Source: a virus
Direction: 5' to 3' (one strand)
Length of the DNA stretch: 50,496 nucleotides
IMG/VR virus record: IMGVR_UViG_3300034069_000710
Span: 1-50,496 of that record
Part shown: piece by piece, positions 1-50,496 of the stretch
How the letters are laid out: each line of letters opens with the position of its first letter
Numbering within the stretch: position 1 is the first letter of the stretch
Notes under the pieces: generated by a model
The model's database searches: none
What the model was told of the DNA's origin: nothing
Seen by the model: only the letters and a program-made list of their open reading frames with translations
Position numbers and translations under genes: made by a program

Positions 1-141
1 ATTGCGGGCTTGGTCTACAGGTCCCCGTTGCGCCTACGATTGTCGCGCTATTTGCAGTGCTGCTCGTGCGGCTCCTCGTGTGGACGCGTTCGCAATCGAT
101 CCTTTGGAATGTTGCCGTCTGCCTCCTTGCGATGCTCGCAG
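1..141. repeat. Terminal direct repeat, copy 1 (identical to 50356..50496); the contig closes on itself
   Basis: Read directly: attgcgggcttggtctacag...ttgcgatgctcgcag occurs at both window ends in the same orientation. Confidence 0.95.
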
Positions 142-323
142 CTTTCGCCACGGTGGAAGGATCGACTCTTAACGTATTCCGCGCCTTTTGGCTCGGCGTC
201 GGTTATGGTGCGCTCGGCGTCGGCATCATCGAGGTAGGCCGCACGTTCATTGGCACCGCCCTGCGCGATGGCCTGCGCACCGTTGCCAAGGGCGTACTAG
301 GCGGCGAGGCGAAAAAGGAGTAA
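3..323 (+). CDS. Holin-like multi-TM membrane protein, 3' part of an ORF crossing the window junction (likely start GTG 50313; about 121 aa in the closed genome)
   Basis: The frame of track ORF 57..323 stays open back to nt 3 and, through the repeat, to GTG 50313, which is preceded by AAGGA. It has several hydrophobic segments and a charged C-terminus (GGEAKKE), and lies directly upstream of the endolysin. Confidence 0.6.
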   Translation, partial: CGLGLQVPVAPTIVALFAVLLVRLLVWTRSQSILWNVAVCLLAMLAAFATVEGSTLNVFRAFWLGVGYGALGVGIIEVGRTFIGTALRDGLRTVAKGVLGGEAKKE

Positions 324-332
324 GCCGACGCC

Positions 333-953
333 ATGACCCCCGATCAAGCAAAGCGCATGCAGACCCGCCTGGGCGTGATTGCCGACGGCAACCCGGGGCG
401 CGGCACCTATGCCGCCCTATTCGCTAAAATGGGGGCGCCGGCGGCGCGCTCGATCCCGCTAGGACTCGCCGCCGCCGCGCACTTCGCCCGGTTTGGTATC
501 AGCGACACACCGCTGCGCCTGGCGCATTTCCTCGGGCAGACGTCGCTCGAGTCGGGCAATTTCCAGTACATGCGCGAGATTTGGGGGCCAACCCCGGCAC
601 AAGCCGGGTACGAGGGTCGCGCCGACCTCGGCAACACGCAGCCCGGCGACGGCAAGCGCTATATGGGCCGCGCCATTCTGCAGGTCACGGGGCGAGCCAA
701 TTACCGCCGCGCCGCCGGTAAGCTCGGTATTGACGTCGAGGCCGAGCCCGAATTGCTCGAACGTCCCGATATCGGGCTGATCGCCTCTTGCCATTGGTGG
801 CAGGACAACGACGCGAACCGATGGGCCGACCGTGACGACGCCAGCGCGCTTTCACGCCTCGTCAACCGCGGCAGCGCGACCAGCGACAAGCCGGCCAATC
901 ACGAGGCTGACCGGATCGTGGCGACGATCAAGGCGAAGGGGCTGATTCTGTAA
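333..953 (+). CDS. Endolysin: short peptidoglycan-binding-like N-terminus plus glycoside hydrolase family 19 (chitinase-like lysozyme) domain
   Basis: Motifs FLGQTSLESGNF, ADLGNTQPGDGKRYMGRAILQVTGRANY and CHWW match my memory of GH19 phage endolysins. LGVIADGNPGRGTY resembles PG_binding_1. Confidence 0.85.
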   Translation: MTPDQAKRMQTRLGVIADGNPGRGTYAALFAKMGAPAARSIPLGLAAAAHFARFGISDTPLRLAHFLGQTSLESGNFQYMREIWGPTPAQAGYEGRADLGNTQPGDGKRYMGRAILQVTGRANYRRAAGKLGIDVEAEPELLERPDIGLIASCHWWQDNDANRWADRDDASALSRLVNRGSATSDKPANHEADRIVATIKAKGLIL

Positions 954-1231
954 TGGCCGACAAGCACAACCTCGTCGCCTACCTGGCGACCATCGGCGCA
1001 ATCGTGCTGCTCGCGCTCGCCGCAGCGGCCGTGTGCCTGTTCGCCAAAGTTGATAGCGAAGTGAACCTGGCGCGCATCATTGGCGGCCTCGCATTCATTT
1101 CCGCAGCTATCGCGGGCCTTACCGGGATCGCGGGCACGTTCAAGGCGAGTGGCACGCGCGGCTCGACCGGCAGCACCGAAACCGGCGACGTCGTGGTGAC
1201 GGGCGCCAAGGAGGGAACCACCAATGCGTAA
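953..1231 (+). CDS. Small membrane protein with two hydrophobic helices, lysis-cassette member (antiholin/holin or i-spanin-like)
   Basis: TAATG coupling to the endolysin stop. Hydrophobic stretches AYLATIGAIVLLALAAAAVCLF and IIGGLAFISAAIAGLTGIAG. Confidence 0.45.
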   Translation: MADKHNLVAYLATIGAIVLLALAAAAVCLFAKVDSEVNLARIIGGLAFISAAIAGLTGIAGTFKASGTRGSTGSTETGDVVVTGAKEGTTNA

Positions 1232-1619
1232 GCTACTCTTTTTCGCAGCCGCACCCATGGCGCTCGCCGCGTGCGCAACGCTACCCGCCACCGGGCTCGA
1301 CACGGCCGCTGCGGTTGCAGATGCGACCGTGACGACCAAGCCCGCCGACGTGGCCAGTACCACAGTGCTCGACGAGCAGGCGGCGCTCGGCGTCGAGTTG
1401 GCGTACAAGGCTTTCCGTACCGCGCTCGAGGTGGCAACCGACGCCGGCGTGCTGCGCGGCACCGCGGCGACCCAAGCCGCCGACCTCGACGCCCGCGCCT
1501 ACCTCGCCGTTCTGGCGGTGCGCGGCGCCTACCGGTCCGGCAACGCCACCTCGTACGGCCAGGCCGTGACCGACGCCCGCGCCGCGATTACCGCCGCGCT
1601 CGCATCCGTGAAGGGATAA
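1224..1619 (+). CDS. Lipoprotein, putative outer-membrane spanin-like lysis component
   Basis: Signal peptide with lipobox (MRKLLFFAAAPMALAAC). Overlaps the preceding gene by 8 nt. Position is in the lysis cassette. Confidence 0.45.
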   Translation: MRKLLFFAAAPMALAACATLPATGLDTAAAVADATVTTKPADVASTTVLDEQAALGVELAYKAFRTALEVATDAGVLRGTAATQAADLDARAYLAVLAVRGAYRSGNATSYGQAVTDARAAITAALASVKG

Positions 1620-1626
1620 ACGACCG

Positions 1627-1842
1627 ATGTTCGACCTCGATACATTCATCCGCGCCGCGCAGGCCATTGGCCCGGTGCTGGCACAGGCTCCCGCCGTCGC
1701 TCAACTGCTCGAGCAGGCAAAGGAAGCGCTCCACCCCGCCGACCAAGCGGTGGCCAAGGAAGCGCTCGCCGACCTGATCGCCGATAACGACGACGGGCAC
1801 CGCCGCGTGCAGGAAAAGCTCGCCGCGGCTGCCAAGCGCTAA
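1627..1842 (+). CDS. Hypothetical protein (71 aa, helical, acidic)
   Basis: ATG preceded by GAAGGGA. High GC3 frame. Last gene before the convergent polymerase gene. Confidence 0.5.
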   Translation: MFDLDTFIRAAQAIGPVLAQAPAVAQLLEQAKEALHPADQAVAKEALADLIADNDDGHRRVQEKLAAAAKR

Positions 1843-1861
1843 CGGTCACGTGGGGCAGCCG

Positions 1862-4129
1862 TTACCCCTTCCGGTAGCGCTTGCCCCGCCACCCGCCGCT
1901 CGCACGGATTGGCCAAGTCGCGCACCACCGTTCGACGGGTACCATAAGCGCCTCGACCTGCTCGACCGAGCCGAGGCCTAGCGGCACCTCCACCACAATT
2001 TCGTCGTACACGTGCAAGACGGTGGGATATCCCGCCAGGCGCAGGCGCTCGATAGCCCCGCGCAAAATGTCGTGCGCAATAGCTTGGTCGGCATTTTCGT
2101 AAATCCGGCTGCCCCACGTCGCCATCCGCACCCAACCGAGCGCGCCATACTTGGGGTTGCTGTTCCACGTCATGTACGAGATTTCGAGGCTGCCGGGGCG
2201 GCGGCTCGAGGGCGCTACGCGGGGGTTCCAATATTTAATCTCGCGACCGCTCGGCAGCCGCATGCGCAGGATATCGTCGCGGACGTAGAACCCAATTTCT
2301 ACCGGAAATGGCTTAATGCCGGGCGGCGGCAACGGGATATGGTAGGTGCCGGGGTATTGGATCGCCTGGATAACGGCGCCCTCAATCCCGAATAGCTCGT
2401 TGACCCATCCGTACCCGTGCGGGTTGCGGTAGCGTTGCCCACCCCAATGCGCGACAATCTGCGGCGAAGCTTCGCGCCACGCGCGAATAATGCCCTCAAT
2501 CTCCGCGGTGCTCTTGTCGGCCTCGGCGGGATCGAACGCGCGCCAGGCGCCCTCCCATCCTCCATAGCCTAGGGCTAGCTCGGCGACCTTGCCGATATCC
2601 TGCCGGTGCGGGTGATGCTCGCCGTGTTCCTCGGCGTAGGCCTTGTACGCCTCGTACTTCATGCCCGTGATTTTGGACGCCGACGCTAGGTAAATGTCGC
2701 GCTTGTCGCGCAGCGTTTCCTCGCGCCATGATTCGCCAGATATCATCGCCGCCACGACCGCTTCGATAGCGCTATAGTCCGACGCGATAAGCTCGAGCCC
2801 CGGCCCCGCTTGGAACAGGCCGCGCACGCAGCCCTGTATCGCTAGCAGCGCGTCCCCAAAAAACCACTCGACCAAGCCGAGCGAGCGCGCCGCCATAATC
2901 TCGAGCACGTGTGCCGCCATATCTGGCGACCACTTTCCCTTGCGGTCGATTGGCGGGCACGGGACGTTGCACCACGGGCAGGCCGTGGTCGCCTTTTTGT
3001 GCGGTTTCTGGCAGGCGCCGCAAGTCACAAGCTTAGGCCCGGCTTTCGGCAGGTTGAGCGGCTGCGGGCCCTCTCCCGTTGGCCGGCCGGTGCGGGCCCC
3101 GTGGTGCACGATCAGGTTGCGAATACGGTCATCGCTCGACGCCTGGAATTCCATTGCGTGCAGCTTTTTGACCGAGGCCGAGCCTATCAGCGAACGAATT
3201 TCAAGGATGCGGTGCACCGGCGCGGGAAGGTCGTCCCGGGCCAAGTAGAGCTCAATCGTATCAGCCTGCATATCGGGCAAGGTCACGCCCTGCCCGGCGA
3301 TCCAGCCGCGAAGCTCGGCAAGCTGCCCCGCCTCGATTCCCCCCGTGATTGTGACGCACTCCTGCCCGTAGTGCTCGAGGGCCTCACCGAGCACGGCGAT
3401 ACAGTCGCGCACGCCGGCGCGGTCGACGGCCAAGCCGCGGTAATTAATCTCCTGATCGATCAGCCAAAAGCGTAACTCGTCGGCGGACATCGCTTCCATA
3501 CGTTGCGCGGCGCCCTGCTCGGCCTCCACGTCTCGGTCGCAATAAGCGTACAGCCGTTCGCCATCCTCGGGGTCATCCTCGGGGCTAATCCATAACCGCG
3601 GGTCGCCTTTGGTCGGATTGCGCGGGACGCTGAATTTGTTGAGCAGCCGGGTACCGTCTTTATCCTTGCCCGAGGGCACGCCGAGCACGTCGGCCAGGTT
3701 GCCAAGGGCGCCGGGCAGGTTGTTGGTGCGGGCGGTCGCCATGCTGCATCGCTGCAAATACGGGTCGAGGGGCGGGAAGCCATAGCGCTTGACCGCGACG
3801 TGCTCCCATATCAGCCGCTCAAACATAGCGTTATGCGCCTCGATAGGGCGGCCGGCGGCGAGGTGGTCGAACAAATCCTGCGGCAGCGGCATACCCGGCC
3901 GCCAGCGCCGCACGCCGAGGTTATCGTACGGCGCCAGGTTGTATGAGAGAGTGAGGATATCGGTTGTCGGGTGCTCGGCGTAGACCGATGACCCGACGAT
4001 ACCGAGGCCCTTTTTCGACTGCGGCGCCGAGGGTAGGCATGTCCACTTATTACGGGCTGCGTCCCATACGTACCCGGCCTCGCTTTTAGTTTCGAAGTCG
4101 AACGTCGGGACGATGGGCGATACGATCAT
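1862..4129 (-). CDS. Family A DNA polymerase with 3'-5' exonuclease domain and an internal Cys4 zinc-ribbon insertion
   Basis: Exo motif FDFETKS. Pol motif A LIASDYSAIEAVV, motif B RQDIGKVAELALGYGG, motif C LHVYDEIVVEV. CGAC...CPWC lies between RTGRPTG...NLPK and motif A. Confidence 0.9.
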   Translation of the reverse strand: MIVSPIVPTFDFETKSEAGYVWDAARNKWTCLPSAPQSKKGLGIVGSSVYAEHPTTDILTLSYNLAPYDNLGVRRWRPGMPLPQDLFDHLAAGRPIEAHNAMFERLIWEHVAVKRYGFPPLDPYLQRCSMATARTNNLPGALGNLADVLGVPSGKDKDGTRLLNKFSVPRNPTKGDPRLWISPEDDPEDGERLYAYCDRDVEAEQGAAQRMEAMSADELRFWLIDQEINYRGLAVDRAGVRDCIAVLGEALEHYGQECVTITGGIEAGQLAELRGWIAGQGVTLPDMQADTIELYLARDDLPAPVHRILEIRSLIGSASVKKLHAMEFQASSDDRIRNLIVHHGARTGRPTGEGPQPLNLPKAGPKLVTCGACQKPHKKATTACPWCNVPCPPIDRKGKWSPDMAAHVLEIMAARSLGLVEWFFGDALLAIQGCVRGLFQAGPGLELIASDYSAIEAVVAAMISGESWREETLRDKRDIYLASASKITGMKYEAYKAYAEEHGEHHPHRQDIGKVAELALGYGGWEGAWRAFDPAEADKSTAEIEGIIRAWREASPQIVAHWGGQRYRNPHGYGWVNELFGIEGAVIQAIQYPGTYHIPLPPPGIKPFPVEIGFYVRDDILRMRLPSGREIKYWNPRVAPSSRRPGSLEISYMTWNSNPKYGALGWVRMATWGSRIYENADQAIAHDILRGAIERLRLAGYPTVLHVYDEIVVEVPLGLGSVEQVEALMVPVERWCATWPIRASGGWRGKRYRKG

Positions 4130-4632
4130 TTCGAGACTACAGACCCAAAGCCGTGCTCTTGCAAGGTGGCGACCGCCATAATCAACTCGGTTGTCAACGG
4201 CTCGTCATCGGGCGCGACCCATGCCTGCAGGGGTTTCGCGTCGGGGTTGCGGCAGTCGGGTATAACCTTGATCTGGAAACCTGCCGTTGTGAGTTCGCGG
4301 TACGCATCCGCCGCTTCGTCGGGCAAATCCAGCCCGGCGGGAAGCGGCCGGCCGAATAGCTCCCGAATGTGCCATAAGAACGAACCGGCAAGGTAGGTGC
4401 CGATATGGCCAGAGTGTTTCGAAATCTCTTGCCCGGTCTCAACAATCTTGAAGCGCCGCATGACTTGTTTCTGGTCGCAATCCACCTCGGCCCAAATGAT
4501 CGGCGAATTATACGGGTATGGGCCCGGCAGCACTTCAAGATGAATGATCTCGGCCGTCATAGGCATCATTATTTCTAAGGTCGTGTCCCCATCTAATAGG
4601 AATGGTAGCGGGAATTTCCAAATCTGGCGCAT
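4126..4632 (-). CDS. Hypothetical protein (replication module)
   Basis: ATG preceded by GGAG. Its stop overlaps the polymerase start (ATGA-type coupling). Confidence 0.65.
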   Translation of the reverse strand: MRQIWKFPLPFLLDGDTTLEIMMPMTAEIIHLEVLPGPYPYNSPIIWAEVDCDQKQVMRRFKIVETGQEISKHSGHIGTYLAGSFLWHIRELFGRPLPAGLDLPDEAADAYRELTTAGFQIKVIPDCRNPDAKPLQAWVAPDDEPLTTELIMAVATLQEHGFGSVVSK

Positions 4633-4765
4633 GCGGGGAACTCCTGAATAGCGGGCTATTGTCGCCCTTGCCCGGTTACACGATGCCCGAGTCCCGGGCC
4701 GGGGGTTGACGCTGGCGTATAGGCGCAGCGCAGGGCGACCATTACTTGACGAGGCGGCGCCCGAA

Positions 4766-4792
4766 CCCGCCCCGAGAATACCCCGGGGCGGG
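4766..4792 (-). terminator. GC-rich hairpin just downstream of the SSB-like gene (9-bp stem CCCGCCCCG/CGGGGCGGG, 9-nt loop); possible terminator or RNA stabiliser
   Basis: Seen directly. There is no clear U-tract on the minus strand, so confidence is low. Confidence 0.4.
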
Positions 4793-4798
4793 AGGTGA

Positions 4799-5908
4799 TT
4801 AGGCCATCATGCCGTTGGCGCGCATCGTCTCGTCGGTCCACCCCGCGGCAAGCATTGCCTCGTAGGTAGCACCGCCGGCGGGGGGCAGCATGACCGGCCC
4901 GGCCGGCACCGGAGCGGGCGGTGCGAACGGCGGAAAGCTAGAAGGGGATGCAGTCGTCGCCGAGGGTGCCATGGGGGGCGCGGCAGGCGTCACGGGTGCC
5001 GGCGCCGCAGCGGGGGCAGGTGCCGGTGCGTTTCCCATGTAGCCATTGTACGGCGGGGGCGGCGGGCTAGCCGAGGCCGCAGGAGGGGCAACCGGCGCAG
5101 CAGCCGGTACAACCGGAGCCGGTGCAACGGGCGTCGCAGGCGCGGCGCCCGATGGGGCCAAAGGGGCAGCCGGGGCACCACCGGCGGGCGGCGTGATCGG
5201 GGCGGCCGTAGCGCCCGCCGGCAGGGCGACGGGGCCACCACCGAACGCTGCGCTCGCATCCGGGCCGCTCACGATTTCCGGGCCGAACGCGGACAACTCG
5301 ATCATATCAAGATTGAGGTAAATGCCCGGCTTCGAAATGTTGCCATTGCCCTCGGTCGATCCCGACACGCGGATATAGAAGCCGCGGCGAATGACCTTTT
5401 TTTCCTGGATTTGCTCGGCGGCTGCATAGCGCCCAGCATGGAAGCACCGCGGCGGGTAAGCCGAGCCAAACTTCACGACCCAACAACCCGCAAAGCCTTC
5501 CTTGTCGGCATTGTTGATAAGCTTCCCCTCGTGAATGTACGAGGAATCGCCATCCTGCACTTTCCACGAAAAGTCGCCCATGACCCACGGCATGGTATGG
5601 CCCGGCGGCGGCTGCGTGAACCACGCCTGCGGGCCGCCCGCGCCAATGATCGCGTCGATACCATGCGGGAACAGGCTCGGGAAGTCGGCGAAGGCCTGGC
5701 GCACCAGAACCTCCCAGAATGCGGGCCACGCAGCGTCATTCTTCGCGACCGCACCGCCGAGGTAGAACTGCGGGTTCGGCTGACCGGCATTGGGGCCCGA
5801 CTTCACGACACGCAAGTTGCCCTGCATATCCTTGGTTTGCGCCTCGTCGACGTCGCCCTGCACCATCCGCATAACTGGGGTGGTGAATCTCGTTTTTGCC
5901 ACGTGCAT
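4799..5908 (-). CDS. ssDNA-binding protein, T7 gp2.5-like (DUF2815-type) core with a ~130-aa Pro/Ala-rich C-terminal extension
   Basis: GFYIRVSG...GIYLNLDMIELSAFG parallels the gp2.5 segment ending ...LVELATFGGG. Sits between a DUF2800-type nuclease and PolA, a module I recall from other phages. AGGAG RBS. Confidence 0.6.
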   Translation of the reverse strand: MHVAKTRFTTPVMRMVQGDVDEAQTKDMQGNLRVVKSGPNAGQPNPQFYLGGAVAKNDAAWPAFWEVLVRQAFADFPSLFPHGIDAIIGAGGPQAWFTQPPPGHTMPWVMGDFSWKVQDGDSSYIHEGKLINNADKEGFAGCWVVKFGSAYPPRCFHAGRYAAAEQIQEKKVIRRGFYIRVSGSTEGNGNISKPGIYLNLDMIELSAFGPEIVSGPDASAAFGGGPVALPAGATAAPITPPAGGAPAAPLAPSGAAPATPVAPAPVVPAAAPVAPPAASASPPPPPYNGYMGNAPAPAPAAAPAPVTPAAPPMAPSATTASPSSFPPFAPPAPVPAGPVMLPPAGGATYEAMLAAGWTDETMRANGMMA

Positions 5909-5913
5909 TGCTC

Positions 5914-7083
5914 CTATTGAAACGCCAGCTTGGCGGCGTCGTCGTTGACACGAACGAGGCGCAGCGCCCCGCGTGGTTTCTCGGCGTACGAGGAAATGAC
6001 CTCGCCGTCAATTCCGAGTTTCTTTAGCGCGGTGCGCGCTTGGCCCGGCGTGATTGCCTCGGCCGGCTTGCGCAGGTCGGCGCCGAGCATGTCGCCAAGC
6101 GCGAACACCTCGGCCGCCGGCACCACGAATTTCTCGCGCCCGCTGGCATATTCGGTAGAGAAAAACGGAACGTGCGTCCCCGACCGGATCAAGCCTAACG
6201 CGTGCTCGTCGAGCCCGGTTTTGCGCGCCTCCAGGCGATTGATTGCGTCGTTGATCTGCCGCAATTCCAGCCCCACGGCATGCGGAGGGAGGTCGACCGG
6301 TTGCGAGCGCAGCGCCACGTCCATCGCCAAGCCGCCTGCGCGTTGCAGGGCGGGGCAAGCGTGGCGCGCGGTGCAGTGCGTGCAATGATCGCCGGTGCGC
6401 AACTCGGCGTTCGGCAGCATCGCTTGATACGCGCCGAGGCGGATTGCCTCGTGCATTTCCTTGGCGACCTGGCTCCCGACACGAAACTGCCAGTCACGCA
6501 GCGAACCACTTTGATGGTAATTGCGGGGCTGCGCAACTGATAGAACCGCCGTCCACTCGTGCCACTCGCTAGGCGGGACGCCCATCGTTTCGAGCACGCC
6601 AAGCAGATAGGCGAAAAGCTGCCAGTTACCGGCCGCGTCGACATAGCCGTGCCCGTATTTGTAATCCCACACGAATACGACCTTGCGGGAGAACACGGCT
6701 AGCACGACGTCGGGTGTCCCCCAGCAAAGCGCATGTATGCTTGTCGACATGTTAAAACGTTGCTCGATATAAAGCTGTCCATCGGGGTTTGCTTTCATCG
6801 TGTCGCGCACGTCGACGAGAAGCGCCTGCGCGCAATCGACCATTTCGGCGTTAATCGGAACGCCGTTGGGAGCAAAGGTGCCAACCTCGACGTCGCGGCC
6901 GTTCAATATCTCGGCGACATAGTGGTGCGCCGCGGTGCCTTCGCGCGCCTCGTCGCTTTCCTTATCCTCCGGGTATTTCTGCTGCATGGCCACCGAACCC
7001 CGGCACCCCTTCTCGGGCGCCCAAATATAGGCGCTCGAGGGGGCAAGGGCGGCGTGCGCGGGAGGCGACGCCGCCCCGGTCAT
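5914..7083 (-). CDS. PD-(D/E)XK nuclease, DUF2800/Cas4-like, with C-terminal Cys cluster
   Basis: N-terminal APSSAYIWAPEKGCRGS resembles the DUF2800 signature. TPDVV...VWDYKYG is a D...D/ExK core. CTHCTARHACP cysteine cluster. Confidence 0.75.
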   Translation of the reverse strand: MTGAASPPAHAALAPSSAYIWAPEKGCRGSVAMQQKYPEDKESDEAREGTAAHHYVAEILNGRDVEVGTFAPNGVPINAEMVDCAQALLVDVRDTMKANPDGQLYIEQRFNMSTSIHALCWGTPDVVLAVFSRKVVFVWDYKYGHGYVDAAGNWQLFAYLLGVLETMGVPPSEWHEWTAVLSVAQPRNYHQSGSLRDWQFRVGSQVAKEMHEAIRLGAYQAMLPNAELRTGDHCTHCTARHACPALQRAGGLAMDVALRSQPVDLPPHAVGLELRQINDAINRLEARKTGLDEHALGLIRSGTHVPFFSTEYASGREKFVVPAAEVFALGDMLGADLRKPAEAITPGQARTALKKLGIDGEVISSYAEKPRGALRLVRVNDDAAKLAFQ

Positions 7084-7421
7084 GCCAGAACCAGCCGACC
7101 GCGACGAGACATCCCTAGGACGGCTCGGGAAGTTTGCGTTTCGGAGTCGAAAACTCCCAAGTCTCGCGGGCCGATTCCGTAGAACCGCGCCGCCTGGCGC
7201 TCACGGTTGCTAGCTTCCTGCCGCAGCCGGCGAGCAATCTCGCGTTCGCCTAGGTGGCTGTAGGGGGCGAGTGACCCCCCGCTACTGCGGTAACCCCGCT
7301 TTTGCCGCTGCAGATGGCGCTTGATATTCTCCGCGCCATAGATTTTCCGCACTTCGATAGCGCGGTCGACCGACGCGGAGAGAGCGGCAAGGCCAATCCC
7401 GCCAAGGATCGAGCCGCGCAT
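7080..7421 (-). CDS. Hypothetical protein (113 aa, basic)
   Basis: ATGA overlap with the downstream nuclease gene and a 1-nt overlap with the upstream gene indicate an operon member. Confidence 0.55.
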   Translation of the reverse strand: MRGSILGGIGLAALSASVDRAIEVRKIYGAENIKRHLQRQKRGYRSSGGSLAPYSHLGEREIARRLRQEASNRERQAARFYGIGPRDLGVFDSETQTSRAVLGMSRRGRLVLA

Positions 7422-8254
7422 TAGCCGACCACCGGCAGGAGGGCGTCGAACGCGGGCACGAGGTCCGGCCGCGTGATAAGATCACGGACGCCCGAGATAC
7501 CGAGCGCGGCCGAAATCTCGGCCGTCTGCTCGACGCTCAGATTGCCGCCGGCCTGCAGCCCCGTGATCTTGCGCATAAGCTCGGCGAACGTGCTTGCCGG
7601 AGCACTAGCTGCAGTCGTGGCAGCGGCCGGTCCAGGCGCCGTGGCGGCAGCGGGCGGCGTAGGCACGGGCGCAACTGGCGCAGCCATCGGGACCGGTGCA
7701 ACGGGCGCCGGCGGGACGGGAGGGGCAGGCACGGGTGCGACCGGGGGGAGGGGTGCCGCGGGCGCCTCCGTGGCGGGGGCGGCAGGAGCACCGAGCGCGG
7801 CGCGCAACTCGGCCTCGACGGCGGCCACGGTTTCGGTCGTCACGCCGACCTTTTTCCGCCACGAGCCATCGGCGACGGTGGTTTTCGTGCCGGCGTGAAT
7901 GCGGCCGTCCCACGGCAACCCATTCTTATCGACCGGGACGCCGCCGGGGTTCGGCAACGTGGCAGGGCCCGAGGTCGGAGTCGCCGTAGAACCAACCGGT
8001 TCCGCCGCAGTAGTCGCAGTATCCGCCTCGGGGGCAATAGGGCCCGCGCCGAAAGCCGCCGCAGCGTCGGGGCCATCCTCGGTCGAGGGCGGCGCGGGCG
8101 GGGTCGGGGTGGCCGGTGGTGCGGGCGGCGTGGGAGCCGGGGGCGTCGGGGTAACGTTTGGCTGTCGGATGTCAGGCTCGCCGCGCAAATGCGCGATCAT
8201 GGCGGCAACAGCGGCCAATTCTGCCGCGTTCCCGGTATCGAAATGAATTTGCAT
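7421..8254 (-). CDS. Hypothetical Pro/Ala-rich protein (277 aa), first gene of the leftward operon
   Basis: Start moved to ATG 8254 (MQIHFDT...) because it is preceded by a perfect AGGAGG. The longer track ORF start at 8335 runs into the palindromic operator. Confidence 0.6.
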   Translation of the reverse strand: MQIHFDTGNAAELAAVAAMIAHLRGEPDIRQPNVTPTPPAPTPPAPPATPTPPAPPSTEDGPDAAAAFGAGPIAPEADTATTAAEPVGSTATPTSGPATLPNPGGVPVDKNGLPWDGRIHAGTKTTVADGSWRKKVGVTTETVAAVEAELRAALGAPAAPATEAPAAPLPPVAPVPAPPVPPAPVAPVPMAAPVAPVPTPPAAATAPGPAAATTAASAPASTFAELMRKITGLQAGGNLSVEQTAEISAALGISGVRDLITRPDLVPAFDALLPVVG

Positions 8255-8295
8255 CGTGTCGCCTCCTATGTTGACGAGGAAGCCATACGCGGGCA

Positions 8296-8311
8296 TTGAC
8301 GGCGCCGTCAA
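8296..8311. promoter_or_regulatory. Perfect palindrome TTGACGGCGCCGTCAA in the divergent region between the leftward and rightward replication operons
   Basis: Seen directly. It is a member of the recurring TTGAC-N6-GTCAA family. On the minus strand it is followed 18 nt later by TATGGC, then AGGAGG and ATG 8254. Confidence 0.6.
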
Positions 8312-8336
8312 CTTTATTTTGCGAGCCCCCGCCACC

Positions 8337-9977
8337 GTGAAAATTCAGCCTCGCCCCGACCAATGGCAATTCATTTCCGAGATTAACCAGGCGTGGAACC
8401 AGGGCGCCAAGCACGTTGTAGGCGTGGCGAGCACGGGGTTTGGCAAAACCGTGTGCCTATCGCAATTGGTCGAGGATAACCGCGGCGCGGCGTGCGTGGT
8501 GGCGCACCGGCAGGAGCTAGTCGGGCAAATTTCCATGATGCTCGCGCGGTACGGAGTGCGGCACAATATCATCGCTGCGCAGGCCACCGTGCGAGCCATT
8601 GCCGCCGAGCACGTGCGAGAATTCGGGCAATGCTATTACACGCCCTCGAGCCTTGTCGGCGTGGCCTCGGTCGATACGCTCGTGCGCGCCGAGGTCGATG
8701 CGGCGTGGCTGGCGCAGGTCACGCTCGTTATTACCGACGAGGGCCACCACGTCGTCATCGGCAACAAATGGCACGCCGCGCTGCAGCGCTTCCCGAACGC
8801 GCGCGGGCTGCTACCGACCGCCACCCCGTCGCGCGCCGATGGCAAGGGACTAGGCACGCCCGAGCTAGGGGGGTCGGGAATTGCCGATGCGATGGTGCTC
8901 GGTCCGCCTATGCGGTGGCTGATCGACAACGGATTTTTGACGCCATACCGCGTAATTTGCGTGGAAAGCGACCTAAAGCTGCTCGAGTCACAGGTATCGG
9001 CGTCGGGCGATTATTCCCCGCAAACGCTCAAGGATGCGGCCAAAAAATCCCGCATCGTAGGCGACGTGGTGCGCGAGTATCTGCGGTGGGCGCGCGGGCT
9101 GCGCCATATCACCTTTTCGACCGACACCGACACGGCCGCCGCCATGACCACCGCCTACCGGGCCGCGGGCGTGCGCGCCGAGTGCCTTACCGGCAAAACG
9201 CACGACCACCTGCGCCGCGACATTATCAAGCGGTTCGAGCGCGGCGACCTAGAGGAAATCGTGGCCGTCGATATCATTAGCGAAGGGTTCGACCTGCCGG
9301 CAATCGAGGCCGTGAGTTTCGCCCGGCCGTCTATGTCGCTCGGCGTTGTCTGGCAGCAATTCGGCCGCGCGCTGCGCACCTTCGAAGGCAAGACACAAGC
9401 GCTGATTATCGACCACGTGGGGAACGTCATCAATCCCGCCATCGGCCTGCCCGACCGGCCGCGGGTGTGGAGCCTGGCGAACCGCGATAGCCGGAAGAAA
9501 AAGGAAAACGACGCCATCCCGATGCGCGTTTGCGTCGAGTGTTACGAGCCATACGAGCGGACCTATCGGGAATGCCCGCACTGTGGCCACTACCCCGAGC
9601 CCGCCAGCCGCGCCGCCCCGCAATCGGTCGACGGCGACCTGGCTGAAATGTCGCCCGAGCTACTGGCGAAGCTGCGCGGCGACCTCGATCAAGCAGCGTA
9701 CACGCTCGACGAGGAACGCGCCCGGCTCGTAGCTTCACGCGCGCCGCACGTGGCGGTTATGGCGGGGGTAAAGCATCACGCTGAACGGCTCGACACGCTC
9801 GCGCAGCTTCGCCAGACAATGGCCGATTGGGGCGGTCGCCGGTTCGCGCGCGGCGATACCGATAGCATGATGCAACGCGAGTTTTTCCTGCGGTTCGGCG
9901 TCGACGTGATAACCGCGCAGGCATTGAAGCGCGCGGAGGCGCAAGCGCTACTTGACCGTATCGTCAACTCTGTTTAA
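8337..9977 (+). CDS. Superfamily 2 DEAD/DEAH-box DNA helicase with C-terminal zinc ribbon
   Basis: Walker A ASTGFGKT, DEAH-like ITDEGHH, C-terminal CVECYEP...CPHCGH. Start taken as GTG 8337, downstream of the palindrome. ATG 8268 or GTG 8256 are alternatives. Confidence 0.8.
   Translation: MKIQPRPDQWQFISEINQAWNQGAKHVVGVASTGFGKTVCLSQLVEDNRGAACVVAHRQELVGQISMMLARYGVRHNIIAAQATVRAIAAEHVREFGQCYYTPSSLVGVASVDTLVRAEVDAAWLAQVTLVITDEGHHVVIGNKWHAALQRFPNARGLLPTATPSRADGKGLGTPELGGSGIADAMVLGPPMRWLIDNGFLTPYRVICVESDLKLLESQVSASGDYSPQTLKDAAKKSRIVGDVVREYLRWARGLRHITFSTDTDTAAAMTTAYRAAGVRAECLTGKTHDHLRRDIIKRFERGDLEEIVAVDIISEGFDLPAIEAVSFARPSMSLGVVWQQFGRALRTFEGKTQALIIDHVGNVINPAIGLPDRPRVWSLANRDSRKKKENDAIPMRVCVECYEPYERTYRECPHCGHYPEPASRAAPQSVDGDLAEMSPELLAKLRGDLDQAAYTLDEERARLVASRAPHVAVMAGVKHHAERLDTLAQLRQTMADWGGRRFARGDTDSMMQREFFLRFGVDVITAQALKRAEAQALLDRIVNSV
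9952..9967 (+). promoter_or_regulatory. TTGACCGTATCGTCAA motif with TAATCA 17 nt after the TTGACC hexamer; putative promoter/operator
   Basis: Seen directly at the 3' end of the helicase gene, upstream of ATG 10004. Confidence 0.55.
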
Positions 9978-10003
9978 TCATTGCTGGATTGGGAGTTTAT
10001 CGA

Positions 10004-10174
10004 ATGGAAAAAGGCTTTTATTGGGTACGTAACCGCGCCTGCGGGATTCTTACCATAGCCTGCTGCAGCGGACACTATTGGTTCATTCTCAACGGGCTTA
10101 CGGGGGGTTGGACGGAAGCCGAGGTGCGCGAGGATTATGAAATTCTCGACCGTATTTCCGAGCCGCGCTCGTGA
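10004..10174 (+). CDS. Hypothetical small protein (56 aa)
   Basis: ATG preceded by GGGAG. Its stop overlaps the GTG of the next gene (GTGA). Confidence 0.5.
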   Translation: MEKGFYWVRNRACGILTIACCSGHYWFILNGLTGGWTEAEVREDYEILDRISEPRS

Positions 10175-10656
10175 GACTCCCCATTGACCTGCGCACGTGG
10201 GCGCTTCGCCACAATGTCACGCCCGCCGCGCTTGGCGAGCTAGCCGAAATTCTCGGTGCCGGATCGCAACCGGAAGGCGAGGAAGGCGCAAGCGAAGGCC
10301 GCGTGCAGAGCCGGGTCCGCCTGGCCGCACCGTTCCACGGGATGAAGCTATGGCGGAACAATGTCGGCGCGCTGCTCGACAAGCGCGATATTCCCGTTCG
10401 GTTCGGCCTCGCGAATGATACCCCGGCCTTGAACAAAAAGCTCAAGTCGGGCGACCTTATCGGCTGGCGCAGCGTGGAAATCACGGGTGCCATGGTCGGC
10501 TCGGTAATCGCGCAATTCGTGTCGTTCGAATGCAAGCATGCGGGGTGGCATTACACCGGCGACGAGCACGAGCAGGCGCAACAGCGGTGGGCCGCGCTCG
10601 TTGAACTGGCAGGCGGCCACGCCCGGTTCGTCACCGACCCCGAGGGAATGGCATGA
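10171..10656 (+). CDS. VRR-NUC domain nuclease (PD-(D/E)XK fold)
   Basis: RNNVGA...SGDLIGW...FECK...EHEQAQQRWAALVELAGG matches my memory of the VRR-NUC pattern. Helicase plus VRR-NUC pairing is typical. Confidence 0.7.
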   Translation: MRLPIDLRTWALRHNVTPAALGELAEILGAGSQPEGEEGASEGRVQSRVRLAAPFHGMKLWRNNVGALLDKRDIPVRFGLANDTPALNKKLKSGDLIGWRSVEITGAMVGSVIAQFVSFECKHAGWHYTGDEHEQAQQRWAALVELAGGHARFVTDPEGMA

Positions 10657-11765
10657 CCTGGCAGCTTCTCCACGCCGATTGCCGCGTGGTAATGTCCAAC
10701 ATGGGCGACGAGACAATCGACGCCGTGGTTTGCGACCCGCCGTATCACCTCACGAGCATAGTCAAGCGGTTTGGCCCCGGCTCGGCACCGCAGCAATTCG
10801 GCACCGATGGCGCCTTCGCGCGCGCCGCCCGGGGCTTCATGGGGCAGACGTGGGACGGCGGCGATATAGCATTCGACCCGACGCTATGGGCCGAGGTGCT
10901 GCGCGTGCTCAAACCGGGCGGCCACCTCGTCGCCTTCAGCGGCACGCGGACATACCACCGCATGGCCTGCGCGATTGAGGATGCCGGTTTCGAAATTCGC
11001 GATATGCTCGAATGGCTTTACGGGTCGGGCTTTCCCAAGGGCGGGCTAGACGACGAGGGCCGCGGCAGCGCGCTAAAGCCGGCGCACGAGCCAATGTGTC
11101 TGGCGCGAAAATCGTTCAAGGGAAGCGCCGCGGGGTGCGTTGAGGCGCACGGTACCGGGCTGCTCAATATTGACGCTTGCCGCGTACCTAGCGACGAAGT
11201 TACCGGGTGGGGCGGGGCTCGAGGAGGAAGCGACGACGCTACACAATCGAAAGGCCGCAACTACCGTTTAGGAGAGGGAGAAGCGAGGCCCGTTCTCGGA
11301 CGTTTCCCCGCGAATGTCTGCCACGACGGGTCGCTTGAGGTGGTCGCGCAATTTCCGGCCGAAGCTAAGGGCGGGGCATACCCCGCGCAGCGAGGGGCAA
11401 ATGCCGTCTACGGCGCCTCTAGCGGGGGTAGCGATTTTGTAGGGTCGATGGGCGATAGCGGCAGCGCGGCGCGTTTCTTCTACTGCGCTAAGGCAAGCCG
11501 GCGTGACCGTAACGAGGGCGTCGGCGAGCTAGCCGGCAACATTCATCCGACCGTCAAACCAACCGACCTGATGCGTTGGCTCGTGCGTCTCGTTTGCCCG
11601 CCCGGCGGCGTCGTGTTCGACCCGTTCGCGGGGTCGGGCAGTACGGGCAAGGCTGCGTTGCTCGAGGGGCGGCGGTTCATCGGCGTCGAGATGACTGCGG
11701 AATATATCCCCATAGCTCGGGCGCGTATCGAATACGCAGCGCGGTTGACGGCGGGGTCAAACTAA
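10653..11765 (+). CDS. DNA methyltransferase, beta-class (N6-adenine or N4-cytosine)
   Basis: Motif IV VVCDPPY near the N-terminus and motif I FDPFAGSGSTG near the C-terminus give the beta-class order. HPTVKP motif. Confidence 0.85.
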   Translation: MTWQLLHADCRVVMSNMGDETIDAVVCDPPYHLTSIVKRFGPGSAPQQFGTDGAFARAARGFMGQTWDGGDIAFDPTLWAEVLRVLKPGGHLVAFSGTRTYHRMACAIEDAGFEIRDMLEWLYGSGFPKGGLDDEGRGSALKPAHEPMCLARKSFKGSAAGCVEAHGTGLLNIDACRVPSDEVTGWGGARGGSDDATQSKGRNYRLGEGEARPVLGRFPANVCHDGSLEVVAQFPAEAKGGAYPAQRGANAVYGASSGGSDFVGSMGDSGSAARFFYCAKASRRDRNEGVGELAGNIHPTVKPTDLMRWLVRLVCPPGGVVFDPFAGSGSTGKAALLEGRRFIGVEMTAEYIPIARARIEYAARLTAGSN

Positions 11766-11773
11766 GGATATGC

Positions 11774-12082
11774 GTGCAAATTATGAGCGAGAAAGTCACC
11801 AACCGCAACCGAGCCGTGCTCGACGCTGCCCTGCGCCTTGCGGCGTTGCGCGGCTATCGCAACATTACCCGGCAGCAGGTGGCCGACGAGGCGCAGGTGG
11901 CCGTCGGATCGGTGAACAATGCGTTCGGGACGATGGACGGATTGCGCGACGCCGTGATGGCCGCGGCGGTTGCCGGGGAGCGGTACGAGATTATTGCGCA
12001 GGGGCTCGCCGACCGGCACCCGGCAACCACCAATCTGCCCCCGAGCGTGCGGCAGCAGGCTTTCGCATCGCTGGCGGCGTAA
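11774..12082 (+). CDS. Small TetR-like helix-turn-helix DNA-binding protein
   Basis: AALRLAALRGYRNITRQQVADEAQVAVGSVNNAFGT resembles the TetR_N HTH. GTG 11774 lies 5 nt after AAGGA; ATG 11783 is the alternative start. Confidence 0.5.
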   Translation: MQIMSEKVTNRNRAVLDAALRLAALRGYRNITRQQVADEAQVAVGSVNNAFGTMDGLRDAVMAAAVAGERYEIIAQGLADRHPATTNLPPSVRQQAFASLAA

Positions 12083-12147
12083 GCCGTCTCGCTCACCGTC
12101 GGATTAGGAGCTTGCGGGCCGGATGGCCTAGCGCGAGGGGATAACAC

Positions 12148-14571
12148 GTGCTCGAATTGCCTGCCCCGCTCGCGCCTCTTGCCGCTTTCCCGCAATTCGT
12201 AACGTACCGCCTCGTGCCGAGCATTAAGCCCGGCAAGATGGACAAGCTTCCCTGCGATTGGCGCGACGGCCGGGTGGTATCCGCGCACCTCTCCGCGAAC
12301 CGCACCACCTTTGCCAATGCTGCCGCCGCGGTCGCCGCCGGGCGCGGCCAGGGCGTCGGGTTCGTGTTCACCGCCGACGACCCGTTTTGGTTCCTCGATA
12401 TCGACGGCGCGCTGCAGGCCGATAACACGTGGTCGCCGATGGCGGCCGAGTTATGCGCCGCGCTGCCTGGCGCCGCGGTGGAGATATCGCAAAGCGGCAC
12501 CGGCCTGCATATTTTTGGCACGGGCGCGGTACCTGAGCATGGGTGTAAGAATATCCCGCTCGGCCTCGAATTCTACCACGAGGGGCGCTTTGCCGCGCTC
12601 ACCGGGCAGGGCGCCGTCGGCGACGTGATGACCGATTGCACGGCGCTCCTGCCCGGGCTCGTGTCGCAATATTTCCCGATGGGCGCCGCCACCACCGCCG
12701 GCCCCGAGGAATGGACAAGCGAGCCGGTGCCCGAGTGGGACGGCCCGACCGACGACGACGACTTGATACGGCGCGCGCTCGGCTCGGCCGACCGTTCCGC
12801 CGCGGTCGCGTTCGGTGGCGAGGGCGTGACTTTCCGCGATCTATGGGAAGCCAATCCCGACGCGCTCGGCAAACGCTGGCCAGATACCGGGCAAAAGGGC
12901 GGGCCTTACGACGCTTCGAGCGCCGACGGTGCGCTAGCCGCGCATTTGGCATTCTGGACCGGCAAAAATTGCGAGCGCATCCGCGATCTTATGTACCGCT
13001 CGGCGCTGCTGCGTGACAAATGGGAGGCCCGGGGCGACTATTACCTGCCGCGCACCATCCTGCGCGCTGCCGGGTTGTCAACCGAGGTTGCCAAGGGATC
13101 AAGCAAGCCGCTTCCCGAGCCGGTCACGGTTGAGGCTGCGCAGGCCGCCAACGTGACCTTGCGCACCTCGGGGGAATTCCTCGGCGTCGACGGGCAGCTT
13201 ACTTATTTCGCCGGCTGCGTGTACGTCCAAGCTGACGACCGCGTTTACGTGCCCGACGGCGGCCTGCTCAACAGATCGCGGTTCGATGCGACGTACGGCG
13301 GCTACCAATTTGTCATCGATCCCCAAGGCCAAAAGATGACGACGAGCGCGTGGGAAGTGTTCACGCAAAACCGGGTCTATGCCGCCCCGTGGTGTCATGC
13401 GCTATGCTTCCGCCCCGAACAGCCGAGCGGCGCTCTTATCGCCGAGGAGGGGCGAACGCTGCTCAATACTTACGTTCCCATCACAACCCGCCGGGTTAAG
13501 GGTGACGCGAGCCGCTTTACGGGCTTCCTCGCCAAAATTCTGCCCGAGGAGCGCGACCGGCAAATTCTACTGTCGTACATGGCGTCAATGCTGCGCAACC
13601 CCGGGTTTAAATTCCAGTGGTGGCCGGTGCTGCAGGGCGCCGAGGGCAATGGTAAATCGCTTCTGCTGCGCGTGCTGTCGCATTGCGTGGGGCAGCGCTA
13701 TACGCACCTCGTCGACGTGCACAAGATGGCCAAGCAAGGCACCGGCTTTAACGGCTGGATTCAAGGCAACTTATTCCTTGGTATCGAGGAAATATACGTT
13801 GCCGAGCGCCGCGACTTTCTCGAAGCGTTCAAAGCATATGTTACGAACGACCGGCTGCCGCTCGAGAAAAAGGGGGTCGACGCATTTACCGGAGACAACC
13901 GAGTTAATGGTTTGATGCTTACTAACCACCGCGACGGCGTACCGATTAGCATTGACGGCCGCCGGTATGCCGTATTCTTCACGGCGCAGCAAACGGCCGA
14001 GGACGTGACCGCTGCCGGCATGGGGGGCACTTACTTTCCCGACCTGTACGATTGGCTCAAAGGGCGCAAAGCATATGCGCACCTCGGCGCTGACTATGGG
14101 TATGCGGTCGTCAACGATTATTTGCGCGAGTATGCCATTGCGGAGGAATTCGACCCGGCCGGTATCTGCATGCGCGCACCCGAGACGAGCAGCACGAGCG
14201 CCGCGCTTGTCGCCAGCCGCGGCCGTGCCGAGCAGGAAATTGTCGAGGCTATCGAATCGGCGCGGCCTGGTTTTGCCAACGGATGGATTTCCAGCAAGGC
14301 GCTTGACGACTTGCTAGAGCGCATTCGCGCCAACGTCCCGCGCACCAAGCGCCGCGCGCTGCTGCAGGGCCTCGGGTACGACTACCACCCGCATTTGCAC
14401 GAAGGCCGAACGAATGTGGTCGTGCAGCCCGACAACGGAAAGCCGCGGCTCTACGTCAAACGCGGCCACCTCGTTACGCAGCTTGCGAACGCGGCCGAGA
14501 TCGCCAAGCGCTACACCCGCGACCAGGCGTCCGCGTCGGGTATGGACGCCGAGGCCGCTTTTGGTAGTTGA
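12148..14571 (+). CDS. Bifunctional primase-polymerase (AEP) fused to an SF3/D5-type helicase
   Basis: AEP motifs FLDIDG (DxD) and SQSGTGLHIFG (sGxGxH). Walker A GAEGNGKS further downstream. 807 aa. Confidence 0.8.
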   Translation: MLELPAPLAPLAAFPQFVTYRLVPSIKPGKMDKLPCDWRDGRVVSAHLSANRTTFANAAAAVAAGRGQGVGFVFTADDPFWFLDIDGALQADNTWSPMAAELCAALPGAAVEISQSGTGLHIFGTGAVPEHGCKNIPLGLEFYHEGRFAALTGQGAVGDVMTDCTALLPGLVSQYFPMGAATTAGPEEWTSEPVPEWDGPTDDDDLIRRALGSADRSAAVAFGGEGVTFRDLWEANPDALGKRWPDTGQKGGPYDASSADGALAAHLAFWTGKNCERIRDLMYRSALLRDKWEARGDYYLPRTILRAAGLSTEVAKGSSKPLPEPVTVEAAQAANVTLRTSGEFLGVDGQLTYFAGCVYVQADDRVYVPDGGLLNRSRFDATYGGYQFVIDPQGQKMTTSAWEVFTQNRVYAAPWCHALCFRPEQPSGALIAEEGRTLLNTYVPITTRRVKGDASRFTGFLAKILPEERDRQILLSYMASMLRNPGFKFQWWPVLQGAEGNGKSLLLRVLSHCVGQRYTHLVDVHKMAKQGTGFNGWIQGNLFLGIEEIYVAERRDFLEAFKAYVTNDRLPLEKKGVDAFTGDNRVNGLMLTNHRDGVPISIDGRRYAVFFTAQQTAEDVTAAGMGGTYFPDLYDWLKGRKAYAHLGADYGYAVVNDYLREYAIAEEFDPAGICMRAPETSSTSAALVASRGRAEQEIVEAIESARPGFANGWISSKALDDLLERIRANVPRTKRRALLQGLGYDYHPHLHEGRTNVVVQPDNGKPRLYVKRGHLVTQLANAAEIAKRYTRDQASASGMDAEAAFGS

Positions 14572-14583
14572 CGGCGCGGTCAA
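14568..14583 (+). promoter_or_regulatory. TTGACGGCGCGGTCAA motif overlapping the primase stop codon; putative promoter/operator
   Basis: Seen directly. Followed by GATATGGG and then a GGAG RBS and ATG 14629. Confidence 0.55.
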
Positions 14584-14628
14584 CTTGGGCGATATGGGGA
14601 TTCCCATGACGCTTTTGGAGACAAAAAT

Positions 14629-14997
14629 ATGATCCCCGCTTACCCCGCTCACCCCGCCTGCCCGCCGCCCCCGTGGGGCGGTGAGGCCCGCGCGTATCCC
14701 GGCTGCTCCGGCACCGTCGCACTTCCACCGATGGCAACGCCCCTCGTGCCGCCCGCCGAGGAACCGGAATCGGCAAGCGTCGTGCTGCTGCGCAAGCTGC
14801 TCGCCGACCGGCGCAATATCAAAAACGGCGCCGAATTCGCCCGCAATGCGAGCGAGCGGGAAGCCGTAGAGCTTGAACGTCAGGCTGCGATTTCCCGAGA
14901 GGCGGCGAAGGTGCATGGCGTCACAATCGACGCGGCCGATACCGAAATTGCCGCCATTCTCGCCGATATCAAGGCGCTCGGCGGTCGCGACGAATAA
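14629..14997 (+). CDS. Hypothetical protein (Pro-rich N-terminus, helical C-terminus)
   Basis: ATG preceded by GGAG and by the palindromic motif. Confidence 0.55.
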   Translation: MIPAYPAHPACPPPPWGGEARAYPGCSGTVALPPMATPLVPPAEEPESASVVLLRKLLADRRNIKNGAEFARNASEREAVELERQAAISREAAKVHGVTIDAADTEIAAILADIKALGGRDE

Positions 14998-15004
14998 CCC
15001 TCGG

Positions 15005-15035
15005 GGGCTCGGTTTCGGCCGGGCCCTCTCGCTTT
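15005..15035 (+). terminator. Possible intrinsic terminator (GGGCTCGG / CCGGGCCC stem with one G-U pair, loop TTTCGG, then TCTCGCTTT)
   Basis: Seen directly, 8 nt after the stop at 14997. Confidence 0.4.
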
Positions 15036-15047
15036 GGAGAAGGCATA

Positions 15048-15479
15048 ATGGAACATCCCCGACCCCGCCCCATGATCGCCACGGTTGGGCGCGTCGCGCA
15101 GCACCGCAACGGCGGTGGCGCCGAGCCCTACCTATCCCTATTTTGCACTGGCGTGGACGGCACGCGGCTTCACGCGCTGCTCTTTGCCGAGCCTGGACGC
15201 GTGGCCGTGTTCAACCTCGACGACCCGACCGAGCGCCGGTGCGGCGGGCAGTACGAGCACGACCTGCGCGCTATCGCCGCAGACATCGGTTTGCCATTCG
15301 ATAGCGTCGACCCGCTCGACTCGCTCCACGCGCGCGCCGCGTCCGTGCTTACCCTCGTGCGCCAGCGCCGCGCCGAGATGCCGCCAGGCCCCGACCGCGC
15401 CAAGCTGCGCGCCATCGGTCGCCACCTCGACCACGCCGTGCACGCGATGCTGCGCGCAATTGAAAGGGCTAAGGCATGA
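15048..15479 (+). CDS. Hypothetical protein (143 aa)
   Basis: ATG preceded by GGAGAAGG. High GC3. Confidence 0.6.
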   Translation: MEHPRPRPMIATVGRVAQHRNGGGAEPYLSLFCTGVDGTRLHALLFAEPGRVAVFNLDDPTERRCGGQYEHDLRAIAADIGLPFDSVDPLDSLHARAASVLTLVRQRRAEMPPGPDRAKLRAIGRHLDHAVHAMLRAIERAKA

Positions 15480-16093
15480 CCGAGTACCGCACGTTTCGGA
15501 GCGCAGATTGCGACCACCCGATGGATTTGGCTTGTCCAAATTGCCTGCGTCTGCCGGTGCTCGACCTCGAAACCTATTCGTCCGCTCAACTGAAAGGTCC
15601 GAATATGCAGCCCCGTGACGAAAGCGACGGCGATTATATCGACCGCATGCAGCGCACCAAGCTTGGAACCGTCGGCAAGCCCGTTCCGCCATTGCCGCCT
15701 TCAGCGCGAGCGCAACTTGCCTCGGCTAACAAGCTCGTCGACGAAACCGACGCAGAATTTAACGCGCGGCTTGATAAGGCATTTGGGGTTCAGCCTTTGC
15801 CGGGAGCACCCGGAGCTATTGTTAGCGGGGATGCGTGGACGCCATTGCCCTGCGATAAGCCGATACCACGCGCCCCCATCGCGCCGGGCGTGCTGATCGA
15901 TGACGACGAAACGCGGGTTTATGTGTCGCGCAAGGTGGCGCGGTGGGCCGGAGCGCTGGCGCTCGTCGCCGGCGGTGCCTCGATCATGTATGCCGAGGCG
16001 CAGCATCATGCGATGCCGGGTGTTGGTTTCGCGGTCGGCCTGGCGATGATCGTGGGCGCGGCGCTGCTTGCAACTCACGAGGTGCAATCATGA
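15476..16093 (+). CDS. Hypothetical protein with C-terminal membrane anchor
   Basis: ATGA coupling. C-terminal hydrophobic stretches WAGALALVAGGASIMY and GFAVGLAMIVGAALLA. Confidence 0.6.
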   Translation: MTEYRTFRSADCDHPMDLACPNCLRLPVLDLETYSSAQLKGPNMQPRDESDGDYIDRMQRTKLGTVGKPVPPLPPSARAQLASANKLVDETDAEFNARLDKAFGVQPLPGAPGAIVSGDAWTPLPCDKPIPRAPIAPGVLIDDDETRVYVSRKVARWAGALALVAGGASIMYAEAQHHAMPGVGFAVGLAMIVGAALLATHEVQS

Positions 16094-17334
16094 TCGGTAA
16101 CGACGCGGGGGAGCTGACGGCATCGCTGTGGCTGGAACGTGCTGAGAAGCACAACCCTAAATTGCCAACGCCGGGTAGCCCAATGGCGGCTGACATTGCT
16201 GTGGAAATGGAGGAATATGCTAACCAGAAGTTGGCTGCTTTCCTTCGCGCGCAATCTACCCCAGCAAGCACTGGCGTGCTGGTGGAGGCGTTAATCGAGA
16301 AATACATGCCGCTGGGCTTTTCGTTAACCGCGGACATGAGAGCTGCTGCCGTTGAAGATTTGACGGACGATATCGCGGCATTGCGTAGAAACGATCAGGC
16401 AGAAACTATCGAAGTTTGCGCGCAAATTGCTGATCGAATGATGGGCCCCGGCAACATGGTCGGACAAACTATTCGCAACCGCCAAGCCCCCTCAATAACC
16501 GCCATGCCCGCGAGCGATGGAGTGACGTTGGAAGAGCGAGATCCGCATCCCGAGCAGGTCGAGGCGGCGAATTTGCCCAAGCATTTACGCGGCCTTCATG
16601 CGCAGTTTGCACGCATAGCCACGCTGGTCGAGGCGATCCGACACGCGCTGCAATGCACGCCACACGTGAAAGTCATTCGCGGTGAGCAGGACAACCCCGT
16701 TTTCACCGTAATGTATGATTGCGGCGATCCTTGGGAAATTCTCCGCCAAGCCCTCTCAACAACCGCCACGCCCGCGAGCGATGGGGAGCGGTGGCGCCAC
16801 CTGAAGCGCGGCACCGAATACCGGGTGATTGCGCGCGGCGAGTTGCAGGCCAGTAGCGATGCCTTGGTCGATGGCTCGTCGATGGTGATCTACCAGGGTG
16901 ACGATGGGCGCGTCTGGGTTCGCGAAGAAGGCGAGTTTGAGGACGGACGCTTTGAGCGCCTTCCTCCTCAGCCCGAGGGGGTGAAGCGCCCTGCCGATGA
17001 TGGGAAGCGGGAGGCAATCCGCGCCGAGATCATCAACACGCCGGAGACAGCCGACTTCATGGCCGGTGTTCCAATAGAGGCAGCGCACCAGCGTGAGCGT
17101 TGGGGATCAAGCCATGACGCCGGGAAGAAGCCGGAGGATTGGTTCTGGCTGATCGGCTACCTGGCGCAAAAAGCCCTCCGCGCGCAGAACGCTGGCGACA
17201 CCACCAAGGCGCTGCACCACACGATCAGCACGGCAGCGGCGCTGGGCAACTGGCATGCGGCCATCGCGGGTGTCGATACGTCCATGCGGCCGGGCATCCT
17301 GCCTCCCCAGCCCGAGGGGGTGAAGCGGCCATGA
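16090..17334 (+). CDS. Modular protein: helical N-terminus, DUF1653-like domain, all-alpha C-terminal domain, separated by repeated linker peptides
   Basis: ATGA coupling at 16090. WRHLKRGTEYRV...VIYQGDDGRVWVRE...RFERL matches my memory of DUF1653. In-frame DNA repeats at 16479/16743 and 16963/17302. Confidence 0.6.
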   Translation: MIGNDAGELTASLWLERAEKHNPKLPTPGSPMAADIAVEMEEYANQKLAAFLRAQSTPASTGVLVEALIEKYMPLGFSLTADMRAAAVEDLTDDIAALRRNDQAETIEVCAQIADRMMGPGNMVGQTIRNRQAPSITAMPASDGVTLEERDPHPEQVEAANLPKHLRGLHAQFARIATLVEAIRHALQCTPHVKVIRGEQDNPVFTVMYDCGDPWEILRQALSTTATPASDGERWRHLKRGTEYRVIARGELQASSDALVDGSSMVIYQGDDGRVWVREEGEFEDGRFERLPPQPEGVKRPADDGKREAIRAEIINTPETADFMAGVPIEAAHQRERWGSSHDAGKKPEDWFWLIGYLAQKALRAQNAGDTTKALHHTISTAAALGNWHAAIAGVDTSMRPGILPPQPEGVKRP

Positions 17335-17471
17335 TGTGGCGTCGCCTCAAATGTGCGCTGTTCGGGCATGACGAAGTTCTTTCGCAGTCGATTGCCAGCG
17401 CGGAACTGTTCGAGTGCCATTGCCAACGGTGCTTCTTCAAGTGGATCAGAGCAAGGACACGCGGGTTATGA
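17331..17471 (+). CDS. Small Cys/His-containing protein (46 aa)
   Basis: ATGATG coupled to the preceding stop. KCALFGHDEV...CHCQRC resembles small prophage proteins I recall (DUF1660-like). Confidence 0.45.
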   Translation: MMWRRLKCALFGHDEVLSQSIASAELFECHCQRCFFKWIRARTRGL

Positions 17472-17725
17472 CCGACAATCCCACCCCCAACGATATCGCG
17501 CTGCTGCGTAGCCCCCGCGAGCGCGCGGCCCGCATCCTTTGCCGCCTCGCCGGTGCGCCCTACTCGGCCTGGCCGCAAGTCGCCGATTCGTTCATGGCGG
17601 CGCACCTCGCCATGCAAATCGCGCAGCGCGACCTCGTACGCGCGGCGATACGGGAGTGGTCGCGGAAGATACTTGAGGGCGGGCCTCTTTGCCCCGACAA
17701 CGGGTTGCTGCCGTCTCGTGGCTAA
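17468..17725 (+). CDS. Hypothetical protein (85 aa)
   Basis: ATGA coupling to the preceding ORF. Confidence 0.5.
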   Translation: MTDNPTPNDIALLRSPRERAARILCRLAGAPYSAWPQVADSFMAAHLAMQIAQRDLVRAAIREWSRKILEGGPLCPDNGLLPSRG

Positions 17726-17822
17726 TGTCTGGAAACCAAAATTTCGCCATCAATGCCCGTCGTGCGGCTGGACCGGAATGCGGACGAATTGGCCTCGGGC
17801 GTGTCCGCGCTGCCACCATTAG
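17718..17822 (+). CDS. Possible 34-aa zinc-ribbon peptide (CPSC-x13-CPRC)
   Basis: GTG start overlapping the previous gene end, with no clear RBS. An alternative frame starting at ATG 17725 is also open. Confidence 0.3.
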   Translation: MANVWKPKFRHQCPSCGWTGMRTNWPRACPRCHH

Positions 17823-17841
17823 CACCCATTGAAATTAGAAG

Positions 17842-17857
17842 TTGACCGAGCCGTCAA
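17842..17857 (+). promoter_or_regulatory. TTGACCGAGCCGTCAA motif with TAGGCA 17 nt after TTGACC; putative promoter/operator
   Basis: Seen directly in the 83-nt gap before ATG 17906. Confidence 0.6.
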
Positions 17858-17905
17858 CTTGTCGTAGGCAGGTCGCAACGCAACGCTTTGGATAAGGCTT
17901 TGACC

Positions 17906-18106
17906 ATGCAGACGCCCCGCTTTAACGCCCTCCGCGACCTTGCCACCGAAAAGGGGTTTTTCGTCGAGCACAAAGCGACCCGCCGCGTTCGCGGTTGGCC
18001 CGAAGCGTCAGCTAAGCCCTACCAGTTGAGCCGCGACGGAAAGCACCGCGCGTCATTCGCTACCATCGCCTCGTGCATGGCATACCTCGAGCGGCAGGGC
18101 GCGTAA
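17906..18106 (+). CDS. Hypothetical protein (66 aa)
   Basis: ATG within track ORF 17888..18106, downstream of the promoter-like motif. Confidence 0.55.
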   Translation: MQTPRFNALRDLATEKGFFVEHKATRRVRGWPEASAKPYQLSRDGKHRASFATIASCMAYLERQGA

Positions 18107-18678
18107 TGCCCCTTGGCCGCGGATGGTATGTACGAGCGCAGCGGATCGCCTGGCCGCATAGCCATATGCTCGCCTCGGGTCCATTCGACGACCATGCTAC
18201 CGCGATGCTCGAGCGCCAGCGAATTGCGCCACTCTATCCCGAGGCCAATCTAACCGTCGTGCTCGAAGTGGCTAAGAGCCTGCTCGAGCGCACCCCACGG
18301 AGCCCCGCGCCCATGTTCGATCTATCCAAGGTTGCCGAGCGACGATTTGCCGCCAAGGCCCTCGCCACGTTTGCCCGTGACCGCGGCGCGACGGCCGTAA
18401 TCGAGGATTGGGACGGCGAACCGGACGTGGATATCACGTTGCCGAGCCTGCGCGCGACTATCGGGCTGCAGTGGCACAAGGCCGCCCCCATGCCGATTAT
18501 CTCATGGCACCGCGCCGCGCGGCCGCTCGTCGGACATTTGCCCGGCGCCTGGCAGCAGGAGGGCAGCTTTCGCAACGGCAAGGCGACCAGCCTCCCCGAG
18601 ACGTGGCCGGCCCTGTTCGATGCGCTTGAGATTGGCATTTGCGCCGCGGTCGACGGCAACGCATTCGAGAAGGATTGA
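18106..18678 (+). CDS. Hypothetical protein (190 aa)
   Basis: TAATG coupling at 18106. Confidence 0.6.
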   Translation: MPLGRGWYVRAQRIAWPHSHMLASGPFDDHATAMLERQRIAPLYPEANLTVVLEVAKSLLERTPRSPAPMFDLSKVAERRFAAKALATFARDRGATAVIEDWDGEPDVDITLPSLRATIGLQWHKAAPMPIISWHRAARPLVGHLPGAWQQEGSFRNGKATSLPETWPALFDALEIGICAAVDGNAFEKD

Positions 18679-18681
18679 GCT

Positions 18682-19059
18682 ATGCTTGTGGAAACATGCC
18701 CGTCGTACTCAATTACGATATTCGTTGCCGGCGATCCCGACGAGGCACGCGCGGCCTGTGCTGCGTTCTGCGACCACGTGGGCTTCTGCGTGACCGTGAC
18801 GCCGACACACTATGCCTATACGAACGGCGGCGAGGATGGCGTGGCGGTTGGCCTCATCAATTACCCCCGGTTCCCGCTCGACCCCGAGGATTTGCTGCAG
18901 GCGGCCGAGTCGCTGGCGTGGCACCTTGTGGGCGTGCTCGAGCAGCGCTCGTGCGCTATACAGACGCCGACGGAAACGTACCGATACCACGATTTTTTCG
19001 GGCTCGAGGGTATCGGCAACTTTTACGCTAGCAAATGGCAACACGGGAAACGAGTATGA
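18682..19059 (+). CDS. Hypothetical protein (125 aa), translationally coupled to the PAPS-reductase-like gene
   Basis: ATG at 18682. Its stop overlaps ATG 19056 (ATGA). Confidence 0.6.
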   Translation: MLVETCPSYSITIFVAGDPDEARAACAAFCDHVGFCVTVTPTHYAYTNGGEDGVAVGLINYPRFPLDPEDLLQAAESLAWHLVGVLEQRSCAIQTPTETYRYHDFFGLEGIGNFYASKWQHGKRV

Positions 19060-19832
19060 CGCATCAACTAATCGAGCGCGACGCCGACGGGGTGGCGCAT
19101 GTTGTCGGAATGTCGGGAGGTCACGACTCGTCGATTATGTCGGTCGAGTTGCTTGCCCGTACCAATATTCGACCGTTTAATTACGTCTGTACTCCGACCG
19201 GTGACGAGTTGCCCGAAATGTTTGCGCATTGGCGCACGATGGGAGAGTTGTTGGGCCGTCGCATCTTGCCGATTATGGCGAAAACCTTGCGGCAGGTAAT
19301 TGACGACGAAGGGACGCTGCCAAATTTCCGCATGCGGTTTTGTACGCGCATTATCAAAATTCTACCCTACCGCGATTTCCTTATCAGACTCGCCGCCGAG
19401 GGTCCGGTGGTTTCTTATATTGGCCTGCGCGCCGACGAGCCGGGCCGCGCTGGCGGCGCGTACGAAGATATTCCCGGGGTGACGATGCGCTTCCCGTTGC
19501 GAGAATGGGGATGGGGCGAGGACGAAGTGCAGGCGGGCCTCGCCGCTCGCGGCATCCGCTGCCCGGTGCGGACGGACTGCGCGCGCTGCTACCACCAGCG
19601 TATTGGCGAATGGTTCCTGCTATGGCTCGATAATCGCGACCTCTACCTAGACGCGGAAGCTGACGAAAAGCGCACCGGGTACACTTTCCGCACGCCAGGA
19701 CGAGACAGTTGGCCGACCGCATTATGCGACCTGCGCGCCGAATTCGAGCGCGGGAAACTGCCGACCGTAAGCCTTAACCGGATGGCGCGAGAGGCCATGC
19801 GCTCGGGATCGTGCCGGGTGTGTTCGCTATGA
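19056..19832 (+). CDS. PAPS reductase / PP-loop ATP-pyrophosphatase family protein
   Basis: PP-loop VGMSGGHDSS (SGGxDS). FCTRIIKILPYRDFL resembles the PAPS_reduct core. Cysteines CPVRTDCARC and a terminal CRVC. Confidence 0.7.
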   Translation: MTHQLIERDADGVAHVVGMSGGHDSSIMSVELLARTNIRPFNYVCTPTGDELPEMFAHWRTMGELLGRRILPIMAKTLRQVIDDEGTLPNFRMRFCTRIIKILPYRDFLIRLAAEGPVVSYIGLRADEPGRAGGAYEDIPGVTMRFPLREWGWGEDEVQAGLAARGIRCPVRTDCARCYHQRIGEWFLLWLDNRDLYLDAEADEKRTGYTFRTPGRDSWPTALCDLRAEFERGKLPTVSLNRMAREAMRSGSCRVCSL

Positions 19833-19996
19833 AACCTTACGCTCCCGACAATAACCGCGGGCGCAATGACGCCGGGCACCGGGTGCACCACCGCACCGCC
19901 GATAATTCGAAAGCTTGCGCCCGTGCTTTTGCCAAGTCGTTGCGGCACGCAGCACGGCAGGAAGCTCGGCGACTGATCGAAAATAACGCCGAATGA
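19829..19996 (+). CDS. Small basic hypothetical protein (55 aa)
   Basis: ATGA coupling at 19829. Confidence 0.45.
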   Translation: MKPYAPDNNRGRNDAGHRVHHRTADNSKACARAFAKSLRHAARQEARRLIENNAE

Positions 19997-20018
19997 CCCG
20001 CCCCGCGGTGCATTTCGT

Positions 20019-20147
20019 ATGGTTCCGCAGCGCATATGGGGGCCGCCCGACTTCGTGCACCACGGATGGGATCGACGCGCCGCACGAGAGATTGCGCCGG
20101 CCGATCGCTCTTACGCGGACCTCCCGGGCGTGAAGCTGCCCGAGTAG
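20019..20147 (+). CDS. Possible small ORF (42 aa)
   Basis: ATG-initiated, high GC3 frame (MVPQRIWGPPDFVHHGWDRR...). No clear RBS. Confidence 0.25.
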   Translation: MVPQRIWGPPDFVHHGWDRRAAREIAPADRSYADLPGVKLPE

Positions 20148-20148
20148 A

Positions 20149-20319
20149 TTAGGCCGCCTGCCGCAAGGCTAAGGCGTGCTCGTATTCCATTCGCTGCCGC
20201 AGATCAGCCCGCCGCTTCTGGTCGGGAAGGCTGCCGCGCGCCTCCCAATGCAGGTGGTCGAGGCGGTCGGCGCAATGCTGGCAATGGTCGCCGTCGAAAT
20301 ATGCGCGCTCTGCGTACAT
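20149..20319 (-). CDS. Small hypothetical protein (56 aa), isolated leftward gene abutting the iteron region
   Basis: ATG 20319 preceded by AGGAAA. The rest of track ORF 20149..20559 is read-through of non-coding repeat DNA. Confidence 0.5.
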   Translation of the reverse strand: MYAERAYFDGDHCQHCADRLDHLHWEARGSLPDQKRRADLRQRMEYEHALALRQAA

Positions 20320-20322
20320 GGA

Positions 20323-20397
20323 AATTTTCCTGAGATTTGCGTAATTTTTAAAATTTAGCCGAAATTTGCTAATTTTGTGTAAATTCGCAGCGAAAAT
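20323..20397. other. AT-rich block of A/T tracts (AAATTTT, AATTTTT, AAAATTT, AAATTT, AATTTT, AAATT, AAAATT) recurring roughly every 10 bp; likely intrinsically bent DNA
   Basis: Seen directly. It stands out in an otherwise GC-rich genome. Confidence 0.6.
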
Positions 20398-20703
20398 TCC
20401 CCCGTACCCAAAAAATCCCCCGTAGTTCCCCCGTATAAACCCCGTAGGTACGGGGGCGTAAAATTTGGCAGTTTTCTGCGGGTTACAGCGGTCCCCCGTA
20501 TCGATTCCCCCGAATTCCCCCGTACCCGTAGTTTTCTCTGCGCCTGCGTGCGTGTGCATGCGCGCGCGTATGTAGCAATGTGCAAAAACACCCCTAGTAC
20601 GGGGGAATTCCTATATTATCGTTATATTTCAAAGGGTTATTATCCCCCATAGGTACGGGGAAATACCGGGGTTTATACGGGGGATTTCGTCGGGTACGGG
20701 GGA
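20398..20703. repeat. Iteron array. TCCCCCGTA (extended AA[A/T]TCCCCCGTA) is direct at 20398, 20416, 20427, 20492 and 20516 (variant at 20506). It is inverted as TACGGGGGA at 20598, 20676 and 20695. Palindromic units CCCC(G/A)TAGGTACGGGG lie at 20440 and 20644.
   Basis: Each copy was read and indexed directly from the sequence. Function (origin, packaging site or operator array) is unknown. Confidence 0.9.
20545..20574. other. 30-nt perfect alternating pyrimidine-purine tract (tgcgtgcgtgtgcatgcgcgcgcgtatgta), Z-DNA-prone, at the centre of the iteron array
   Basis: Checked base by base: 15 consecutive Py-Pu steps. Confidence 0.85.
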
Positions 20704-20727
20704 TTTACGATTTGGGCTTGTCGGGGC

Positions 20728-20743
20728 GTGACTAAAGCGTCAT
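20728..20743 (+). promoter_or_regulatory. Degenerate member of the palindrome family (GTGACTAAAGCGTCAT), 13 nt upstream of the terS ATG
   Basis: Seen directly. The core TGAC-N6-GTCA is conserved but the outer bases differ. Confidence 0.35.
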
Positions 20744-20755
20744 TTACGAGGGGTC

Positions 20756-21607
20756 ATGAACGCTCTTGTCGAACAGCAATCTTCGCAGCAATTGAAGGGT
20801 GCCGCTCGTCCGTTGTGGACCGAGGGGCTTACCGACAAGATGGTGGCGTTCGTCGAGCACTACGTCTCGTACCGCAACGCGACGCAGGCGTACGACTTCG
20901 CTTATGACGCCCGGGAGGGCTCGTACGAGACGCGCAGGCGCAACGGGCACGTCATGCTCCACGACCCCCGCGTGCAAGCCGCTGTGAAGGCCCGCGCAGC
21001 CATCGCCACGCACGAAACGGGAATGGGGGTGGCTTGGCTGCTCGAACGCTTCCTGCGCATCGCTAACGCCGATCCCCGGGAGCTTATCGGGCTCAAGGTC
21101 GGTTGCTGCCGCCGGTGCTACGGCGAGGGCCACGAATTCCAGTGGCGCCAGCATGAATATCTCGAGGAAATGAAAAAGGCCGACCTGGCAAACGAGCAGC
21201 GCAAGGCGCTCGGCTGGAAAGGCGCGATACAGCCCGAGGTGCCTTACCCCGACATTGCCGGCGGGTTCGGCTTCAACGCCACGCTTCCGCCGCTCGAGGA
21301 TTGCCCGCATTGCCACGGCGAGGGTGTCGAGCGGTTCGTGCCCCGCGATACCGACAAGCTATCCGACGACGCCTTGCTGCTCTACGGCGGCGTGAAGGTC
21401 AAAAAGGATGGATACGAAATCATCATCGCCGACCAGTCCAAGGCCGCCGAGCTAGCCGGCCGGATCATGGGCGCGTTTAACGACAAGCTGCAGGTCTCGG
21501 GAACAATCGGGGCCATGGTGGCGGTCGGCGACCTGCGCAAGATCGACCCCAACGAGGCGGCCAAGGCTTACCGGGATATGATCGCTCGTGAGATGCCGGC
21601 GAAATAG
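20756..21607 (+). CDS. terS: Terminase small subunit (Terminase_2-like) with an inserted pair of CxxCxGxG motifs
   Basis: LTDKMVAFVEHYVSYRNATQAY and C-terminal DQSKAAELAGRIMGAFNDK match my memory of Terminase_2. CRRCYGEG and CPHCHGEG lie in between. Confidence 0.75.
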   Translation: MNALVEQQSSQQLKGAARPLWTEGLTDKMVAFVEHYVSYRNATQAYDFAYDAREGSYETRRRNGHVMLHDPRVQAAVKARAAIATHETGMGVAWLLERFLRIANADPRELIGLKVGCCRRCYGEGHEFQWRQHEYLEEMKKADLANEQRKALGWKGAIQPEVPYPDIAGGFGFNATLPPLEDCPHCHGEGVERFVPRDTDKLSDDALLLYGGVKVKKDGYEIIIADQSKAAELAGRIMGAFNDKLQVSGTIGAMVAVGDLRKIDPNEAAKAYRDMIAREMPAK

Positions 21608-21610
21608 GGG

Positions 21611-21626
21611 TTGACCGCCGCGTCAA
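21611..21626 (+). promoter_or_regulatory. TTGACCGCCGCGTCAA motif with TAGGCA 16 nt after TTGACC; putative promoter/operator
   Basis: Seen directly, 4 nt after the terS stop. Confidence 0.6.
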
Positions 21627-21651
21627 TAAGCGTAGGCAGGTTGCTCCACAG

Positions 21652-21771
21652 ATGGAGCTAAAGCCCATGTACCGCATGACCCCCGCCGGCGGACTGCTGA
21701 TCGCGATTGGCGGCGCGCTTTCAATTTGGGGTGCCGTGGCGCTCCTGCTTTTCTTTTGCTGGCGCCCATGA
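21652..21771 (+). CDS. Small single-TM membrane peptide (39 aa)
   Basis: Not in the ORF track because it is under 60 aa. ATG 21652. GGLLIAIGGALSIWGAVALLLFFCW. Its stop overlaps ATG 21768 (ATGA). Confidence 0.45.
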   Translation: MELKPMYRMTPAGGLLIAIGGALSIWGAVALLLFFCWRP

Positions 21772-22103
21772 CCTCGGCGACCATGCGGCTTATCGAGGCC
21801 GTCGAACGGCTGGAAATGACCGGTGTAATCGGCGACGGCAGGGTGGCGCAGCTTCACGACCTGGCCGCCGCGGCGCGGATCGAGGTCACGCCGGACGTGC
21901 CCGACGATTGGGCGGCCATGGGAAAATTCCCGGGCATTCTGCCGCTTATCGAAGTGACCGGCCGCTACACCTGGGCGGAGCGAGTCCTGCGGTATGCCCG
22001 AAACGCGCACGATTGCTCGACGTTCGGCGGCCGGTCACGCATAAGCGACGCGCAGCGGGAATTGAGTAAGGCTCGGGCCGAATACCAAGCGTTGCTCGGG
22101 TGA
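21768..22103 (+). CDS. Hypothetical protein (111 aa)
   Basis: ATGA-coupled start inside track ORF 21726..22103. Confidence 0.55.
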   Translation: MTSATMRLIEAVERLEMTGVIGDGRVAQLHDLAAAARIEVTPDVPDDWAAMGKFPGILPLIEVTGRYTWAERVLRYARNAHDCSTFGGRSRISDAQRELSKARAEYQALLG

Positions 22104-22651
22104 AGCCCGCCCGCACCCCGCGCGAGCGTTCGGGCATGGTGCTTTGCCCCCGTGACCACCTCGGCCGGTTGAAGCCTATGGACGCGCTCGCCCGGTTTGC
22201 TGCCAAATGCGAATTCGACGCGACCACCGGCTGCGTATTGTGGCGGGGCGGCACCACGCAGGGCCGCGGTAACTCGGCGGTCTATGGCAGCTTTTGGGAC
22301 GAAGGGCGGCGGTGGTTCGCGCATCGGTGGGCCGGGGTCAAAATTCACGGGCTCGACCTCACGGCGGCGCAGGCGGGCCATTGCTGCCCCGGTCGGCCGA
22401 ATACCCTATGCGTCCAGCATATCGAACCGCAGACGAACGCCGAGAACCAGGCCGAGCGCAACGCGCGATTGCACCAGACGCCGAGCGAGCGCCAGTATTG
22501 GCTTTTCGTGTCGCTTGGGATCGAGCCGGCGCCCGGGGTGGCCGTGGAGCCCGTCGAGCCCGACTCCCTGCCCTTTTTCACCCCGCCCGATTGGCTGCGG
22601 CCTTTCCTAGTTGACGCCACCGTCAACTCTGCTACGGATGCACCATTCTAG
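22100..22651 (+). CDS. HNH endonuclease
   Basis: TGCVLWRGG...FAHRWAG...GHCCPGRPNTLCVQHIEPQTNAEN fits the phage HNH pattern. GTGA-coupled start at 22100; ATG 22178 is the alternative. Confidence 0.7.
   Translation: MKPARTPRERSGMVLCPRDHLGRLKPMDALARFAAKCEFDATTGCVLWRGGTTQGRGNSAVYGSFWDEGRRWFAHRWAGVKIHGLDLTAAQAGHCCPGRPNTLCVQHIEPQTNAENQAERNARLHQTPSERQYWLFVSLGIEPAPGVAVEPVEPDSLPFFTPPDWLRPFLVDATVNSATDAPF
22611..22626 (+). promoter_or_regulatory. TTGACGCCACCGTCAA motif with TACGGA 16 nt after TTGACG; putative promoter/operator
   Basis: Seen directly inside the 3' end of the HNH gene, followed by TAGGAGG and ATG 22661. Confidence 0.55.
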
Positions 22652-22660
22652 GAGGTTTCG

Positions 22661-22840
22661 ATGCTTCGACTTTTCGCTGCCGCGGTGCTGATCGCCGCTA
22701 CCATCATGCTTTTTCTGTCGGTCGTCTCGGTGCTGTTCTGCGTTTTCGCCGGGCTGTGGTTCGCGGTCGTGTTGTTCCTGGCGATGGGCGCGTTCGCCCT
22801 CGTCGGCACGCGCGCAAGCTGGAAAGCATTTCGGGCATGA
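22661..22840 (+). CDS. Small two-TM membrane protein (59 aa)
   Basis: Not in the track. Strong RBS TAGGAGG 7 nt upstream. Almost entirely hydrophobic sequence. Its stop overlaps the next ATG. Confidence 0.6.
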   Translation: MLRLFAAAVLIAATIMLFLSVVSVLFCVFAGLWFAVVLFLAMGAFALVGTRASWKAFRA

Positions 22841-23049
22841 GCAAGCCCGATCCCGACCGCGCATGGCAGCAGGCGCTCGACGTCCACGCGCATTCGATCA
22901 TCTCCGCGGCGCTCGACCAGCCCGACGCGGCCGGCGTTGTGCTCGGGGATGACCTCGGCGGCCGGCCAACGGTTGAAATTCTCGGCCCTGACGGCGTGTG
23001 GCGCCGCTACTACGTGCGGTTGACGCCTACGGGCACGGTGCTGCCGTGA
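22837..23049 (+). CDS. Hypothetical protein (70 aa)
   Basis: ATGA coupling at 22837 within track ORF 22756..23049. Confidence 0.5.
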   Translation: MSKPDPDRAWQQALDVHAHSIISAALDQPDAAGVVLGDDLGGRPTVEILGPDGVWRRYYVRLTPTGTVLP

Positions 23050-23189
23050 CGCCCCTTACCCGCCCGATTTATGAACGCATCATGCGCCCGATGGTGAGGC
23101 GTGGCGAGGTGTCGATTTGGCACCACCCGTTGCAGCACGCAACGCCCAGCTATCACGTCGATAAACCTATGGCGGGGGTGACGAAATGA
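23046..23189 (+). CDS. Hypothetical protein (47 aa)
   Basis: GTGA coupling at 23046. Confidence 0.4.
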   Translation: MTPLTRPIYERIMRPMVRRGEVSIWHHPLQHATPSYHVDKPMAGVTK

Positions 23190-23374
23190 CCGGCGGCTAT
23201 CTGGCGGCGACTTTTGTATCCGGGCCGTGGAACGGTTCAATACGCTCAATCGAGGCGAGTCGGCTGCATTTTGAGGTCATGGCCTCGCCGCGCGAAAAGC
23301 TCGGAGTGTACCGCAAGGTGCCCGGGATCGTAGATGGTGGCCACACGGCGTTTGCTTGGGAGCCCGCGGAATGA
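23186..23374 (+). CDS. Hypothetical protein (62 aa)
   Basis: ATGA coupling at both ends. Confidence 0.5.
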   Translation: MTGGYLAATFVSGPWNGSIRSIEASRLHFEVMASPREKLGVYRKVPGIVDGGHTAFAWEPAE

Positions 23375-23766
23375 ACCTCGCGCAGCGCTTGGCAAAATGG
23401 GTCGACCGGCTCGGGTCGGACAAATCGCTGCCGTGGGTGGGGCTCGGCCTAATTCGAGATTTGGAGGAAGCGTTGCGATTGCTCAATATGCGCGAATTCG
23501 CGGAATGGCTGCGCGACAAGGGCGACCCCGCGCACGCCCGGTTCGCCGATGAAATCCTAGAGGCGCAGGACGCGTTGCGCGTGGCGGGCTACGGATCGCC
23601 GGTGCTCGCAAAGAATATCGACGCGCTCGACGACGAGAACCGGGAACACGAGCGCCAGGCCCTCGCGCTGCAGGATGTCCGCAAGGTGCTCGTGGAATAC
23701 GGCGCGCTCGCGAGCGACGACCGCGACACACCGCTGCCCGACCTCGTGCGGGCGCTGCTGTCGTGA
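23371..23766 (+). CDS. Hypothetical protein (131 aa, helical)
   Basis: ATGA coupling at 23371. Confidence 0.55.
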   Translation: MNLAQRLAKWVDRLGSDKSLPWVGLGLIRDLEEALRLLNMREFAEWLRDKGDPAHARFADEILEAQDALRVAGYGSPVLAKNIDALDDENREHERQALALQDVRKVLVEYGALASDDRDTPLPDLVRALLS

Positions 23767-23960
23767 GCGCGCGAAGCGAACCCGGCCACGTCAATTCAAA
23801 CGGGACGATAGAGCCTTGCCGAAATTTGATGGGCGGCCTTCACCCACCGATACGAGAAGGTGTCGTTTGGGTGACGCATTCGCAATCCGTGGAGGCCGAG
23901 AAACACGGGTGGCGCCGTAACGGCGTTGAACACGGCGATTTAGTGCAGGTCGAGCGATGA
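23763..23960 (+). CDS. Hypothetical protein (65 aa)
   Basis: GTGA coupling at 23763. Weak support otherwise. Confidence 0.35.
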   Translation: MSARSEPGHVNSNGTIEPCRNLMGGLHPPIREGVVWVTHSQSVEAEKHGWRRNGVEHGDLVQVER

Positions 23961-24133
23961 CTAGCGAAGCGGCCGGTTTCGAATGCCCGAAGTGTTCCGG
24001 CCCTAGTCGGGTGCTCGACTCGCGTGCGGCGGGATACGGGAAGCGCCGCCGGCGCGTTTGCACGCGGTGCGGAACCCGGTTCAGCACGCAAGAGGTCGTC
24101 GCGGTCGATAGCATCGTGGAAAAGTGGCCATGA
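23957..24133 (+). CDS. NrdR-N-terminal-like zinc-ribbon protein (58 aa)
   Basis: Not in the track. CPKC...VLDSR...GKRRRRVCTRCGTRFSTQE mirrors the NrdR zinc-ribbon signature (CPxC...DSR...RRRRxCxxCxxRFTTxE). ATGA coupling at both ends. Confidence 0.6.
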   Translation: MTSEAAGFECPKCSGPSRVLDSRAAGYGKRRRRVCTRCGTRFSTQEVVAVDSIVEKWP

Positions 24134-24276
24134 GCCGCACCCCGTGGGGCCCGTACGAAACTGAGGTGCTAAAGCGCGGGCTGGCCGAGGGGTTGAAAAT
24201 CCGGGGGCTGGCGGTGCTCGTGGGCCGCTCGGTCAAGGCCTGCCAGGCAAAAGCAAAACGAGAGGGTTGGATATGA
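24130..24276 (+). CDS. Myb/SANT- or GcrA-N-terminal-like HTH protein (48 aa)
   Basis: Not in the track. PWGPYETEVLKRGLAEGLKIRGLAVLVGRSVKACQAKAKREGW resembles W-x3-E-x2-L...G...IA..LGRS patterns. Confidence 0.45.
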   Translation: MSRTPWGPYETEVLKRGLAEGLKIRGLAVLVGRSVKACQAKAKREGWI

Positions 24277-24285
24277 CCGGGCCGG

Positions 24286-24642
24286 GTGGGAATTCTCGTG
24301 CGCCTGCACGCGCTCGGCGATTTCTATTCCGTCCCGTACGTCCGGTTCTGGTCGGCGCTGCTGCGTGAATTTCCGCGCCTCGCTGCCTACGGATACACTG
24401 CGTACGATCCGTCGAGCGATATCGGCAAGGCGATAACGGCGGCTAAGCGCGAGCACGGCGCGCGGTTCGCGGTGCGGTGGTCGAATGGCAAGGGAGGCGA
24501 GGATTGCGCTGTGCCGGTGCGGTCGGTTGACGAGGCGGTCAATTCGATTGTATGCCCCGAGCAGACCGGCGCGACCGTGGCGTGCGCAACGTGCGGGCTG
24601 TGTTGGGGAACGCGGCGAAATATCGCCTTTTTGGAGCATTGA
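24286..24642 (+). CDS. Hypothetical protein; resembles only the C-terminal part of GP88-type phage proteins (possible 5'-truncated remnant)
   Basis: VRLHALGDFYSVPYVRFW...YGYT and C-terminal CPEQTG...CATCGLCW recall the family. The N-terminal Cys-rich part I expect is absent. GTG start. Confidence 0.4.
   Translation: MGILVRLHALGDFYSVPYVRFWSALLREFPRLAAYGYTAYDPSSDIGKAITAAKREHGARFAVRWSNGKGGEDCAVPVRSVDEAVNSIVCPEQTGATVACATCGLCWGTRRNIAFLEH
24527..24542 (+). promoter_or_regulatory. TTGACGAGGCGGTCAA motif inside the GP88-like ORF, about 100 nt upstream of ATG 24646
   Basis: Seen directly. Followed by GTATGC/TATGCC at 17-18 nt. Confidence 0.45.
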
Positions 24643-24645
24643 ACT

Positions 24646-24843
24646 ATGGCAAAAATCCGTATCATTTTTGAGGGCGAGCAGGGCTCGGGGAAAACCACGC
24701 TTATGCGGGCTATCGCGCGCCGCCTGGGCCCCGACGTGGTGACGGTCGACCCTCGCAGGGTGGGTAGCGACCTGCACGCGCTTGAAATCGACCCAAGCCC
24801 CGTATTCCTTGCCGCTCTCCGAGCCGAAAACGGCCAAGCGTAG
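24646..24843 (+). CDS. Miniature P-loop protein (65 aa) with Walker A GEQGSGKTT
   Basis: ATG preceded by GGAG. The Walker A motif is read directly. No Walker B is evident in so short an ORF. Confidence 0.5.
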   Translation: MAKIRIIFEGEQGSGKTTLMRAIARRLGPDVVTVDPRRVGSDLHALEIDPSPVFLAALRAENGQA

Positions 24844-25076
24844 TGGACGCCGCCACCGTCGCCCGCATGCTGTCCCGCGGGCAGCGCCAGGCCCTCGCCG
24901 CGCTCGATTCGACCCCGGCCGTGCTCGGCTGCAGCGAACCGGTTGCGGTCGGGCTCGCCAAGGCCAAAGCGAAGCGCCCCGCGCTTGTTGTGCGCCTGCC
25001 GGGCAAGCCCTATGCTCAATTCCACCTCAACGCCGACGGCCTCGCCGTGCAGGCGGCCCTAAAGGATATCCGCTAA
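24843..25076 (+). CDS. Hypothetical protein (77 aa)
   Basis: GTG overlapping the preceding TAG by one nt. Confidence 0.45.
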   Translation: MDAATVARMLSRGQRQALAALDSTPAVLGCSEPVAVGLAKAKAKRPALVVRLPGKPYAQFHLNADGLAVQAALKDIR

Positions 25077-25342
25077 TGGTTACGCACGCACGCACCCCCG
25101 ATATGGCGCACCAGGCGCTCGTTACCGAGGTGCACTCAGTTGTCGACCGGCATGCCGGAATGCCCGTGCTCGAGCGCGTCGCCATGCTGGCGCAGGTCAT
25201 CGGCCACCTTATCGCCGAGGTCCCCGACCGCGCGTACGGCGCCGGCGAGATCATGCAGGCCGTCGCGCTTAACATCGCCTCGGGAAATCAGCAGACGGCG
25301 CGCAGCATCGCCGCGGCTATCGAGGGGGCGAAGGGCAACTAA
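25076..25342 (+). CDS. Hypothetical protein (88 aa)
   Basis: TAATG coupling at 25076 within track ORF 24782..25342. Confidence 0.5.
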   Translation: MVTHARTPDMAHQALVTEVHSVVDRHAGMPVLERVAMLAQVIGHLIAEVPDRAYGAGEIMQAVALNIASGNQQTARSIAAAIEGAKGN

Positions 25343-25542
25343 TGACCGGCTACACACGCGAGCAGCAGGAAAGGCTCGACGAGTTGGCCGCTCGAAAGCG
25401 GGAGATTGACTTGCGGGCGGATATCCTCGCTACCGCCGTCAAGCAACGGATGCGGGAAACGGGCGAACCGGTGCGCGAGGATTACCCGAGCCGCGGTGCC
25501 TATCGAGCGGCCCATTCGCTATGGCGGAAGCGGCACCCGTGA
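25342..25542 (+). CDS. Hypothetical protein (66 aa, coiled-coil-like)
   Basis: TAATG coupling at 25342. Confidence 0.5.
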   Translation: MTGYTREQQERLDELAARKREIDLRADILATAVKQRMRETGEPVREDYPSRGAYRAAHSLWRKRHP

Positions 25543-25547
25543 TTTCC

Positions 25548-25832
25548 ATGACCGTCCCGCAATATCGCCGTCGGGAAGTGACGATAAATGGCCATTGCGT
25601 CACGATGGCGGGCAAGCGCCACGAGCTACTTGCGGCATTGCTCGTCAATCGCGGCCAATGGCTTACCTACGACCAAATTATAGAAATCATGTGGCCCGAC
25701 CCGGATAATCAGCCGCTAACGGCGCTCGGTTGCATCGATCAGGCGTTATTGCGTCTGCGTCGGGTGCTCGGGGTGGACGCTATCGAATGCCGGTGGGGCC
25801 TCGGGCTAAGGATGCCAATATGCGACAAGTAA
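25548..25832 (+). CDS. Stand-alone OmpR/PhoB-type winged-helix DNA-binding protein (no receiver domain)
   Basis: VTINGHCVTMAGKRHELLAALLVNRGQWLTYDQIIEIMWPD...IDQALLRLRRVLG...IECRWGLGLRM follows the Trans_reg_C pattern. Confidence 0.6.
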   Translation: MTVPQYRRREVTINGHCVTMAGKRHELLAALLVNRGQWLTYDQIIEIMWPDPDNQPLTALGCIDQALLRLRRVLGVDAIECRWGLGLRMPICDK

Positions 25833-26275
25833 CGGTGCTCGATCACGCGACGGTCACGCTTACCGACGAGGGGTGCTATACCACGTTCGGCGACGGCACG
25901 ACTTGGGGCGCGCTGCCGCACGATACGCCGCATTATGACGAAATAGCGGAGCGTTGCGGGTATCTGGATTGGGAGACCCGGGCGACTTGGCCCGCCGACC
26001 CGACCCGCGCGCAACGAGAGGCCGCCCGCATGGCCTATTGCCGTGAGCACGAGGTTTTCCATCACGTCGTCGGCGCCGTATTCTACCGGGCTCAATCATC
26101 CCCCGTGCTATGGGCGCTGGCGCACGGGCTCGAGGTCGACGAGATGGCGGCGGCGGTCGAGGAGGCTATGGTTATGACTGTGCAGCGATGGGTGCGGGCC
26201 GGCGAGCGCCCCATCATTGGCGGGGTCGATTGGGACGACCTGCGCGCGCGGTGCCTGGCGCTGCTCGACGAATGA
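25820..26275 (+). CDS. Hypothetical protein (151 aa)
   Basis: ATG 25820 preceded by AAGGA. Confidence 0.55.
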   Translation: MRQVTVLDHATVTLTDEGCYTTFGDGTTWGALPHDTPHYDEIAERCGYLDWETRATWPADPTRAQREAARMAYCREHEVFHHVVGAVFYRAQSSPVLWALAHGLEVDEMAAAVEEAMVMTVQRWVRAGERPIIGGVDWDDLRARCLALLDE

Positions 26276-26484
26276 CCGACCCATGCGACGCAATGCCCGT
26301 GCACGTGGCGCGCAAATGGGCTGGCCTGCAGGCGTGCGGCTGCCCTGCGGTACCGGCTGTCTGCTCGTGCCCCCCGTCGAGCGGCGGGATATCGTCAACG
26401 ATGGGTGCGGAGGCGCGCTATAGCTTCGAAACGCCGCACCCCCTTTGCGGAATGCAGGTCCCGCGACGGCCCGGTGCGGAATGA
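26272..26484 (+). CDS. Possible Cys-rich small protein (70 aa)
   Basis: ATGA coupling. A competing open frame (26283..26423) makes the call uncertain. Confidence 0.3.
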   Translation: MTDPCDAMPVHVARKWAGLQACGCPAVPAVCSCPPSSGGISSTMGAEARYSFETPHPLCGMQVPRRPGAE

Positions 26485-26578
26485 GAACGCCCCGTAAATG
26501 GTGGTCGGTCGCCCTGCTCAACAAGCGGCGCTCGTGGGGCCTATGGTTTCGCGACCGGGTGGCGAGTAAGCACGGACT

Positions 26579-26995
26579 ATGACCGCGTGCATTACCCTTT
26601 GGCAGCCGTATGCCTCGCTGATTTTCAGCGGGCACAAGGTGTTCGAGACGCGCGGCTTCCGCTATCCGTCGAAATTAGGGGGGCAGCGGCTCGCCATTCA
26701 CGCGGCCAAGCGACCGCTGGCGCAATGCGGCGTATCGACCGGGCTCGACCAACTTTGCCGAGAGGTGTTCGGGCCTGATTACGCGGCTACCTTGCCGCGG
26801 GGTGCGCTGCTCGGGTCCGGTCTATTGGCCGGGTGCTTCTCGACCGATGATTTGCGGCCATTCATTAATCGCGAGGATGATTTGACCGGAGATTTCCGGC
26901 CCGGCCGGTTTGCGTGGCTGCTAGAGGATATCCAAGCACTCGCCGAGCCGCGACCGATGAATGGCAAGCAAGGATGGTCGACCGTTGACCTTTGA
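26579..26995 (+). CDS. ASCH (PUA-like) domain protein
   Basis: CITLWQPYASLIFSGHKVFETRGF...RLAIHAAK fits the ASCH N-terminal pattern. Confidence 0.6.
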   Translation: MTACITLWQPYASLIFSGHKVFETRGFRYPSKLGGQRLAIHAAKRPLAQCGVSTGLDQLCREVFGPDYAATLPRGALLGSGLLAGCFSTDDLRPFINREDDLTGDFRPGRFAWLLEDIQALAEPRPMNGKQGWSTVDL

Positions 26996-28640
26996 TTTCC
27001 GCAATCCTGACTACCGCGAGGTTTTCGCGCAGCGAGCCGAGCGCCTGCAATGGCTGCGTGACGATCCGACCGGGCAACGCCTCACCAATGTGCGGGCGTT
27101 CTATGCGACCGACGAGGGCATTGCGCATTTTATCAACGACTGGGGGATGACGTTCGACCCGCGCAACGCCGACGTGGGCCTGCCGACGGTCATCCCGCTT
27201 ATTCTGTTCCCCAAGCAATGGGAGTTCATCGCGTGGAGCCTCGACCTATGGCGCCGGCGTGAACCTGGCGCAGCCGAGAAGTCGCGCGATTTTGGCCTAT
27301 CGTGGCTGGCGGTCGCCATGTCGGCGTCGCTTTGCTTGTTCCGCGAAGGGCTACAAATCGGGTTCGGGTCGCGCAAAGAGGAATACGTAGACTCGACCAA
27401 AAGCCCGAAAGCGTTGTTCTGGAAAGGCCGACAATTCCTGCAGTTGCTGCCGCCCGAATTCCGCAACGGGTGGACGCTGAAAGACGCCGCGCATATGCGG
27501 ATCGACTTTCCGGCGACGGGCTCGGTTATGACCGGCGAGGCGGGTGACAACATCGGCCGCGGCGACCGCGCTAGTATCTATTGGACAGACGAGGATGCGC
27601 ACCTAGAACGACCGCAGCTTATCGAGGCGTCGCTATCGCAGACGACGAATTGCCGCATCCGCATTTCGACCCCCAAGGGCCGCGCCAATCCTTTCGCGAT
27701 CAAGCGCCACGACCCGGAATGGATCGCGCGCGGGCGGATATTCACGGCGCATTGGCGTGACGACCCGCGCAAGGATGACGAATGGTACGAGCGGCAGCAG
27801 CGCGACCTCGATTCGATCACGCTCGCGCAGGAGGTCGACCTATCGTACGACGCCTCGGCCGTTGGCATCGTTATTCCGCAGGCTTGGGTGCAATCGTGTA
27901 TCGACCTGCATAAAAAGCTTGGGTTCGAGGTCCGCGGCGCGCGCGTGGGCGCTTATGATCCAGCCGACGAGGGCGACGCGTGCGCCTTTGCGGACGCCAC
28001 GGGCATCCTCGTAAATTCCGTCACCTCGTGGTCGGGAAAGGGGTCTGACACGCTCGCGAGCACGCAAAAAGTATTCGCCCTTTGCGACGTGCTCGGTATC
28101 GACGAATTCGACTACGATTCCGACGGGCTCGGCGCGGGCGTGCGCGGAGATGCGCGCAGCATCAACGAGGGCCGCAAGCGCAAGATTGAGGCGCGCGCCT
28201 ATCGCGGGTCGGGGGCCGTTGCCAATCCCGACAAGCCGATACCGGACGCCGCACCGCGTAACGAGAAGAAACTGCCGGGCGAAATCGTGCGGTTGAATGC
28301 CGATTATTTCGAGAATGCCAAGGCGCAGGCCTGGTTCGAGGCGCGCGCCCGTTTCCAGCGCGGGCACCGGGCGTTGCAAATGCACCTGCGTGGCGAGGAA
28401 TGGCGCGACGCCTATCCGCCCGACGACCTGATTTCGCTGAATAGTGCCATGCCTGAGCTAGGCGCGCTGTGCCCGCAGCTATCGCAGGCGACGTTCACGC
28501 AATCCAAGTCGGGCAAAATGATGATCGACAAGACGCCCGACGGCGGCCAATCGCCGAACCACGCGGATAGCGTTGTCATCCGCTACGCTCCCGCGCGCAA
28601 AAAGGGCCGGGCGTACAAATGGGACGCTTGGAAAAGCTAG
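26961..28640 (+). CDS. terL: Terminase large subunit
   Basis: FPKQWEFI, AEKSRDFGLSW (ATPase loop region) and IYWTDEDAH (Walker B-like). 559 aa, directly upstream of the portal region. Confidence 0.85.
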   Translation: MASKDGRPLTFDFRNPDYREVFAQRAERLQWLRDDPTGQRLTNVRAFYATDEGIAHFINDWGMTFDPRNADVGLPTVIPLILFPKQWEFIAWSLDLWRRREPGAAEKSRDFGLSWLAVAMSASLCLFREGLQIGFGSRKEEYVDSTKSPKALFWKGRQFLQLLPPEFRNGWTLKDAAHMRIDFPATGSVMTGEAGDNIGRGDRASIYWTDEDAHLERPQLIEASLSQTTNCRIRISTPKGRANPFAIKRHDPEWIARGRIFTAHWRDDPRKDDEWYERQQRDLDSITLAQEVDLSYDASAVGIVIPQAWVQSCIDLHKKLGFEVRGARVGAYDPADEGDACAFADATGILVNSVTSWSGKGSDTLASTQKVFALCDVLGIDEFDYDSDGLGAGVRGDARSINEGRKRKIEARAYRGSGAVANPDKPIPDAAPRNEKKLPGEIVRLNADYFENAKAQAWFEARARFQRGHRALQMHLRGEEWRDAYPPDDLISLNSAMPELGALCPQLSQATFTQSKSGKMMIDKTPDGGQSPNHADSVVIRYAPARKKGRAYKWDAWKS

Positions 28641-28921
28641 GGGCAAATACGCGGGTTAGGTCGCATGTCGGGCTGTTCCGTAGCCCCTAGCTATGCGGCC
28701 CCGGTATCCGCGGTTTCCCGCTTCGCTCCATTGGCTTTCGCTTCCCCGTCGCATCCCTATGCCCCGGTCATGCGATAGACGAGGGGGCCTCTCGGGCAGG
28801 TAGCCGCAATTTATATCCTACTAAGGCGGCTGTTTCTGCCAAAGCCTACTCGGCCGCCCGTTCGGAGGCCTCGGCATATTGCCGATTGCCCCGCGCCGCA
28901 ACCCCGTGATAGCCCGGGGCT

Positions 28922-29089
28922 ATGAAAAATTATGAGAAGCCCGAGCCCAATCTACGAAGCATTCGGGGATCGATGGCGCGCATATTTTTCCCGTTGCAGG
29001 TGGTGGCCGTCGCGGCGTTCATCGTCGCGACCGGGCTTGTCGCTATTTGGTGGAGGTCGCGCCGCTTGCCGAAACCGCGGCACCCGTGA
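28922..29089 (+). CDS. Possible small single-TM protein (55 aa; alternative start ATG 28973 gives 38 aa)
   Basis: Not in the track. Open frame containing IFFPLQVVAVAAFIVATGLVAIWW followed by RSRRLPKPRHP. Weak RBS. Confidence 0.35.
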   Translation: MKNYEKPEPNLRSIRGSMARIFFPLQVVAVAAFIVATGLVAIWWRSRRLPKPRHP

Positions 29090-29101
29090 TAACCCCCGCG
29101 T

Positions 29102-31066
29102 ATGAGACTGCAACATATCAAGGATGGCTTGGCCAACCTCTATAGTCGCCTCGGCACCGGGGCCGACCGCAACACGCAGTCGATTTATTCGGTCCCGATG
29201 ATCCCGCAGCAGCAAATTGAGGCGGCTTATCGTTCGTCGTGGCTGGCTCGCAAGGTTCACGACCTGCCCCCGTTTGAGATGACGCGCGAGGGGCGCCGGT
29301 GGGGCGCTACCAAGGAACAAATCGAAGCGCTCGAGGCGTACGAGACCCGCGTGGGTCTATGGCCGAAGTTGTGCGAGGCGATCACGGTGGCCCGGCTGCA
29401 TGGCGGCGGCGCCATAATCGCGGGCGTGCGCGCCGGTGGCTCGGCAGACCCGACAAAGCCGCTGGACGTCACCCGCGTCGGCAAGGACGGCCTGCGCTAC
29501 TTATTCGTCGTGAGCAAAAGCCAACTCTCCGCGCCTAACGGCATGGAACAGGACCCGGAAAGCGATTTTTACCGCCAGCCGGCAATGTATCAAATCGAGG
29601 GCCGGGGCGGCGGCAATATTCAAATTCACCCGTCGCGCGTGTTCCCGTTCAAGGGCAAGCCGCTGCCGCCCGGCATGCTCACAATGTCGGCGTGGGATCA
29701 ATTTTGGGGAGATCCGCTCCTAGTCTCGATCAAGTCGGCAATTGATAACGCTGAGACGTCGCAGGCAGCGGTCGCGACTATCCTGCACGAAATGAAGCAG
29801 GATGTTATCACGATCCCCGGACTTACCGAGCAGATTGGAACCGAGGAAAGCGAGAACCTTATTGCCGCCCGCGTCGAGGCGGTGGCGCGCTTTAAGTCGA
29901 TGTTCAACGCGTTGCTGCTCGATGGCGGCGACGATGAAGGCAACGGCAAAGAGGAATGGGAGACGCGGCAGCTATCGTTCGCGCAACATCCCGAATTGCT
30001 GCGCGCATTCCTCGGCGTGGTCGCCGGCGCCGCCGATATTCCCGTGACCCGGCTTATGGGCGAAAGCCCGGGGGGCATGAATTCGACCGGCAAGGGCGAA
30101 CAGGACGATTTCGACCGGATGATTGGCGCGCAGCAGGGGTTCGAAATCCGTCCCAACCTGCAACGCCTCGACGAAATTCTAATTCGCGCAGCGCTCGGCA
30201 CCCGGCCGCCCGAAATTGTTTGGAAGTTTTCGGCGCTGCGTCCGGTCGACGAGTCCCAAGCCGCCGAGATCGAAAACAAGGAGGCCGATAGCGTCACCAA
30301 AATCGCCTCGTCGGCGCTCGTACCCTCGGTCGCGCTCGCAAAGGCCGTGCAAAACCGCATGGTCGAAAGCGGTCGGTGGCCGGGGCTCGACAAGGCGCTC
30401 GAGGAAGCCGAGGCCGCGGGTAAGCTGCCCCCCAAGGTGGCGGGAGAGGAAGACAACGGCGCCGAGCCCAAGCCCGAGCCGGTACTGCCCGCCGCGAACG
30501 ACAACACGCTGCAGCAAAAGGCCGAGGCGCTGCAAAAGCGGGGCACCGTCACGCGGGACCAGGCAATTGCGCTTATTGCCGACGCTGCGCCGCGCCCCCT
30601 CTACGTGCGGCGTAATCTCACCAACGGCGCCGAGTTCATCGCGTGGGCCAAGGCGCAGGGATTCGAAACCACGCTGCCGGCCGATGACCTGCACGTGACT
30701 ATCGCCTATAGCCGCCAGCCGGTCGACTGGATCAAGGCGGGGTCGGATTCTTGGGGCGGCGACGACGACGGCAATCTGCGCATCGTGCCTGGCGGCGCGC
30801 GACTCGTAGAACCGCTCGGCGACAAGGGGGCTATCGTGCTCCTGTTCGCCTCGTCGCGCCTCACGTGGCGGCACGAGGATATCAAGCGCGAGGCGGGCGC
30901 ATCGAACGATTACGACGAATATCAACCGCACGTCACCATCACGTACAAAAAGCCGGAAGGGCTCGACCTGCGCAACGTGGAGCCGTACCGCGGCGCGCTC
31001 GAATTCGGGCCGGAGATTTTCGAGGAGATTACGGATAATTGGTCGGGTGATGTAACGGAGGAATGA
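29102..31066 (+). CDS. Portal protein (DUF1073-type) fused to a C-terminal 2H-phosphoesterase domain
   Basis: N-terminal DGLANLYSRLGTGADRN...YRSSWLARKVHDLPPFEMTREG fits DUF1073 portals. The last 157 aa carry LHVTIAY and PHVTITY (two HxTx motifs). Confidence 0.85.
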   Translation: MRLQHIKDGLANLYSRLGTGADRNTQSIYSVPMIPQQQIEAAYRSSWLARKVHDLPPFEMTREGRRWGATKEQIEALEAYETRVGLWPKLCEAITVARLHGGGAIIAGVRAGGSADPTKPLDVTRVGKDGLRYLFVVSKSQLSAPNGMEQDPESDFYRQPAMYQIEGRGGGNIQIHPSRVFPFKGKPLPPGMLTMSAWDQFWGDPLLVSIKSAIDNAETSQAAVATILHEMKQDVITIPGLTEQIGTEESENLIAARVEAVARFKSMFNALLLDGGDDEGNGKEEWETRQLSFAQHPELLRAFLGVVAGAADIPVTRLMGESPGGMNSTGKGEQDDFDRMIGAQQGFEIRPNLQRLDEILIRAALGTRPPEIVWKFSALRPVDESQAAEIENKEADSVTKIASSALVPSVALAKAVQNRMVESGRWPGLDKALEEAEAAGKLPPKVAGEEDNGAEPKPEPVLPAANDNTLQQKAEALQKRGTVTRDQAIALIADAAPRPLYVRRNLTNGAEFIAWAKAQGFETTLPADDLHVTIAYSRQPVDWIKAGSDSWGGDDDGNLRIVPGGARLVEPLGDKGAIVLLFASSRLTWRHEDIKREAGASNDYDEYQPHVTITYKKPEGLDLRNVEPYRGALEFGPEIFEEITDNWSGDVTEE

Positions 31067-31668
31067 CGGTGGCCGCCACGCAGATTGTCTACGATCAACT
31101 CGGCCGCCCGTACGAAGCGCTGCCGGTCGACGCCCCCACGCAAGCGCAACTTGACGCCGTGGCGCAGGCTATCCCCAGGGCGGCCACCACCGTTCCCAAA
31201 ACGGAAATGCCGGGAGGTAAAGCTGGCGATGATACGCAGCGATTTGCAACCGCGGACCACGCGCACCCCCGCGTGACGAGCACCACGGTAGGCACCGTGC
31301 AGTCGGGCAATACGGCCGTGGTCGAGTTTACGCGGACGTTCACCGCCGAACCGGGAATCAACTACTCAGAATTGCCGGCGACCGCCGACACGACCGCCGC
31401 CCCGGCGGCCGATACGAGCGCCACCGCGCAGCCGACCACGCACAAGGTCATCGCCTGGACGAAAGGGCCAACTGCCACCCTACCGAACGCGGCCGCTACG
31501 GCGTACACCGGGTGCACGGTGCGGGTCTACAAAGCGCAGACGGTGCCGCAAAATCTTGTCAATCTCCTGCTCGGCGGCGTGTTCAACCTGTTCGGGGCGA
31601 GCGTCGTCGGCACGCGCTTCTCGATCATTGCTGTTGCGCGCAGCGACGTGAACGCGACAACCCCGTGA
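31063..31668 (+). CDS. Hypothetical virion-module protein (201 aa)
   Basis: ATGA coupling to the portal stop. Thr/Ala-rich. Confidence 0.6.
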   Translation: MTVAATQIVYDQLGRPYEALPVDAPTQAQLDAVAQAIPRAATTVPKTEMPGGKAGDDTQRFATADHAHPRVTSTTVGTVQSGNTAVVEFTRTFTAEPGINYSELPATADTTAAPAADTSATAQPTTHKVIAWTKGPTATLPNAAATAYTGCTVRVYKAQTVPQNLVNLLLGGVFNLFGASVVGTRFSIIAVARSDVNATTP

Positions 31669-32498
31669 AAATCGACCTAGCCGGGATTCTCAAGGCCGCC
31701 GGAAAAACCCGGCAACGCTATGTCGTGGGCCGCGCAATTGTGCCGACGTCTGCGCAGGAGCAAGCGCTGCGTGTTATCTATATGCGGGTTGTACGCGGGT
31801 GGCTCGACGAGTGGGCCAACCGCATTTTGCCTGCCTATCGTCGTTCACTCGAGGCGCTGCCAGTTATCGGCGATTCGGTCGATAGCACACAAGATACTGT
31901 CGACGAGGCAAACGACGTGCTTACCCGGCTCGTGCTGTCGCTCGGCGCCGACCTCGAGGATTGGGCGGTGCGGGTTGAGCAATGGCACCGCAAGCAATTC
32001 GCCTCGTCGTTTACCGCGGCGGGCGTAAAGCTCGATACGCTGCTAGGCCCGGCCGAGGCAAAGGTGACGCTCGAGGCCACGCTAGCGGAAAATCTCTCGC
32101 TCATTCGTTCGCTTAACGATCAGCAGCGCAACGGGATTTCCGGGGCCGTGTTCCGCGGGCTCAACAATCGCACGCCCGCGCGCGACGTGGCCCGGGAAAT
32201 TCGCAAGGTTGCCGAGGTCGGACAAAGCCGGGCCGAGTTGATCGCGGCCGACCAATTGCAAAAGCTATCCGGTCGGCTCGATCAGGAGCGGCAGCAGCAG
32301 GTCGGCGCCGACGAATTCGATTGGGTGCATAGCGCCAAGCGCTATCCGCGGATTGAACACCTCGAGCGCGACGGCAAGCGCTTTGCATGGAATAGCCCCG
32401 TGGGCCGCGACGATCCCCCAGGCCGTGCAATTCGCTGCGGCTGCCGCGCGCGCCCCGTGATCGACCTCGAAAAGTTGCTTGCGCAGGGTGACGACTAA
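31665..32498 (+). CDS. Head morphogenesis protein (Mu F / SPP1 gp7-like)
   Basis: EHLERDGKRFAWNSP...DPPGRAIRCGCRARP fits the Phage_Mu_F C-terminal motif. GTGA-coupled start at 31665. Confidence 0.7.
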   Translation: MKIDLAGILKAAGKTRQRYVVGRAIVPTSAQEQALRVIYMRVVRGWLDEWANRILPAYRRSLEALPVIGDSVDSTQDTVDEANDVLTRLVLSLGADLEDWAVRVEQWHRKQFASSFTAAGVKLDTLLGPAEAKVTLEATLAENLSLIRSLNDQQRNGISGAVFRGLNNRTPARDVAREIRKVAEVGQSRAELIAADQLQKLSGRLDQERQQQVGADEFDWVHSAKRYPRIEHLERDGKRFAWNSPVGRDDPPGRAIRCGCRARPVIDLEKLLAQGDD

Positions 32499-32500
32499 TC

Positions 32501-32516
32501 TTGACGCCACGGTCAA
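32501..32516 (+). promoter_or_regulatory. TTGACGCCACGGTCAA motif 3 nt after the head-morphogenesis stop, upstream of the scaffold and capsid genes
   Basis: Seen directly. A further GTCAA lies at 32529. Confidence 0.5.
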
Positions 32517-32561
32517 TTCTTTTCGTTTGTCAAGCCCCCAATTTTCGAGTTATTTACGGCC

Positions 32562-33902
32562 ATGATCGTTTTTCGCGACACGGCTACCATCAAGGGCGGA
32601 ACGGGCACCATCACGCCCGAGGGCTACTTTGTCGCCGACGCGCTCGTGGCGCGCGCGAACAATATTCAGGAGTACCGAGCGCGCGAACTAGGGCTTACCG
32701 ACCGGCAGCCCGACGACCTCGTGCGCGTGTTCCGCCCCGAGGCAGAGGTTTTCGCCGTCGATAGCCTGGCGACCGCCGCGCATATCCCGATCACGCTCGA
32801 CCACCCGCCGGTCATGGTCGACGCGCAGAACGTGCTCGAATATCGCCGTGGCGGCACGGGCGGGCAGGTGCTGCGCGACGGCGAATTCATGCGTATCCCC
32901 CTGCGTATCGAGGATGCCGGGGCGGTTACGAGCGTTCGGACGGAGCGCAAAGAATTCTCGCTCGGCTATGCGGCCGACTTGAAGCTAGAGGCGGGCGTTT
33001 TCGACGGGCAGGCGTACGACGCCAGCGTGACGAACATACGATACAACCACCTCGCCGCATGCCGGGCCGCTCGGGGCGGGCCGGAACTGCGTATTATCGA
33101 CGAACGCAGCGTGTTTAATGATACCGTCGCGGGTGCGAAAAAGTGGTTACTTAAAGCCATCGCCTTACACGAAAAACATATGGAAGGCAAAGCCCCCACG
33201 ACGGGCGTTGCGGGGGAAGCGAGCCAAAAACTAATGATGACGCAAATGCAAAATGCGTTGTCCGAAATCACTGGCAGCGCGCCCGACCGCACGCCGAAAA
33301 TGAAAATGGGAGATAACCTAATGCCGCATATCGTAGTGGTCGACGGCTTGCCGGTCGACGTGTCCAACCCTGAATCGGCCGCCGCGGTCGTTAAGGCCGC
33401 TATCACCGCGCGCGATACCGCGAACGGTGCGCTCGAGGCGTCGCAGACGGCGCTCACCACGGCGAACAACACGATTGCCGCCCGCGACGGCGAAATCGTC
33501 ACGCTCAAGGATTCGCTCGAAAAGGCGAAGCTGTCGCCGCAGGCCCTGCGCGACGCGGCCGGCGACTACGCCCGCGTGTCGGCAACCGCGAAGGCGCTCG
33601 GCGCCACCATCACCGATGCGATGGACGCGCAGCAGATTCGCGACGCGGCCGTGGCGCACAAGCTGCCCGGCAAGACCTACGCGACCGACGCCGAGCGCAA
33701 CGCCGTGTTCGACGTGCTCGCCGCGGCCGTGAAGCCGACCGGCCTGACCGACGCCGCGCCCGATCCGCTGCGCGCGTTGCTCGCCGACGGCCAGCCGACC
33801 ACGCTCGGCGACGCGCAGAGCAAGGCTGACCAGGCACGCAACGCGCGGTTCGCCCGTTTCGCCAACGCTCACACCGGCGCCACCGCCGGCGCCGCGCACT
33901 AA
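32562..33902 (+). CDS. DUF2213-type scaffolding / prohead-associated protein
   Basis: PEGYFVADALVARANNIQEYRARELG...VFRPEAEVFAVDSLATAAHIPITLDHP fits my memory of DUF2213. Ala-rich helical C-terminus. Confidence 0.6.
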   Translation: MIVFRDTATIKGGTGTITPEGYFVADALVARANNIQEYRARELGLTDRQPDDLVRVFRPEAEVFAVDSLATAAHIPITLDHPPVMVDAQNVLEYRRGGTGGQVLRDGEFMRIPLRIEDAGAVTSVRTERKEFSLGYAADLKLEAGVFDGQAYDASVTNIRYNHLAACRAARGGPELRIIDERSVFNDTVAGAKKWLLKAIALHEKHMEGKAPTTGVAGEASQKLMMTQMQNALSEITGSAPDRTPKMKMGDNLMPHIVVVDGLPVDVSNPESAAAVVKAAITARDTANGALEASQTALTTANNTIAARDGEIVTLKDSLEKAKLSPQALRDAAGDYARVSATAKALGATITDAMDAQQIRDAAVAHKLPGKTYATDAERNAVFDVLAAAVKPTGLTDAAPDPLRALLADGQPTTLGDAQSKADQARNARFARFANAHTGATAGAAH

Positions 33903-33917
33903 AGGGAGGGCCGACAA

Positions 33918-34436
33918 ATGGCTGTCGTACAGGACGTCTATAACGCCGCACCGGCCAAGGGCTTTGCCGGCCAGGTGACGAACGGCGAGACGAGCAATCG
34001 CATCTCGCGCACCGTGTCGCCCGCCGACGTGGCGGGTATCGCATTCGGGCAGTTTGCATGGGACCTCGCCGTGGCATCCGCCGCGAACGATCACCTCTGC
34101 ACGCTCACCCCGACCGCGAACAAGTGCCTCGGCCCGGCTATCGCCAATCACGGGCAGCAGTCCGTGCTCGGCGTCACCGGTGCGCCGGCCGGTGCGGTCG
34201 GTGCCGACATCTACGGGCCGCGCTCGACGGCGGGCATTTGCACCGAAGGCCGCATTTACGTGCCGGCCGCGGTCGCCGTCGCCAAGGATGACGACGTTTA
34301 CGTGACGCCCGCCGGGCTCGTCACCAACGTCGCGAACGCCGGGGCCAACATCAAGGCGACCACGCCGGCCGGCCGGTCGTGGAAGTTCGACGAGACGACC
34401 GCGGGCGCCGACCTCGCCGCCGTCGTGCTGCGTTAA
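33918..34436 (+). CDS. Putative head decoration / cement protein
   Basis: Strong RBS GGGAGGG. Position is immediately before the major capsid gene. Gly/Ala-rich beta-type sequence. Confidence 0.4.
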   Translation: MAVVQDVYNAAPAKGFAGQVTNGETSNRISRTVSPADVAGIAFGQFAWDLAVASAANDHLCTLTPTANKCLGPAIANHGQQSVLGVTGAPAGAVGADIYGPRSTAGICTEGRIYVPAAVAVAKDDDVYVTPAGLVTNVANAGANIKATTPAGRSWKFDETTAGADLAAVVLR

Positions 34437-34449
34437 AGGGGCAGAGACA

Positions 34450-35394
34450 ATGGAAATCAATTTTCAGGACGCACAGCAGGCCCTCGGCTTCATCGCTCCG
34501 CAGTTGCTGCGCATCAATACCGAAATCGACCTGCAGGTTTACCCCTCGTTCGATTACTCGCGTCTGATGTTCGTTAATACCGATGGCGACATGTGGGACG
34601 TCGGCACCATCTTCTACTCCGGTGACGTCGCGGGTAAGGCGGAATGGCTGTCGCACAAGGGCTTCGATATGCCCTACGCGGATATCAGCACTTCGCAGTT
34701 CCTGCAGGGCTACCACTTCGCCGGCATCGGCTATGAGTGGTCGCTCGGCGAATTGCAGCGCGCCGCCAAGCTGAACCGGAACCTGGGCAACGAGAAGGCC
34801 GGCGCGGCTCGCAAGGTGGCCGAGGCCCGCGTTTACGGCGTCGCCATCCGCGGCGACACCGAAAAGGGCATGACCGGTATCGTGAACGACGCCAACGTGC
34901 CGGCCGCAACGGTCGCTGCCGACGGCACGGCGGGCGCCACCACGTTCGCCAGCAAGACCCCGACGCTTATCAACCGCGACATTAACGCGGTGCTGAACGC
35001 GCCGTTCAATGCCACCGGCGAAACCCATCGGGCGAACACGCTGCTGCTGCCGTCGACCCGGCTGCAGTATATGGCGTCGACCCCGCTCGCCACCGGCAGC
35101 GACACCACCATCCTCAAGTTCATCCGTGAGAACAATTCGTTCACGCTGGAAACCGGGCAGCCGCTTACCATCATCGGCACTCGGGAACTCGAGACCGCCG
35201 GCGCGGGCAACACCGCCCGCATGCTGGCGTACGACAACTCGCGCGAGGTCGTGCAATTCCACCTGCCCGGGCCGCACGAATTCCTGCCGGCTTTCCAAAA
35301 GTCGAGCATGACCTGGGAAGTCGCCGGGATCATGAATATCGGCGGCGTCGAGGTGCGACGGCCCAAGGCGATGGCTTACCGCGACGGCATCTAA
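34450..35394 (+). CDS. Major capsid protein (HK97-fold, DUF2184-like)
   Basis: 314 aa, RBS AGGGG, followed by a strong hairpin terminator, in the canonical position after scaffold and decoration genes. Confidence 0.75.
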   Translation: MEINFQDAQQALGFIAPQLLRINTEIDLQVYPSFDYSRLMFVNTDGDMWDVGTIFYSGDVAGKAEWLSHKGFDMPYADISTSQFLQGYHFAGIGYEWSLGELQRAAKLNRNLGNEKAGAARKVAEARVYGVAIRGDTEKGMTGIVNDANVPAATVAADGTAGATTFASKTPTLINRDINAVLNAPFNATGETHRANTLLLPSTRLQYMASTPLATGSDTTILKFIRENNSFTLETGQPLTIIGTRELETAGAGNTARMLAYDNSREVVQFHLPGPHEFLPAFQKSSMTWEVAGIMNIGGVEVRRPKAMAYRDGI

Positions 35395-35409
35395 GCCGGC
35401 CAGGTAACA

Positions 35410-35438
35410 GGGCGGGCGGGCTTGACGGCCCGCCCTTT
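35410..35438 (+). terminator. Intrinsic terminator after the capsid gene (GGGCGGGC / GCCCGCCC stem, 10-nt loop, TTT)
   Basis: Seen directly, 16 nt after the stop at 35394. Confidence 0.6.
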
Positions 35439-35481
35439 CCGCCGCAGGTCTCGCGAGACTTGCACCGGAAGGGAGCCGACA

Positions 35482-35949
35482 ATGGCAACGCACAACGTCA
35501 AAAATATCAGCACCGGTATTCGCGGTTTTCACTCGGTTGACGGCCTGGTCGAGATCGCACCCGGGCAGACCGCCGAGGATATCGAGATCAACGCCGCGGA
35601 ATATGCTTCGATGAAGCGTACCGGGTGGTTCGACGTCGACGGCAAGCCCGACGAGGCAGACGAGGGCGACAAGGCCCCGGCCGATGACCTTGACAAGACC
35701 ATCAAGGAATTGCGCGAGATCGCCAAGGTGGAAGAAGTCGACCTCGCCGGCATGACCAGCAAGGCCGATATCCAAGGCGCAATTCGCCTGGCGCGCACGG
35801 CCAAGGGCAGCGGCGGCCGCGATGCGGTCGACGAGATGGACGACGACACGCTGCGCACCACCGTGTCGGCCATCACTGGCAAGTCGGCCGAGGACGTCGC
35901 CGACCTCGACCGCCCGGCGCTGCTCGCGCTCGCGCGCGGCCAGGGCTAA
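35482..35949 (+). CDS. Hypothetical acidic protein with HeH/Rho-N-like helical repeats
   Basis: ATG 35482 preceded by GGGAG. KTIKELREIAKVEEVDLAGMTSKADIQGAI resembles a HeH motif. Confidence 0.55.
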   Translation: MATHNVKNISTGIRGFHSVDGLVEIAPGQTAEDIEINAAEYASMKRTGWFDVDGKPDEADEGDKAPADDLDKTIKELREIAKVEEVDLAGMTSKADIQGAIRLARTAKGSGGRDAVDEMDDDTLRTTVSAITGKSAEDVADLDRPALLALARGQG

Positions 35950-35966
35950 GGGCTCGGGGGGTCGGG

Positions 35967-36419
35967 ATGGCCTATACCGAACCGACCCCCGCGGACCTGA
36001 AAGCCCGCTACCCGGCATTCGCCGACGTGAGCGATGCCACCGTGCAGGTGTATCTCGACGATACCCGAACCGCGGTGGACGGCTCGTGGCCTGAATCGCT
36101 CTACTTGCTCGCCAAGGCAGCCAAGGCAGCACACGAGATGGCGCTGCTCGGCATCGGCGTTCGTAGCGAGGTCGAGGGGTGGGCCGCGGCCGGGTTGACG
36201 GCTATCCGCACTGGCGAATTTAACGCATCGTTTTCCGCGGCCAAAGTCGCCAAGGCGAGCGGCGGGACATTGGCCGCGACGCCCTATGGCCTGATATTCA
36301 AACGGCTGCTACGACAAGCGAAAGGCGGCCCGCGCGTCGCCGTCGCCGCGAACCCCTCCTGCGGTTGGGGCCCGACCGCGCAGCAGAATGATGGAGCGAT
36401 TTTGCCATGGCATCCCTGA
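35967..36419 (+). CDS. Head-tail connector protein (DUF4054-like)
   Basis: PTPADLKARYPAFADVSDATVQVYLDDT fits the DUF4054 N-terminus. Position fits. Confidence 0.55.
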   Translation: MAYTEPTPADLKARYPAFADVSDATVQVYLDDTRTAVDGSWPESLYLLAKAAKAAHEMALLGIGVRSEVEGWAAAGLTAIRTGEFNASFSAAKVAKASGGTLAATPYGLIFKRLLRQAKGGPRVAVAANPSCGWGPTAQQNDGAILPWHP

Positions 36420-36826
36420 TCTTTAACAGCCTTCTCGACGACCAGGCGCGCGGGGCGGTCAATTTCGGGTCCGACTCGTTCAAGGCGATGCTCGTTACCT
36501 CGGCGTACACCCCCGATAAGGATGCGCATACCAAGCGCTCGAACGTCACCAACGAAGTGACGGGAACCGGCTATACCGCCGGCGGCGCGAGCGTCACCGC
36601 TACGCCCGCGCTCGACCTCACGAACGACCGAGAAAACATCACCTTCTCGAATCCATCGTGGGCAAACGCTACCATCACGGCCCGCGGCCTCGTCATCTAC
36701 AAATCGCGCGGCGGCGCGGCGACCGCCGACGAATTGGTGGCCTATGTCGATTTCGGTGCCGACGTGACGAGCACGGGCGGCACCTTCTCGGCCACGTTCA
36801 CGGCGCCGCTGCGCTACCAGAATTAA
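36407..36826 (+). CDS. Hypothetical structural protein (139 aa)
   Basis: Overlaps the preceding gene by 13 nt. High GC3. Confidence 0.55.
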   Translation: MASLIFNSLLDDQARGAVNFGSDSFKAMLVTSAYTPDKDAHTKRSNVTNEVTGTGYTAGGASVTATPALDLTNDRENITFSNPSWANATITARGLVIYKSRGGAATADELVAYVDFGADVTSTGGTFSATFTAPLRYQN

Positions 36827-36841
36827 GCGCGGCCCGCCGCC

Positions 36842-38461
36842 GTGGCCATTACTTTCATCGGCTCGGTCGCCGCGGCGGGCACGAACGCGGTATTGCCTGC
36901 CCACCAAGCGGGCGACATTATCTTTGCGTCGGCCTATCAGGGCCTTAATAATACTCAAACAATTACCCTCGCCGACGGATATACGGCCGTTGCCGGCCAA
37001 TCTGGCGTGCCGACTAATTCCCAGGCCATGCGGGTCGCGTATAAAATTGCGCAGTCGAATGCCGAGACCTCCGGCGAGTGGACCGGCGCGGAAGAAGTCA
37101 TCTTTCATGTTTATCGAGGGGTAGACCCGGCGACGCCAATTGGCGGGTCGTCGACGATGAACAGCACGGGCTCCGTGACTTTTGCCACGTTTGCTTTGGC
37201 TATCGCGGATGGCAGTTCATGGGTCGCCGGGTTTTCGGGCTGGCGTTCGATCAGCACCAATCTAGCTACGTCGACGTTCCCCGGCCTAACGCAGCGGAAT
37301 AACGTAGCCCCATCGGGGGGCGCGAGCCGCGCAGTTTCTTTTGATACCGCGGGTCCGGTTACGAGCTTTCCCGATTCCGTGGCGTCGAATGCTACCGGAA
37401 TTCGATACCGCACAGTAGCCGTTGAAATGCGGGCCGCCTCGACGGCGACGGGTGGCGCGGGGTCGGGTAGCATCGGTACGGTCACTGCGACTTCCCCCGC
37501 AGCGGGCGGGGCGGGCGCCGCGGCGGCATCCGGCGCACCAGGCATCATCTCCACCGTACCCCCGGTCGCGCAGGCTACCGGCGGGGCGAACGGTTCAGGG
37601 GCATTCCCGGTTGTTACAGTTGCGGCGCCCGCTGCCGGCGCAGGCGGTACAGCAAACGGCAGCGCGTCGGGTAATACTGGCACGATTAGCACTACCCCGC
37701 CGGCAGCAAGCGCGAGCGGCGCAGGCCGCGCAAATGGCACGCCGTCGACGCTTACCCTCGTAGCCCCCCAGGCCAGCGCTACGGGAGCGGCTACGGGGTC
37801 GGGCAGTATCGGAACCGTTTCGAGCTTTCCGCCGGCGATCACGGTCCCGGGCGGCGGCTCGGCAATGGGCGCGTTTGGCAATGTGTCGTTCGTCGCCCCG
37901 ACGGCATCGGCCAGCGGCATCGCCAATATCGCCGCGGCCCTGCCGAGCTTGCTCATATCGGGCCCTCGTGCCACCGCTGCGGGGGCGGGCCCGGCTATCG
38001 TCGACGGAAACGCCTCGGGAGCTTTTCCGGTCGTCGTGTTCCGCGCGCCGACCGCGGGCGCCAGTGGACGCCGGCCGGTTACGGGTTTGCTTGCCGGTGG
38101 CGCGGCGGCCTTGTTCGGCGAAATTCTCGCGCCGCTCTATCTACCTGCCACGCTGCACCGCGTGACTACCACGTACGACAATCGCGGCAACCCGCGCCGT
38201 GCTATCGCGGGGGTGGGATGTTTGGCGCAGGTTAATCGGGTGACGGCTGCGATGCGAAACGAGCCGGATTTTACTGATACCGACCGGGCAATATTCATTC
38301 TCTCTACCTCGCTCGACGGTGAGGTATCCGAAGGGTCCGAAATCGAAGTGCTGGCCGGGCCATATGCCGGCACTCGGTGGAAAGTCGCCGATCCTATCGA
38401 CCGTGACCCCGCGGCGGCGTATTGGCGGTTCCGTGCTGTTATTGGAAAGGGTCCCGTGTAA
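36842..38461 (+). CDS. Large head-tail module protein: N-terminal domain, about nine degenerate Gly/Ala/Ser/Thr repeats, C-terminal head-tail-joining-like domain
   Basis: Repeats of the type GxAxGSGxIGTVxxxPPAxxA between aa 199 and 409. The C-terminal 115 aa resemble small head-closure proteins. Confidence 0.6.
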   Translation: MAITFIGSVAAAGTNAVLPAHQAGDIIFASAYQGLNNTQTITLADGYTAVAGQSGVPTNSQAMRVAYKIAQSNAETSGEWTGAEEVIFHVYRGVDPATPIGGSSTMNSTGSVTFATFALAIADGSSWVAGFSGWRSISTNLATSTFPGLTQRNNVAPSGGASRAVSFDTAGPVTSFPDSVASNATGIRYRTVAVEMRAASTATGGAGSGSIGTVTATSPAAGGAGAAAASGAPGIISTVPPVAQATGGANGSGAFPVVTVAAPAAGAGGTANGSASGNTGTISTTPPAASASGAGRANGTPSTLTLVAPQASATGAATGSGSIGTVSSFPPAITVPGGGSAMGAFGNVSFVAPTASASGIANIAAALPSLLISGPRATAAGAGPAIVDGNASGAFPVVVFRAPTAGASGRRPVTGLLAGGAAALFGEILAPLYLPATLHRVTTTYDNRGNPRRAIAGVGCLAQVNRVTAAMRNEPDFTDTDRAIFILSTSLDGEVSEGSEIEVLAGPYAGTRWKVADPIDRDPAAAYWRFRAVIGKGPV

Positions 38462-38880
38462 TGCCGATTTTTGGCGCTAAGGCCCACCAGAACCGGCTTG
38501 GCAAGCTGCGCGGCCCGGGGGTCGTGCGTGCGATTACCGCGGTCGTCTATGCATCGGCGCAGGATATCGCAATCGACGCGGCGCACTCGATCACCACGGG
38601 GGCGACCAGCGGCAAAAATCACGAGGCCTCGTTGCCTGGTGAGGCGCCGAACGCCGATACGAGCGTGCTTGACCGCAGCATTGATGCCCGCGTGACCGGC
38701 CCGCTTAAAGCCGAGGTTACCGCCGACGCCCCGTACGCGGCTGCGCTCGAATTTGGCGACGAAAAGCGCAACCTCGCCGAGCGGCCGTACATGCGCCCCG
38801 CCGCCGCGCGTGGGCGGCCGCTAGCGGTAAAACGCATTCAAGACGCCGTGCGGCTAGTGGTGACGCGCAGTGGCACGTGA
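38461..38880 (+). CDS. HK97 gp10-like tail completion protein
   Basis: APYAAALEFGDEKRNLAERPYMRPAA fits the HK97-gp10 family motif. TAATG coupling. Confidence 0.6.
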   Translation: MPIFGAKAHQNRLGKLRGPGVVRAITAVVYASAQDIAIDAAHSITTGATSGKNHEASLPGEAPNADTSVLDRSIDARVTGPLKAEVTADAPYAAALEFGDEKRNLAERPYMRPAAARGRPLAVKRIQDAVRLVVTRSGT

Positions 38881-39340
38881 CGCTAGCCTCTACGTCCGCG
38901 AGGCGGTGGTTTCGCATTTGCGTGCGGCGGTCGTAGGCGGTCATCCGCTGGACGCCGGGCAAATTTGGCCAGCTAAGGCGCCACCGACGTCCCCGTACGA
39001 GAAACTGCAATATGGTCGTCCCGTGACCGTTCCGTACGTCGCGGGGTGCCTGGACGGCTCGACCACCACCTTTGCGGTGCATTCCTTCGCTGAGACCACC
39101 GGCGAGGGAGACGCGACGGTAGGCGGGGAATCGCGCGCGCACGAGCTAGCGGCGTGGGCCGCGGCGGTGCTCGGGGGAAATGACGAGCGCGGCCTATCGC
39201 TCGATCTGCCGAGCGTGAGCGGCTGTCCCTTTCCGGCTGTCGTGCATATCGAGTGGACCGGCACCCAAGTGATAAGCGATGGGTTGGGGACAGACGCATT
39301 CCACGGTATAGCTACCTTTTCCGCTACTGTCGTAAGCTAG
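38870..39340 (+). CDS. Tail terminator-like protein (DUF3168-like)
   Basis: Position and size fit. N-terminal LYVREAVVSHLRAAV pattern. GTG start overlapping the previous gene. Confidence 0.45.
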   Translation: MARDASLYVREAVVSHLRAAVVGGHPLDAGQIWPAKAPPTSPYEKLQYGRPVTVPYVAGCLDGSTTTFAVHSFAETTGEGDATVGGESRAHELAAWAAAVLGGNDERGLSLDLPSVSGCPFPAVVHIEWTGTQVISDGLGTDAFHGIATFSATVVS

Positions 39341-39352
39341 GGAGCACAAGCG

Positions 39353-39628
39353 ATGACTGACAAGACCACCAAAGGCGCGATGTCGACCGCCGATCCGGTC
39401 GAGACCACGCCGGCCGATCCGGCAGCTACCGCCGAGGCGGAAAGCCGCACGGGTTCTCGCTCGCCAATCGTGCGTTTTGGCAAGGACTTCGACTATACGT
39501 GGCCGTCGCGCGCCATGACCAATTATCCCGCCGGCTTCCAGGGTCGCGTCAAGGCCGAGGTCGCCGACGCCGCGCAGGCCGCCGGGGTGCTCGTAGACCC
39601 GGTGGACGAGCCCGCCGAAACCGCGTAA
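39353..39628 (+). CDS. Hypothetical protein (91 aa)
   Basis: ATG preceded by GGGAG. Confidence 0.55.
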   Translation: MTDKTTKGAMSTADPVETTPADPAATAEAESRTGSRSPIVRFGKDFDYTWPSRAMTNYPAGFQGRVKAEVADAAQAAGVLVDPVDEPAETA

Positions 39629-39656
39629 CAACCGATTTTCATAGGGAGGCCGCAAC

Positions 39657-40112
39657 ATGGCGCAGCCGGATATTGTCAAGGGTACGTACGTCGACCTCCT
39701 TTACGGAGATGGCGCTACGACCGAACTGTTCACGCCGTTTTGCGGCCTTACCGCCCGGTCGTTCACGCAGCAGGGCAACACCAACGACGTGTTCGTGCCC
39801 GACTGCGCCGACCCGGAAAGCGTGCCGACCCGCCGCCTCGTGCCGACCGGCAAGCAGTGGGACCTTTCGGGCGAAGGGCTGCTCAACCTGGCGCAGCGTG
39901 CCGCAATCGATGCGCTGTTCATGAAAACCAAAAACTACCGGTTCCGCATCGCGCGGCCTGCCGGTTCGATTGTCGGCGCGGGCTACTATCAGGGGCCGGC
40001 GATGCTCACCAATATCCAGTGGGGCGGCTCGACCGGCAACGGCGAATTCGCTACCGGCTCGCTCACGATTGCCAGCGATGGCGATTGGGTTTGGACGGCG
40101 CAGACCACCTAA
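39657..40112 (+). CDS. Major tail tube protein (TP901-1/GTA g9-like, Phage_tail_2)
   Basis: RBS GGGAGG. GDGATTELFTPFCGLTARSFTQQGNTNDV...GKQWDLSGEGLL...GEFATGSLTIASDGDW fits the family pattern. Confidence 0.8.
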   Translation: MAQPDIVKGTYVDLLYGDGATTELFTPFCGLTARSFTQQGNTNDVFVPDCADPESVPTRRLVPTGKQWDLSGEGLLNLAQRAAIDALFMKTKNYRFRIARPAGSIVGAGYYQGPAMLTNIQWGGSTGNGEFATGSLTIASDGDWVWTAQTT

Positions 40113-40115
40113 GCC

Positions 40116-40598
40116 ATGCAGACGCATATCGATCTCTACTTCGCCAACGGCGCATACCGCTTTGCCCTTGGGCTCGAGCAGGTCAACGAACTGCAAAACG
40201 TGTGCGGGGATGGCATTGGCGCCATTTACGCCCGCGTTTTGCAGGGCCGTTCCACCGATGACGTGACGGTATCGCATCCCGCGTACGGGGCGTACAAGCT
40301 CGCCGACCTCGTGGAGACCGTACGGCAAGGGCTGATCGGGGGCGGGCAGGGGATTGTCGACGAGCAGCCCGTGAAGGTCGAGGCCATGCGGGCGAACCAA
40401 CTCGTCGCCAACTATCTTCACGCCATGCCCCTCGCCAAGCAGTGGGACCTCGCCGCCGCTATCTTGTTCGCCAAAATCGAAGGCCACGAGCCGGGGGAAA
40501 CGATCAACGCCCCCGACGAGACGGCAACCGAGGCGGATAAAAAAAAAGTGGGCGAGCAGGATGGTTCGACTACGCCGGAGCCCTCGCCGATTGCTTGA
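40116..40598 (+). CDS. Tail assembly chaperone (GTA g10-like), G-type product
   Basis: Position between tube and tape measure. FANGAYRFALGLEQVNELQNVCGDGIGAIYARV resembles GTA-gp10. Contains an A9 run near its 3' end. Confidence 0.65.
   Translation: MQTHIDLYFANGAYRFALGLEQVNELQNVCGDGIGAIYARVLQGRSTDDVTVSHPAYGAYKLADLVETVRQGLIGGGQGIVDEQPVKVEAMRANQLVANYLHAMPLAKQWDLAAAILFAKIEGHEPGETINAPDETATEADKKKVGEQDGSTTPEPSPIA
40539..40547 (+). other. A9 slippery run (A_AAA_AAA in the zero frame); candidate -1 programmed frameshift site joining 40116..40598 to the frame of 40598..40789
   Basis: Frame arithmetic done by hand. The -1 frame is open from 40547 to the stop at 40789. Confidence 0.5.
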
Positions 40599-40789
40599 TG
40601 ATGGGCATTCCCCCGAGCGACGCTAAACGCCTCACCTATTGGGAGTTCACAGCGATGCGGCACGGGTGGAACGAACGCCACAAGCTGCCCGACGCCGAGG
40701 GCGAACCCGTCGAGGCGCCAAGTATCGAATTCGTGCGCGCTCGACAAGCGGAGTTGCACGCGCTCGGTATTAGTGGGACACAGCACTAA
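40598..40789 (+). CDS. Tail assembly protein (GTA g11-like), or the T-extension of a G/GT frameshift product
   Basis: TGATG coupling. PPSDAKRLTYWEFTAMRHGWN resembles the small protein that precedes the tape measure in GTA-like clusters. Confidence 0.55.
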   Translation: MMGIPPSDAKRLTYWEFTAMRHGWNERHKLPDAEGEPVEAPSIEFVRARQAELHALGISGTQH

Positions 40790-43569
40790 TGGCCGTTGTC
40801 GCAGACCGCGTTATCGTCGAACTAGAGGCGAAGCTAGACCGCTACGACGCCAACGTGCGTCGAGCCGAGCAGACCTTCGCGAATGCCACCGGCAGTATCG
40901 AGAAGAATGCCGGGCTCGTCACTAAGGCGACCGGGGCGATGGGCGCGGCGCTGGCGGGGTTGTCCGTCGCCGCCCTAGCCCGTGAATTCCTGCGCTTTGC
41001 CGATGCGAGCAAGTCGATTGACGCGCAATTGCGGCTCGCTACCCGGTCATTTGGCACGTTCGCCCAGGCGCAGGCGGACGCCGAGCGCATCGCCGCGACC
41101 ACCCGCAACGGCCTAACCGAAACGACCTCGCTTTACGGCAACCTCTTGCGCGCGACGCAACAGCTTGGCGGAACGCAAGACCAAGCATCCCGCGCGACCG
41201 AGACGTTTTCCAAGGCTCTTAAGATTGGCGGGGCGGACACCGCCGAGGCCGCGGCAGCGACATTGCAGTTTGGCCAGGCGCTCGCGTCGGGCGTGCTGCG
41301 CGGCGACGAATTCAACTCGATTGCCGAGGCGAGCCCGCGTATCCTGCAGCTACTTGCCGACGCGCTCGGCGTGTCGCGCGGCGCCATCCGCGGTCTTGCC
41401 GAGCAGGGCAAGCTAACGTCCGACGTGCTGTTCAAGTCACTTACCGACCGGAAATTTACGGCCGGGATCGACGACGAATTTAAGACCCTGCCGGTCACGT
41501 TCGGCGAAGCCATGCAGGCAGTCGAGAACGCCGCGACGATCACGATTGGTGCGTTTGACCGCGGCGGCGAATTCTCCACGGCGCTCGCCAACTTCGTGAC
41601 GGACGGCGCCGGCGGGTTTGAAAGCCTCGGCTCCAAGGCCGAACAATTCGGCGCGGATACCCGGGCCGTGATTGCCGGCCTCGCTAACGTGTTTGACCCG
41701 TTGGGAACGAATGGCGGGGCCGTGTTCGATGCGCTCGGGGTAAAAGTCTACTCCGTGACGGATCAAATTCGGTCACTACTTGGTAGCATCGATAAGGTTT
41801 ATAACTTTTATGCGGACGCCGATAACATCGGTACGCGTATTGAAAACTCGGTTAAGCGGGGCCTCAATCGTGCGATTGATCGCGCGGGCGGGGGCGAACA
41901 CTTCCAAGAGAAACAACTAAAGGGGTCAAACCTTCTCGGTAACTTCGACGCCGGGCAACGGCGATCCGCGGCCTATTCTCGGCGCGAGGCCTCGGTGCGG
42001 CGTCTCGAGGGCCAGGGCTATGTCGTGCCCCGCAATCGTGACGGAACCGTCAATGAGGCGGGAATCACGCGTAAGGTCGATAAGACTTTCAAGCCTGTTA
42101 GCGCGCAAAATGCCGACGTTCAAAAGCTCACCACGGCCAATTCTGAGTTGCGCACTCTTGCTAAGACTGCGACCGGCCCGCAACTCAAGACCATTAACGC
42201 TAAGATTGCCAAGAATAATCAGATTATTGCAAATCTGAATAAGGGTGTTTCGTTAGGTACGGCTACCGCTGCCGCGGGAGGCGGCGCCGGGCCAAAGGGC
42301 AAGTCGGCCGAAACTCTTGCGCGCGCGGCCGAGTCCGAACGGCAAAAGGCGTTGCGTAACGACGAGGCGTACGAGAATGAAAAGGAGGGGCTTAACCGCG
42401 ATCTCCTGCGCGCTCGCGCGGCTACGACCAACGCCGCCGAGCAGGTCGCCGCGTTCGAAATTCAGGAAATCGAGGCGGCCCGGGTGCGGCAAAACGATTC
42501 ATACGATTCCGAGGTGGCGCAGAAGAAACTAACGCCGGCCCGCGCTAAGGAGTTGCAGGCCCTAAATAATCAGGTCGCCGCGCAGCAAAAGGCCAACGTC
42601 GAAGCGGGCGAGCGCCAGCGCAAGGCATCGGAGGCGGTCGCCCTGGCGTCGGCAGACTTGCAAAATCAGCAAGACCTCGCCGACGCGCAGGCCGCACTCG
42701 CGACCACGGCAAAGGATCGTCTGGCGAGTGCCCTGCGGCTGCTCGAGCTACAGGAGCGCGAGGAACGCGCCCGGCTCGACGCCGTGATTGCCAGCGAGAC
42801 CTCGAGCGCCAACGAAAAGGCCATTGCGCAGCAGCGTAAGGACGCGCTGCCGGGCATCTATGGCGCCAAGCGCGAGGCCGTGCAGCGGGACAACGAGGGG
42901 CCGCTGGCCTCGTATGCGCGCAAGCTCGAAAAGAGCCCGGAGGACTTGCAGAATGACGCGCAGCAGCTTGTCGTCGACGAGTTGCAGCACGTGCAGGATG
43001 GTATCGCCAATGCGATCAGCAGCAAACTAGGCACCAAAGACCCGCTTATAACCGGGCTGCTCAACCTTTTTATCGAGCAAGTCATCATGAAGCCGATTGC
43101 CAACGCCCTAGCAGGCGCGGCGGGCGGCGCAGGTGGCGGCGGGGGCGGCATCCTCGGCTCGGTATTCAAAGGCATTGCTGGCGCGGCAGCCGGTAAGGTT
43201 TCGTTTGGTTCGTCATCCCTTGGTAGTGCCCTCGGGAGCATTTTCGGCGGCAAGCGCGCATCGGGTGGCCACGTGAACGCCGGCCGCGTGTACCAAATTA
43301 ACGACGGCGGCGGTACTGAAGGTTTCCAGCCGTCCGGTTCGGGAAAGATTATCCCGCTTGGTCGCATGAACCAAGCCGGGGGCGGAGGCACGACGTTGCA
43401 CCTTTCGGTCGCGGTGGATAACCGCGGCAGCGTGAACCCCGAAGGTTTTGCCGATGATATCGCTGCACGCGTGCGCCGCGAGACGGTCGGGATCGTGACG
43501 ACGGCCGTAAAGGGCGTTACCAAGGGCGTTCCCGGTCGTATCGCTCAATATCAGCGGGACGGCGTGTAA
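40789..43569 (+). CDS. Tape measure protein
   Basis: 926 aa. GQALASGVLRGDEFNSIAEASPRILQLLADALGVSRGAIRGLAEQGKLTSDVLF is the lambda-family TMP core. Long coiled-coil and Gly-rich segments. Confidence 0.9.
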   Translation: MAVVADRVIVELEAKLDRYDANVRRAEQTFANATGSIEKNAGLVTKATGAMGAALAGLSVAALAREFLRFADASKSIDAQLRLATRSFGTFAQAQADAERIAATTRNGLTETTSLYGNLLRATQQLGGTQDQASRATETFSKALKIGGADTAEAAAATLQFGQALASGVLRGDEFNSIAEASPRILQLLADALGVSRGAIRGLAEQGKLTSDVLFKSLTDRKFTAGIDDEFKTLPVTFGEAMQAVENAATITIGAFDRGGEFSTALANFVTDGAGGFESLGSKAEQFGADTRAVIAGLANVFDPLGTNGGAVFDALGVKVYSVTDQIRSLLGSIDKVYNFYADADNIGTRIENSVKRGLNRAIDRAGGGEHFQEKQLKGSNLLGNFDAGQRRSAAYSRREASVRRLEGQGYVVPRNRDGTVNEAGITRKVDKTFKPVSAQNADVQKLTTANSELRTLAKTATGPQLKTINAKIAKNNQIIANLNKGVSLGTATAAAGGGAGPKGKSAETLARAAESERQKALRNDEAYENEKEGLNRDLLRARAATTNAAEQVAAFEIQEIEAARVRQNDSYDSEVAQKKLTPARAKELQALNNQVAAQQKANVEAGERQRKASEAVALASADLQNQQDLADAQAALATTAKDRLASALRLLELQEREERARLDAVIASETSSANEKAIAQQRKDALPGIYGAKREAVQRDNEGPLASYARKLEKSPEDLQNDAQQLVVDELQHVQDGIANAISSKLGTKDPLITGLLNLFIEQVIMKPIANALAGAAGGAGGGGGGILGSVFKGIAGAAAGKVSFGSSSLGSALGSIFGGKRASGGHVNAGRVYQINDGGGTEGFQPSGSGKIIPLGRMNQAGGGGTTLHLSVAVDNRGSVNPEGFADDIAARVRRETVGIVTTAVKGVTKGVPGRIAQYQRDGV

Positions 43570-44126
43570 TGGCCCTCTATCGCGAATCGTTCGTGTTCTA
43601 CCTCGACACCGACGAGCCGGCGCTTATGTGGACCGGTCACGGGGATTTGCCGTTGGCTGCAGACGCCGTGCTACCGACGGCGAGCATTGCGGCCGGGGGC
43701 GGCGACCTAGTAAACCTCCCCGACCTCGAGCAGCTTATCAACGGCACGTCGCAGCCGGTCGAAATCACCATGTCGGGCGTCTCACAAGAGGCCGTTGCCC
43801 TGGCTGTCGAGGAATCCGGGTCGGTGTCGGGAGCCGAAGCCTTTATCGGCCGCGTGCAATTTGACGATCAGTGGCAGCAGGTCGGTCCCGTAATATGGGA
43901 GTGGACCGGCGAAGGGCGCGGCATGTCTGTTTCCGGCGAGGATGGAGACGACGGGCGCACCCGTGCAATCACGCTTAAACTGGCGGCCGGCGATACGACG
44001 AGAAGCCGGGCGGCGCTCAACTTTTTCACCGCAGCCGATCAGCAGCGGGATTTTCCCGATGATACCTTTTTCTCGCATGGCGCCGGGATTAACGGGGGAA
44101 CAGCCCGCAGATGGGGGCCAGCATGA
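43569..44126 (+). CDS. Distal tail / minor tail protein
   Basis: TAATG coupling to the tape measure gene. Call is based on position. Confidence 0.5.
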   Translation: MALYRESFVFYLDTDEPALMWTGHGDLPLAADAVLPTASIAAGGGDLVNLPDLEQLINGTSQPVEITMSGVSQEAVALAVEESGSVSGAEAFIGRVQFDDQWQQVGPVIWEWTGEGRGMSVSGEDGDDGRTRAITLKLAAGDTTRSRAALNFFTAADQQRDFPDDTFFSHGAGINGGTARRWGPA

Positions 44127-44527
44127 TCGATCTAGGCGACTTCCTCGGCGAGCGCTTGGCCTGGCCGCGACGCACGGGGACGTGGGATTGCTGCGCTTTC
44201 CCGGCGGAATGGTGCATCTCGAACGGCCTGCCCGATCCGATGGCTGACTATCGGGGCGAATATGCAACCGACGACGAGGCCGACCATATTGTGGCGCGGT
44301 CCGGGGGCTTGGCGGGCATATTCGGCGCGGGCCTCGAGGGTGTCGGCTTGCGTCGGGTAGAGCAAGCCGAACTCGGCGACGTGGGCGTGATCGACATGCT
44401 AGGACAAGAGGCCGGCGCGATCTATACGGGGCGCCGATGGGCCTTTATTGCCGAGCGTGGCTTGGGGTTCGTATCGCTCGACGCGCGCGACGTGCCGCAT
44501 ATATGGAGGCTCCCCGACGGTGGGTAA
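44123..44527 (+). CDS. Minor tail protein, weakly NlpC/P60-like
   Basis: ATGA coupling at 44123. TWDCCAFPAEW might be a cysteine-peptidase-like motif, but no clear catalytic His was seen. Confidence 0.4.
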   Translation: MIDLGDFLGERLAWPRRTGTWDCCAFPAEWCISNGLPDPMADYRGEYATDDEADHIVARSGGLAGIFGAGLEGVGLRRVEQAELGDVGVIDMLGQEAGAIYTGRRWAFIAERGLGFVSLDARDVPHIWRLPDGG

Positions 44528-46661
44528 GACACTCGGTAGCCTCCTGGCAATCGGCGCCGCTATCGCCGTCAACGTCATCCCCGGGGTCGGCCAATTCCTA
44601 TCGGCTGCGATTGGTTCAACGCTGGCAACCGCCGTCGTGTCGTCAATCACGCTCTACGGTTTGCAGGCCGGCGTTAGCCTCGTGTCGGGCTCGTCGACGC
44701 CCAAGCCGGATACGACCGAGACGGCAATCAAAACCAGCCGGCCGCCCCGGGTTTCCGCGTACGGCATATCGCGGCTTTACGGGGCATACGTGCTCTACGA
44801 GACCGCAAGCAATGGAACTGCGGTCGACGTCTACGCGGTGCACGAGGGGAAGCTAGATGGCATCGTAGCGCGCTACCTCGGCGACGCAACGGTGACGCTT
44901 ACCGGAACGGTCGTCAATAAGGGCAGCGACGGCCGCTACAAGGGAAGCGCGGTCAATTTCTATACGACCGATGGCAGCATTCCGGGCGCCGGTTTTCCCG
45001 CAGTCACGGCCCTTATTCCCGATTGGACCGGGCGCGGCGACGGGGTGGTAGGCCTCGCCGTGACTGCAAAGAGCGTGAAGGCCAAGGATTTTCAGGAAAC
45101 CTACCCGCAATCTGCGGTGCCAGTGCCTTCAATCGTGGCTCGCTGGCAGCGCTGCCCCGATCCCGCGGCGGCTAATCCGCTCGACGAATCCGGCTGGACC
45201 TTTACTGAAAATCCCGTGCGCCAGTTGCTGCATTACAAGCTTGTGCGCGAGGGGCCTAAGCCGGCGCTCCGGCGATCCGACCCGGCATACCCCGCCGCTC
45301 TTGCTACCCTGCGTGCAAAATGGTGGGCGCGGAAAATTGCGCCGACGCTTCAATGGTGGATCAACGCCTCCGCCGACTGCGACGCTCCGCGCGCGTTGAA
45401 AGCGGGAGGCACCGAGGCGCGCTACCGCTCGGCCGTCGCGCACAAGCATACCGACGAACACAAGGGCCCGACGTCGGCGTTGCTGGCCACGTTCGACGGG
45501 TGGCTGGCACCCCGCCGCGATGGCGCCTTGGTGGTTTATTCGGGACGCATCTACGCGCCCGATCCCGCCGACCTTTTGAGCAGCAGCGAAATCGTCTCGT
45601 ATACGTGGGAGGGCGGTCGGGTCGACGATACCGAGGCGGTTAACGAAGTCATTTGCTCGTATATCTCAGCGCCACATGACTATAATTCGGTCGAGTGCGA
45701 CGCTTGGCGCGACGAGGACGATATTACGCAGCGCGGCCAGGTGCTTTCGTCGCCACTCGAGGTACAGGTACCGAGTAATGGGCAGGTGAGATACCTCGCC
45801 AAGCGGCTTATGGCCCGCAAAAACTCGCCGTTCCGAATGACGATCACGACCAATATTGCCGGTCGGAAGGTGCAAGGAAAGCGCTTTATCCCGGTGCATT
45901 TGGAGGAAGCGGGGAGGGTATTCTACTCGGGGTCGGTCGAGGTCATATCCTTGTCGCGCACGCTGCGCGGGGGCGTGACTATCCAGTGCGTTGCCGTCGA
46001 CCCCAACGTAGACAACTGGAATCCGGCCACCGAGGAGGGTAGCCCCGCGGCGCTTGGGAATCGAGTAGCCGCGCAGCCTCTCAGCACGCCCACGATTACG
46101 ACCGCGCAATACGCGGGCGGGTTTCTCACCCTATCCGTGGCAGCGGCCGACCGTGCCGATTTGACATGGTATGTGCGTTCGCGCGTGCAGGGCGCCAGCG
46201 CGTGGGGCCCCGAGACGGTTTATGCCGATATCGACGCCGGGCCGGCCGTCACGTTGCAGACGGATATCGTACCCGCCGACATGACCCTAGAAGTAGAGGT
46301 GCTATATACCGTAGGCGATGGCCGCGCTTCCGATTGGTCGCCCCTTGCCACGGTCTCTACCGCCGCAGCGCCGGCACCGGTCACAGCGGTAACGGCGGCG
46401 GGCGGTGCCGGAAAAGCGACTATCTCGTGGCGCAATCCGACTTCAAGCAACTTCAACTACGCTCGGGTCTACCGCGCGCCGTCGGGGCAGACTTTCGCTA
46501 ATGCGGTACAGGTCGGGGGGAACATGGTGGGTGGCCTCGGTGCCACGCAGTCGTATGACGCGACGGGTTCGGCGGGGAGCTATCTATATTGGGTGCGTTC
46601 GTTTAGTACGGCGGGAACCCCTGCCGCACCAACCGGCCCTGTTGCCGCGACCGTGACTTAA
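44520..46661 (+). CDS. Host-specificity / tail tip protein (lambda J / GTA g15-like) with C-terminal FN3-like repeats
   Basis: The Gly/Ala-rich hydrophobic N-terminus (LLAIGAAIAVNVIPGVGQFLSAAIGS) resembles GTA g15. GTG 44520 overlaps the previous stop. C-terminal ATISWRNPTSSNFNYARVYR is FN3-like. Confidence 0.65.
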   Translation: MGKTLGSLLAIGAAIAVNVIPGVGQFLSAAIGSTLATAVVSSITLYGLQAGVSLVSGSSTPKPDTTETAIKTSRPPRVSAYGISRLYGAYVLYETASNGTAVDVYAVHEGKLDGIVARYLGDATVTLTGTVVNKGSDGRYKGSAVNFYTTDGSIPGAGFPAVTALIPDWTGRGDGVVGLAVTAKSVKAKDFQETYPQSAVPVPSIVARWQRCPDPAAANPLDESGWTFTENPVRQLLHYKLVREGPKPALRRSDPAYPAALATLRAKWWARKIAPTLQWWINASADCDAPRALKAGGTEARYRSAVAHKHTDEHKGPTSALLATFDGWLAPRRDGALVVYSGRIYAPDPADLLSSSEIVSYTWEGGRVDDTEAVNEVICSYISAPHDYNSVECDAWRDEDDITQRGQVLSSPLEVQVPSNGQVRYLAKRLMARKNSPFRMTITTNIAGRKVQGKRFIPVHLEEAGRVFYSGSVEVISLSRTLRGGVTIQCVAVDPNVDNWNPATEEGSPAALGNRVAAQPLSTPTITTAQYAGGFLTLSVAAADRADLTWYVRSRVQGASAWGPETVYADIDAGPAVTLQTDIVPADMTLEVEVLYTVGDGRASDWSPLATVSTAAAPAPVTAVTAAGGAGKATISWRNPTSSNFNYARVYRAPSGQTFANAVQVGGNMVGGLGATQSYDATGSAGSYLYWVRSFSTAGTPAAPTGPVAATVT

Positions 46662-46672
46662 CAGGAACCCAT

Positions 46673-47329
46673 ATGGCGCTCGTTTTCCCTACTTCGCTTT
46701 TCGGCTTCCTCGAGCAGGAAATCGATATTGAACGCCAGACCCTAAAGGGCGGCGTGGCGATCAGCGGCGAGCAGGATATCACGTCGACCGATGGCGGGGG
46801 CCGCGTGTTTGCCGACTTTGCCGAGGGGTCGCTGATCGATCGCGCCCCGACCCTGGCGTGGCGCGCGCTGCAGGGCATTCTCGAGGAAGGCGTTACGCCT
46901 ATTATCGTGCCCTTTTGCGATATTCGACACCAGCCGTACGGCGGGGAGTACCGGGTGACGCATAGCGACGGCACCTCCTTTAGTGACGACACCCTATATG
47001 CCGGCGGCGGGCCGATGGCGCGCGCAACCGCCGACGCGGCTTTGCGCGCTACCTATCTTTCCATTTCGGCTCAAATGGCGCAGCCGCTTATCGGCGGCGA
47101 ATGGTTCACGGTCGTGCACCCGAACAAGCAAGAGCGCGCGTACAAGGTAAAGAGCCTCGAGGGGCAGACCGGTATCCGCTTCGTTCCGCCGCTGCGCGAG
47201 GCATTGACTAGCGGCACCACTCTCGACTTTCGTGACCCCCGGTGCTTAATGGTACAAGATGGCCGAGCGAGCACGAGGAAGTCGGGACGCATGACGCCCG
47301 CCGCAATTCGTTTCGTGGAAGCCCCATGA
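46673..47329 (+). CDS. Hypothetical tail protein (218 aa)
   Basis: Located between the host-specificity and fibre genes. Confidence 0.55.
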   Translation: MALVFPTSLFGFLEQEIDIERQTLKGGVAISGEQDITSTDGGGRVFADFAEGSLIDRAPTLAWRALQGILEEGVTPIIVPFCDIRHQPYGGEYRVTHSDGTSFSDDTLYAGGGPMARATADAALRATYLSISAQMAQPLIGGEWFTVVHPNKQERAYKVKSLEGQTGIRFVPPLREALTSGTTLDFRDPRCLMVQDGRASTRKSGRMTPAAIRFVEAP

Positions 47330-47342
47330 CCGCGAGGAAGAT

Positions 47343-49745
47343 ATGACCGCAGGAACCGACGCCCTCAAAACCGCATGGCGTGACTACCAGACCGAGGGTG
47401 TTCCTTCTTCCGGCCCTCGCGAGCCGCAGAAATGGGAAATTCGTGCCGCGTTCGACCGCCTGTCACTCGATCTCGCCGCCGCGGCTGCGTCTGCCGGGGG
47501 AGCAGGTATCGCCGCAATCGTCGCCGCGGTTCAACCGGTCGCCGATGCGGCTGCCGCGTCGGCGGTCAAGTCGCAGACCTCGGCGGATTCCGCGGCGTCT
47601 TATGCTGATTCGATTGCCGAAACGAACGCAATTGTCGGGGCGCCCGTGCCTATTGCTCGTGGGCATGCAATCATCAACGGCACGTTCAATACAGGCGGGA
47701 CTAATACGACCCGTGCGTGGACGCTGCTAGTTCCCGAGAGTGGGTATCTACAGGCCGTAAATGTATACGTCGGAAAAACGGGAACGCTTACCGCGTCCGT
47801 GCTCGACCCGACCGGGAAAGTTGTCTACTCTCTCGACCTCGTAGCCGGGTCGACGGGGCCGGTTCGATTTCCGCTCCCCAAGCAACTATTCATTGCCGCT
47901 TTTTCTCGCGTTGTGCTGACGGAAAACGCCGGTAAGATCACATATCAGAATAGTGGTTCCGACGTTGTTCTCGCTGTTGCCGGGCCGCATGCAGTAGGCG
48001 AAACTCCTACTCAAACCACCGTCGTCGCTACTTCATCCTTCAATTATGAGGCGGTAATACTTCCGTCGGTCCCCGTTGCTCAGGCGGCAACGATTTCTCA
48101 GGCTGATTTTGACGCCCTGCGTTTGAGCATCCGTCCCATAAGCATGCGGACAAATAGCGCGGGCAACGTGATCGTGACGTATCTCGACGGCACGACGCAA
48201 AATCTCGGCGCTATTAACACGGATCGTATCCCCCTCGGTTCGTTGATCTATGCAGCGGACGACCCCGCCCCTGGCTTTGGCTCGCCTATGCTTTTCTCTC
48301 GCCTGCCGGATAACGGAGGGCTGGTGGTGACGGCGGCCAACGGCGCGAACGTTCCCGCCTATCGCAAGTCGCACGCGGCGAACCCGGCCGTTCTAACGTT
48401 CGGCGACCTCGTGTTTATGTACTTCCGTGTAGACCCGGGCACCAACGTGCAATCTATTGCGCTTTGGACGCAACCTATTGCGGGGTTCGACCCGCTCAAT
48501 CTGTCGCGTTGGACCGACCGCGGTGTGGTCGTCGGCGTGCCGACGGGTGCGGCGTACGATGGCACGTGGGACCCGTCGGCAATCGTTTTCAAGGGAAAGG
48601 TGCGGCTATACTGGCAGAGTCACACGGGCACCGGCAACCTGTTTACGGCCGAAAGCGCAGACGGGATTACCTTTTCAGCCGCCGTCAACACGGGCGTGCA
48701 GCAGGCCGGCGCCCCTACCGTTACGGCGGTCGGCGATACGGCATATGCGTTCTACGGCAGCACGGGCGCCAATCCGCAAGGGTTGGTCGTCCGCACGTCT
48801 GCGGATGGCGTCGCTTTCAGTGCGCCCTCCGCGGCGCCTGTGATCGCCTCGGCTGGCAATGCCTATGCTGCCGATGGGGCTCAAATCGTCACCTCGCGTT
48901 TCTTCTACCAGGCGCCATACCTTTACATGCTGTACGGGGGCACCCCTCAGGGCCGAGGGGGTAGTTCGCCCTTGGATTGGCCCGAGGGAATTTGTTTGGC
49001 TCGCGCCGTGGCGCCGTTCACGGCCTGGGAAAAGCATCCCTCTAACCCCGTGTTCCTGCGCGGCCCGATTGGCGCATTTGATGCGGCCGCTCTGTGGTCG
49101 GGATCGTATCTCCGGATCGGTGGTGTTTCGTATATGTTTTACGAGGCCATGGGCGGGAGCGACGTAGGCAGCCGGGACAATTCGTATCAGGGTTTCGGCT
49201 CTACTGCGTTTTCGCAGATCGGCGTTGCGCGCGCGCCGGTCGACGCGGTATTGTCCGATTGGTCGCCAGACGTGAACGACCTTCCCCCGGGCGTTTACAC
49301 CATACAAAACGTCCATAGCGGAAAGTTTTTGGGCGTCTCGTCGGCCGATCAGAGCGCAATCGTTTGCCAGTATTCGGCGCCGCAACGCTGGATCGTGCAG
49401 CGCGGTAGCGACGGTTTCTATATCCTTTCGTTGAAATCGGCGGGCGCAATCGGCGCGCAGCTTCTAACCAATCCGAACGCGTCACGGACGCCCGGCGCTA
49501 ATCCGAACGTGTACCCCTCGTCGAGCGCGTACCCGACTCCGCCGGTTACGCCGCAGGAATTCAAGTTGGTGCCGCAGCTTGCCCTCGCGGCGGGGGAGGG
49601 CGTGTACGGAATAGTAAACCGGTGGAACGGGCTTGATATGGAGCCTGTCTCGCCCACGCGGGCGGAAGCGGCGCAAATTGCCTTTAGCCTGCCGAATGGT
49701 CATACTCGGCAGAAGTGGCGGTTTACAAAGGTGGCGGACGCATGA
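47343..49745 (+). CDS. Tail fibre / receptor-binding protein with beta-propeller glycosidase-like central domain and C-terminal ricin-type (QxW) lectin domain
   Basis: RBS GAGGAAG. WDPSAIVFKGKVRLYWQSH and GVSYMFYEAMGG resemble propeller-type glycoside hydrolases. The C-terminus has QRW and QKW motifs in a trefoil-like spacing. Confidence 0.6.
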   Translation: MTAGTDALKTAWRDYQTEGVPSSGPREPQKWEIRAAFDRLSLDLAAAAASAGGAGIAAIVAAVQPVADAAAASAVKSQTSADSAASYADSIAETNAIVGAPVPIARGHAIINGTFNTGGTNTTRAWTLLVPESGYLQAVNVYVGKTGTLTASVLDPTGKVVYSLDLVAGSTGPVRFPLPKQLFIAAFSRVVLTENAGKITYQNSGSDVVLAVAGPHAVGETPTQTTVVATSSFNYEAVILPSVPVAQAATISQADFDALRLSIRPISMRTNSAGNVIVTYLDGTTQNLGAINTDRIPLGSLIYAADDPAPGFGSPMLFSRLPDNGGLVVTAANGANVPAYRKSHAANPAVLTFGDLVFMYFRVDPGTNVQSIALWTQPIAGFDPLNLSRWTDRGVVVGVPTGAAYDGTWDPSAIVFKGKVRLYWQSHTGTGNLFTAESADGITFSAAVNTGVQQAGAPTVTAVGDTAYAFYGSTGANPQGLVVRTSADGVAFSAPSAAPVIASAGNAYAADGAQIVTSRFFYQAPYLYMLYGGTPQGRGGSSPLDWPEGICLARAVAPFTAWEKHPSNPVFLRGPIGAFDAAALWSGSYLRIGGVSYMFYEAMGGSDVGSRDNSYQGFGSTAFSQIGVARAPVDAVLSDWSPDVNDLPPGVYTIQNVHSGKFLGVSSADQSAIVCQYSAPQRWIVQRGSDGFYILSLKSAGAIGAQLLTNPNASRTPGANPNVYPSSSAYPTPPVTPQEFKLVPQLALAAGEGVYGIVNRWNGLDMEPVSPTRAEAAQIAFSLPNGHTRQKWRFTKVADA

Positions 49746-50296
49746 GCATCGCAAAATCGGCGGTCGAAAAGCTTACGCAGCTAACCAACCTGCCCCCGTC
49801 GTTCGACGGCAACCCCTTTCTGTACGCTACGGCGCTAACCTCGGTTATGTCGATTGCGTGCCTGGGGTTGGCCGTTACGGGGTGGATGGCGCGTGACACG
49901 TGGCGGGACAGGTGGTGTGTTCATCCGCGCACGCTGCTTTTCAGCTTCCGACTTATGATGGGCCTTGCCGGGTTTGCGGCATTTTTTCGGTCTATGCCCG
50001 AGGTTCTATACCTGCAGGTATACGGCGATCCCGACGTATCGTCACAGGTGCAAGGCGCCATAATCACGGCGAAGCGCGTCGCGGATTCGTTGGCGCTTTG
50101 GCTAGTGCTCGCCTGGATGCTTATTCTCGTCACCATTTACCCCCATATCTGTCTCGTGCTCAAACACGGTACAGTGCGACAAATTAAGCTGGACACGCTG
50201 GCGACCTGGCCGCGATTGGTTCGCCCGGCCGGTGTGTTCCTTGTTATTCTAGTCGTGGCCGCAGCCTTCGCGTATGGGAAGGTATACACGCAATAA
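49742..50296 (+). CDS. Membrane protein with about four TM helices (holin-class or superinfection-related)
   Basis: ATGA coupling to the fibre gene. Hydrophobic segments read directly. Confidence 0.5.
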   Translation: MSIAKSAVEKLTQLTNLPPSFDGNPFLYATALTSVMSIACLGLAVTGWMARDTWRDRWCVHPRTLLFSFRLMMGLAGFAAFFRSMPEVLYLQVYGDPDVSSQVQGAIITAKRVADSLALWLVLAWMLILVTIYPHICLVLKHGTVRQIKLDTLATWPRLVRPAGVFLVILVVAAAFAYGKVYTQ

Positions 50297-50312
50297 CCAA
50301 GGATTGCCGCCC

Positions 50313-50496
50313 GTGTCTCCTGTAACCAAGGCCTGCGCGGGCGTCGCAGGAATTTATTGCGGGCTTGGTCTACAGGTCCCCGTTGCGCCTACGATTGTCG
50401 CGCTATTTGCAGTGCTGCTCGTGCGGCTCCTCGTGTGGACGCGTTCGCAATCGATCCTTTGGAATGTTGCCGTCTGCCTCCTTGCGATGCTCGCAG
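50313..50496 (+). CDS. 5' part of the junction-spanning holin-like ORF (continues at nt 3..323 through the terminal repeat)
   Basis: GTG 50313 lies 10 nt after AAGGA. The reading frame runs into the repeat and is the same frame as track ORF 57..323. Confidence 0.55.
   Translation, partial: MSPVTKACAGVAGIYCGLGLQVPVAPTIVALFAVLLVRLLVWTRSQSILWNVAVCLLAMLA
50356..50496. repeat. Terminal direct repeat, copy 2 (identical to 1..141)
   Basis: Read directly. Confidence 0.95.

Follow-up and report, generated by a model that had tools for sequence, protein, structure and literature searches.

The stretch of DNA analyzed here (50,496 nt, from an uncultured phage; hereafter the window) carries a recurring 16-bp inverted repeat, TTGAC-N6-GTCAA, for which no prior description was found. 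Ten good sites, nine exact copies plus one leftward copy at 5996, are spread over positions 5996-32516. These sites are listed below as candidate promoter/operator copies, together with a degenerate copy, a one-mismatch copy, and the gene for a small TetR-like protein (mini-TetR) that lies among them.

5996..6011, minus strand: candidate promoter/operator copy ATGACCTCGCCGTCAA (minus strand TTGACGGCGAGGTCAT); TACGCC at 5988-5983, 17-nt spacer
8296..8311, no strand assigned: perfect 16-bp palindrome TTGACGGCGCCGTCAA in a divergent region; leftward -10 TATGGC at 8287-8282, 18-nt spacer
9952..9967, plus strand: candidate promoter/operator copy TTGACCGTATCGTCAA; -10 TAATCA at 9975-9980, 17-nt spacer
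11745..11760, plus strand: candidate promoter/operator copy TTGACGGCGGGGTCAA; -10 TATGCG at 11769-11774, 18-nt spacer
11783..12082, plus strand: mini-TetR gene (P0001), 99 aa; TetR_N helix-turn-helix plus four short further helices
14568..14583, plus strand: candidate promoter/operator copy TTGACGGCGCGGTCAA; -10 TATGGG at 14593-14598, 19-nt spacer
17842..17857, plus strand: candidate promoter/operator copy TTGACCGAGCCGTCAA, intergenic; -10 TAGGCA at 17865-17870, 17-nt spacer
20728..20743, plus strand: degenerate copy GTGACTAAAGCGTCAT; TGAC-N6-GTCA match, 12 nt ahead of the terS ATG
21611..21626, plus strand: candidate promoter/operator copy TTGACCGCCGCGTCAA, 3 nt past the terS stop; -10 TAGGCA at 21633-21638, 16-nt spacer
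22611..22626, plus strand: candidate promoter/operator copy TTGACGCCACCGTCAA; -10 TACGGA at 22633-22638, 16-nt spacer
24527..24542, plus strand: candidate promoter/operator copy TTGACGAGGCGGTCAA; -10 TATGCC at 24551-24556, 18-nt spacer
32501..32516, plus strand: palindrome copy TTGACGCCACGGTCAA, 2 nt past the stop of a Mu-F-like gene
42038..42053, minus strand: one-mismatch copy TTGACGGTTCCGTCAC inside the tape-measure gene; no -10

Motif copies and their gene context

Dinucleotide-preserving shuffles of the window predict 0.02 exact copies as against the nine present, and none of 100 such shuffles reached at least nine; with one mismatch allowed, 13 matches were found versus 0.76 expected. 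The initial annotation had judged the motif to be far above chance, and this shuffled-genome control agrees. All eight of the exact copies that it listed are present at the coordinates given above, but its total falls short of the nine exact copies and one leftward copy now counted, the sites at 11745 and 5996 having been missed. Likewise, its degenerate copy at 20728 does exist as a TGAC-N6-GTCA match but lies below the family-matrix cut-off; ending 12 nt from the terS ATG, this copy therefore cannot be the terS promoter, and its membership in the motif system is uncertain. The late structural region (33-50 kb) is mostly devoid of confident copies. The matches at 35537, 35690, and 42038, all within late genes, could have arisen by chance, the alternative for 42038 being an orphan binding site.

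Four copies (14568, 17842, 21611, and 32501) lie between genes or make contact with a stop codon. At 14568, for example, the overlap with the primase stop codon is 4 nt, and an orthologous copy is found immediately 3' of primase in many relatives. Three others (9952, 11745, and 22611) fall within the final 25-40 nt of the upstream gene: the copy at 9952 occupies part of the last 26 nt of a helicase gene, ahead of a gene starting at 10004, and that at 22611 sits at the end of an HNH-like gene (22100-22651), ahead of the gene at 22661. The copy at 24527 lies approximately 115 nt within the 3' part of a predicted ORF (24286-24642), with a gene at 24646 downstream. Directed leftward, the copy at 5996 is upstream of the gene at 4799-5902, and the leftward -10 of the divergent copy at 8296 precedes a minus-strand gene starting at 8254; no acceptable -10 was found on the rightward side of 8296. 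At 11745, the mini-TetR ATG follows the -10 by 8 nt, and the mRNA is therefore probably leaderless. Finally, no TA hexamer occurs 16-19 nt from the copy at 32501. This copy is followed by a second promoter-like element (TTGTCA-17-TTATTT-6-ATG), ahead of the gene at 32562, and may serve as an operator only.

The copies had been described as marking transcription-unit boundaries. With the exception of 8296, however, no terminator-like sites accompanied them in a scan of the window, and they therefore resemble additional promoters within arrays of co-directional genes.

Promoter geometry and the conserved right half

Read on the strand of the transcription direction, TTGAC[G/C] opens all ten window sites, and a TA-initial hexamer follows at 16-19 nt in nine of them. 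The hexamers named in the initial annotation (TAATCA, TATGGG, TAGGCA twice, TACGGA, TATGCC, and, on the minus strand, TATGGC) were all recovered, and two more can be added, TATGCG (11769) and the minus-strand TACGCC (5988-5983). A generic E. coli-type promoter scan of the window matched only the site at 9952; since most of these -10 elements are without the final T, promoter strength in the host is not readable from them.

The same design extends well beyond the window. In 84 related phage sequences (39-68% GC), 153 exact copies were counted versus 1.1 expected, along with 313 relaxed copies versus 20.9 expected, and among the carriers are phages JD001 (Klebsiella) and CP-T1 (Vibrio). Judged by sequence, TTGAC-N6-GTCAA is a family signature common to many related phages. 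The logo of 126 family sites displays T/A/A at +23 to +25, corresponding to a 17-bp spacer, and in rightward gene blocks a properly spaced TAnnnN occurs on the right side of 45 of 64 sites, versus 10 of 64 on the mirrored left. The JD001 sites read TTGACG-17-TAnnnT and are located 55-70 nt ahead of annotated starts on both strands. Among phages with E. coli-like -10 elements, TTGAC-N16-18-TAnnnT carries GTCA at positions 12-15 in 8/14 cases in JD001, 8/12 in CP-T1, and 6/7 in a third relative (L026). Where sites are asymmetric, the perfect TTGAC is transcription-upstream in all 37 from the leftward block and in 59 of 78 from the rightward block (Fisher p = 2e-16). The one-sided family signal, the JD001 promoters, and the orientation of TTGAC thus uphold the initial reading of the left half as a sigma70-type -35 with a TA-initial -10 at 16-19 nt.

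On the other strand, no -10 accompanies the right half; its GTCA is conserved although it is without a promoter role on either strand. At the level of the consensus, symmetry reaches further inward: of the 126 sites, 83 have G at position 7 and 89 have C at position 10. Complementarity at these inner positions within individual sites is absent (z = 1.6 and -1.3). A symmetric consensus without within-site complementarity fits protein binding rather than a hairpin. The earlier proposal that the right half completes the 5-N6-5 site of a sequence-specific DNA-binding protein is supported by the missing -10 partner, by this lack of complementarity, and by the precedent of the E. coli RutR box, TTGACCAnnTGGTCAA, which is bound by a single dimer of a TetR-family protein (PMC2475637, PMC2952853). 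Occurrence of TTGACC on both halves is confined to a single lineage (L006/L007).

The candidate regulator and the proposed circuit

The mini-TetR matches Pfam TetR_N with E = 1.2e-9 (38.2 bits versus a 24-bit cut-off), and its AlphaFold2 model (pLDDT 91) contains 7 short helices. Its PDB sequence matches and its top PDB fold matches, including RutR/YcdC (3loc), are all TetR-family proteins, with only about 70 N-terminal residues of the model superposing on TetR structures. The C-terminal ligand-binding/dimerization domain is absent, the protein and its 75 homologues being approximately 99 aa in length, and homodimer binding is therefore a supposition. Existing annotation lists the protein under “unknown function” (phrog_8723) or else as a cellular TetR that was co-opted.

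Three candidate regulators had been put forward initially. The TetR-like protein is conserved alongside the motif; the Myb/GcrA-like and NrdR-like proteins are not, and Pfam and PHROGs recovered neither from the ORFs scanned. Of 82 sequences, 74 encode the mini-TetR, almost without exception immediately ahead of primase, and CP-T1 has it too. Only 11 proteins are detectably common to the window and JD001, and it is the sole transcription-factor-like one among them, which holds when CP-T1 is included; the other transcription-factor-like proteins of the window have no homologue in JD001 or in 80 related loci. A motif copy lies at most 120 nt upstream of the mini-TetR gene in approximately 33 loci, and the 16-bp dyad is found in the gene's promoter both in the window (11745) and in JD001 (29902). 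An analogy to CRP had also been drawn, and it is uninformative, as the window proteins scanned yielded no CRP-like domain. A CRP/FNR-type site was rejected separately: the half-site differs from those of TGTGA-N6-TCACA and TTGAT-N4-ATCAA, and the FNR spacing differs too.

Recognition-helix type and motif partly go together. The motif is present in 29 of 29 loci with helix type G-[ST]-V-[NS], and loci without the motif all carry the other type, these being counts that ignore kinship. Many loci with type G-L-[VI]-[ST] have the canonical motif and others have no copy, such that the co-variation is not clean. Four loci (L028, L030, L061, and L073) possess neither mini-TetR nor motif.

To the motif, its enrichment, its conservation across the family, its promoter geometry, and its orientation, all of which are read directly from the DNA, a circuit can be added in which the right half would be protein-bound, the binder would be mini-TetR, and the effect would be repression. 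We give an even chance to this reading of host sigma70-type promoters with an embedded dyad for a phage helix-turn-helix protein, most probably mini-TetR, acting as a repressor. Each copy would be a host sigma70-type promoter whose -35, TTGAC[G/C], is the upstream half of TTGAC-SS-NN-SS-GTCAA, the 16-bp dyad spanning about -35 to -20. The downstream half, unused by RNA polymerase, would be kept because the phage-encoded protein binds the dyad, the most probable binder being the 99-aa product of 11783-12082. Since the dyad overlaps the -35 and spacer of seemingly self-sufficient promoters, binding would most likely exclude sigma region 4 and thereby repress, and negative autoregulation is expected because mini-TetR's own promoter (11745) carries a site. 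The result would be coordinated dampening or shut-off of about ten early/middle units, namely replication genes on both arms and small-gene blocks. One small TetR-like protein probably controls most early genes together, although we infer both the joint switching of all units and the direction of the switch.

It is rather unlikely that the embedded operator is instead bound by a conserved host factor of Proteobacteria (e.g., a RutR-like protein) or by an unrecognized phage protein. The outer 5+5 bases of the motif are identical to those of the RutR box, several window sites share the GGTCAA ending of RutR sites, one locus (L041) has three sites and no mini-TetR detected within its 13 kb, and mini-TetR persists in lineages with a decayed dyad, namely phiPLPE and several loci in which the right half has drifted (CGGCAA, GTTAA, AGCAA, NACAA) or is absent. 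However, the motif is retained in phages whose hosts and GC contents diverge widely (Klebsiella, Vibrio, and metagenomic relatives of 39-68% GC), as would suit a phage-borne factor, and no second transcription-factor-like protein is common to the window and JD001. Moreover, the inner positions of the motif are G/C-G rather than RutR's C-A, and a C-to-G change at position 3 costs RutR approximately 13-fold in affinity.

A promoter without any regulator, in which the spacer GTCA is read by RNA polymerase, affects DNA shape, or is a relic of back-to-back bidirectional promoters, seems unlikely. Such an element would suit the observation that the left half never drifts and that, in some lineages, the right half changes to CGGCAA, GTTAA, or AGCAA with TTGAC and the -10 unaltered, as well as the frequent copies at divergent junctions in CP-T1, JD001, and phiPLPE and the missing inner symmetry within sites. 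However, neither sigma70 nor core polymerase is known to make a contact that recognizes a specific tetramer at about -24 to -21. The lack of a -10 on the mirrored side in co-directional contexts excludes present-day bidirectional use there, and the strand-specific inward symmetry at positions 7 and 10 is the expectation for a two-fold symmetric binder.

Quite improbable, in our estimation, is that the half-size TetR, unable to dimerize normally, binds GTCA as a monomer while sigma70 region 4 holds TTGAC. On this view, the “palindrome” would combine the sites of two different helix-turn-helix modules, with the sigma contact making the protein an activator/appropriator or a lock. Drift of the right half alone (GTCAA, GGCAA, GTTAA, AGCAA), with the left half fixed, fits this arrangement, which, if true, would be a new mode of promoter control in a clade that includes therapeutic Klebsiella phages. 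Finally, a nucleic-acid hairpin (an intrinsic terminator, an RNA processing/stability element, or a ssDNA structure for the primase-polymerase) is very improbable: copies do lie at gene ends, the primase stop TGA is inside TTGAC in many relatives, and 8296 passes the terminator-like scan (6-bp stem, tail CTTTATTTTG), but complementarity is limited to the 5-bp arms with no compensatory inner pairing, the family logo has no T-run after the motif, only one of ten window copies matches the terminator pattern, the motif as a class is not a G+C-rich stem-loop with a T-run, and orientation-dependent asymmetry with a one-sided -10 is unexpected for a hairpin.

If the repressor circuit is true, a large and environmentally widespread phage clade, including Jedunavirus phages used against Klebsiella, CP-T1 (a transducing phage of Vibrio cholerae), and numerous uncultured relatives, would use a single promoter design that carries its own switch for most early transcription. 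It would constitute a directly testable circuit whose parts are a single small protein, a 16-bp site, and the RNA polymerase of the host, provide a route to promoter annotation in hundreds of phage genomes, and offer a minimal TetR scaffold without a ligand domain that is informative on dimerization or sigma cooperation.

Comparison with known systems

The closest geometric likeness is to the RutR box, also a 16-bp dyad in 5-N6-5 arrangement with identical outer pentamers, TTGAC/GTCAA. The inner bases are [G/C]G..C[C/G] in the phage and CA..TG in RutR; a full match including the inner CA/TG was not found, the phage sites having mostly G-G / C-[C/G]. RutR is a 212-aa, uracil-sensing host protein with most of its sites inside genes, whereas the phage protein has 99 aa and no ligand-binding domain, and its putative sites are fused to -35 elements. 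The recognition-helix residues are V/N/N in mini-TetR versus the base-contacting K51/L55/Y56 of RutR, and the parallel is therefore one of geometry only.

Among phage systems, the C1 operators of P1 are dispersed and typically promoter-overlapping, such that one repressor controls many units; P1 is a temperate phage, and a C1 monomer binds each of these 17-bp asymmetric operators. The window, with ten dispersed copies over 5996-32516 and one candidate phage regulator, would be a comparable arrangement; its site differs in being a dyad with its upstream half serving as the -35 hexamer. Cultured relatives (Jedunavirus) are described as lytic. The stoperators of cluster A mycobacteriophages, which are asymmetric, block elongation from positions inside transcribed regions, and the CIRs of Streptomyces phage phiC31 are inverted repeats beside conserved early promoters that are not sigma70-like, with a repressor outside the TetR family. 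Both kinds of site are bound by a repressor and, like the present motif, are short, conserved, and repeated many times per phage genome.

Canonical TetR-family proteins are about 190-220 aa in length, with ligand-binding/dimerization helices 4-9, and control one or a few local operons. TetR/tetO, QacR, and LuxR/HapR share with the proposed circuit the TetR_N helix-turn-helix fold, a palindromic site over the core promoter, and a site at the regulator's own promoter. In contrast, the phage protein is half-size and would control about ten dispersed promoters.

Distribution of the palindrome in the window and in related phages

The window (63.7% G+C) encodes a tailed phage, for which no close DNA relative was found among cultured phages by megablast (22 kb). 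A publicly deposited protein identical to its TetR-like product stems from a contig of 50,496 bp, and the window is therefore an entire contig. Its genes are arranged as follows.

Minus strand: family-A DNA polymerase-like protein; DUF7352 protein; DUF2800/PD-(D/E)XK nuclease
Plus strand: helicase, endonuclease, DNA methylase, small TetR_N protein, primase-polymerase with DUF5906
Plus strand, continued: terS, HNH-like nuclease, terL, portal fused to an Acb1 domain, Mu-F-like protein, DUF2213 protein, tail genes

A pattern search for the 16-bp palindrome TTGAC-N6-GTCAA (for example TTGACGGCGCGGTCAA) recovered nine exact copies. As the motif reads alike on either strand, all of them are listed on the plus strand.

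8296, 9952, 11745, 14568, 17842, 21611, 22611, 24527 and 32501, plus strand: exact copies
5996: one-mismatch copy, ATGACCTCGCCGTCAA on the plus strand and TTGACGGCGAGGTCAT on the minus strand
35537, 35690 and 42038: one-mismatch copies inside late genes
20728: degenerate copy retaining only TGAC-N6-GTCA, ending 12 nt upstream of the terS start

The eight exact copies listed in the initial annotation are all among the nine, the copy at 11745 having been overlooked. Dinucleotide-preserving shuffles gave a mean of 0.02 copies versus nine observed. The degenerate copy that the initial annotation placed near terS is present as well, as a match to the relaxed form only. Allowing up to one mismatch, 13 copies were observed versus 0.76 expected; the one at 5996 scores comparably to exact copies with a matrix derived from relatives, and the three inside late genes are compatible with chance. 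The copies at 5996, 8296, 9952, 11745 and 14568 lie in both replication arms, those at 17842, 21611, 22611 and 24527 in blocks of small genes, and that at 32501 at one head-gene junction. No confident copy was found from 33 to 50 kb, and a search for 10-mers shared across the window's long intergenic gaps yielded no other convincing shared motif.

Two other features of the window deserve mention. Within the 923-bp non-coding gap upstream of terS (19833-20755), positions 20395-20711 hold an array of at least 12 units of 10-12 bp, TACGGGGGA(A/T)TT. This apparently iteron-like array is a candidate origin or pac/terS-binding region and comprises two inverted blocks.

20398-20525: block of units reading TCCCCCGTA
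20597-20711: block of units reading TACGGGGGA

In addition, the gene at 29102-31066 encodes a portal protein (Phage_portal_3, residues 37-400) whose C-terminal part, residues 499-648, matches the anti-CBASS domain Acb1 (PF23474, E = 1e-37); this would make it a virion protein with a putative anti-defence nuclease attached.

With the window's primase as query, 80 related IMG/VR loci (L numbers below) were gathered, ranging from 39 to 68% G+C, and most of them carry several copies of the motif. Searches with the primase and with the TetR-like protein also led to cultured relatives, among them the Klebsiella Jedunavirus phages, CP-T1 and 138 of Vibrio cholerae, and phages of Edwardsiella, Shewanella, Pectobacterium and Oceanospirillum. 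For example, JD001 has seven exact and 14 relaxed copies, and CP-T1 has six and nine, respectively. Over 84 sequences (1.56 Mb), 153 exact copies were counted where base composition predicts 1.1, and the relaxed form (TGAC-N6-GTCA) was counted 313 times versus 20.9 expected. The motif is a signature of this phage family. In many loci a copy lies directly 3' of the primase gene amid divergent flanking sequence, and the copies at this position are clearly orthologous between loci. The primase stop codon TGA is itself the TGA within TTGAC of the downstream promoter in L001, L003, L004, L037, L038, L041, L043, L045-L047 and L075, which amounts to a conserved overlap of coding sequence and promoter.

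Bacterial genomes offered a single host clue. A 123-kb contig of a Stakelama sp. (Sphingomonadaceae) MAG (L087) encodes a protein 76% identical to the N-terminal ~320 residues (the primase-polymerase part) of the window's primase only, and a Sphingomonadaceae MAG (L089) matches only these same residues, at 62% identity. Such matches may point to the host or reflect a domesticated fragment; no copies of the motif were found in these two chromosomal-size contigs.

Literature searches on the motif itself, on promoters of Jedunavirus and on the phages JD001, KpV52, PEAT2, CP-T1, 138 and phiPLPE turned up no published description of the motif. The repeats published for phiPLPE, CP-T1 and 138 are tandem repeats unrelated to it.

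Two halves of the site

The upstream half, TTGAC, is best read as a -35 element, as the initial annotation had proposed for a sigma70-type promoter. A logo of 126 non-redundant sites has no signal upstream of the motif and T, A/T, A at +23 to +25 after it, which corresponds to the start of a -10 hexamer for a 17-bp spacer. In JD001, whose host has E. coli-like promoters, sites on both strands, 55-70 nt ahead of annotated start codons, read TTGACG-17- followed by one of these hexamers:

TATAGT, TACAGT, TAGAGT, TATCTT, CATACT, TAACAT, TAGTAT (JD001, both strands)

Where the loci have rightward gene blocks, 45 of 64 exact palindromes are followed on the right, at 16-18 nt, by a TA-initial hexamer, versus 10 of 64 on the mirrored left side, indicating unidirectional promoters. 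Likewise, where one outer base is imperfect, the perfect TTGAC is transcription-upstream in 37/37 sites of leftward blocks and 59/78 of rightward blocks (Fisher p = 2e-16). In the window, the predicted TA-initial hexamer at 16-19 nt was seen at nine of ten sites, and the next start codon follows the palindrome by 22-141 nt. The final T is absent from most of them (TAGGCA, TACGGA, TATGCC, TATGGG, TATGCG, TACGCC), as is usual in alphaproteobacterial promoters.

The downstream half calls for a different explanation. Its GTCA, at motif positions 12-15, falls at about -24 to -21 of the promoter, where no sequence-specific contact by the polymerase is known. Nevertheless, GTCA is present in most TTGAC-N16-18-TAnnnT matches of these genomes (8/14 in JD001, 8/12 in CP-T1, 6/7 in L026 and 5/5 in L066). 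The consensus symmetry also reaches inward in a strand-specific manner, with G at position 7 in 83 and C at position 10 in 89 of 126 sites, the pattern expected from a two-fold symmetric DNA-binding protein. A second -35 serving the opposite strand does not account for this half, since rightward blocks have no mirrored -10 signal, and a bidirectional promoter is rejected for co-directional sites for the same reason. A hairpin or terminator is rejected too: inner positions show no within-site complementarity (z = 1.6 and -1.3 versus shuffles), the family logo of 126 sites has no T-run after the motif, and the copy at 8296 alone in the window matches a terminator pattern. A putative operator half-site is the preferred reading. 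Several lineages keep TTGAC and the -10 with a right half that has drifted to CGGCAA (phiPLPE, L022, L029), GTTAA (L058, L070), AGCAA (L034) or NACAA (L048, L049, L079).

In the myoviruses JD001, CP-T1 and phiPLPE, clusters of short genes lie opposite the structural-gene strand, each with its own motif-bearing promoter at the divergent junction (the CGGCAA variant in phiPLPE). These clusters look like early gene islands scattered through late operons.

A small TetR-like protein as candidate regulator

The window and JD001 have only 11 detectable proteins in common, seven from the replication module and four from the head module, and the sole transcription-factor-like protein among them is the small TetR_N protein (mini-TetR; 11783-12082, plus strand). 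Of three regulators suggested earlier, this TetR-like protein is the one common to both phages; the Myb/GcrA-like and NrdR-like proteins were not found by Pfam or PHROGs among the scanned ORFs of the window. Profile searches detected homologues in 74 of 82 sequences, with the primase gene almost invariably the next one downstream, and one match each in CP-T1 and phiPLPE. All 75 homologues in a large protein collection are ~99 aa long, and the usual dimerisation domain is missing. The confident AlphaFold2 model (pLDDT 91) has seven short helices; its top PDB matches are all TetR-family regulators, including RutR/YcdC (3loc), although superposition is limited to the ~70 residues at the N-terminus. 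In PHROGs the protein is classed as of unknown function, and NCBIfam holds no specific family model for it. Comeau et al. (2012) described a tetR-like gene in phiPLPE, CP-T1 and 138, viewed as a co-opted cellular regulator, and reported no such motif.

The promoter of the mini-TetR gene itself contains a copy of the motif, at 11745 in the window, at 29902 in JD001, and likewise in about 33 loci. Its ATG follows the predicted -10 hexamer by 6-8 nt in the window (11769-11785), L004, L005, L010 and L013, and the mRNA is therefore probably leaderless. Leaderless expression is found in some classical phage and transposon repressor genes.

Association between protein and motif is partial. In comparisons uncorrected for phylogeny, the motif is present in every locus whose recognition helix is of the G-[ST]-V-[NS] type; loci that lack it are all of the G-L-[VI]-[ST] type, itself mixed overall. 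Four loci without mini-TetR also lack the motif. L041 has three motif sites and no mini-TetR gene detected in its 13 kb. Co-variation of recognition helix and half-site is only partial. RutR-like TTGACC occurs on each half in the L006/L007 lineage, whose helix bears a lysine, but this is one lineage alone.

Two further observations concern regulation in the window. The product of an ORF at 25521-25832 is a winged-helix protein of the OmpR/PhoB type (103 aa; Trans_reg_C, E = 1.4e-6) with no receiver domain and no homologue detected in JD001 or related loci; it is a possible second phage transcription factor, perhaps for late genes. Directly after the palindrome at 32501, within 32517-32564, a second promoter-like element, TTGTCA-17-TTATTT, is followed 6 nt on by the ATG of the DUF2213 gene, possibly another leaderless start with the palindrome upstream.

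Proposed circuit and comparison with known systems

The -35, spacer and -10 of the JD001 promoters are all near consensus, and these promoters should work with host polymerase alone, so a protein seated on -35 to -20 would most likely repress them. The mini-TetR gene would be transcribed from a motif promoter within the replication operon, which suggests negative autoregulation, and the outcome would be a coordinated dampening or shut-off of early and middle units. Repression, timing and stoichiometry of this circuit are all points that we infer. The finding is widespread and simple, and cultured Klebsiella and Vibrio phages allow direct testing.

The known DNA site closest to the phage motif is the RutR box: a single dimer of E. 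coli RutR occupies TTGACCAnnTGGTCAA (PMC2475637, PMC2952853), so recognition of such a site by a member of the TetR family has a precedent. RutR contacts bases through K51, L55 and Y56, where the phage protein has V, N and N, and the parallel is therefore one of geometry only. In control logic, the nearest systems are phage P1 with its dispersed C1 operators, cluster A mycobacteriophages with their stoperators and phiC31 with its conserved inverted repeats. Two features set the present case apart from all of these, including the RutR box: the -35 hexamer itself forms the upstream half of the putative operator, and the candidate regulator is a TetR of half the usual size.

Follow-up and report, generated by a model that had tools for sequence, protein, structure and literature searches.

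What is the function of a long, repeat-filled non-coding stretch that lies directly upstream of a small terminase gene? The DNA analysed here, a 50,496-nt stretch of viral sequence referred to below as the window, belongs to a circular 50-kb genome in which terS is preceded by such a stretch of 430 bp (20320-20755, read from the sequence). This region, which we call the hub, had been described in an initial annotation as mirrored repeat arrays around a Z-DNA-prone tract, fitting a replication origin and a cos/pac recognition region equally well.

Architecture of the hub

The hub is non-coding, as had been supposed. An automatic gene call of 136 aa (20149-20559, minus strand) runs into it but is spurious, because in two related loci (L005 and L012) the 56-aa gene that borders the hub has a conserved ATG with a stop codon 4-6 codons ahead of it. 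Consensus scans of the region found neither a strict sigma-70 promoter nor an intrinsic terminator, Rfam gave no RNA family in 19800-21000, and GC skew has no switch at the hub beyond a local effect of motif orientation. The tetranucleotide GATC is absent throughout 20320-20755 (read from the sequence).

The claim that no other stretch is organised in this way is borne out. The 8-mer repeat score of the hub, 60, is the maximum of the window (mean 8.6, s.d. 6.0), all eight exact copies of the half-site TCCCCCGTA in the whole window lie within 20398-20703, the most AT-rich 60-nt segments of the genome fall in the hub, and a second iteron-like cluster was not found elsewhere in the genome. When one mismatch is allowed, TCCCCCGTA has 22 matches in the window, 12 of them inside the hub, a number reached by none of 100 shuffles (shuffle mean 10.8). 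The initial annotation listed at least six direct copies with a common prefix; of the six positions that it gave, five are exact on the plus strand, the sixth (20506) is TCCCCCGAA, with one mismatch, and the prefix AA(A/T)T is present in only three of the six. The three inverted copies that it listed (20598, 20676 and 20695) are all exact. Of its two palindromic units, the first was correctly placed at 20440 and the second begins at 20645, not 20644.

Table 1. Positions of the hub elements and of the genes discussed, in window coordinates
Feature	Position	Strand	Details
Small TetR-like HTH protein	11783-12082		gene adjoins primase
Prim-pol/SF3-type helicase	12148-14571		ends 5.7 kb upstream of hub
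56-aa gene (MYAERAYFDGDHCQHC...)	20149..20319	-	abuts hub
Phased AnTn tracts	20322..20398	.	AAATTTT, AATTTTT, AAAATTT, AAATTT, AATTTT, AAATT, AAAATT
Left outer array	20398..20457	.	half-sites 20398, 20416, 20427, 20439 (+), 20449 (-)
Exact TCCCCCGTA copies	20398, 20416, 20427, 20492, 20516	+	
Palindromic unit CCCCGTAGGTACGGGG	20440-20455		formed by half-sites 20439 (+) and 20449 (-)
A/T-rich spacer taaaatttggcagttttctgcgggttaca	20459..20487	+	position of relatives' IHF-like site; poor match in window
Left inner array	20492..20525	+	half-sites 20492, 20506 (1 mismatch), 20516
Centre	20526..20596	.	contains 30-nt perfect alternating Pu/Py tract 20545-20574
Core GCGCGCGCGTAT	20560-20571		within alternating tract of centre
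Right inner half-site GTACGGGGGAATTC	20597..20610	-	convergent with left inner array
Exact TCCCCCGTA copies	20598, 20676, 20695	-	
AT-rich block	20606..20639	+	ends in IHF-like site
IHF-like site TTTCAAAGGGTTA	20627-20639	+	WATCAANNNNTTR with 1 mismatch; consensus match
Right outer array	20643..20703	.	TCCCCCATA 20643 (+); TACGGGGA 20654, TACCGGGGT 20664, TACGGGGGA 20676 and 20695 (-)
Palindromic unit CCCCATAGGTACGGGG	20645-20660		in right outer array
Putative terS promoter	20718..20755	+	TTGTCG 20718-20723, 17-bp spacer, CATTTA 20741-20746, 9 nt to ATG
Palindrome TGACTAAAGCGTCA	20729-20742		in promoter spacer; TGAC-N6-GTCA
terS	20756-21607	+	Pfam Terminase_2 PF03592, E = 7e-17; PHROG 51
HNH gene	22100-22651		PHROG families only, E = 1e-9
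Winged-helix ORF	25521-25832		Trans_reg_C, 28.7 bits vs cut-off 26.2

The left arm opens with A/T tracts whose period of about 10 bp had been noticed before and holds up at 20322-20398, where only 4 of 2000 shuffles reach equal spectral power. These tracts are predicted to be intrinsically bent DNA, and the promoter of the 56-aa gene probably lies within them as well. In relatives, tracts of the TAAATTAGCG/GCGTTAATT type are found at this position too, including L007, where they run into the 3' end of an upstream gene, and the '>>> <' order of the left outer array likewise recurs in relatives. At the position of the spacer between the outer and inner arrays, six relatives (L005, L009, L011, L012, L024 and L025) carry WATCAANNNNTTR with at most one mismatch, and the window copy, read by eye, has three. 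In inverted orientation, the end of the left inner array (20512-20525, GAATTCCCCCGTAC) matches the right inner half-site at 20597-20610 perfectly. A possible sigma-54 promoter at TGGCAG-N5-TGCG (about 20466) was rejected by eye because its GG/GC spacing is one base too short.

The perfect 30-nt alternating run reported for the centre is present and is the longest in the window, the runner-up being 15 nt, and in 13 of 23 loci the best alternating 30-mer of the locus sits 186-487 bp upstream of terS. A Z-prone centre is thus a feature of the window but not a universal one, since the closest relatives, L003 and L004 (TerS identity 84%), have a long inverted repeat in its place. Inverted repeats also replace the alternating centre in L014, L228, L230 and L232, and the centres of L262, L228 and L230 are AT-rich. 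A cruciform in the centre of the window itself was rejected, as its single-strand fold is no better than that of shuffles (z = -0.41). A full-text literature search linking Z-DNA with terminase returned nothing relevant.

In the right arm, the block at 20606-20642 (37 bp) is indeed 78% A+T, but the unwinding element that had been read into it fits less well than an IHF-type bend site, which appears the better fit. Relatives have perfect or one-mismatch IHF-like sites at the same place, e.g. AATCAAAGGGTTA in L003 and AATCAATGGTTTA in L009. Across 23 loci there are 32 matches to the IHF-like consensus, against 10.9 +/- 3.6 in composition-matched block shuffles, and 21 of the 23 loci have a match, against a shuffle mean of 8.1. 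Beyond the right outer array, the motif TTGnnn-17/18-(C/T)Annnn-4..10 nt-ATG precedes the first in-frame ATG of terS in 19 of 23 loci. The position of this promoter-like element in the window, ending 9 nt before the ATG, implies that the terS mRNA would be leaderless or nearly so.

Conservation and co-variation with TerS

Comparison with related phages, proposed in the initial annotation as a check, reveals more than 25 metagenomic relatives, with TerS identity from 84% down to about 38%, in which the layout is kept directly upstream of terS. The shared order starts with the phased AnTn tracts, followed by an array of outer half-sites, an IHF-like site and the convergent inner half-sites; beyond the structure-prone centre come a mirror-image arm and a promoter-like motif that ends 4-10 nt before the terS ATG. 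The left-hand neighbour gene varies among relatives, and the right arm is lost or changed in L011 and L231. The description of the arrays as mirrored applies to the inner repeats, which converge on the centre, but not to the outer arrays throughout, as these are co-oriented in several relatives.

The half-site itself changes between lineages: TCCCCCGTA/ATA is found alongside CTCCCAAC (L025, L229), GCCAGTACGTACTGGC (L022), CATAGGA (L262), CCGGGCA (L253) and CCCCGTAT (L237), and the natural switches include C5, CTCCCAAC, CATAGGA, CCGGGCA and GCCAGTAC. The presumptive recognition helix of TerS reads RNATQAY in the C5-type loci, which share this motif, RNQTQAY and RNWTQAY in the two CTCCCAAC loci, and differently again in lineages with other half-sites. 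The match between this presumptive helix and the half-site is not one-to-one, as the helix variants RNVTQA, RNPTQA, RNAGQAY and RNGVQAY retain C4/C5-type sites.

A closer view comes from L253 and L262, whose DNA is 92-98% identical from mid-terS on. Over the part encoding the TerS DNA-binding domain identity is 79-84%, the hubs cannot be aligned, and 13 of the 19 amino-acid differences in TerS fall in residues 5-72, the N-terminal DNA-binding domain. Hub and domain have diverged jointly and therefore appear to behave as one specificity module. This co-variation with TerS is not exclusive, however, since the primase and the TetR-like gene are co-inherited with terS in the same genomes.

Terminase, packaging and the alternatives

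The AlphaFold model of TerS has N-terminal helices with pLDDT of about 95, and its best Foldseek matches, with weak E-values, are the SF6 small terminase 3zqq and the DNA-binding domain 4zc3 (TM 0.79 on the target, r.m.s.d. 2.1 Å). By these matches and its Pfam family, Terminase_2 only, TerS is a member of the SPP1/SF6 G1P family, not of the lambda Nu1 type. TerL is nearest to headful types (Sf6 gp2 and the 9NA/IFTN group), not to the gpA type; among solved structures it comes closest to the headful terminase Sf6 gp2 (E = 2e-19), and it shares 50% identity with the TerL of Bordetella phage IFTN9. This phage appears to be related to IFTN1-7, seven B. avium phages whose TerLs cluster with those of experimentally headful phages (PMC10269795). 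An ORF at 26579-26995 was considered as a second TerS beside terL and rejected, as it is not related to the DUF2280-type TerS of phage Magia.

The phage, whose host is probably a high-GC proteobacterium, is also present in the sequencing runs SRR23972086 and SRR23972087. Its independent assemblies differ only by circular permutation. The contig ends were rejected as physical ends, as two independent Logan assemblies break elsewhere, and the 141-bp terminal overlap is an assembly overlap of a length that we take to be MEGAHIT's largest default k-mer.

We propose TerS as the reader of the half-sites. The initial annotation had tentatively linked the repeats to an OmpR-type winged-helix protein, and this link is not supported: the fully covered terS-terL intervals of L001, L011 and L012 contain no homologue while these loci keep the half-site of the window, so that the protein was rejected as a constant binder. 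The 56-aa protein, which has no Pfam or PHROG match, is likewise not a constant partner of the hub. Its N terminus is conserved in L005 and L012, and L011 and L013 share the same 5' end (by eye), but the gene is missing from L007-L009 and L024, which retain the hub. The other candidate binders are thus not constant, and the TetR-like gene keeps its position with the primase, not with the hub.

The constancy of the layout just upstream of terS points to the start of packaging, and we hold with moderate confidence that the hub is a packaging initiation region, most likely an SPP1-like headful pac site fused with the terS promoter. Between the origin and cos/pac readings, which had been left level, the linkage to terS and the joint divergence with TerS favour packaging. 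In the mechanism that we envisage, the N-terminal HTH domains of TerS oligomers would read about 14 CCCC(C)(G/A)TA half-sites flanking a 70-bp centre. The arms, of about 105-130 bp each, would be pre-bent by the phased A/T tracts and, in most relatives, by a mid-arm IHF-type site, so that the DNA could wrap round a TerS ring, and the inner arrays, facing each other, would make the complex roughly two-fold symmetric about the centre. The centre (20526..20596) is proposed as the equivalent of pacC, where TerL would make the first double-strand cut at a position set more by the geometry of the complex than by sequence, and packaging would proceed rightwards, entering terS and then the structural genes. 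Since 15 bp separate the last half-site from the putative -35 element downstream of it, TerS bound there would also control the transcription of its own gene.

The same element raises the alternative that the hub is only a control region for the switch to late genes, in which the arrays would be occupied by a phage regulator such as the TetR-like or the 56-aa protein. Together with IHF, this regulator would turn the weak terS promoter and the divergent leftward promoter on or off, and packaging would start elsewhere. The promoter-like motif of most loci, the half-site directly upstream of its -35 element, the palindrome TGAC-N6-GTCA within its spacer and the resemblance of the 16-bp palindromic units to operators of dimeric HTH proteins are all consistent with regulation. 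However, about 14 sites spread over 300 bp in a two-arm syntax far exceed, in our judgement, the needs of a late promoter, and the candidate regulators do not accompany the hub consistently, the TetR-like gene going with the primase. In SPP1 one region has both roles (PMC4737164, PMC6316719), and regulation therefore does not exclude packaging. We regard a purely transcriptional role as the least probable of the readings considered here.

Replication is the alternative suggested by the repeats themselves. The half-sites would then be iterons for the prim-pol/SF3-type helicase, for the TetR-like protein or, in some lineages, for host DnaA, with convergent inner sites loading two helicases head to head, IHF bending the arms and the A/T blocks or the centre unwinding. 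The hub combines the classic ingredients of an iteron origin, namely repeat arrays, AT-rich blocks, DNA predicted to be bent and IHF-like sites, and, having no counterpart elsewhere in the genome, it is the sole candidate for an origin of this type. In L022 two perfect convergent DnaA boxes flank the centre at inner positions, but no DnaA box with at most one mismatch was found in the hub of the window, and DnaA boxes were absent from 27 of the 28 relatives scanned and from 79 further TerS loci. The AT-rich centres of L262, L228 and L230 would suit unwinding, whereas most lineages have a centre of GC-rich alternating Pu/Py, the reverse of an unwinding element. The primase and the TetR-like gene co-occur with hub-bearing terS lineages, and in L015 the terS and primase operons diverge from the hub, with about 0.8 kb between it and the latter; across relatives, however, the hub is fixed to terS and not to the primase, which is 0.8 to 6.8 kb away, and it is not linked in cis to an initiator gene. 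An origin would also not need the extra divergence of L253 and L262 to reach the DNA-binding domain of TerS. Finally, the replication genes of the phage (Pol I-type polymerase, gp2.5-like SSB, exonuclease and primase-helicase) resemble T7-type replisomes, which are not known to use iteron origins. We consider an origin unlikely but still a live rival; were the hub one, it would be unusual in being tied to terS and in having a GC-rich, Z-prone core.

A cos site would account for the same elements differently, the GC-rich centre acting as a cosN-like nick site for TerL and the HNH protein, and the arrays and IHF sites as cosB/cosQ. The core CGCGTA(Y/A) follows a GC-rich alternating stretch in 11 loci, including lineages with differing half-sites, and recalls the cosN that is common to lambda-like phages of differing cosB specificity. 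Yet L003 and L004 have unrelated inverted repeats as their centre, which is hard to square with a sequence-specific cosN. Throughout the C5 clade an HNH gene is retained downstream of terS (47-69% identity), and HNH proteins are components of some cos packaging machines, as Kala et al. reportedly described in 2014 (cited in PMC9611059), but distant relatives have the hub without an HNH gene, terS and terL being adjacent there. IHF-type sites between terminase-side repeats resemble lambda cosB (PMC4856287), although the repeats of the hub, unlike those of cosB, flank the centre on both sides. As TerS is not of the Nu1 type and TerL is nearest to headful terminases (Sf6 gp2, 9NA/IFTN group; PMC10269795), we judge a cos site to be very doubtful.

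A more speculative elaboration of the packaging reading, which we think rather improbable, would make the hub a torsion-coupled switch for packaging. By wrapping the IHF-bent arms, two TerS rings would load twist onto the 70-bp centre, which in every lineage would be prone to a structural change driven by supercoiling: Z-DNA in most, a cruciform in L003, L004, L014 and L232, and melting in L262, L228 and L230. Distorted DNA, not sequence, would then be what the RuvC-like nuclease of TerL cuts. Such a switch, if true, would explain a precise pac cut with no sequence requirement for the whole phage family. In a weaker variant of the idea, one hub may serve as both origin and pac site. The recurrence of a structure-prone centre suggests how the first cut may be placed, an idea that can be tested.

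Relation to known pac, cos and origin sites

The closest parallel is SPP1, whose pac site and terS promoters overlap. There pacC lies between two stretches bound by TerS, pacL and pacR, of which pacL has an intrinsic bend, and cleavage is precise with no sequence requirement (PMC6316719, PMC4737164, PMC4856287); this last property would fit the interchangeable centres among relatives of the window. In common with the pac sites of SPP1 and SF6, the hub goes with a TerS of the same family, ends at the terS ATG and so overlaps the promoter region, has putative recognition arrays on both sides of a central region and an A/T-tract-rich left arm, bent in silico here, and is proposed to be bracketed by about two TerS oligomers that place the cut by the complex and not by sequence. 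It differs from SPP1 pac in lying entirely upstream of the terS start codon, whereas pacR runs into gene 1, and in having arms built from about 14 copies of one 8-9-bp half-site, whereas pacL and pacR share no sequence. Two IHF-like sites (the left one a poor match in the window) and a Z-prone or dyad-symmetric centre also set the hub apart from SPP1/SF6 pac, and SF6 G1P is without the four-cysteine insert found in this TerS. The isolated DNA-binding domain of SF6/SPP1 TerS binds with no sequence specificity (PMC4737164), so strongly sequence-specific half-sites would depart from the archetype.

How small terminases select viral DNA is still disputed, and this phage family would represent the opposite extreme within the same TerS family, with a crisp 8-9-bp half-site, about 14 copies and a conserved syntax. 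The natural half-site switches and the L253/L262 pair make sequence-specific recognition by a TerS ring directly testable, and the layout of the hub would make pac sites predictable in the genomes of hundreds of uncultured soil phages.

In phages lambda and 21, cosB/Nu1 pairs form one specificity module, and here too the hub, as the presumed recognition DNA, seems to be one module with the N-terminal domain of TerS, the hint being L253/L262. Lambda cos (cosQ-cosN-cosB, R3-I1-R2-R1) further resembles the hub in having terminase-side repeats broken by an IHF site beside terS, the IHF sites of the hub being consensus matches, and bent DNA near the cut site (PMC4856287). The two differ in their TerS and TerL families, in the repeats on both sides of the hub, and in the centre, which is not conserved among close relatives of the window.

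Like P1 pac, which has hexamer arrays on both sides of the cut and an IHF site, the hub has short repeats clustered in two arms, here around a proposed cleavage centre, and a host protein that bends DNA would assist. In P1, Dam GATC sites in the repeats control the use of the site, and pac lies inside pacA; the hub is without GATC, and the terminase proteins are unrelated. Iteron origins (P1 oriR, pSC101, RK2 oriV and SaPI ori) combine direct and inverted repeats, IHF site(s) and AT-rich segments, and inverted repeats overlap the promoter of the neighbouring gene. The hub likewise has direct and inverted repeats, some of the latter over the putative promoter of the gene next to it, IHF-like sites, AT-rich segments and, in L022, DnaA boxes, but its neighbouring, seemingly auto-regulated gene is terS and not an initiator gene, its centre is GC-rich in most lineages, and the window has no DnaA boxes.

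Among cultured phages, megablast and blastn searches of the hub and its surroundings against 50,697 records gave no match, and protein matches reach 36% identity for TerS and 54% for TerL. A TerS scan of genome contigs found nothing. A search of viral contigs for CCCCCGTA-N1-14-CCCCCGTA, a pattern that is too loose, gave, among the matches listed, two known relatives and otherwise coding tandem repeats or unrelated sequences. Of the distant cultured TerS relatives, Itty13 and DC1 lack a repeat hub of this kind upstream of terS; a weak form of it, with GTACCAG repeats and a perfect IHF consensus, is present in BcepB1A.

Anatomy and shared syntax of the hub

The hub (the 430-bp stretch directly upstream of terS) is the top outlier of the window for local repeats and A+T content, and its repeats are clustered as had been claimed, with all eight exact TCCCCCGTA copies of the genome lying within 305 bp. 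About 14 half-sites, the short repeats that make up the arrays, are reached when one-mismatch variants and those with four Cs (C4) are counted. The initial annotation was also right that the AnTn tracts are phased at ~10 bp and that there is a 30-nt alternating purine/pyrimidine run, which is twice the length of any other in the window. The stretch is indeed non-coding: a 136-aa automatic ORF through its left half was rejected, as relatives have a stop codon that closes it, whereas the 56-aa gene abutting the hub is conserved. The palindromic units are present, the second with a corrected start, and the copy placed at 20506 exists but carries a mismatch, while the AA(A/T)T prefix ascribed to the direct copies is not general. 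The right-hand IHF-like site is good and its left-hand counterpart degenerate.

Relatives were gathered by TerS searches of viral and metagenome contigs, a protein search (301 TerS homologues returned, all metagenomic) and contig look-ups, and their hubs were compared side by side for syntax. Judged by sequence, the hub belongs to a family of conserved elements that lie upstream of terS. The syntax runs from phased A/T tracts through an outer array, typically of three direct half-sites and one inverted copy closing into a palindromic unit, to an A/T-rich segment matching the IHF consensus WATCAANNNNTTR and two or three inner half-sites directed at a centre of 60–80 bp; beyond it come inner half-sites directed back at the centre, a second IHF-like site with a second outer array and a promoter-like TTGnnn-17/18-(C/T)Annnn ending 4–10 nt before the first in-frame terS ATG. 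IHF-like matches are three times commoner than in composition-matched shuffles and present in 21 of 23 loci. The promoter-like motif was found in 19 of 23 (the window and 18 relatives) and a Shine-Dalgarno sequence is absent before terS in most, from which the terS mRNA may be leaderless. A palindrome, TGAC-N6-GTCA, sits inside the promoter spacer in the window, L004 and L006–L008 (L numbers denote loci of metagenomic relatives). L011 and L231 have a small extra gene between centre and terS, and their right arm of repeats is missing or has given way to a TAGGGGA/TCCCCTA pair, so that an element of this family need not have two arms. The A/T tracts, in the window and in the upstream flanks of L005, L009, L012, L025, L229 and L233, hold more than A/T: this region of the relatives also has a second recurring motif, of the TAAATTAGCG / GCGTTAATT type, which in L007 overlaps the gene upstream at its 3' end and to which another protein may bind.

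The best alternating 30-mer of the whole 2–7-kb locus lies 186–487 bp upstream of terS in 13 of 23 loci, and alternating runs of 26–30 nt occur in further lineages. In 11 loci, some of them from lineages whose half-sites differ, a GC-rich alternating stretch leads into the core CGCGTA(Y/A). Long inverted repeats take the place of the alternating tract in the closest relatives, L003 and L004, and in L014, L228, L230 and L232 (for example, perfect 17–18-bp arms with 25–28-nt spacers, or a 48-bp palindrome), and the centre of L262 is AT-rich. These centres indicate that an alternating tract is not obligatory; what the loci have in common is that the element as a whole is roughly dyad-symmetric about its centre and that this centre is predicted to be prone to some supercoil-driven transition. 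For the window a cruciform was rejected because single-strand folding of the centre was no better than in shuffles, and Z-DNA is the likely alternative structure.

Coordinates of features in the window and in other loci
Feature	Position	Remarks
Endolysin	333-953
Replication module	1862-7083, 8256-14571
Pol I-type polymerase	1862-4129	leftward replication operon, with gp2.5-like SSB and exonuclease
TetR-like gene	11783-12082	rightward block, with helicase, endonuclease and methyltransferase
Prim-pol/helicase	12148-14571	same block
PAPS-reductase-like ORF	19035-19832	among small genes upstream of hub
A/T tracts	20322-20398	
IHF-like site, right-hand	20627-20639	
Palindromic unit, second	from 20645	
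Promoter-like motif	20718-20755	
terS	20756-21607	3' of hub
HNH gene	22100-22651	then ~4 kb of small ORFs
terL	26961-28640	
Portal	29102-31066	then structural genes
L022 DnaA boxes	2575-2583, 2700-2708	TTATCCACA; convergent, flanking Z-type centre
L011, extra gene region	2270-2600	
L231, extra gene region	820-1160	
L132, paired units	13630-13860	unrelated viral contig

Half-sites, neighbouring genes and TerS

The half-site reads TCCCCC(G/A)TA in the window's own (C5) clade, C4 variants of it occur in L003 and L228, and other loci have CTCCCAAC (L025 and L229), CCCCGTAT (L237), CATAGGA (L262) or CCGGGCA (L253); the repeat of L022 is a 16-bp palindrome, GCCAGTACGTACTGGC. The left-hand neighbour gene of the hub changes from locus to locus, and the only genes adjoining it in all loci are terS and, further on, terL. 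Among relatives with the half-site retained, only some have the 56-aa gene, and the OmpR-type winged-helix protein, which had been tentatively linked to the repeats, is encoded in none of those whose terS–terL interval is fully covered (L001, L011 and L012). Throughout the C5 clade an HNH gene (47–69% identity) lies 0.4–1.7 kb downstream of terS, and this conserved gene and the recurrent GC-rich core are the main support for taking the hub as a variant of cos, which we consider quite improbable; distant hub-bearing relatives are without the HNH gene, terL following directly after terS.

TerS is a Terminase_2 protein whose modelled N-terminal helices (residues 27–39, 42–50, 57–68 and 71–103; pLDDT ~95) find their best structural matches, with weak E-values, in the small terminase of SF6 and in the DNA-binding domain of that protein. 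The presumptive recognition helix, starting RNATQAY, is common to C5-type loci and reads RNQTQAY and RNWTQAY in the two CTCCCAAC loci, with other sequences in other lineages; the correspondence between helix and half-site is not one-to-one. Four invariant cysteines (C118, C121, C183 and C186; CCRxC...CPxC) mark residues 117–186, between DNA-binding domain and core, as what looks like a zinc-ribbon insert, in a segment where the model is only moderately confident; SF6 G1P does not have this insert.

The most telling comparison is that of L253 with L262, two phage contigs of ~49 kb each. Their DNA is 92–98% identical from mid-terS onward but 79–84% identical over the part encoding the TerS DNA-binding domain, and unalignable in the hub and upstream of it. 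The mosaic boundary falls just past the part encoding this domain, and 13 of the 19 TerS substitutions are in residues 5–72. Hub and DNA-binding domain of TerS therefore change together. The cosB/Nu1 specificity pairs of lambda and 21 have the same pattern of joint change.

That the divergence reaches into the TerS DNA-binding domain argues against a replication origin, which we regard as unlikely. In favour of an origin, the genome has no iteron-like cluster besides the hub, L022 carries a pair of perfect DnaA boxes, convergent and placed precisely at the inner positions, some centres are AT-rich, the L015 primase operon diverges from the hub, and the primase and its TetR-like neighbour are inherited with terS. 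The hub is, however, fixed in position to terS and not to the primase, its centre is GC-rich in most lineages, and among the loci scanned only L022 has DnaA boxes in the hub.

Comparison with known packaging sites

We think it moderately probable that the hub works like the pac region of SPP1. There, pac and the terS promoters overlap; pacC is flanked by pacL, which is intrinsically bent and wrapped, and pacR, both of them bound by TerS; the cut is bracketed by about two TerS oligomers, and the TerL nuclease, itself non-specific, is placed by the complex, which makes for a precise cut that needs no particular sequence; the operon of TerS is also repressed by TerS itself (PMC6316719, PMC4737164, PMC4856287). 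The hub resembles this pac in its TerS family, position and two arms, and in its predicted bent left flank, interchangeable centre and putative promoter inside the element; its IHF-like sites recall lambda cosB (PMC4856287). The mechanistic steps of the pac reading are all ones that we infer. A purely regulatory region, to which we attach very little probability, would leave the scale and symmetry of the element unexplained, and in SPP1 regulation and packaging share one region.

The sequence of TerL suggests headful packaging. Among solved structures Sf6 gp2 is the closest to it, and its identity with the TerL of Bordetella phage IFTN9 is 50%; IFTN9 appears related to seven B. avium phages, IFTN1-7, whose TerLs cluster with those of experimentally headful phages (PMC10269795). 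The best cultured TerL match is Burkholderia phage Magia (54%), the TerL of which was related to that of 9NA by Magia's annotators.

A terminase recognition region adjoining terS is a known kind of element. In a search of cultured phage records, and of papers for Z-DNA together with terminase, we found no description of a family-wide syntax with explicit lineage-specific half-sites, nor of paired IHF-like sites, a structure-prone centre and an apparently leaderless terS. How TerS rings read DNA is an open question (PMC9611059), for which the hub family is a well-defined natural system.

Genome setting

The ends of the window (1-141 and 50356-50496) are identical over 141 bp, and the window is therefore a complete, circularly assembled phage genome of ~50,355 bp (63.7% G+C). 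A terminal repeat was rejected because 141 is the largest default k-mer of MEGAHIT, which makes the identity an assembly overlap. A Logan assembly from another run has 50,348 bp and opens at a different place. No integrase was identified among the ORFs scanned, a non-exhaustive set, and a search of cultured phage records gave no close relative; the best cultured TerS matches are Pseudomonas phage Itty13 and Burkholderia phage BcepB1A (33–36%). In the window ~5 kb of small ORFs lie between terS and terL, and BcepB1A has the same unusual separation, there by small genes over ~4.6 kb.

In the replication module a T7-like set (Pol I-type polymerase, gp2.5-like SSB and exonuclease) occurs together with a fusion of an NrS-1-type prim-pol and a D5/VapE-like helicase. 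Directly upstream of this primase-helicase is an unannotated TetR_N helix-turn-helix gene (99 aa; Pfam E = 1e-9), a position that it keeps in at least 50 of the 80 loci with a primase; its product is possibly a regulator or origin-binding partner of the primase.

Eight of the 13 viral contigs found with TerS (the IMG/VR contigs behind L011, L013, L014, L016, L017, L020, L021 and L023) start only 0.6–2.7 kb upstream of terS, with up to 43 kb downstream; the assemblies could have broken in the hypervariable DNA to the left of the hub, or the cause could be physical. In L132 paired CCCCCGTAACCCCCGTAACCC units stand beside palindromes (gagaatcattctcatt) and TTATCCACAGGTTATCCACAG, and the stretch has the look of a different control region, of a plasmid or a phage.

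Follow-up and report, generated by a model that had tools for sequence, protein, structure and literature searches.

The closest characterised enzymes are the Acb1 proteins, represented by T4 gp57B and by the protein of Erwinia phage FBB1 (PDB entries 7t26 and 7t27). Acb1 is a free protein of about 150 residues, with a 2H phosphoesterase fold and a tetrad formed by two HxT motifs. Its lid and ligand contacts have been described, with E141 contacting adenine and W147 stacking on the base (Hobbs 2022), and 2H phosphodiesterase subgroups are known to vary in substrate range (Doherty 2025). Such nucleases are dedicated by defence class, Acb1 to CBASS and Apyc1 to Pycsar, and characterised Acb1 leaves cA4 uncleaved. 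T4 Acb1 becomes active around 15 min into infection, when CBASS too sets in late.

A second line of work concerns 2H domains joined to proteins of the phage head. Fusions to MuF or portal proteins were described as proposed degraders of nucleotides in nucleotide-activated defence (Iyer et al. 2017, PMC5512222), and were later taken to suggest packaging in the head and injection against signalling by SMODS/CBASS, by cyclic mononucleotides and by CRISPR systems (Iyer et al. 2022, PMC9503650). The role is a proposal in these papers, which predate or omit the Acb1 assignment for the subfamily discussed here. A capsid-loaded enzyme delivered with the DNA is, by contrast, experimentally established for T4 Alt and the T4 internal proteins (IPI*), P1 Dar and N4 vRNAP, all of which are packaged via targeting sequences or scaffold interactions rather than by fusion to the portal.

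We report here a portal protein of exactly the architecture and proposed role set out by Iyer and colleagues. A sequence-only reading of this DNA had not known of any described portal-2H fusion; the fusion type and the idea of injected counter-defence are in fact already in print, and the present protein is a further member, in a minimal two-domain form, of a class whose ADP-ribosyltransferase (ART) and Zeta-toxin domains recur among its relatives. Precomputed Pfam annotations, an NCBI protein name and PHROG 146 likewise show the architecture. Within the literature searched, we found no activity, virion proteomics or ejection data for portal-fused members, and neither portal nor DUF1073 comes up in the supplements to Doherty 2025.

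The fusion gene and its setting

The window, by which we mean the whole 50,496-nucleotide stretch analysed (IMG/VR record IMGVR_UViG_3300034069_000710), contains the fusion gene within a head module. The features relevant here are as follows.

26961–28640, plus strand: large terminase, the upstream neighbour (PHROG 2, E = 1.6e-20)
29102–31066, plus strand: portal-Acb1 fusion gene, ATG start, 654 aa, stop included (PF06381 and PF23474; PHROG 146 ‘portal protein’ over aa 4–648)
29210–30301, plus strand: portal core, aa 37–400, Phage_portal_3, ex-DUF1073, TIGR01555 (Pfam; homologous to the Pam3 portal, 8hds)
30422–30592, plus strand: linker, aa 441–497, from per-block conservation; its acidic, variable, indel-rich part is aa 441–480
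30593–31063, plus strand: Acb1-family 2H phosphodiesterase domain, aa 498–654, 157 aa (PF23474, AF2 model, Foldseek, BFVD)
30692–30700, plus strand: first putative catalytic HxT, H531-V-T533, equivalent to T4 Acb1 H44/T46 by alignment to RB14 gp57B
30929–30937, plus strand: second putative catalytic HxT, H610-V-T612, equivalent to T4 Acb1 H113/T115 by the same alignment
31022–31063, plus strand: C-terminal segment aligned by sequence to the Acb1 ‘lid’, with E641 and W647
31063–31668, plus strand: 201-aa ORF between the portal and MuF-like genes, its ATG overlapping the portal stop (ATGA)
31512–32498, plus strand: MuF-like head morphogenesis protein (PHROG 324, E = 1.3e-47; PF04233, Phage_Mu_F)
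32562–33902, plus strand: DUF2213 protein (PF09979, E = 1.2e-42), ‘head maturation protease’ in PHROGs (PHROG 530, E = 4.5e-67)
34450–35394, plus strand: major head protein (PHROG 264, E = 3.1e-76)

The portal core is recognised by PF06381 over aa 37–400 (E = 5.7e-91, 305 bits) and by TIGR01555, the latter scoring 196.8 bits against a cut-off of 196.25. Pam3 gp3 (PDB 8hds) is 35% identical to the fusion protein. Profile match, adjacency to TerL in a head module and homology to a portal that forms the virion dodecamer all identify the gene product as a portal, and the gene order TerL-portal-MuF-DUF2213-MCP supports the same identity. The 201-aa ORF has no PHROG or Pfam match, and the true start of the overlapping MuF-like gene probably lies downstream of 31668.

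Between core and module, aa 441–480 form the sole poorly conserved, indel-rich stretch of the protein, rich in Ala, Pro and Glu, where identity to the window residue falls to 0.19–0.31 and gaps reach 18–39% across 119 fused homologues. In the same set conservation resumes at about aa 481 (GTVTRDQAIALIADAAPRP), with a value of 0.71 for aa 481–500, and the Pam3 alignment to the module region begins at about aa 480; by this alignment, residues from about 481 probably belong to the module rather than to the linker. No conserved protease or cleavage motif is evident in the linkers of the 119 homologues, which are too variable. The layout first read from the letters, a 654-aa ORF with a DUF1073-type core, an acidic Ala/Pro/Glu linker and a 157-aa module, is thus borne out by the ORF itself, by Pfam and by conservation. 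The two H-x-T motifs were also placed exactly: the His codon of LHVTIAY (CAC, 30692–30694) is that of H531 and the His codon of PHVTITY (30929–30931) that of H610, 79 residues further on.

The C-terminal module and the Acb1 family

The Pfam entry ‘Anti-CBASS protein Acb1’ (PF23474) matches aa 499–648 with E = 1.1e-37 and 129.4 bits, where the cut-off is 27; the match spans positions 2–142 of the 144 in the profile and far exceeds chance. The isolated module scores 134.1 bits, and an E-value of 3.9e-39 is given for the domain. Individual Acb1 proteins are also found directly, the 7t26 sequence with phmmer (E = 4e-8) and RB14 gp57B, the T4 Acb1 orthologue, with BLASTP (E = 4e-13). A single-sequence AlphaFold prediction of aa 468–654 (pLDDT 40) was replaced by an AF2 model of the module built from a 74-sequence alignment, with pLDDT 93.8 and pTM 0.88, confidence being lower, around 85, at the extreme C-terminus. 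With this model, the best Foldseek matches in the PDB are FBB1 Acb1 (7t26/7t27; probability 1.0, E = 7e-9, TM 0.70/0.79), followed by the phosphodiesterase of phage BCSR5 and LigT structures, the latter at TM of about 0.55–0.62. The top BFVD matches to the model carry the name Acb1. Judged by profile and predicted structure, the module is a clear member of the 2H phosphoesterases, as the earlier reading had it, and specifically of the Acb1 family.

The comparison extends to individual residues. The tetrad H531/T533/H610/T612 aligns with T4 H44/T46/H113/T115 and, in the 119 fused homologues, the His positions are 99% and the Thr positions 97% conserved; in the same set the module as a whole is as well conserved as the portal core (0.63 versus 0.67). 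Four of five Acb1 contact residues are kept in a purely sequence-based alignment, namely the N-terminal stacking Tyr (Y12 to Y501), the aromatic before the second HxT (F107 to Y604), the adenine-contact Glu (E141 to E641) and the lid Trp (W147 to W647). The position of E641 is Glu in 45 of 74 family members and that of W647 is Trp in 60, and the polypeptide ends with the module. The module differs from characterised Acb1, to which it is some 27–31% identical, at the position of the base-stacking W74, aligned by sequence to a Glu (E570) that is shared by 55 of the 74; another residue may take its place, for instance W543, which is near-invariant, or R567, which is invariant. Given this Glu and the differing substrates of 2H subgroups, the exact substrates are uncertain.

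Membership of the Acb1 family makes an anti-cyclic-oligonucleotide, anti-CBASS function the best-supported biochemical reading. From this membership we predict, with considerable confidence, metal-independent cleavage of a 3'-5' bond in adenosine-containing cyclic di- and trinucleotides (for example 3'3'-cGAMP, cUA, cAAA, cAAG). The two HxT motifs would perform acid-base catalysis, the Trp-bearing C-terminal lid would close over the ligand, and CBASS effectors would be silenced by the cleavage. Pycsar and type III CRISPR had been suggested as further targets alongside CBASS; these are speculative, since Acb1 leaves cA4 uncut and such nucleases are dedicated to their own class of defence.

The sequence-only reading had also offered an RNA-directed function as its alternative. 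The domain might act as a 2',3'-cyclic phosphodiesterase healing ends after attack by an anticodon nuclease or toxin, as a Usb1-like RNase or as a 2'-5' oligoadenylate phosphodiesterase: LigT, CPDases and Usb1 all belong to the 2H superfamily and share its catalytic motif pair, LigT is among the Foldseek matches, and PHROG 755 and many GenBank records call Acb1 homologues ‘RNA ligase’. An RNase role is one possibility listed by Iyer et al. (2017, PMC5512222), and some phage 2H structural groups are inactive on messenger panels (Doherty 2025). Against this, PF13563 (2_5_RNA_ligase2) reaches just 15.8–20.4 bits for a cut-off of 27 and PF02834 (LigT) 15.9 for a cut-off of 23.3, far below the Acb1 match, and the best structural match is to Acb1, most of whose base-stacking and adenine-contact residues, the lid Trp among them, the module keeps by sequence alignment. 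The ORFs scanned, which include part of the small ones, contained neither an RNA ligase nor Pnkp, and these 2H versions are noted never to occur in association with RNA ligases (Iyer et al. 2017, PMC5512222). We consider an action on RNA improbable.

Distribution and fusion partners

The same uninterrupted portal-linker-Acb1 layout is found in independent contigs (53–84% identity), in cultured phages and in prophages of isolate genomes, so that the fusion is not an assembly artefact; a public collection also holds an identical protein. About 32 cultured-phage records carry the fusion. They include Pam3 gp3, whose aa 453–614 align with the module (E = 3e-36), and the portals of Rhizobium phages RHEph04-06, Pseudomonas phiPSA1 and Synechococcus Ssp-JY39, full-length homologues of 35–39% identity with the same layout, annotated merely as portal, head or hypothetical proteins. 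When 20 kb of the window were compared with cultured phages by megablast, no match came up; the window has no close cultured relative.

The sequence-only reading had asked how often the extension occurs and whether it also exists as a free-standing gene. It is common, being present in all 120 full-length homologues among the matches listed. An exhaustive search with the module gave 1919 cluster representatives at E ≤ 1e-3, most of the nearest being portal-linked; among the 150 nearest this holds for at least 109, a sign that the tether has been kept stably. Fusion is the predominant state and is still found at 53% identity. When the isolated module served as query in a homologue search, all matches were proteins of 273 aa or less. 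Two such short matches were looked up as possible free-standing genes and were rejected, since terminase and portal are also broken on the same contigs and the matches are fragments. A genuinely unfused copy is found in a Roseococcus prophage. In the cultured-phage record Yong-M3-232 the region is divided between two ORFs that overlap.

These data bear on whether the extension might be a catalytically irrelevant structural appendage that, for example, decorates the crown or helps to retain DNA, or an artefactual read-through of two genes. Portals often bear lineage-specific C-terminal barrels or crowns, and the split Yong-M3-232 record and several ‘free-standing’ database matches could be read as pointing to separate genes. 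The tetrad is nearly invariant, however, and the domain is conserved like the portal core, while the uninterrupted fusion recurs in hundreds of independent assemblies as well as in cultured phages and isolate genomes; the two short metagenome matches come from broken assemblies. The closely related portals of CUB19, Kintu and Silvergun match only aa 6–427 and lack the extension, which is thus dispensable for portal function. On conservation and recurrence we reject both the purely structural and the artefactual explanation as most improbable.

The same Acb1 subfamily is attached to three portal families (PF06381, PF04860, PF06074) and, outside portals, to MuF, DUF2213 and the S78 prohead protease, and further architectures include portal-Acb1-ART, portal-Acb1-Zeta toxin, portal-Pyr_redox_2-Acb1 and portal-Acb1-MuF. 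All fusion partners are head or head-morphogenesis proteins. Proteins of these kinds are expected inside the procapsid. The effector domain is fused to a capsid-interior morphogenetic protein encoded in a head module, and in relatives it shares its polypeptide with Alt-like ART and Zeta-toxin domains. This recurring attachment to head proteins, in such company, points to the domain being cargo, an inference also drawn by Iyer et al. (2017, 2022). All the observed architectures could also stem from loss of stop codons between adjacent late genes, in a portal-acb1-MuF/protease order, and unfused examples are seen in the Roseococcus prophage and the split gene of Yong-M3-232.

Location in the virion and time of action

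From inside to outside, the Pam3 portal is ordered as barrel, crown, wing, stem and finally clip (Yang et al. 2023, PMC9942802). The C-terminus is accordingly on the capsid-interior side, which qualifies its earlier placing at the DNA exit channel, and the domain would have to be clipped off and ejected in order to reach the host. An uncleaved domain would remain in the empty capsid outside the cell, unable to act after injection. The deposited Pam3 portal model is without the module, 8hds being absent from the Foldseek matches; in the Pam3 virion the module is either flexible or removed.

With the portal C-terminus pointing into the head, every procapsid and virion would carry up to twelve capsid-interior copies of the domain. 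The tether would serve to bring the enzyme into the head, as an internal protein; clipping in or near the linker would follow during head maturation, and the freed enzyme would leave together with the DNA and enter the next host, delivered in the manner of T4 Alt and the internal proteins, and would there pre-empt nucleotide signalling. The DUF2213 protein is a candidate processor of capsid-interior proteins. We favour this route of loading, clipping and co-ejection, albeit at slightly under even odds. That all twelve tethered domains are clipped, stored as internal proteins and co-ejected, suppressing cyclic-oligonucleotide signalling from time zero, before phage gene expression, is a bolder claim and we hold it more tentatively. 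The late and much larger pool of newly made portal would very probably hydrolyse signals in the producing cell too, and the two routes are compatible with each other.

Since the portal is a late protein and T4 Acb1 acts late, activity in the producing cell is also a serious rival to presence before gene expression. The domain may act essentially only there, as free portal monomers or dodecamers or inside empty procapsids, which are permeable to small nucleotides, the virion copies being a by-product that never reaches the next host and the fusion either a guarantee of late co-expression or a neutral joining of late genes that lie side by side. T4 Acb1 activity and CBASS killing both come late, which fits with no need for packaging, and, by a back-of-envelope inference, twelve copies per progeny particle far outnumber twelve incoming ones. 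Gene neighbourhoods fit as well: a bacterial Acb1 homologue was called prophage-borne if a gene for structure or packaging lay no more than three genes away (Hobbs 2022), the RB14 gene is flanked by one gene for a tail-fibre chaperone and one for an internal head protein, and the unfused arrangements in the Roseococcus prophage and Yong-M3-232 adjoin portal genes. The lack of a resolved domain in the Pam3 virion is likewise compatible. Late action alone sits less well with a tether that is found again and again, on MuF, on prohead proteases and on three portal families unrelated to each other, and that predominates even among distant homologues; it also leaves aside the co-occurring Alt-like ART and Zeta-toxin domains, whose precedent in T4 is an enzyme that is packaged and injected (Iyer et al. 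2017, PMC5512222). We regard exclusively late action as plausible but, on this evidence, somewhat doubtful.

The whole is best explained by a genuine phage portal protein whose last ~157–175 residues are a predicted catalytically competent Acb1-family 2H phosphodiesterase of the class proposed to be packaged and injected, a reading to which we assign a probability of about 0.5. To our knowledge, the characterised anti-CBASS and anti-Pycsar proteins are all thought to be made after infection. The idea of injection has been in print since 2017, and what is added here is the firm tie to Acb1, the abundance of the fusion and its cultured carriers, one of which, Pam3, has a solved virion structure with the domain unmodelled. 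Annotation pipelines label such genes just ‘portal’ or just ‘Acb1 family protein’, each name hiding half of the protein. If clipping, storage and co-ejection from time zero hold true, a virion-delivered anti-CBASS enzyme could be demonstrated by experiment for the first time, and Pam3, phiPSA1 and the RHEph phages would be ready test systems. Phages with a capsid-loaded Acb1 would then deliver signal-degrading enzymes together with their DNA, and the strategy of Alt, the internal proteins and Dar would extend to nucleotide-second-messenger immunity.

The portal-Acb1 protein

The sequence-only reading had described positions 30593-31066 of the window as a 2H phosphoesterase module with two HVT motifs, attached to a DUF1073-type portal core, and the sequence matches this description exactly. 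A single uninterrupted ORF (29102-31066, + strand, start ATG) encodes a product of 654 aa, here called portal-Acb1, in which LHVTIAY (His codon at 30692, H531) and PHVTITY (His codon at 30929, H610) lie 79 residues apart. Residues 37-400 match the Pfam family PF06381 (Phage_portal_3, formerly DUF1073; E = 5.7e-91), and for this portal part TIGR01555 and PHROG 146 'portal protein' concur. Residues 499-648 match PF23474, 'Anti-CBASS protein Acb1' (E = 1.1e-37; 129 bits, gathering score 27), with the alignment spanning profile positions 2-142 of 144. The PHROG 146 profile itself contains the module at positions 475-585. The presence of a portal core followed by a C-terminal 2H module is confirmed far beyond chance.

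Four independent lines strongly support assignment of the module (residues 498-654) to the Acb1 family, not just to the 2H superfamily. Its score with the Pfam Acb1 model is around five times the cut-off, while those with the general 2H models 2_5_RNA_ligase2 and LigT_PEase fall under theirs. A phmmer search of PDB sequences retrieves Acb1 of Erwinia phage FBB1 (7t26/7t27; E = 4e-8), and gp57B of T4-like phages is matched directly by tblastn and BLASTP at about 30% identity, the pairwise BLASTP comparison with RB14 gp57B giving E = 4e-13. An AlphaFold model of the module, built from a 74-sequence alignment (pLDDT 93.8, pTM 0.88), is confident and has the same 7t26/7t27 as its best Foldseek matches in the PDB (probability 1.0, TM 0.70/0.79), with the phosphodiesterase of Burkholderia phage BCSR5 next and LigT after it; the top matches in BFVD are proteins named Acb1. 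The 2H call made from sequence is thus borne out both by PF23474 and by the predicted structure, which has the 2H fold with Acb1 as its nearest PDB entries.

Hobbs et al. (2022, PMC9117128) ascribed the Acb1 mechanism to a catalytic tetrad, H44/T46/H113/T115, with stacking residues Y12, W74, F107 and W147, an adenine contact at E141 and a C-terminal lid. In our alignment the tetrad corresponds to H531/T533/H610/T612 of the module, and Y12, F107, W147 and E141 to Y501, Y604, W647 and E641, respectively; the W74 position is not conserved, being E570. Conservation of the catalytic tetrad is 97-99% in 119 fused full-length homologues (53-84% identity); in these, identity to the window residue is 0.63 in the module versus 0.67 in the portal core, and the acidic Ala/Pro/Glu-rich linker between them is variable and indel-rich (residues 441-480). 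This pattern argues that the module is under purifying selection and that the predicted enzyme is very probably active.

Genomic setting

Positions 1-141 of the window recur unchanged at 50356-50496 as a 141-nt direct repeat, and the public collection has the identical portal-Acb1 protein on a contig of exactly 50,496 nt, the length of the window. The window is therefore most likely a whole phage genome, assembled as a circle, of approximately 50.36 kb (about 50,355 bp). No close cultured phage was found at the DNA level. Some fused relatives are carried by prophages in Methylocystis, Pseudomonas reidholzensis, Mesorhizobium, Brevundimonas and Rhizorhapis, so that the host is probably a proteobacterium. 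The portal-Acb1 gene sits within a canonical head module.

Head module and remaining genes of the window
26961-28640, large terminase, before portal-Acb1
29102-31066 (+), portal-Acb1
31063-31668 (+), 201-aa ORF of unknown family
Next, MuF-like head morphogenesis protein
Next, DUF2213 protein (head maturation protease in PHROGs)
Next, decoration-type protein
Next, major head protein
Further downstream, tape measure and fibre genes
Other genome half, family-A DNA polymerase, DUF2800 PD-(D/E)XK nuclease, helicase, DNA methylase, primase-polymerase/helicase, small terminase

The 201-aa ORF matches nothing in Pfam or PHROGs; its start codon overlaps the stop of the portal gene (ATGA), and in related phages its position holds additional cargo domains. 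The scanned ORFs of the window included no RNA ligase. Small and large terminase genes are usually adjacent; here the small terminase (PF03592, 20756-21607) lies some 5 kb upstream of the large one, separated from it by several small unannotated ORFs. An 800-aa distal tail protein (47343-49745, +) carries a ricin-type β-trefoil lectin domain (PF14200) near its C-terminus, which suggests carbohydrate receptor binding. Two sets of repeats were also seen. A GC-rich 55-nt family (65-71% identity; 5091-5145 and 7614-7734) is common to minus-strand ORFs 4799-5908 and 7421-8335, both without Pfam match, and probably encodes low-complexity Ala/Gly/Pro-type repeats. Two direct repeats of 42 nt with 93% identity (16479-16520 and 16743-16784; 264 nt apart) fall within an ORF (15943-17334) that matches no family.

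Distribution and partners of the module

The portal-Acb1 fusion is common. By tblastn, 32 cultured-phage records span 80% or more of the 654-aa query, all annotated just as portal, head or hypothetical protein. They include Rhizobium phages RHEph04-06 and many RHph_ isolates, Pseudomonas phages phiPSA1, MR15, psageK9 and psageB2, Synechococcus phages Ssp-JY39 and Yong-M2-251, Sinorhizobium HMSP1-Susan, Aminobacter Erebus and Pseudanabaena phage Pam3. In a collection of 5.8 billion proteins, PF06381 and PF23474 occur together in all 120 full-length homologues among the matches listed. When the module by itself served as query in an exhaustive phmmer search, 1919 cluster representatives were recovered with E ≤ 1e-3, 510 of them with E ≤ 1e-30. 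Among the nearest 150, a complete PF06381 core lies upstream of the module in 92, and another 17 are pieces of such proteins cut off at contig ends. In NCBI, one fragment of this kind bears the name 'anti-CBASS protein Acb1 family protein'. The module is nonetheless accessory, since related portals in Stenotrophomonas CUB19, Xanthomonas Kintu and Acinetobacter Silvergun exist without the extension and match only residues 6-427.

The same Acb1 subfamily is found on portals of two further families (PF04860 and PF06074, Portal_Mu), N-terminal on S78 prohead proteases and DUF2213 proteins, and behind ChaB domains; relatives also show a portal-Acb1-MuF architecture. Longer chains also occur, such as portal-Acb1-ADP-ribosyltransferase, portal-Acb1-Zeta toxin and portal-Pyr_redox_2-Acb1, and the relatives' proteins displaying these (P0243, P0264, P0261, P0340, P0341 and P0360) further include ChaB-Acb1-S78 protease-ART, PF04860 portal-Acb1-MuF and Mu-type portal-Acb1. 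In BFVD, actinophage 'capsid morphogenesis' proteins of around 1000 aa contain 2H domains. The module thus travels with capsid-interior proteins.

A truly unfused copy lies in a Roseococcus prophage, two genes after a PF04860 portal. In Synechococcus phage Yong-M3-232 (OM868076.1) portal (158-1618) and Acb1-like domain (1593-2144) are two ORFs in different frames with a 26-nt overlap, while its sibling Ssp-JY40 has a single fused ORF; possible causes of the split are a frameshift from sequencing, genuine fission of the gene or programmed frameshifting. Separately, on the related JGI contig Ga0487874_19507, a noisy assembly with fragmented terminase and portal, a 35-aa gene fragment (5668-5775) two genes downstream of the Acb1 piece matches PF24729 (Acb2_Tad1_hairpin), a hint that a nucleotide-sponge gene may adjoin the portal-Acb1 gene there.

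Predicted chemistry, topology and delivery

With family membership, fold, intact catalytic tetrad and purifying selection established computationally, the chemistry can be predicted from the family: the enzyme would cleave 3' of adenosine in cyclic di- and trinucleotides, independently of metal, via a 2',3'-cyclic phosphate intermediate. Characterised Acb1 is unable to take cA4, and each nuclease is dedicated to its own defence class (Acb1 to CBASS, Apyc1 to Pycsar), so that Pycsar and type III CRISPR, also proposed from sequence alone, are less likely targets. Doherty et al. described a broad range in the Acb1-containing structural group, and specificity that differs between groups.

From inside to outside, the Pam3 portal consists of barrel, crown, wing and stem, followed by the clip. 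Since, by portal architecture, the C-terminus would follow the interior-facing crown and barrel, the twelve modules would sit inside the head, not in the exit channel where they had been placed, and would reach a new host only if clipped off and ejected. The deposited sequence of Pam3 portal gp3 (PDB 8hds) includes an Acb1-like module at residues ~453-614 but, despite an expected identity of ~45%, 8hds is missing from the Foldseek matches. The Pam3 module is therefore evidently not in the deposited model, being either flexibly tethered or removed.

We tentatively favour delivery as an internal protein, at a probability of roughly 0.45, because such a tether is found again on several capsid-interior partners that are unrelated and because the module occurs alongside Alt-like ART domains, the T4 prototype of which is packaged and injected. 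A role chiefly in the producing cell is somewhat less probable: activity of T4 Acb1 appears from ~15 min post infection, coinciding with late CBASS onset; newly made portal would, by our estimate, be roughly a hundredfold more abundant than the 12 incoming copies; and stop-codon loss in a portal-acb1-MuF/protease gene order could yield every observed architecture. Internal-protein delivery and action in the producing cell are mutually compatible.

The sequence-only reading knew of no described portal-2H fusion, but one is already published: Iyer, Burroughs, Anand, de Souza and Aravind (J Bacteriol 2017, PMC5512222) devoted a section to the 2H phosphoesterase domain, describing its fusion to MuF or portal domains and proposing that it degrades the nucleotides on which nucleotide-activated defences rely; to Iyer et al. 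(2022, PMC9503650) such fusions suggested loading into heads and injection against SMODS/CBASS, cyclic-mononucleotide and CRISPR signalling. The hypothesis of a pre-packaged counter-defence enzyme appears almost word for word in these papers. The idea is therefore not new; it stands as a reasonable hypothesis, subject to the caveat on topology. Neither the Acb1 discovery paper of Hobbs et al. nor a 2026 review nor the article on the Pam3 virion structure mentions the portal fusion; Doherty et al., surveying viral 2H phosphodiesterases in 2025, report extra domains on 13 of 75 enzymes, with portal not named among them. Our literature search turned up no experiments that test a fused member. The remaining value of the fusion lies in the experimental handles it offers on a published prediction, namely cultured phages that carry it and a solved virion whose portal model is without the domain.
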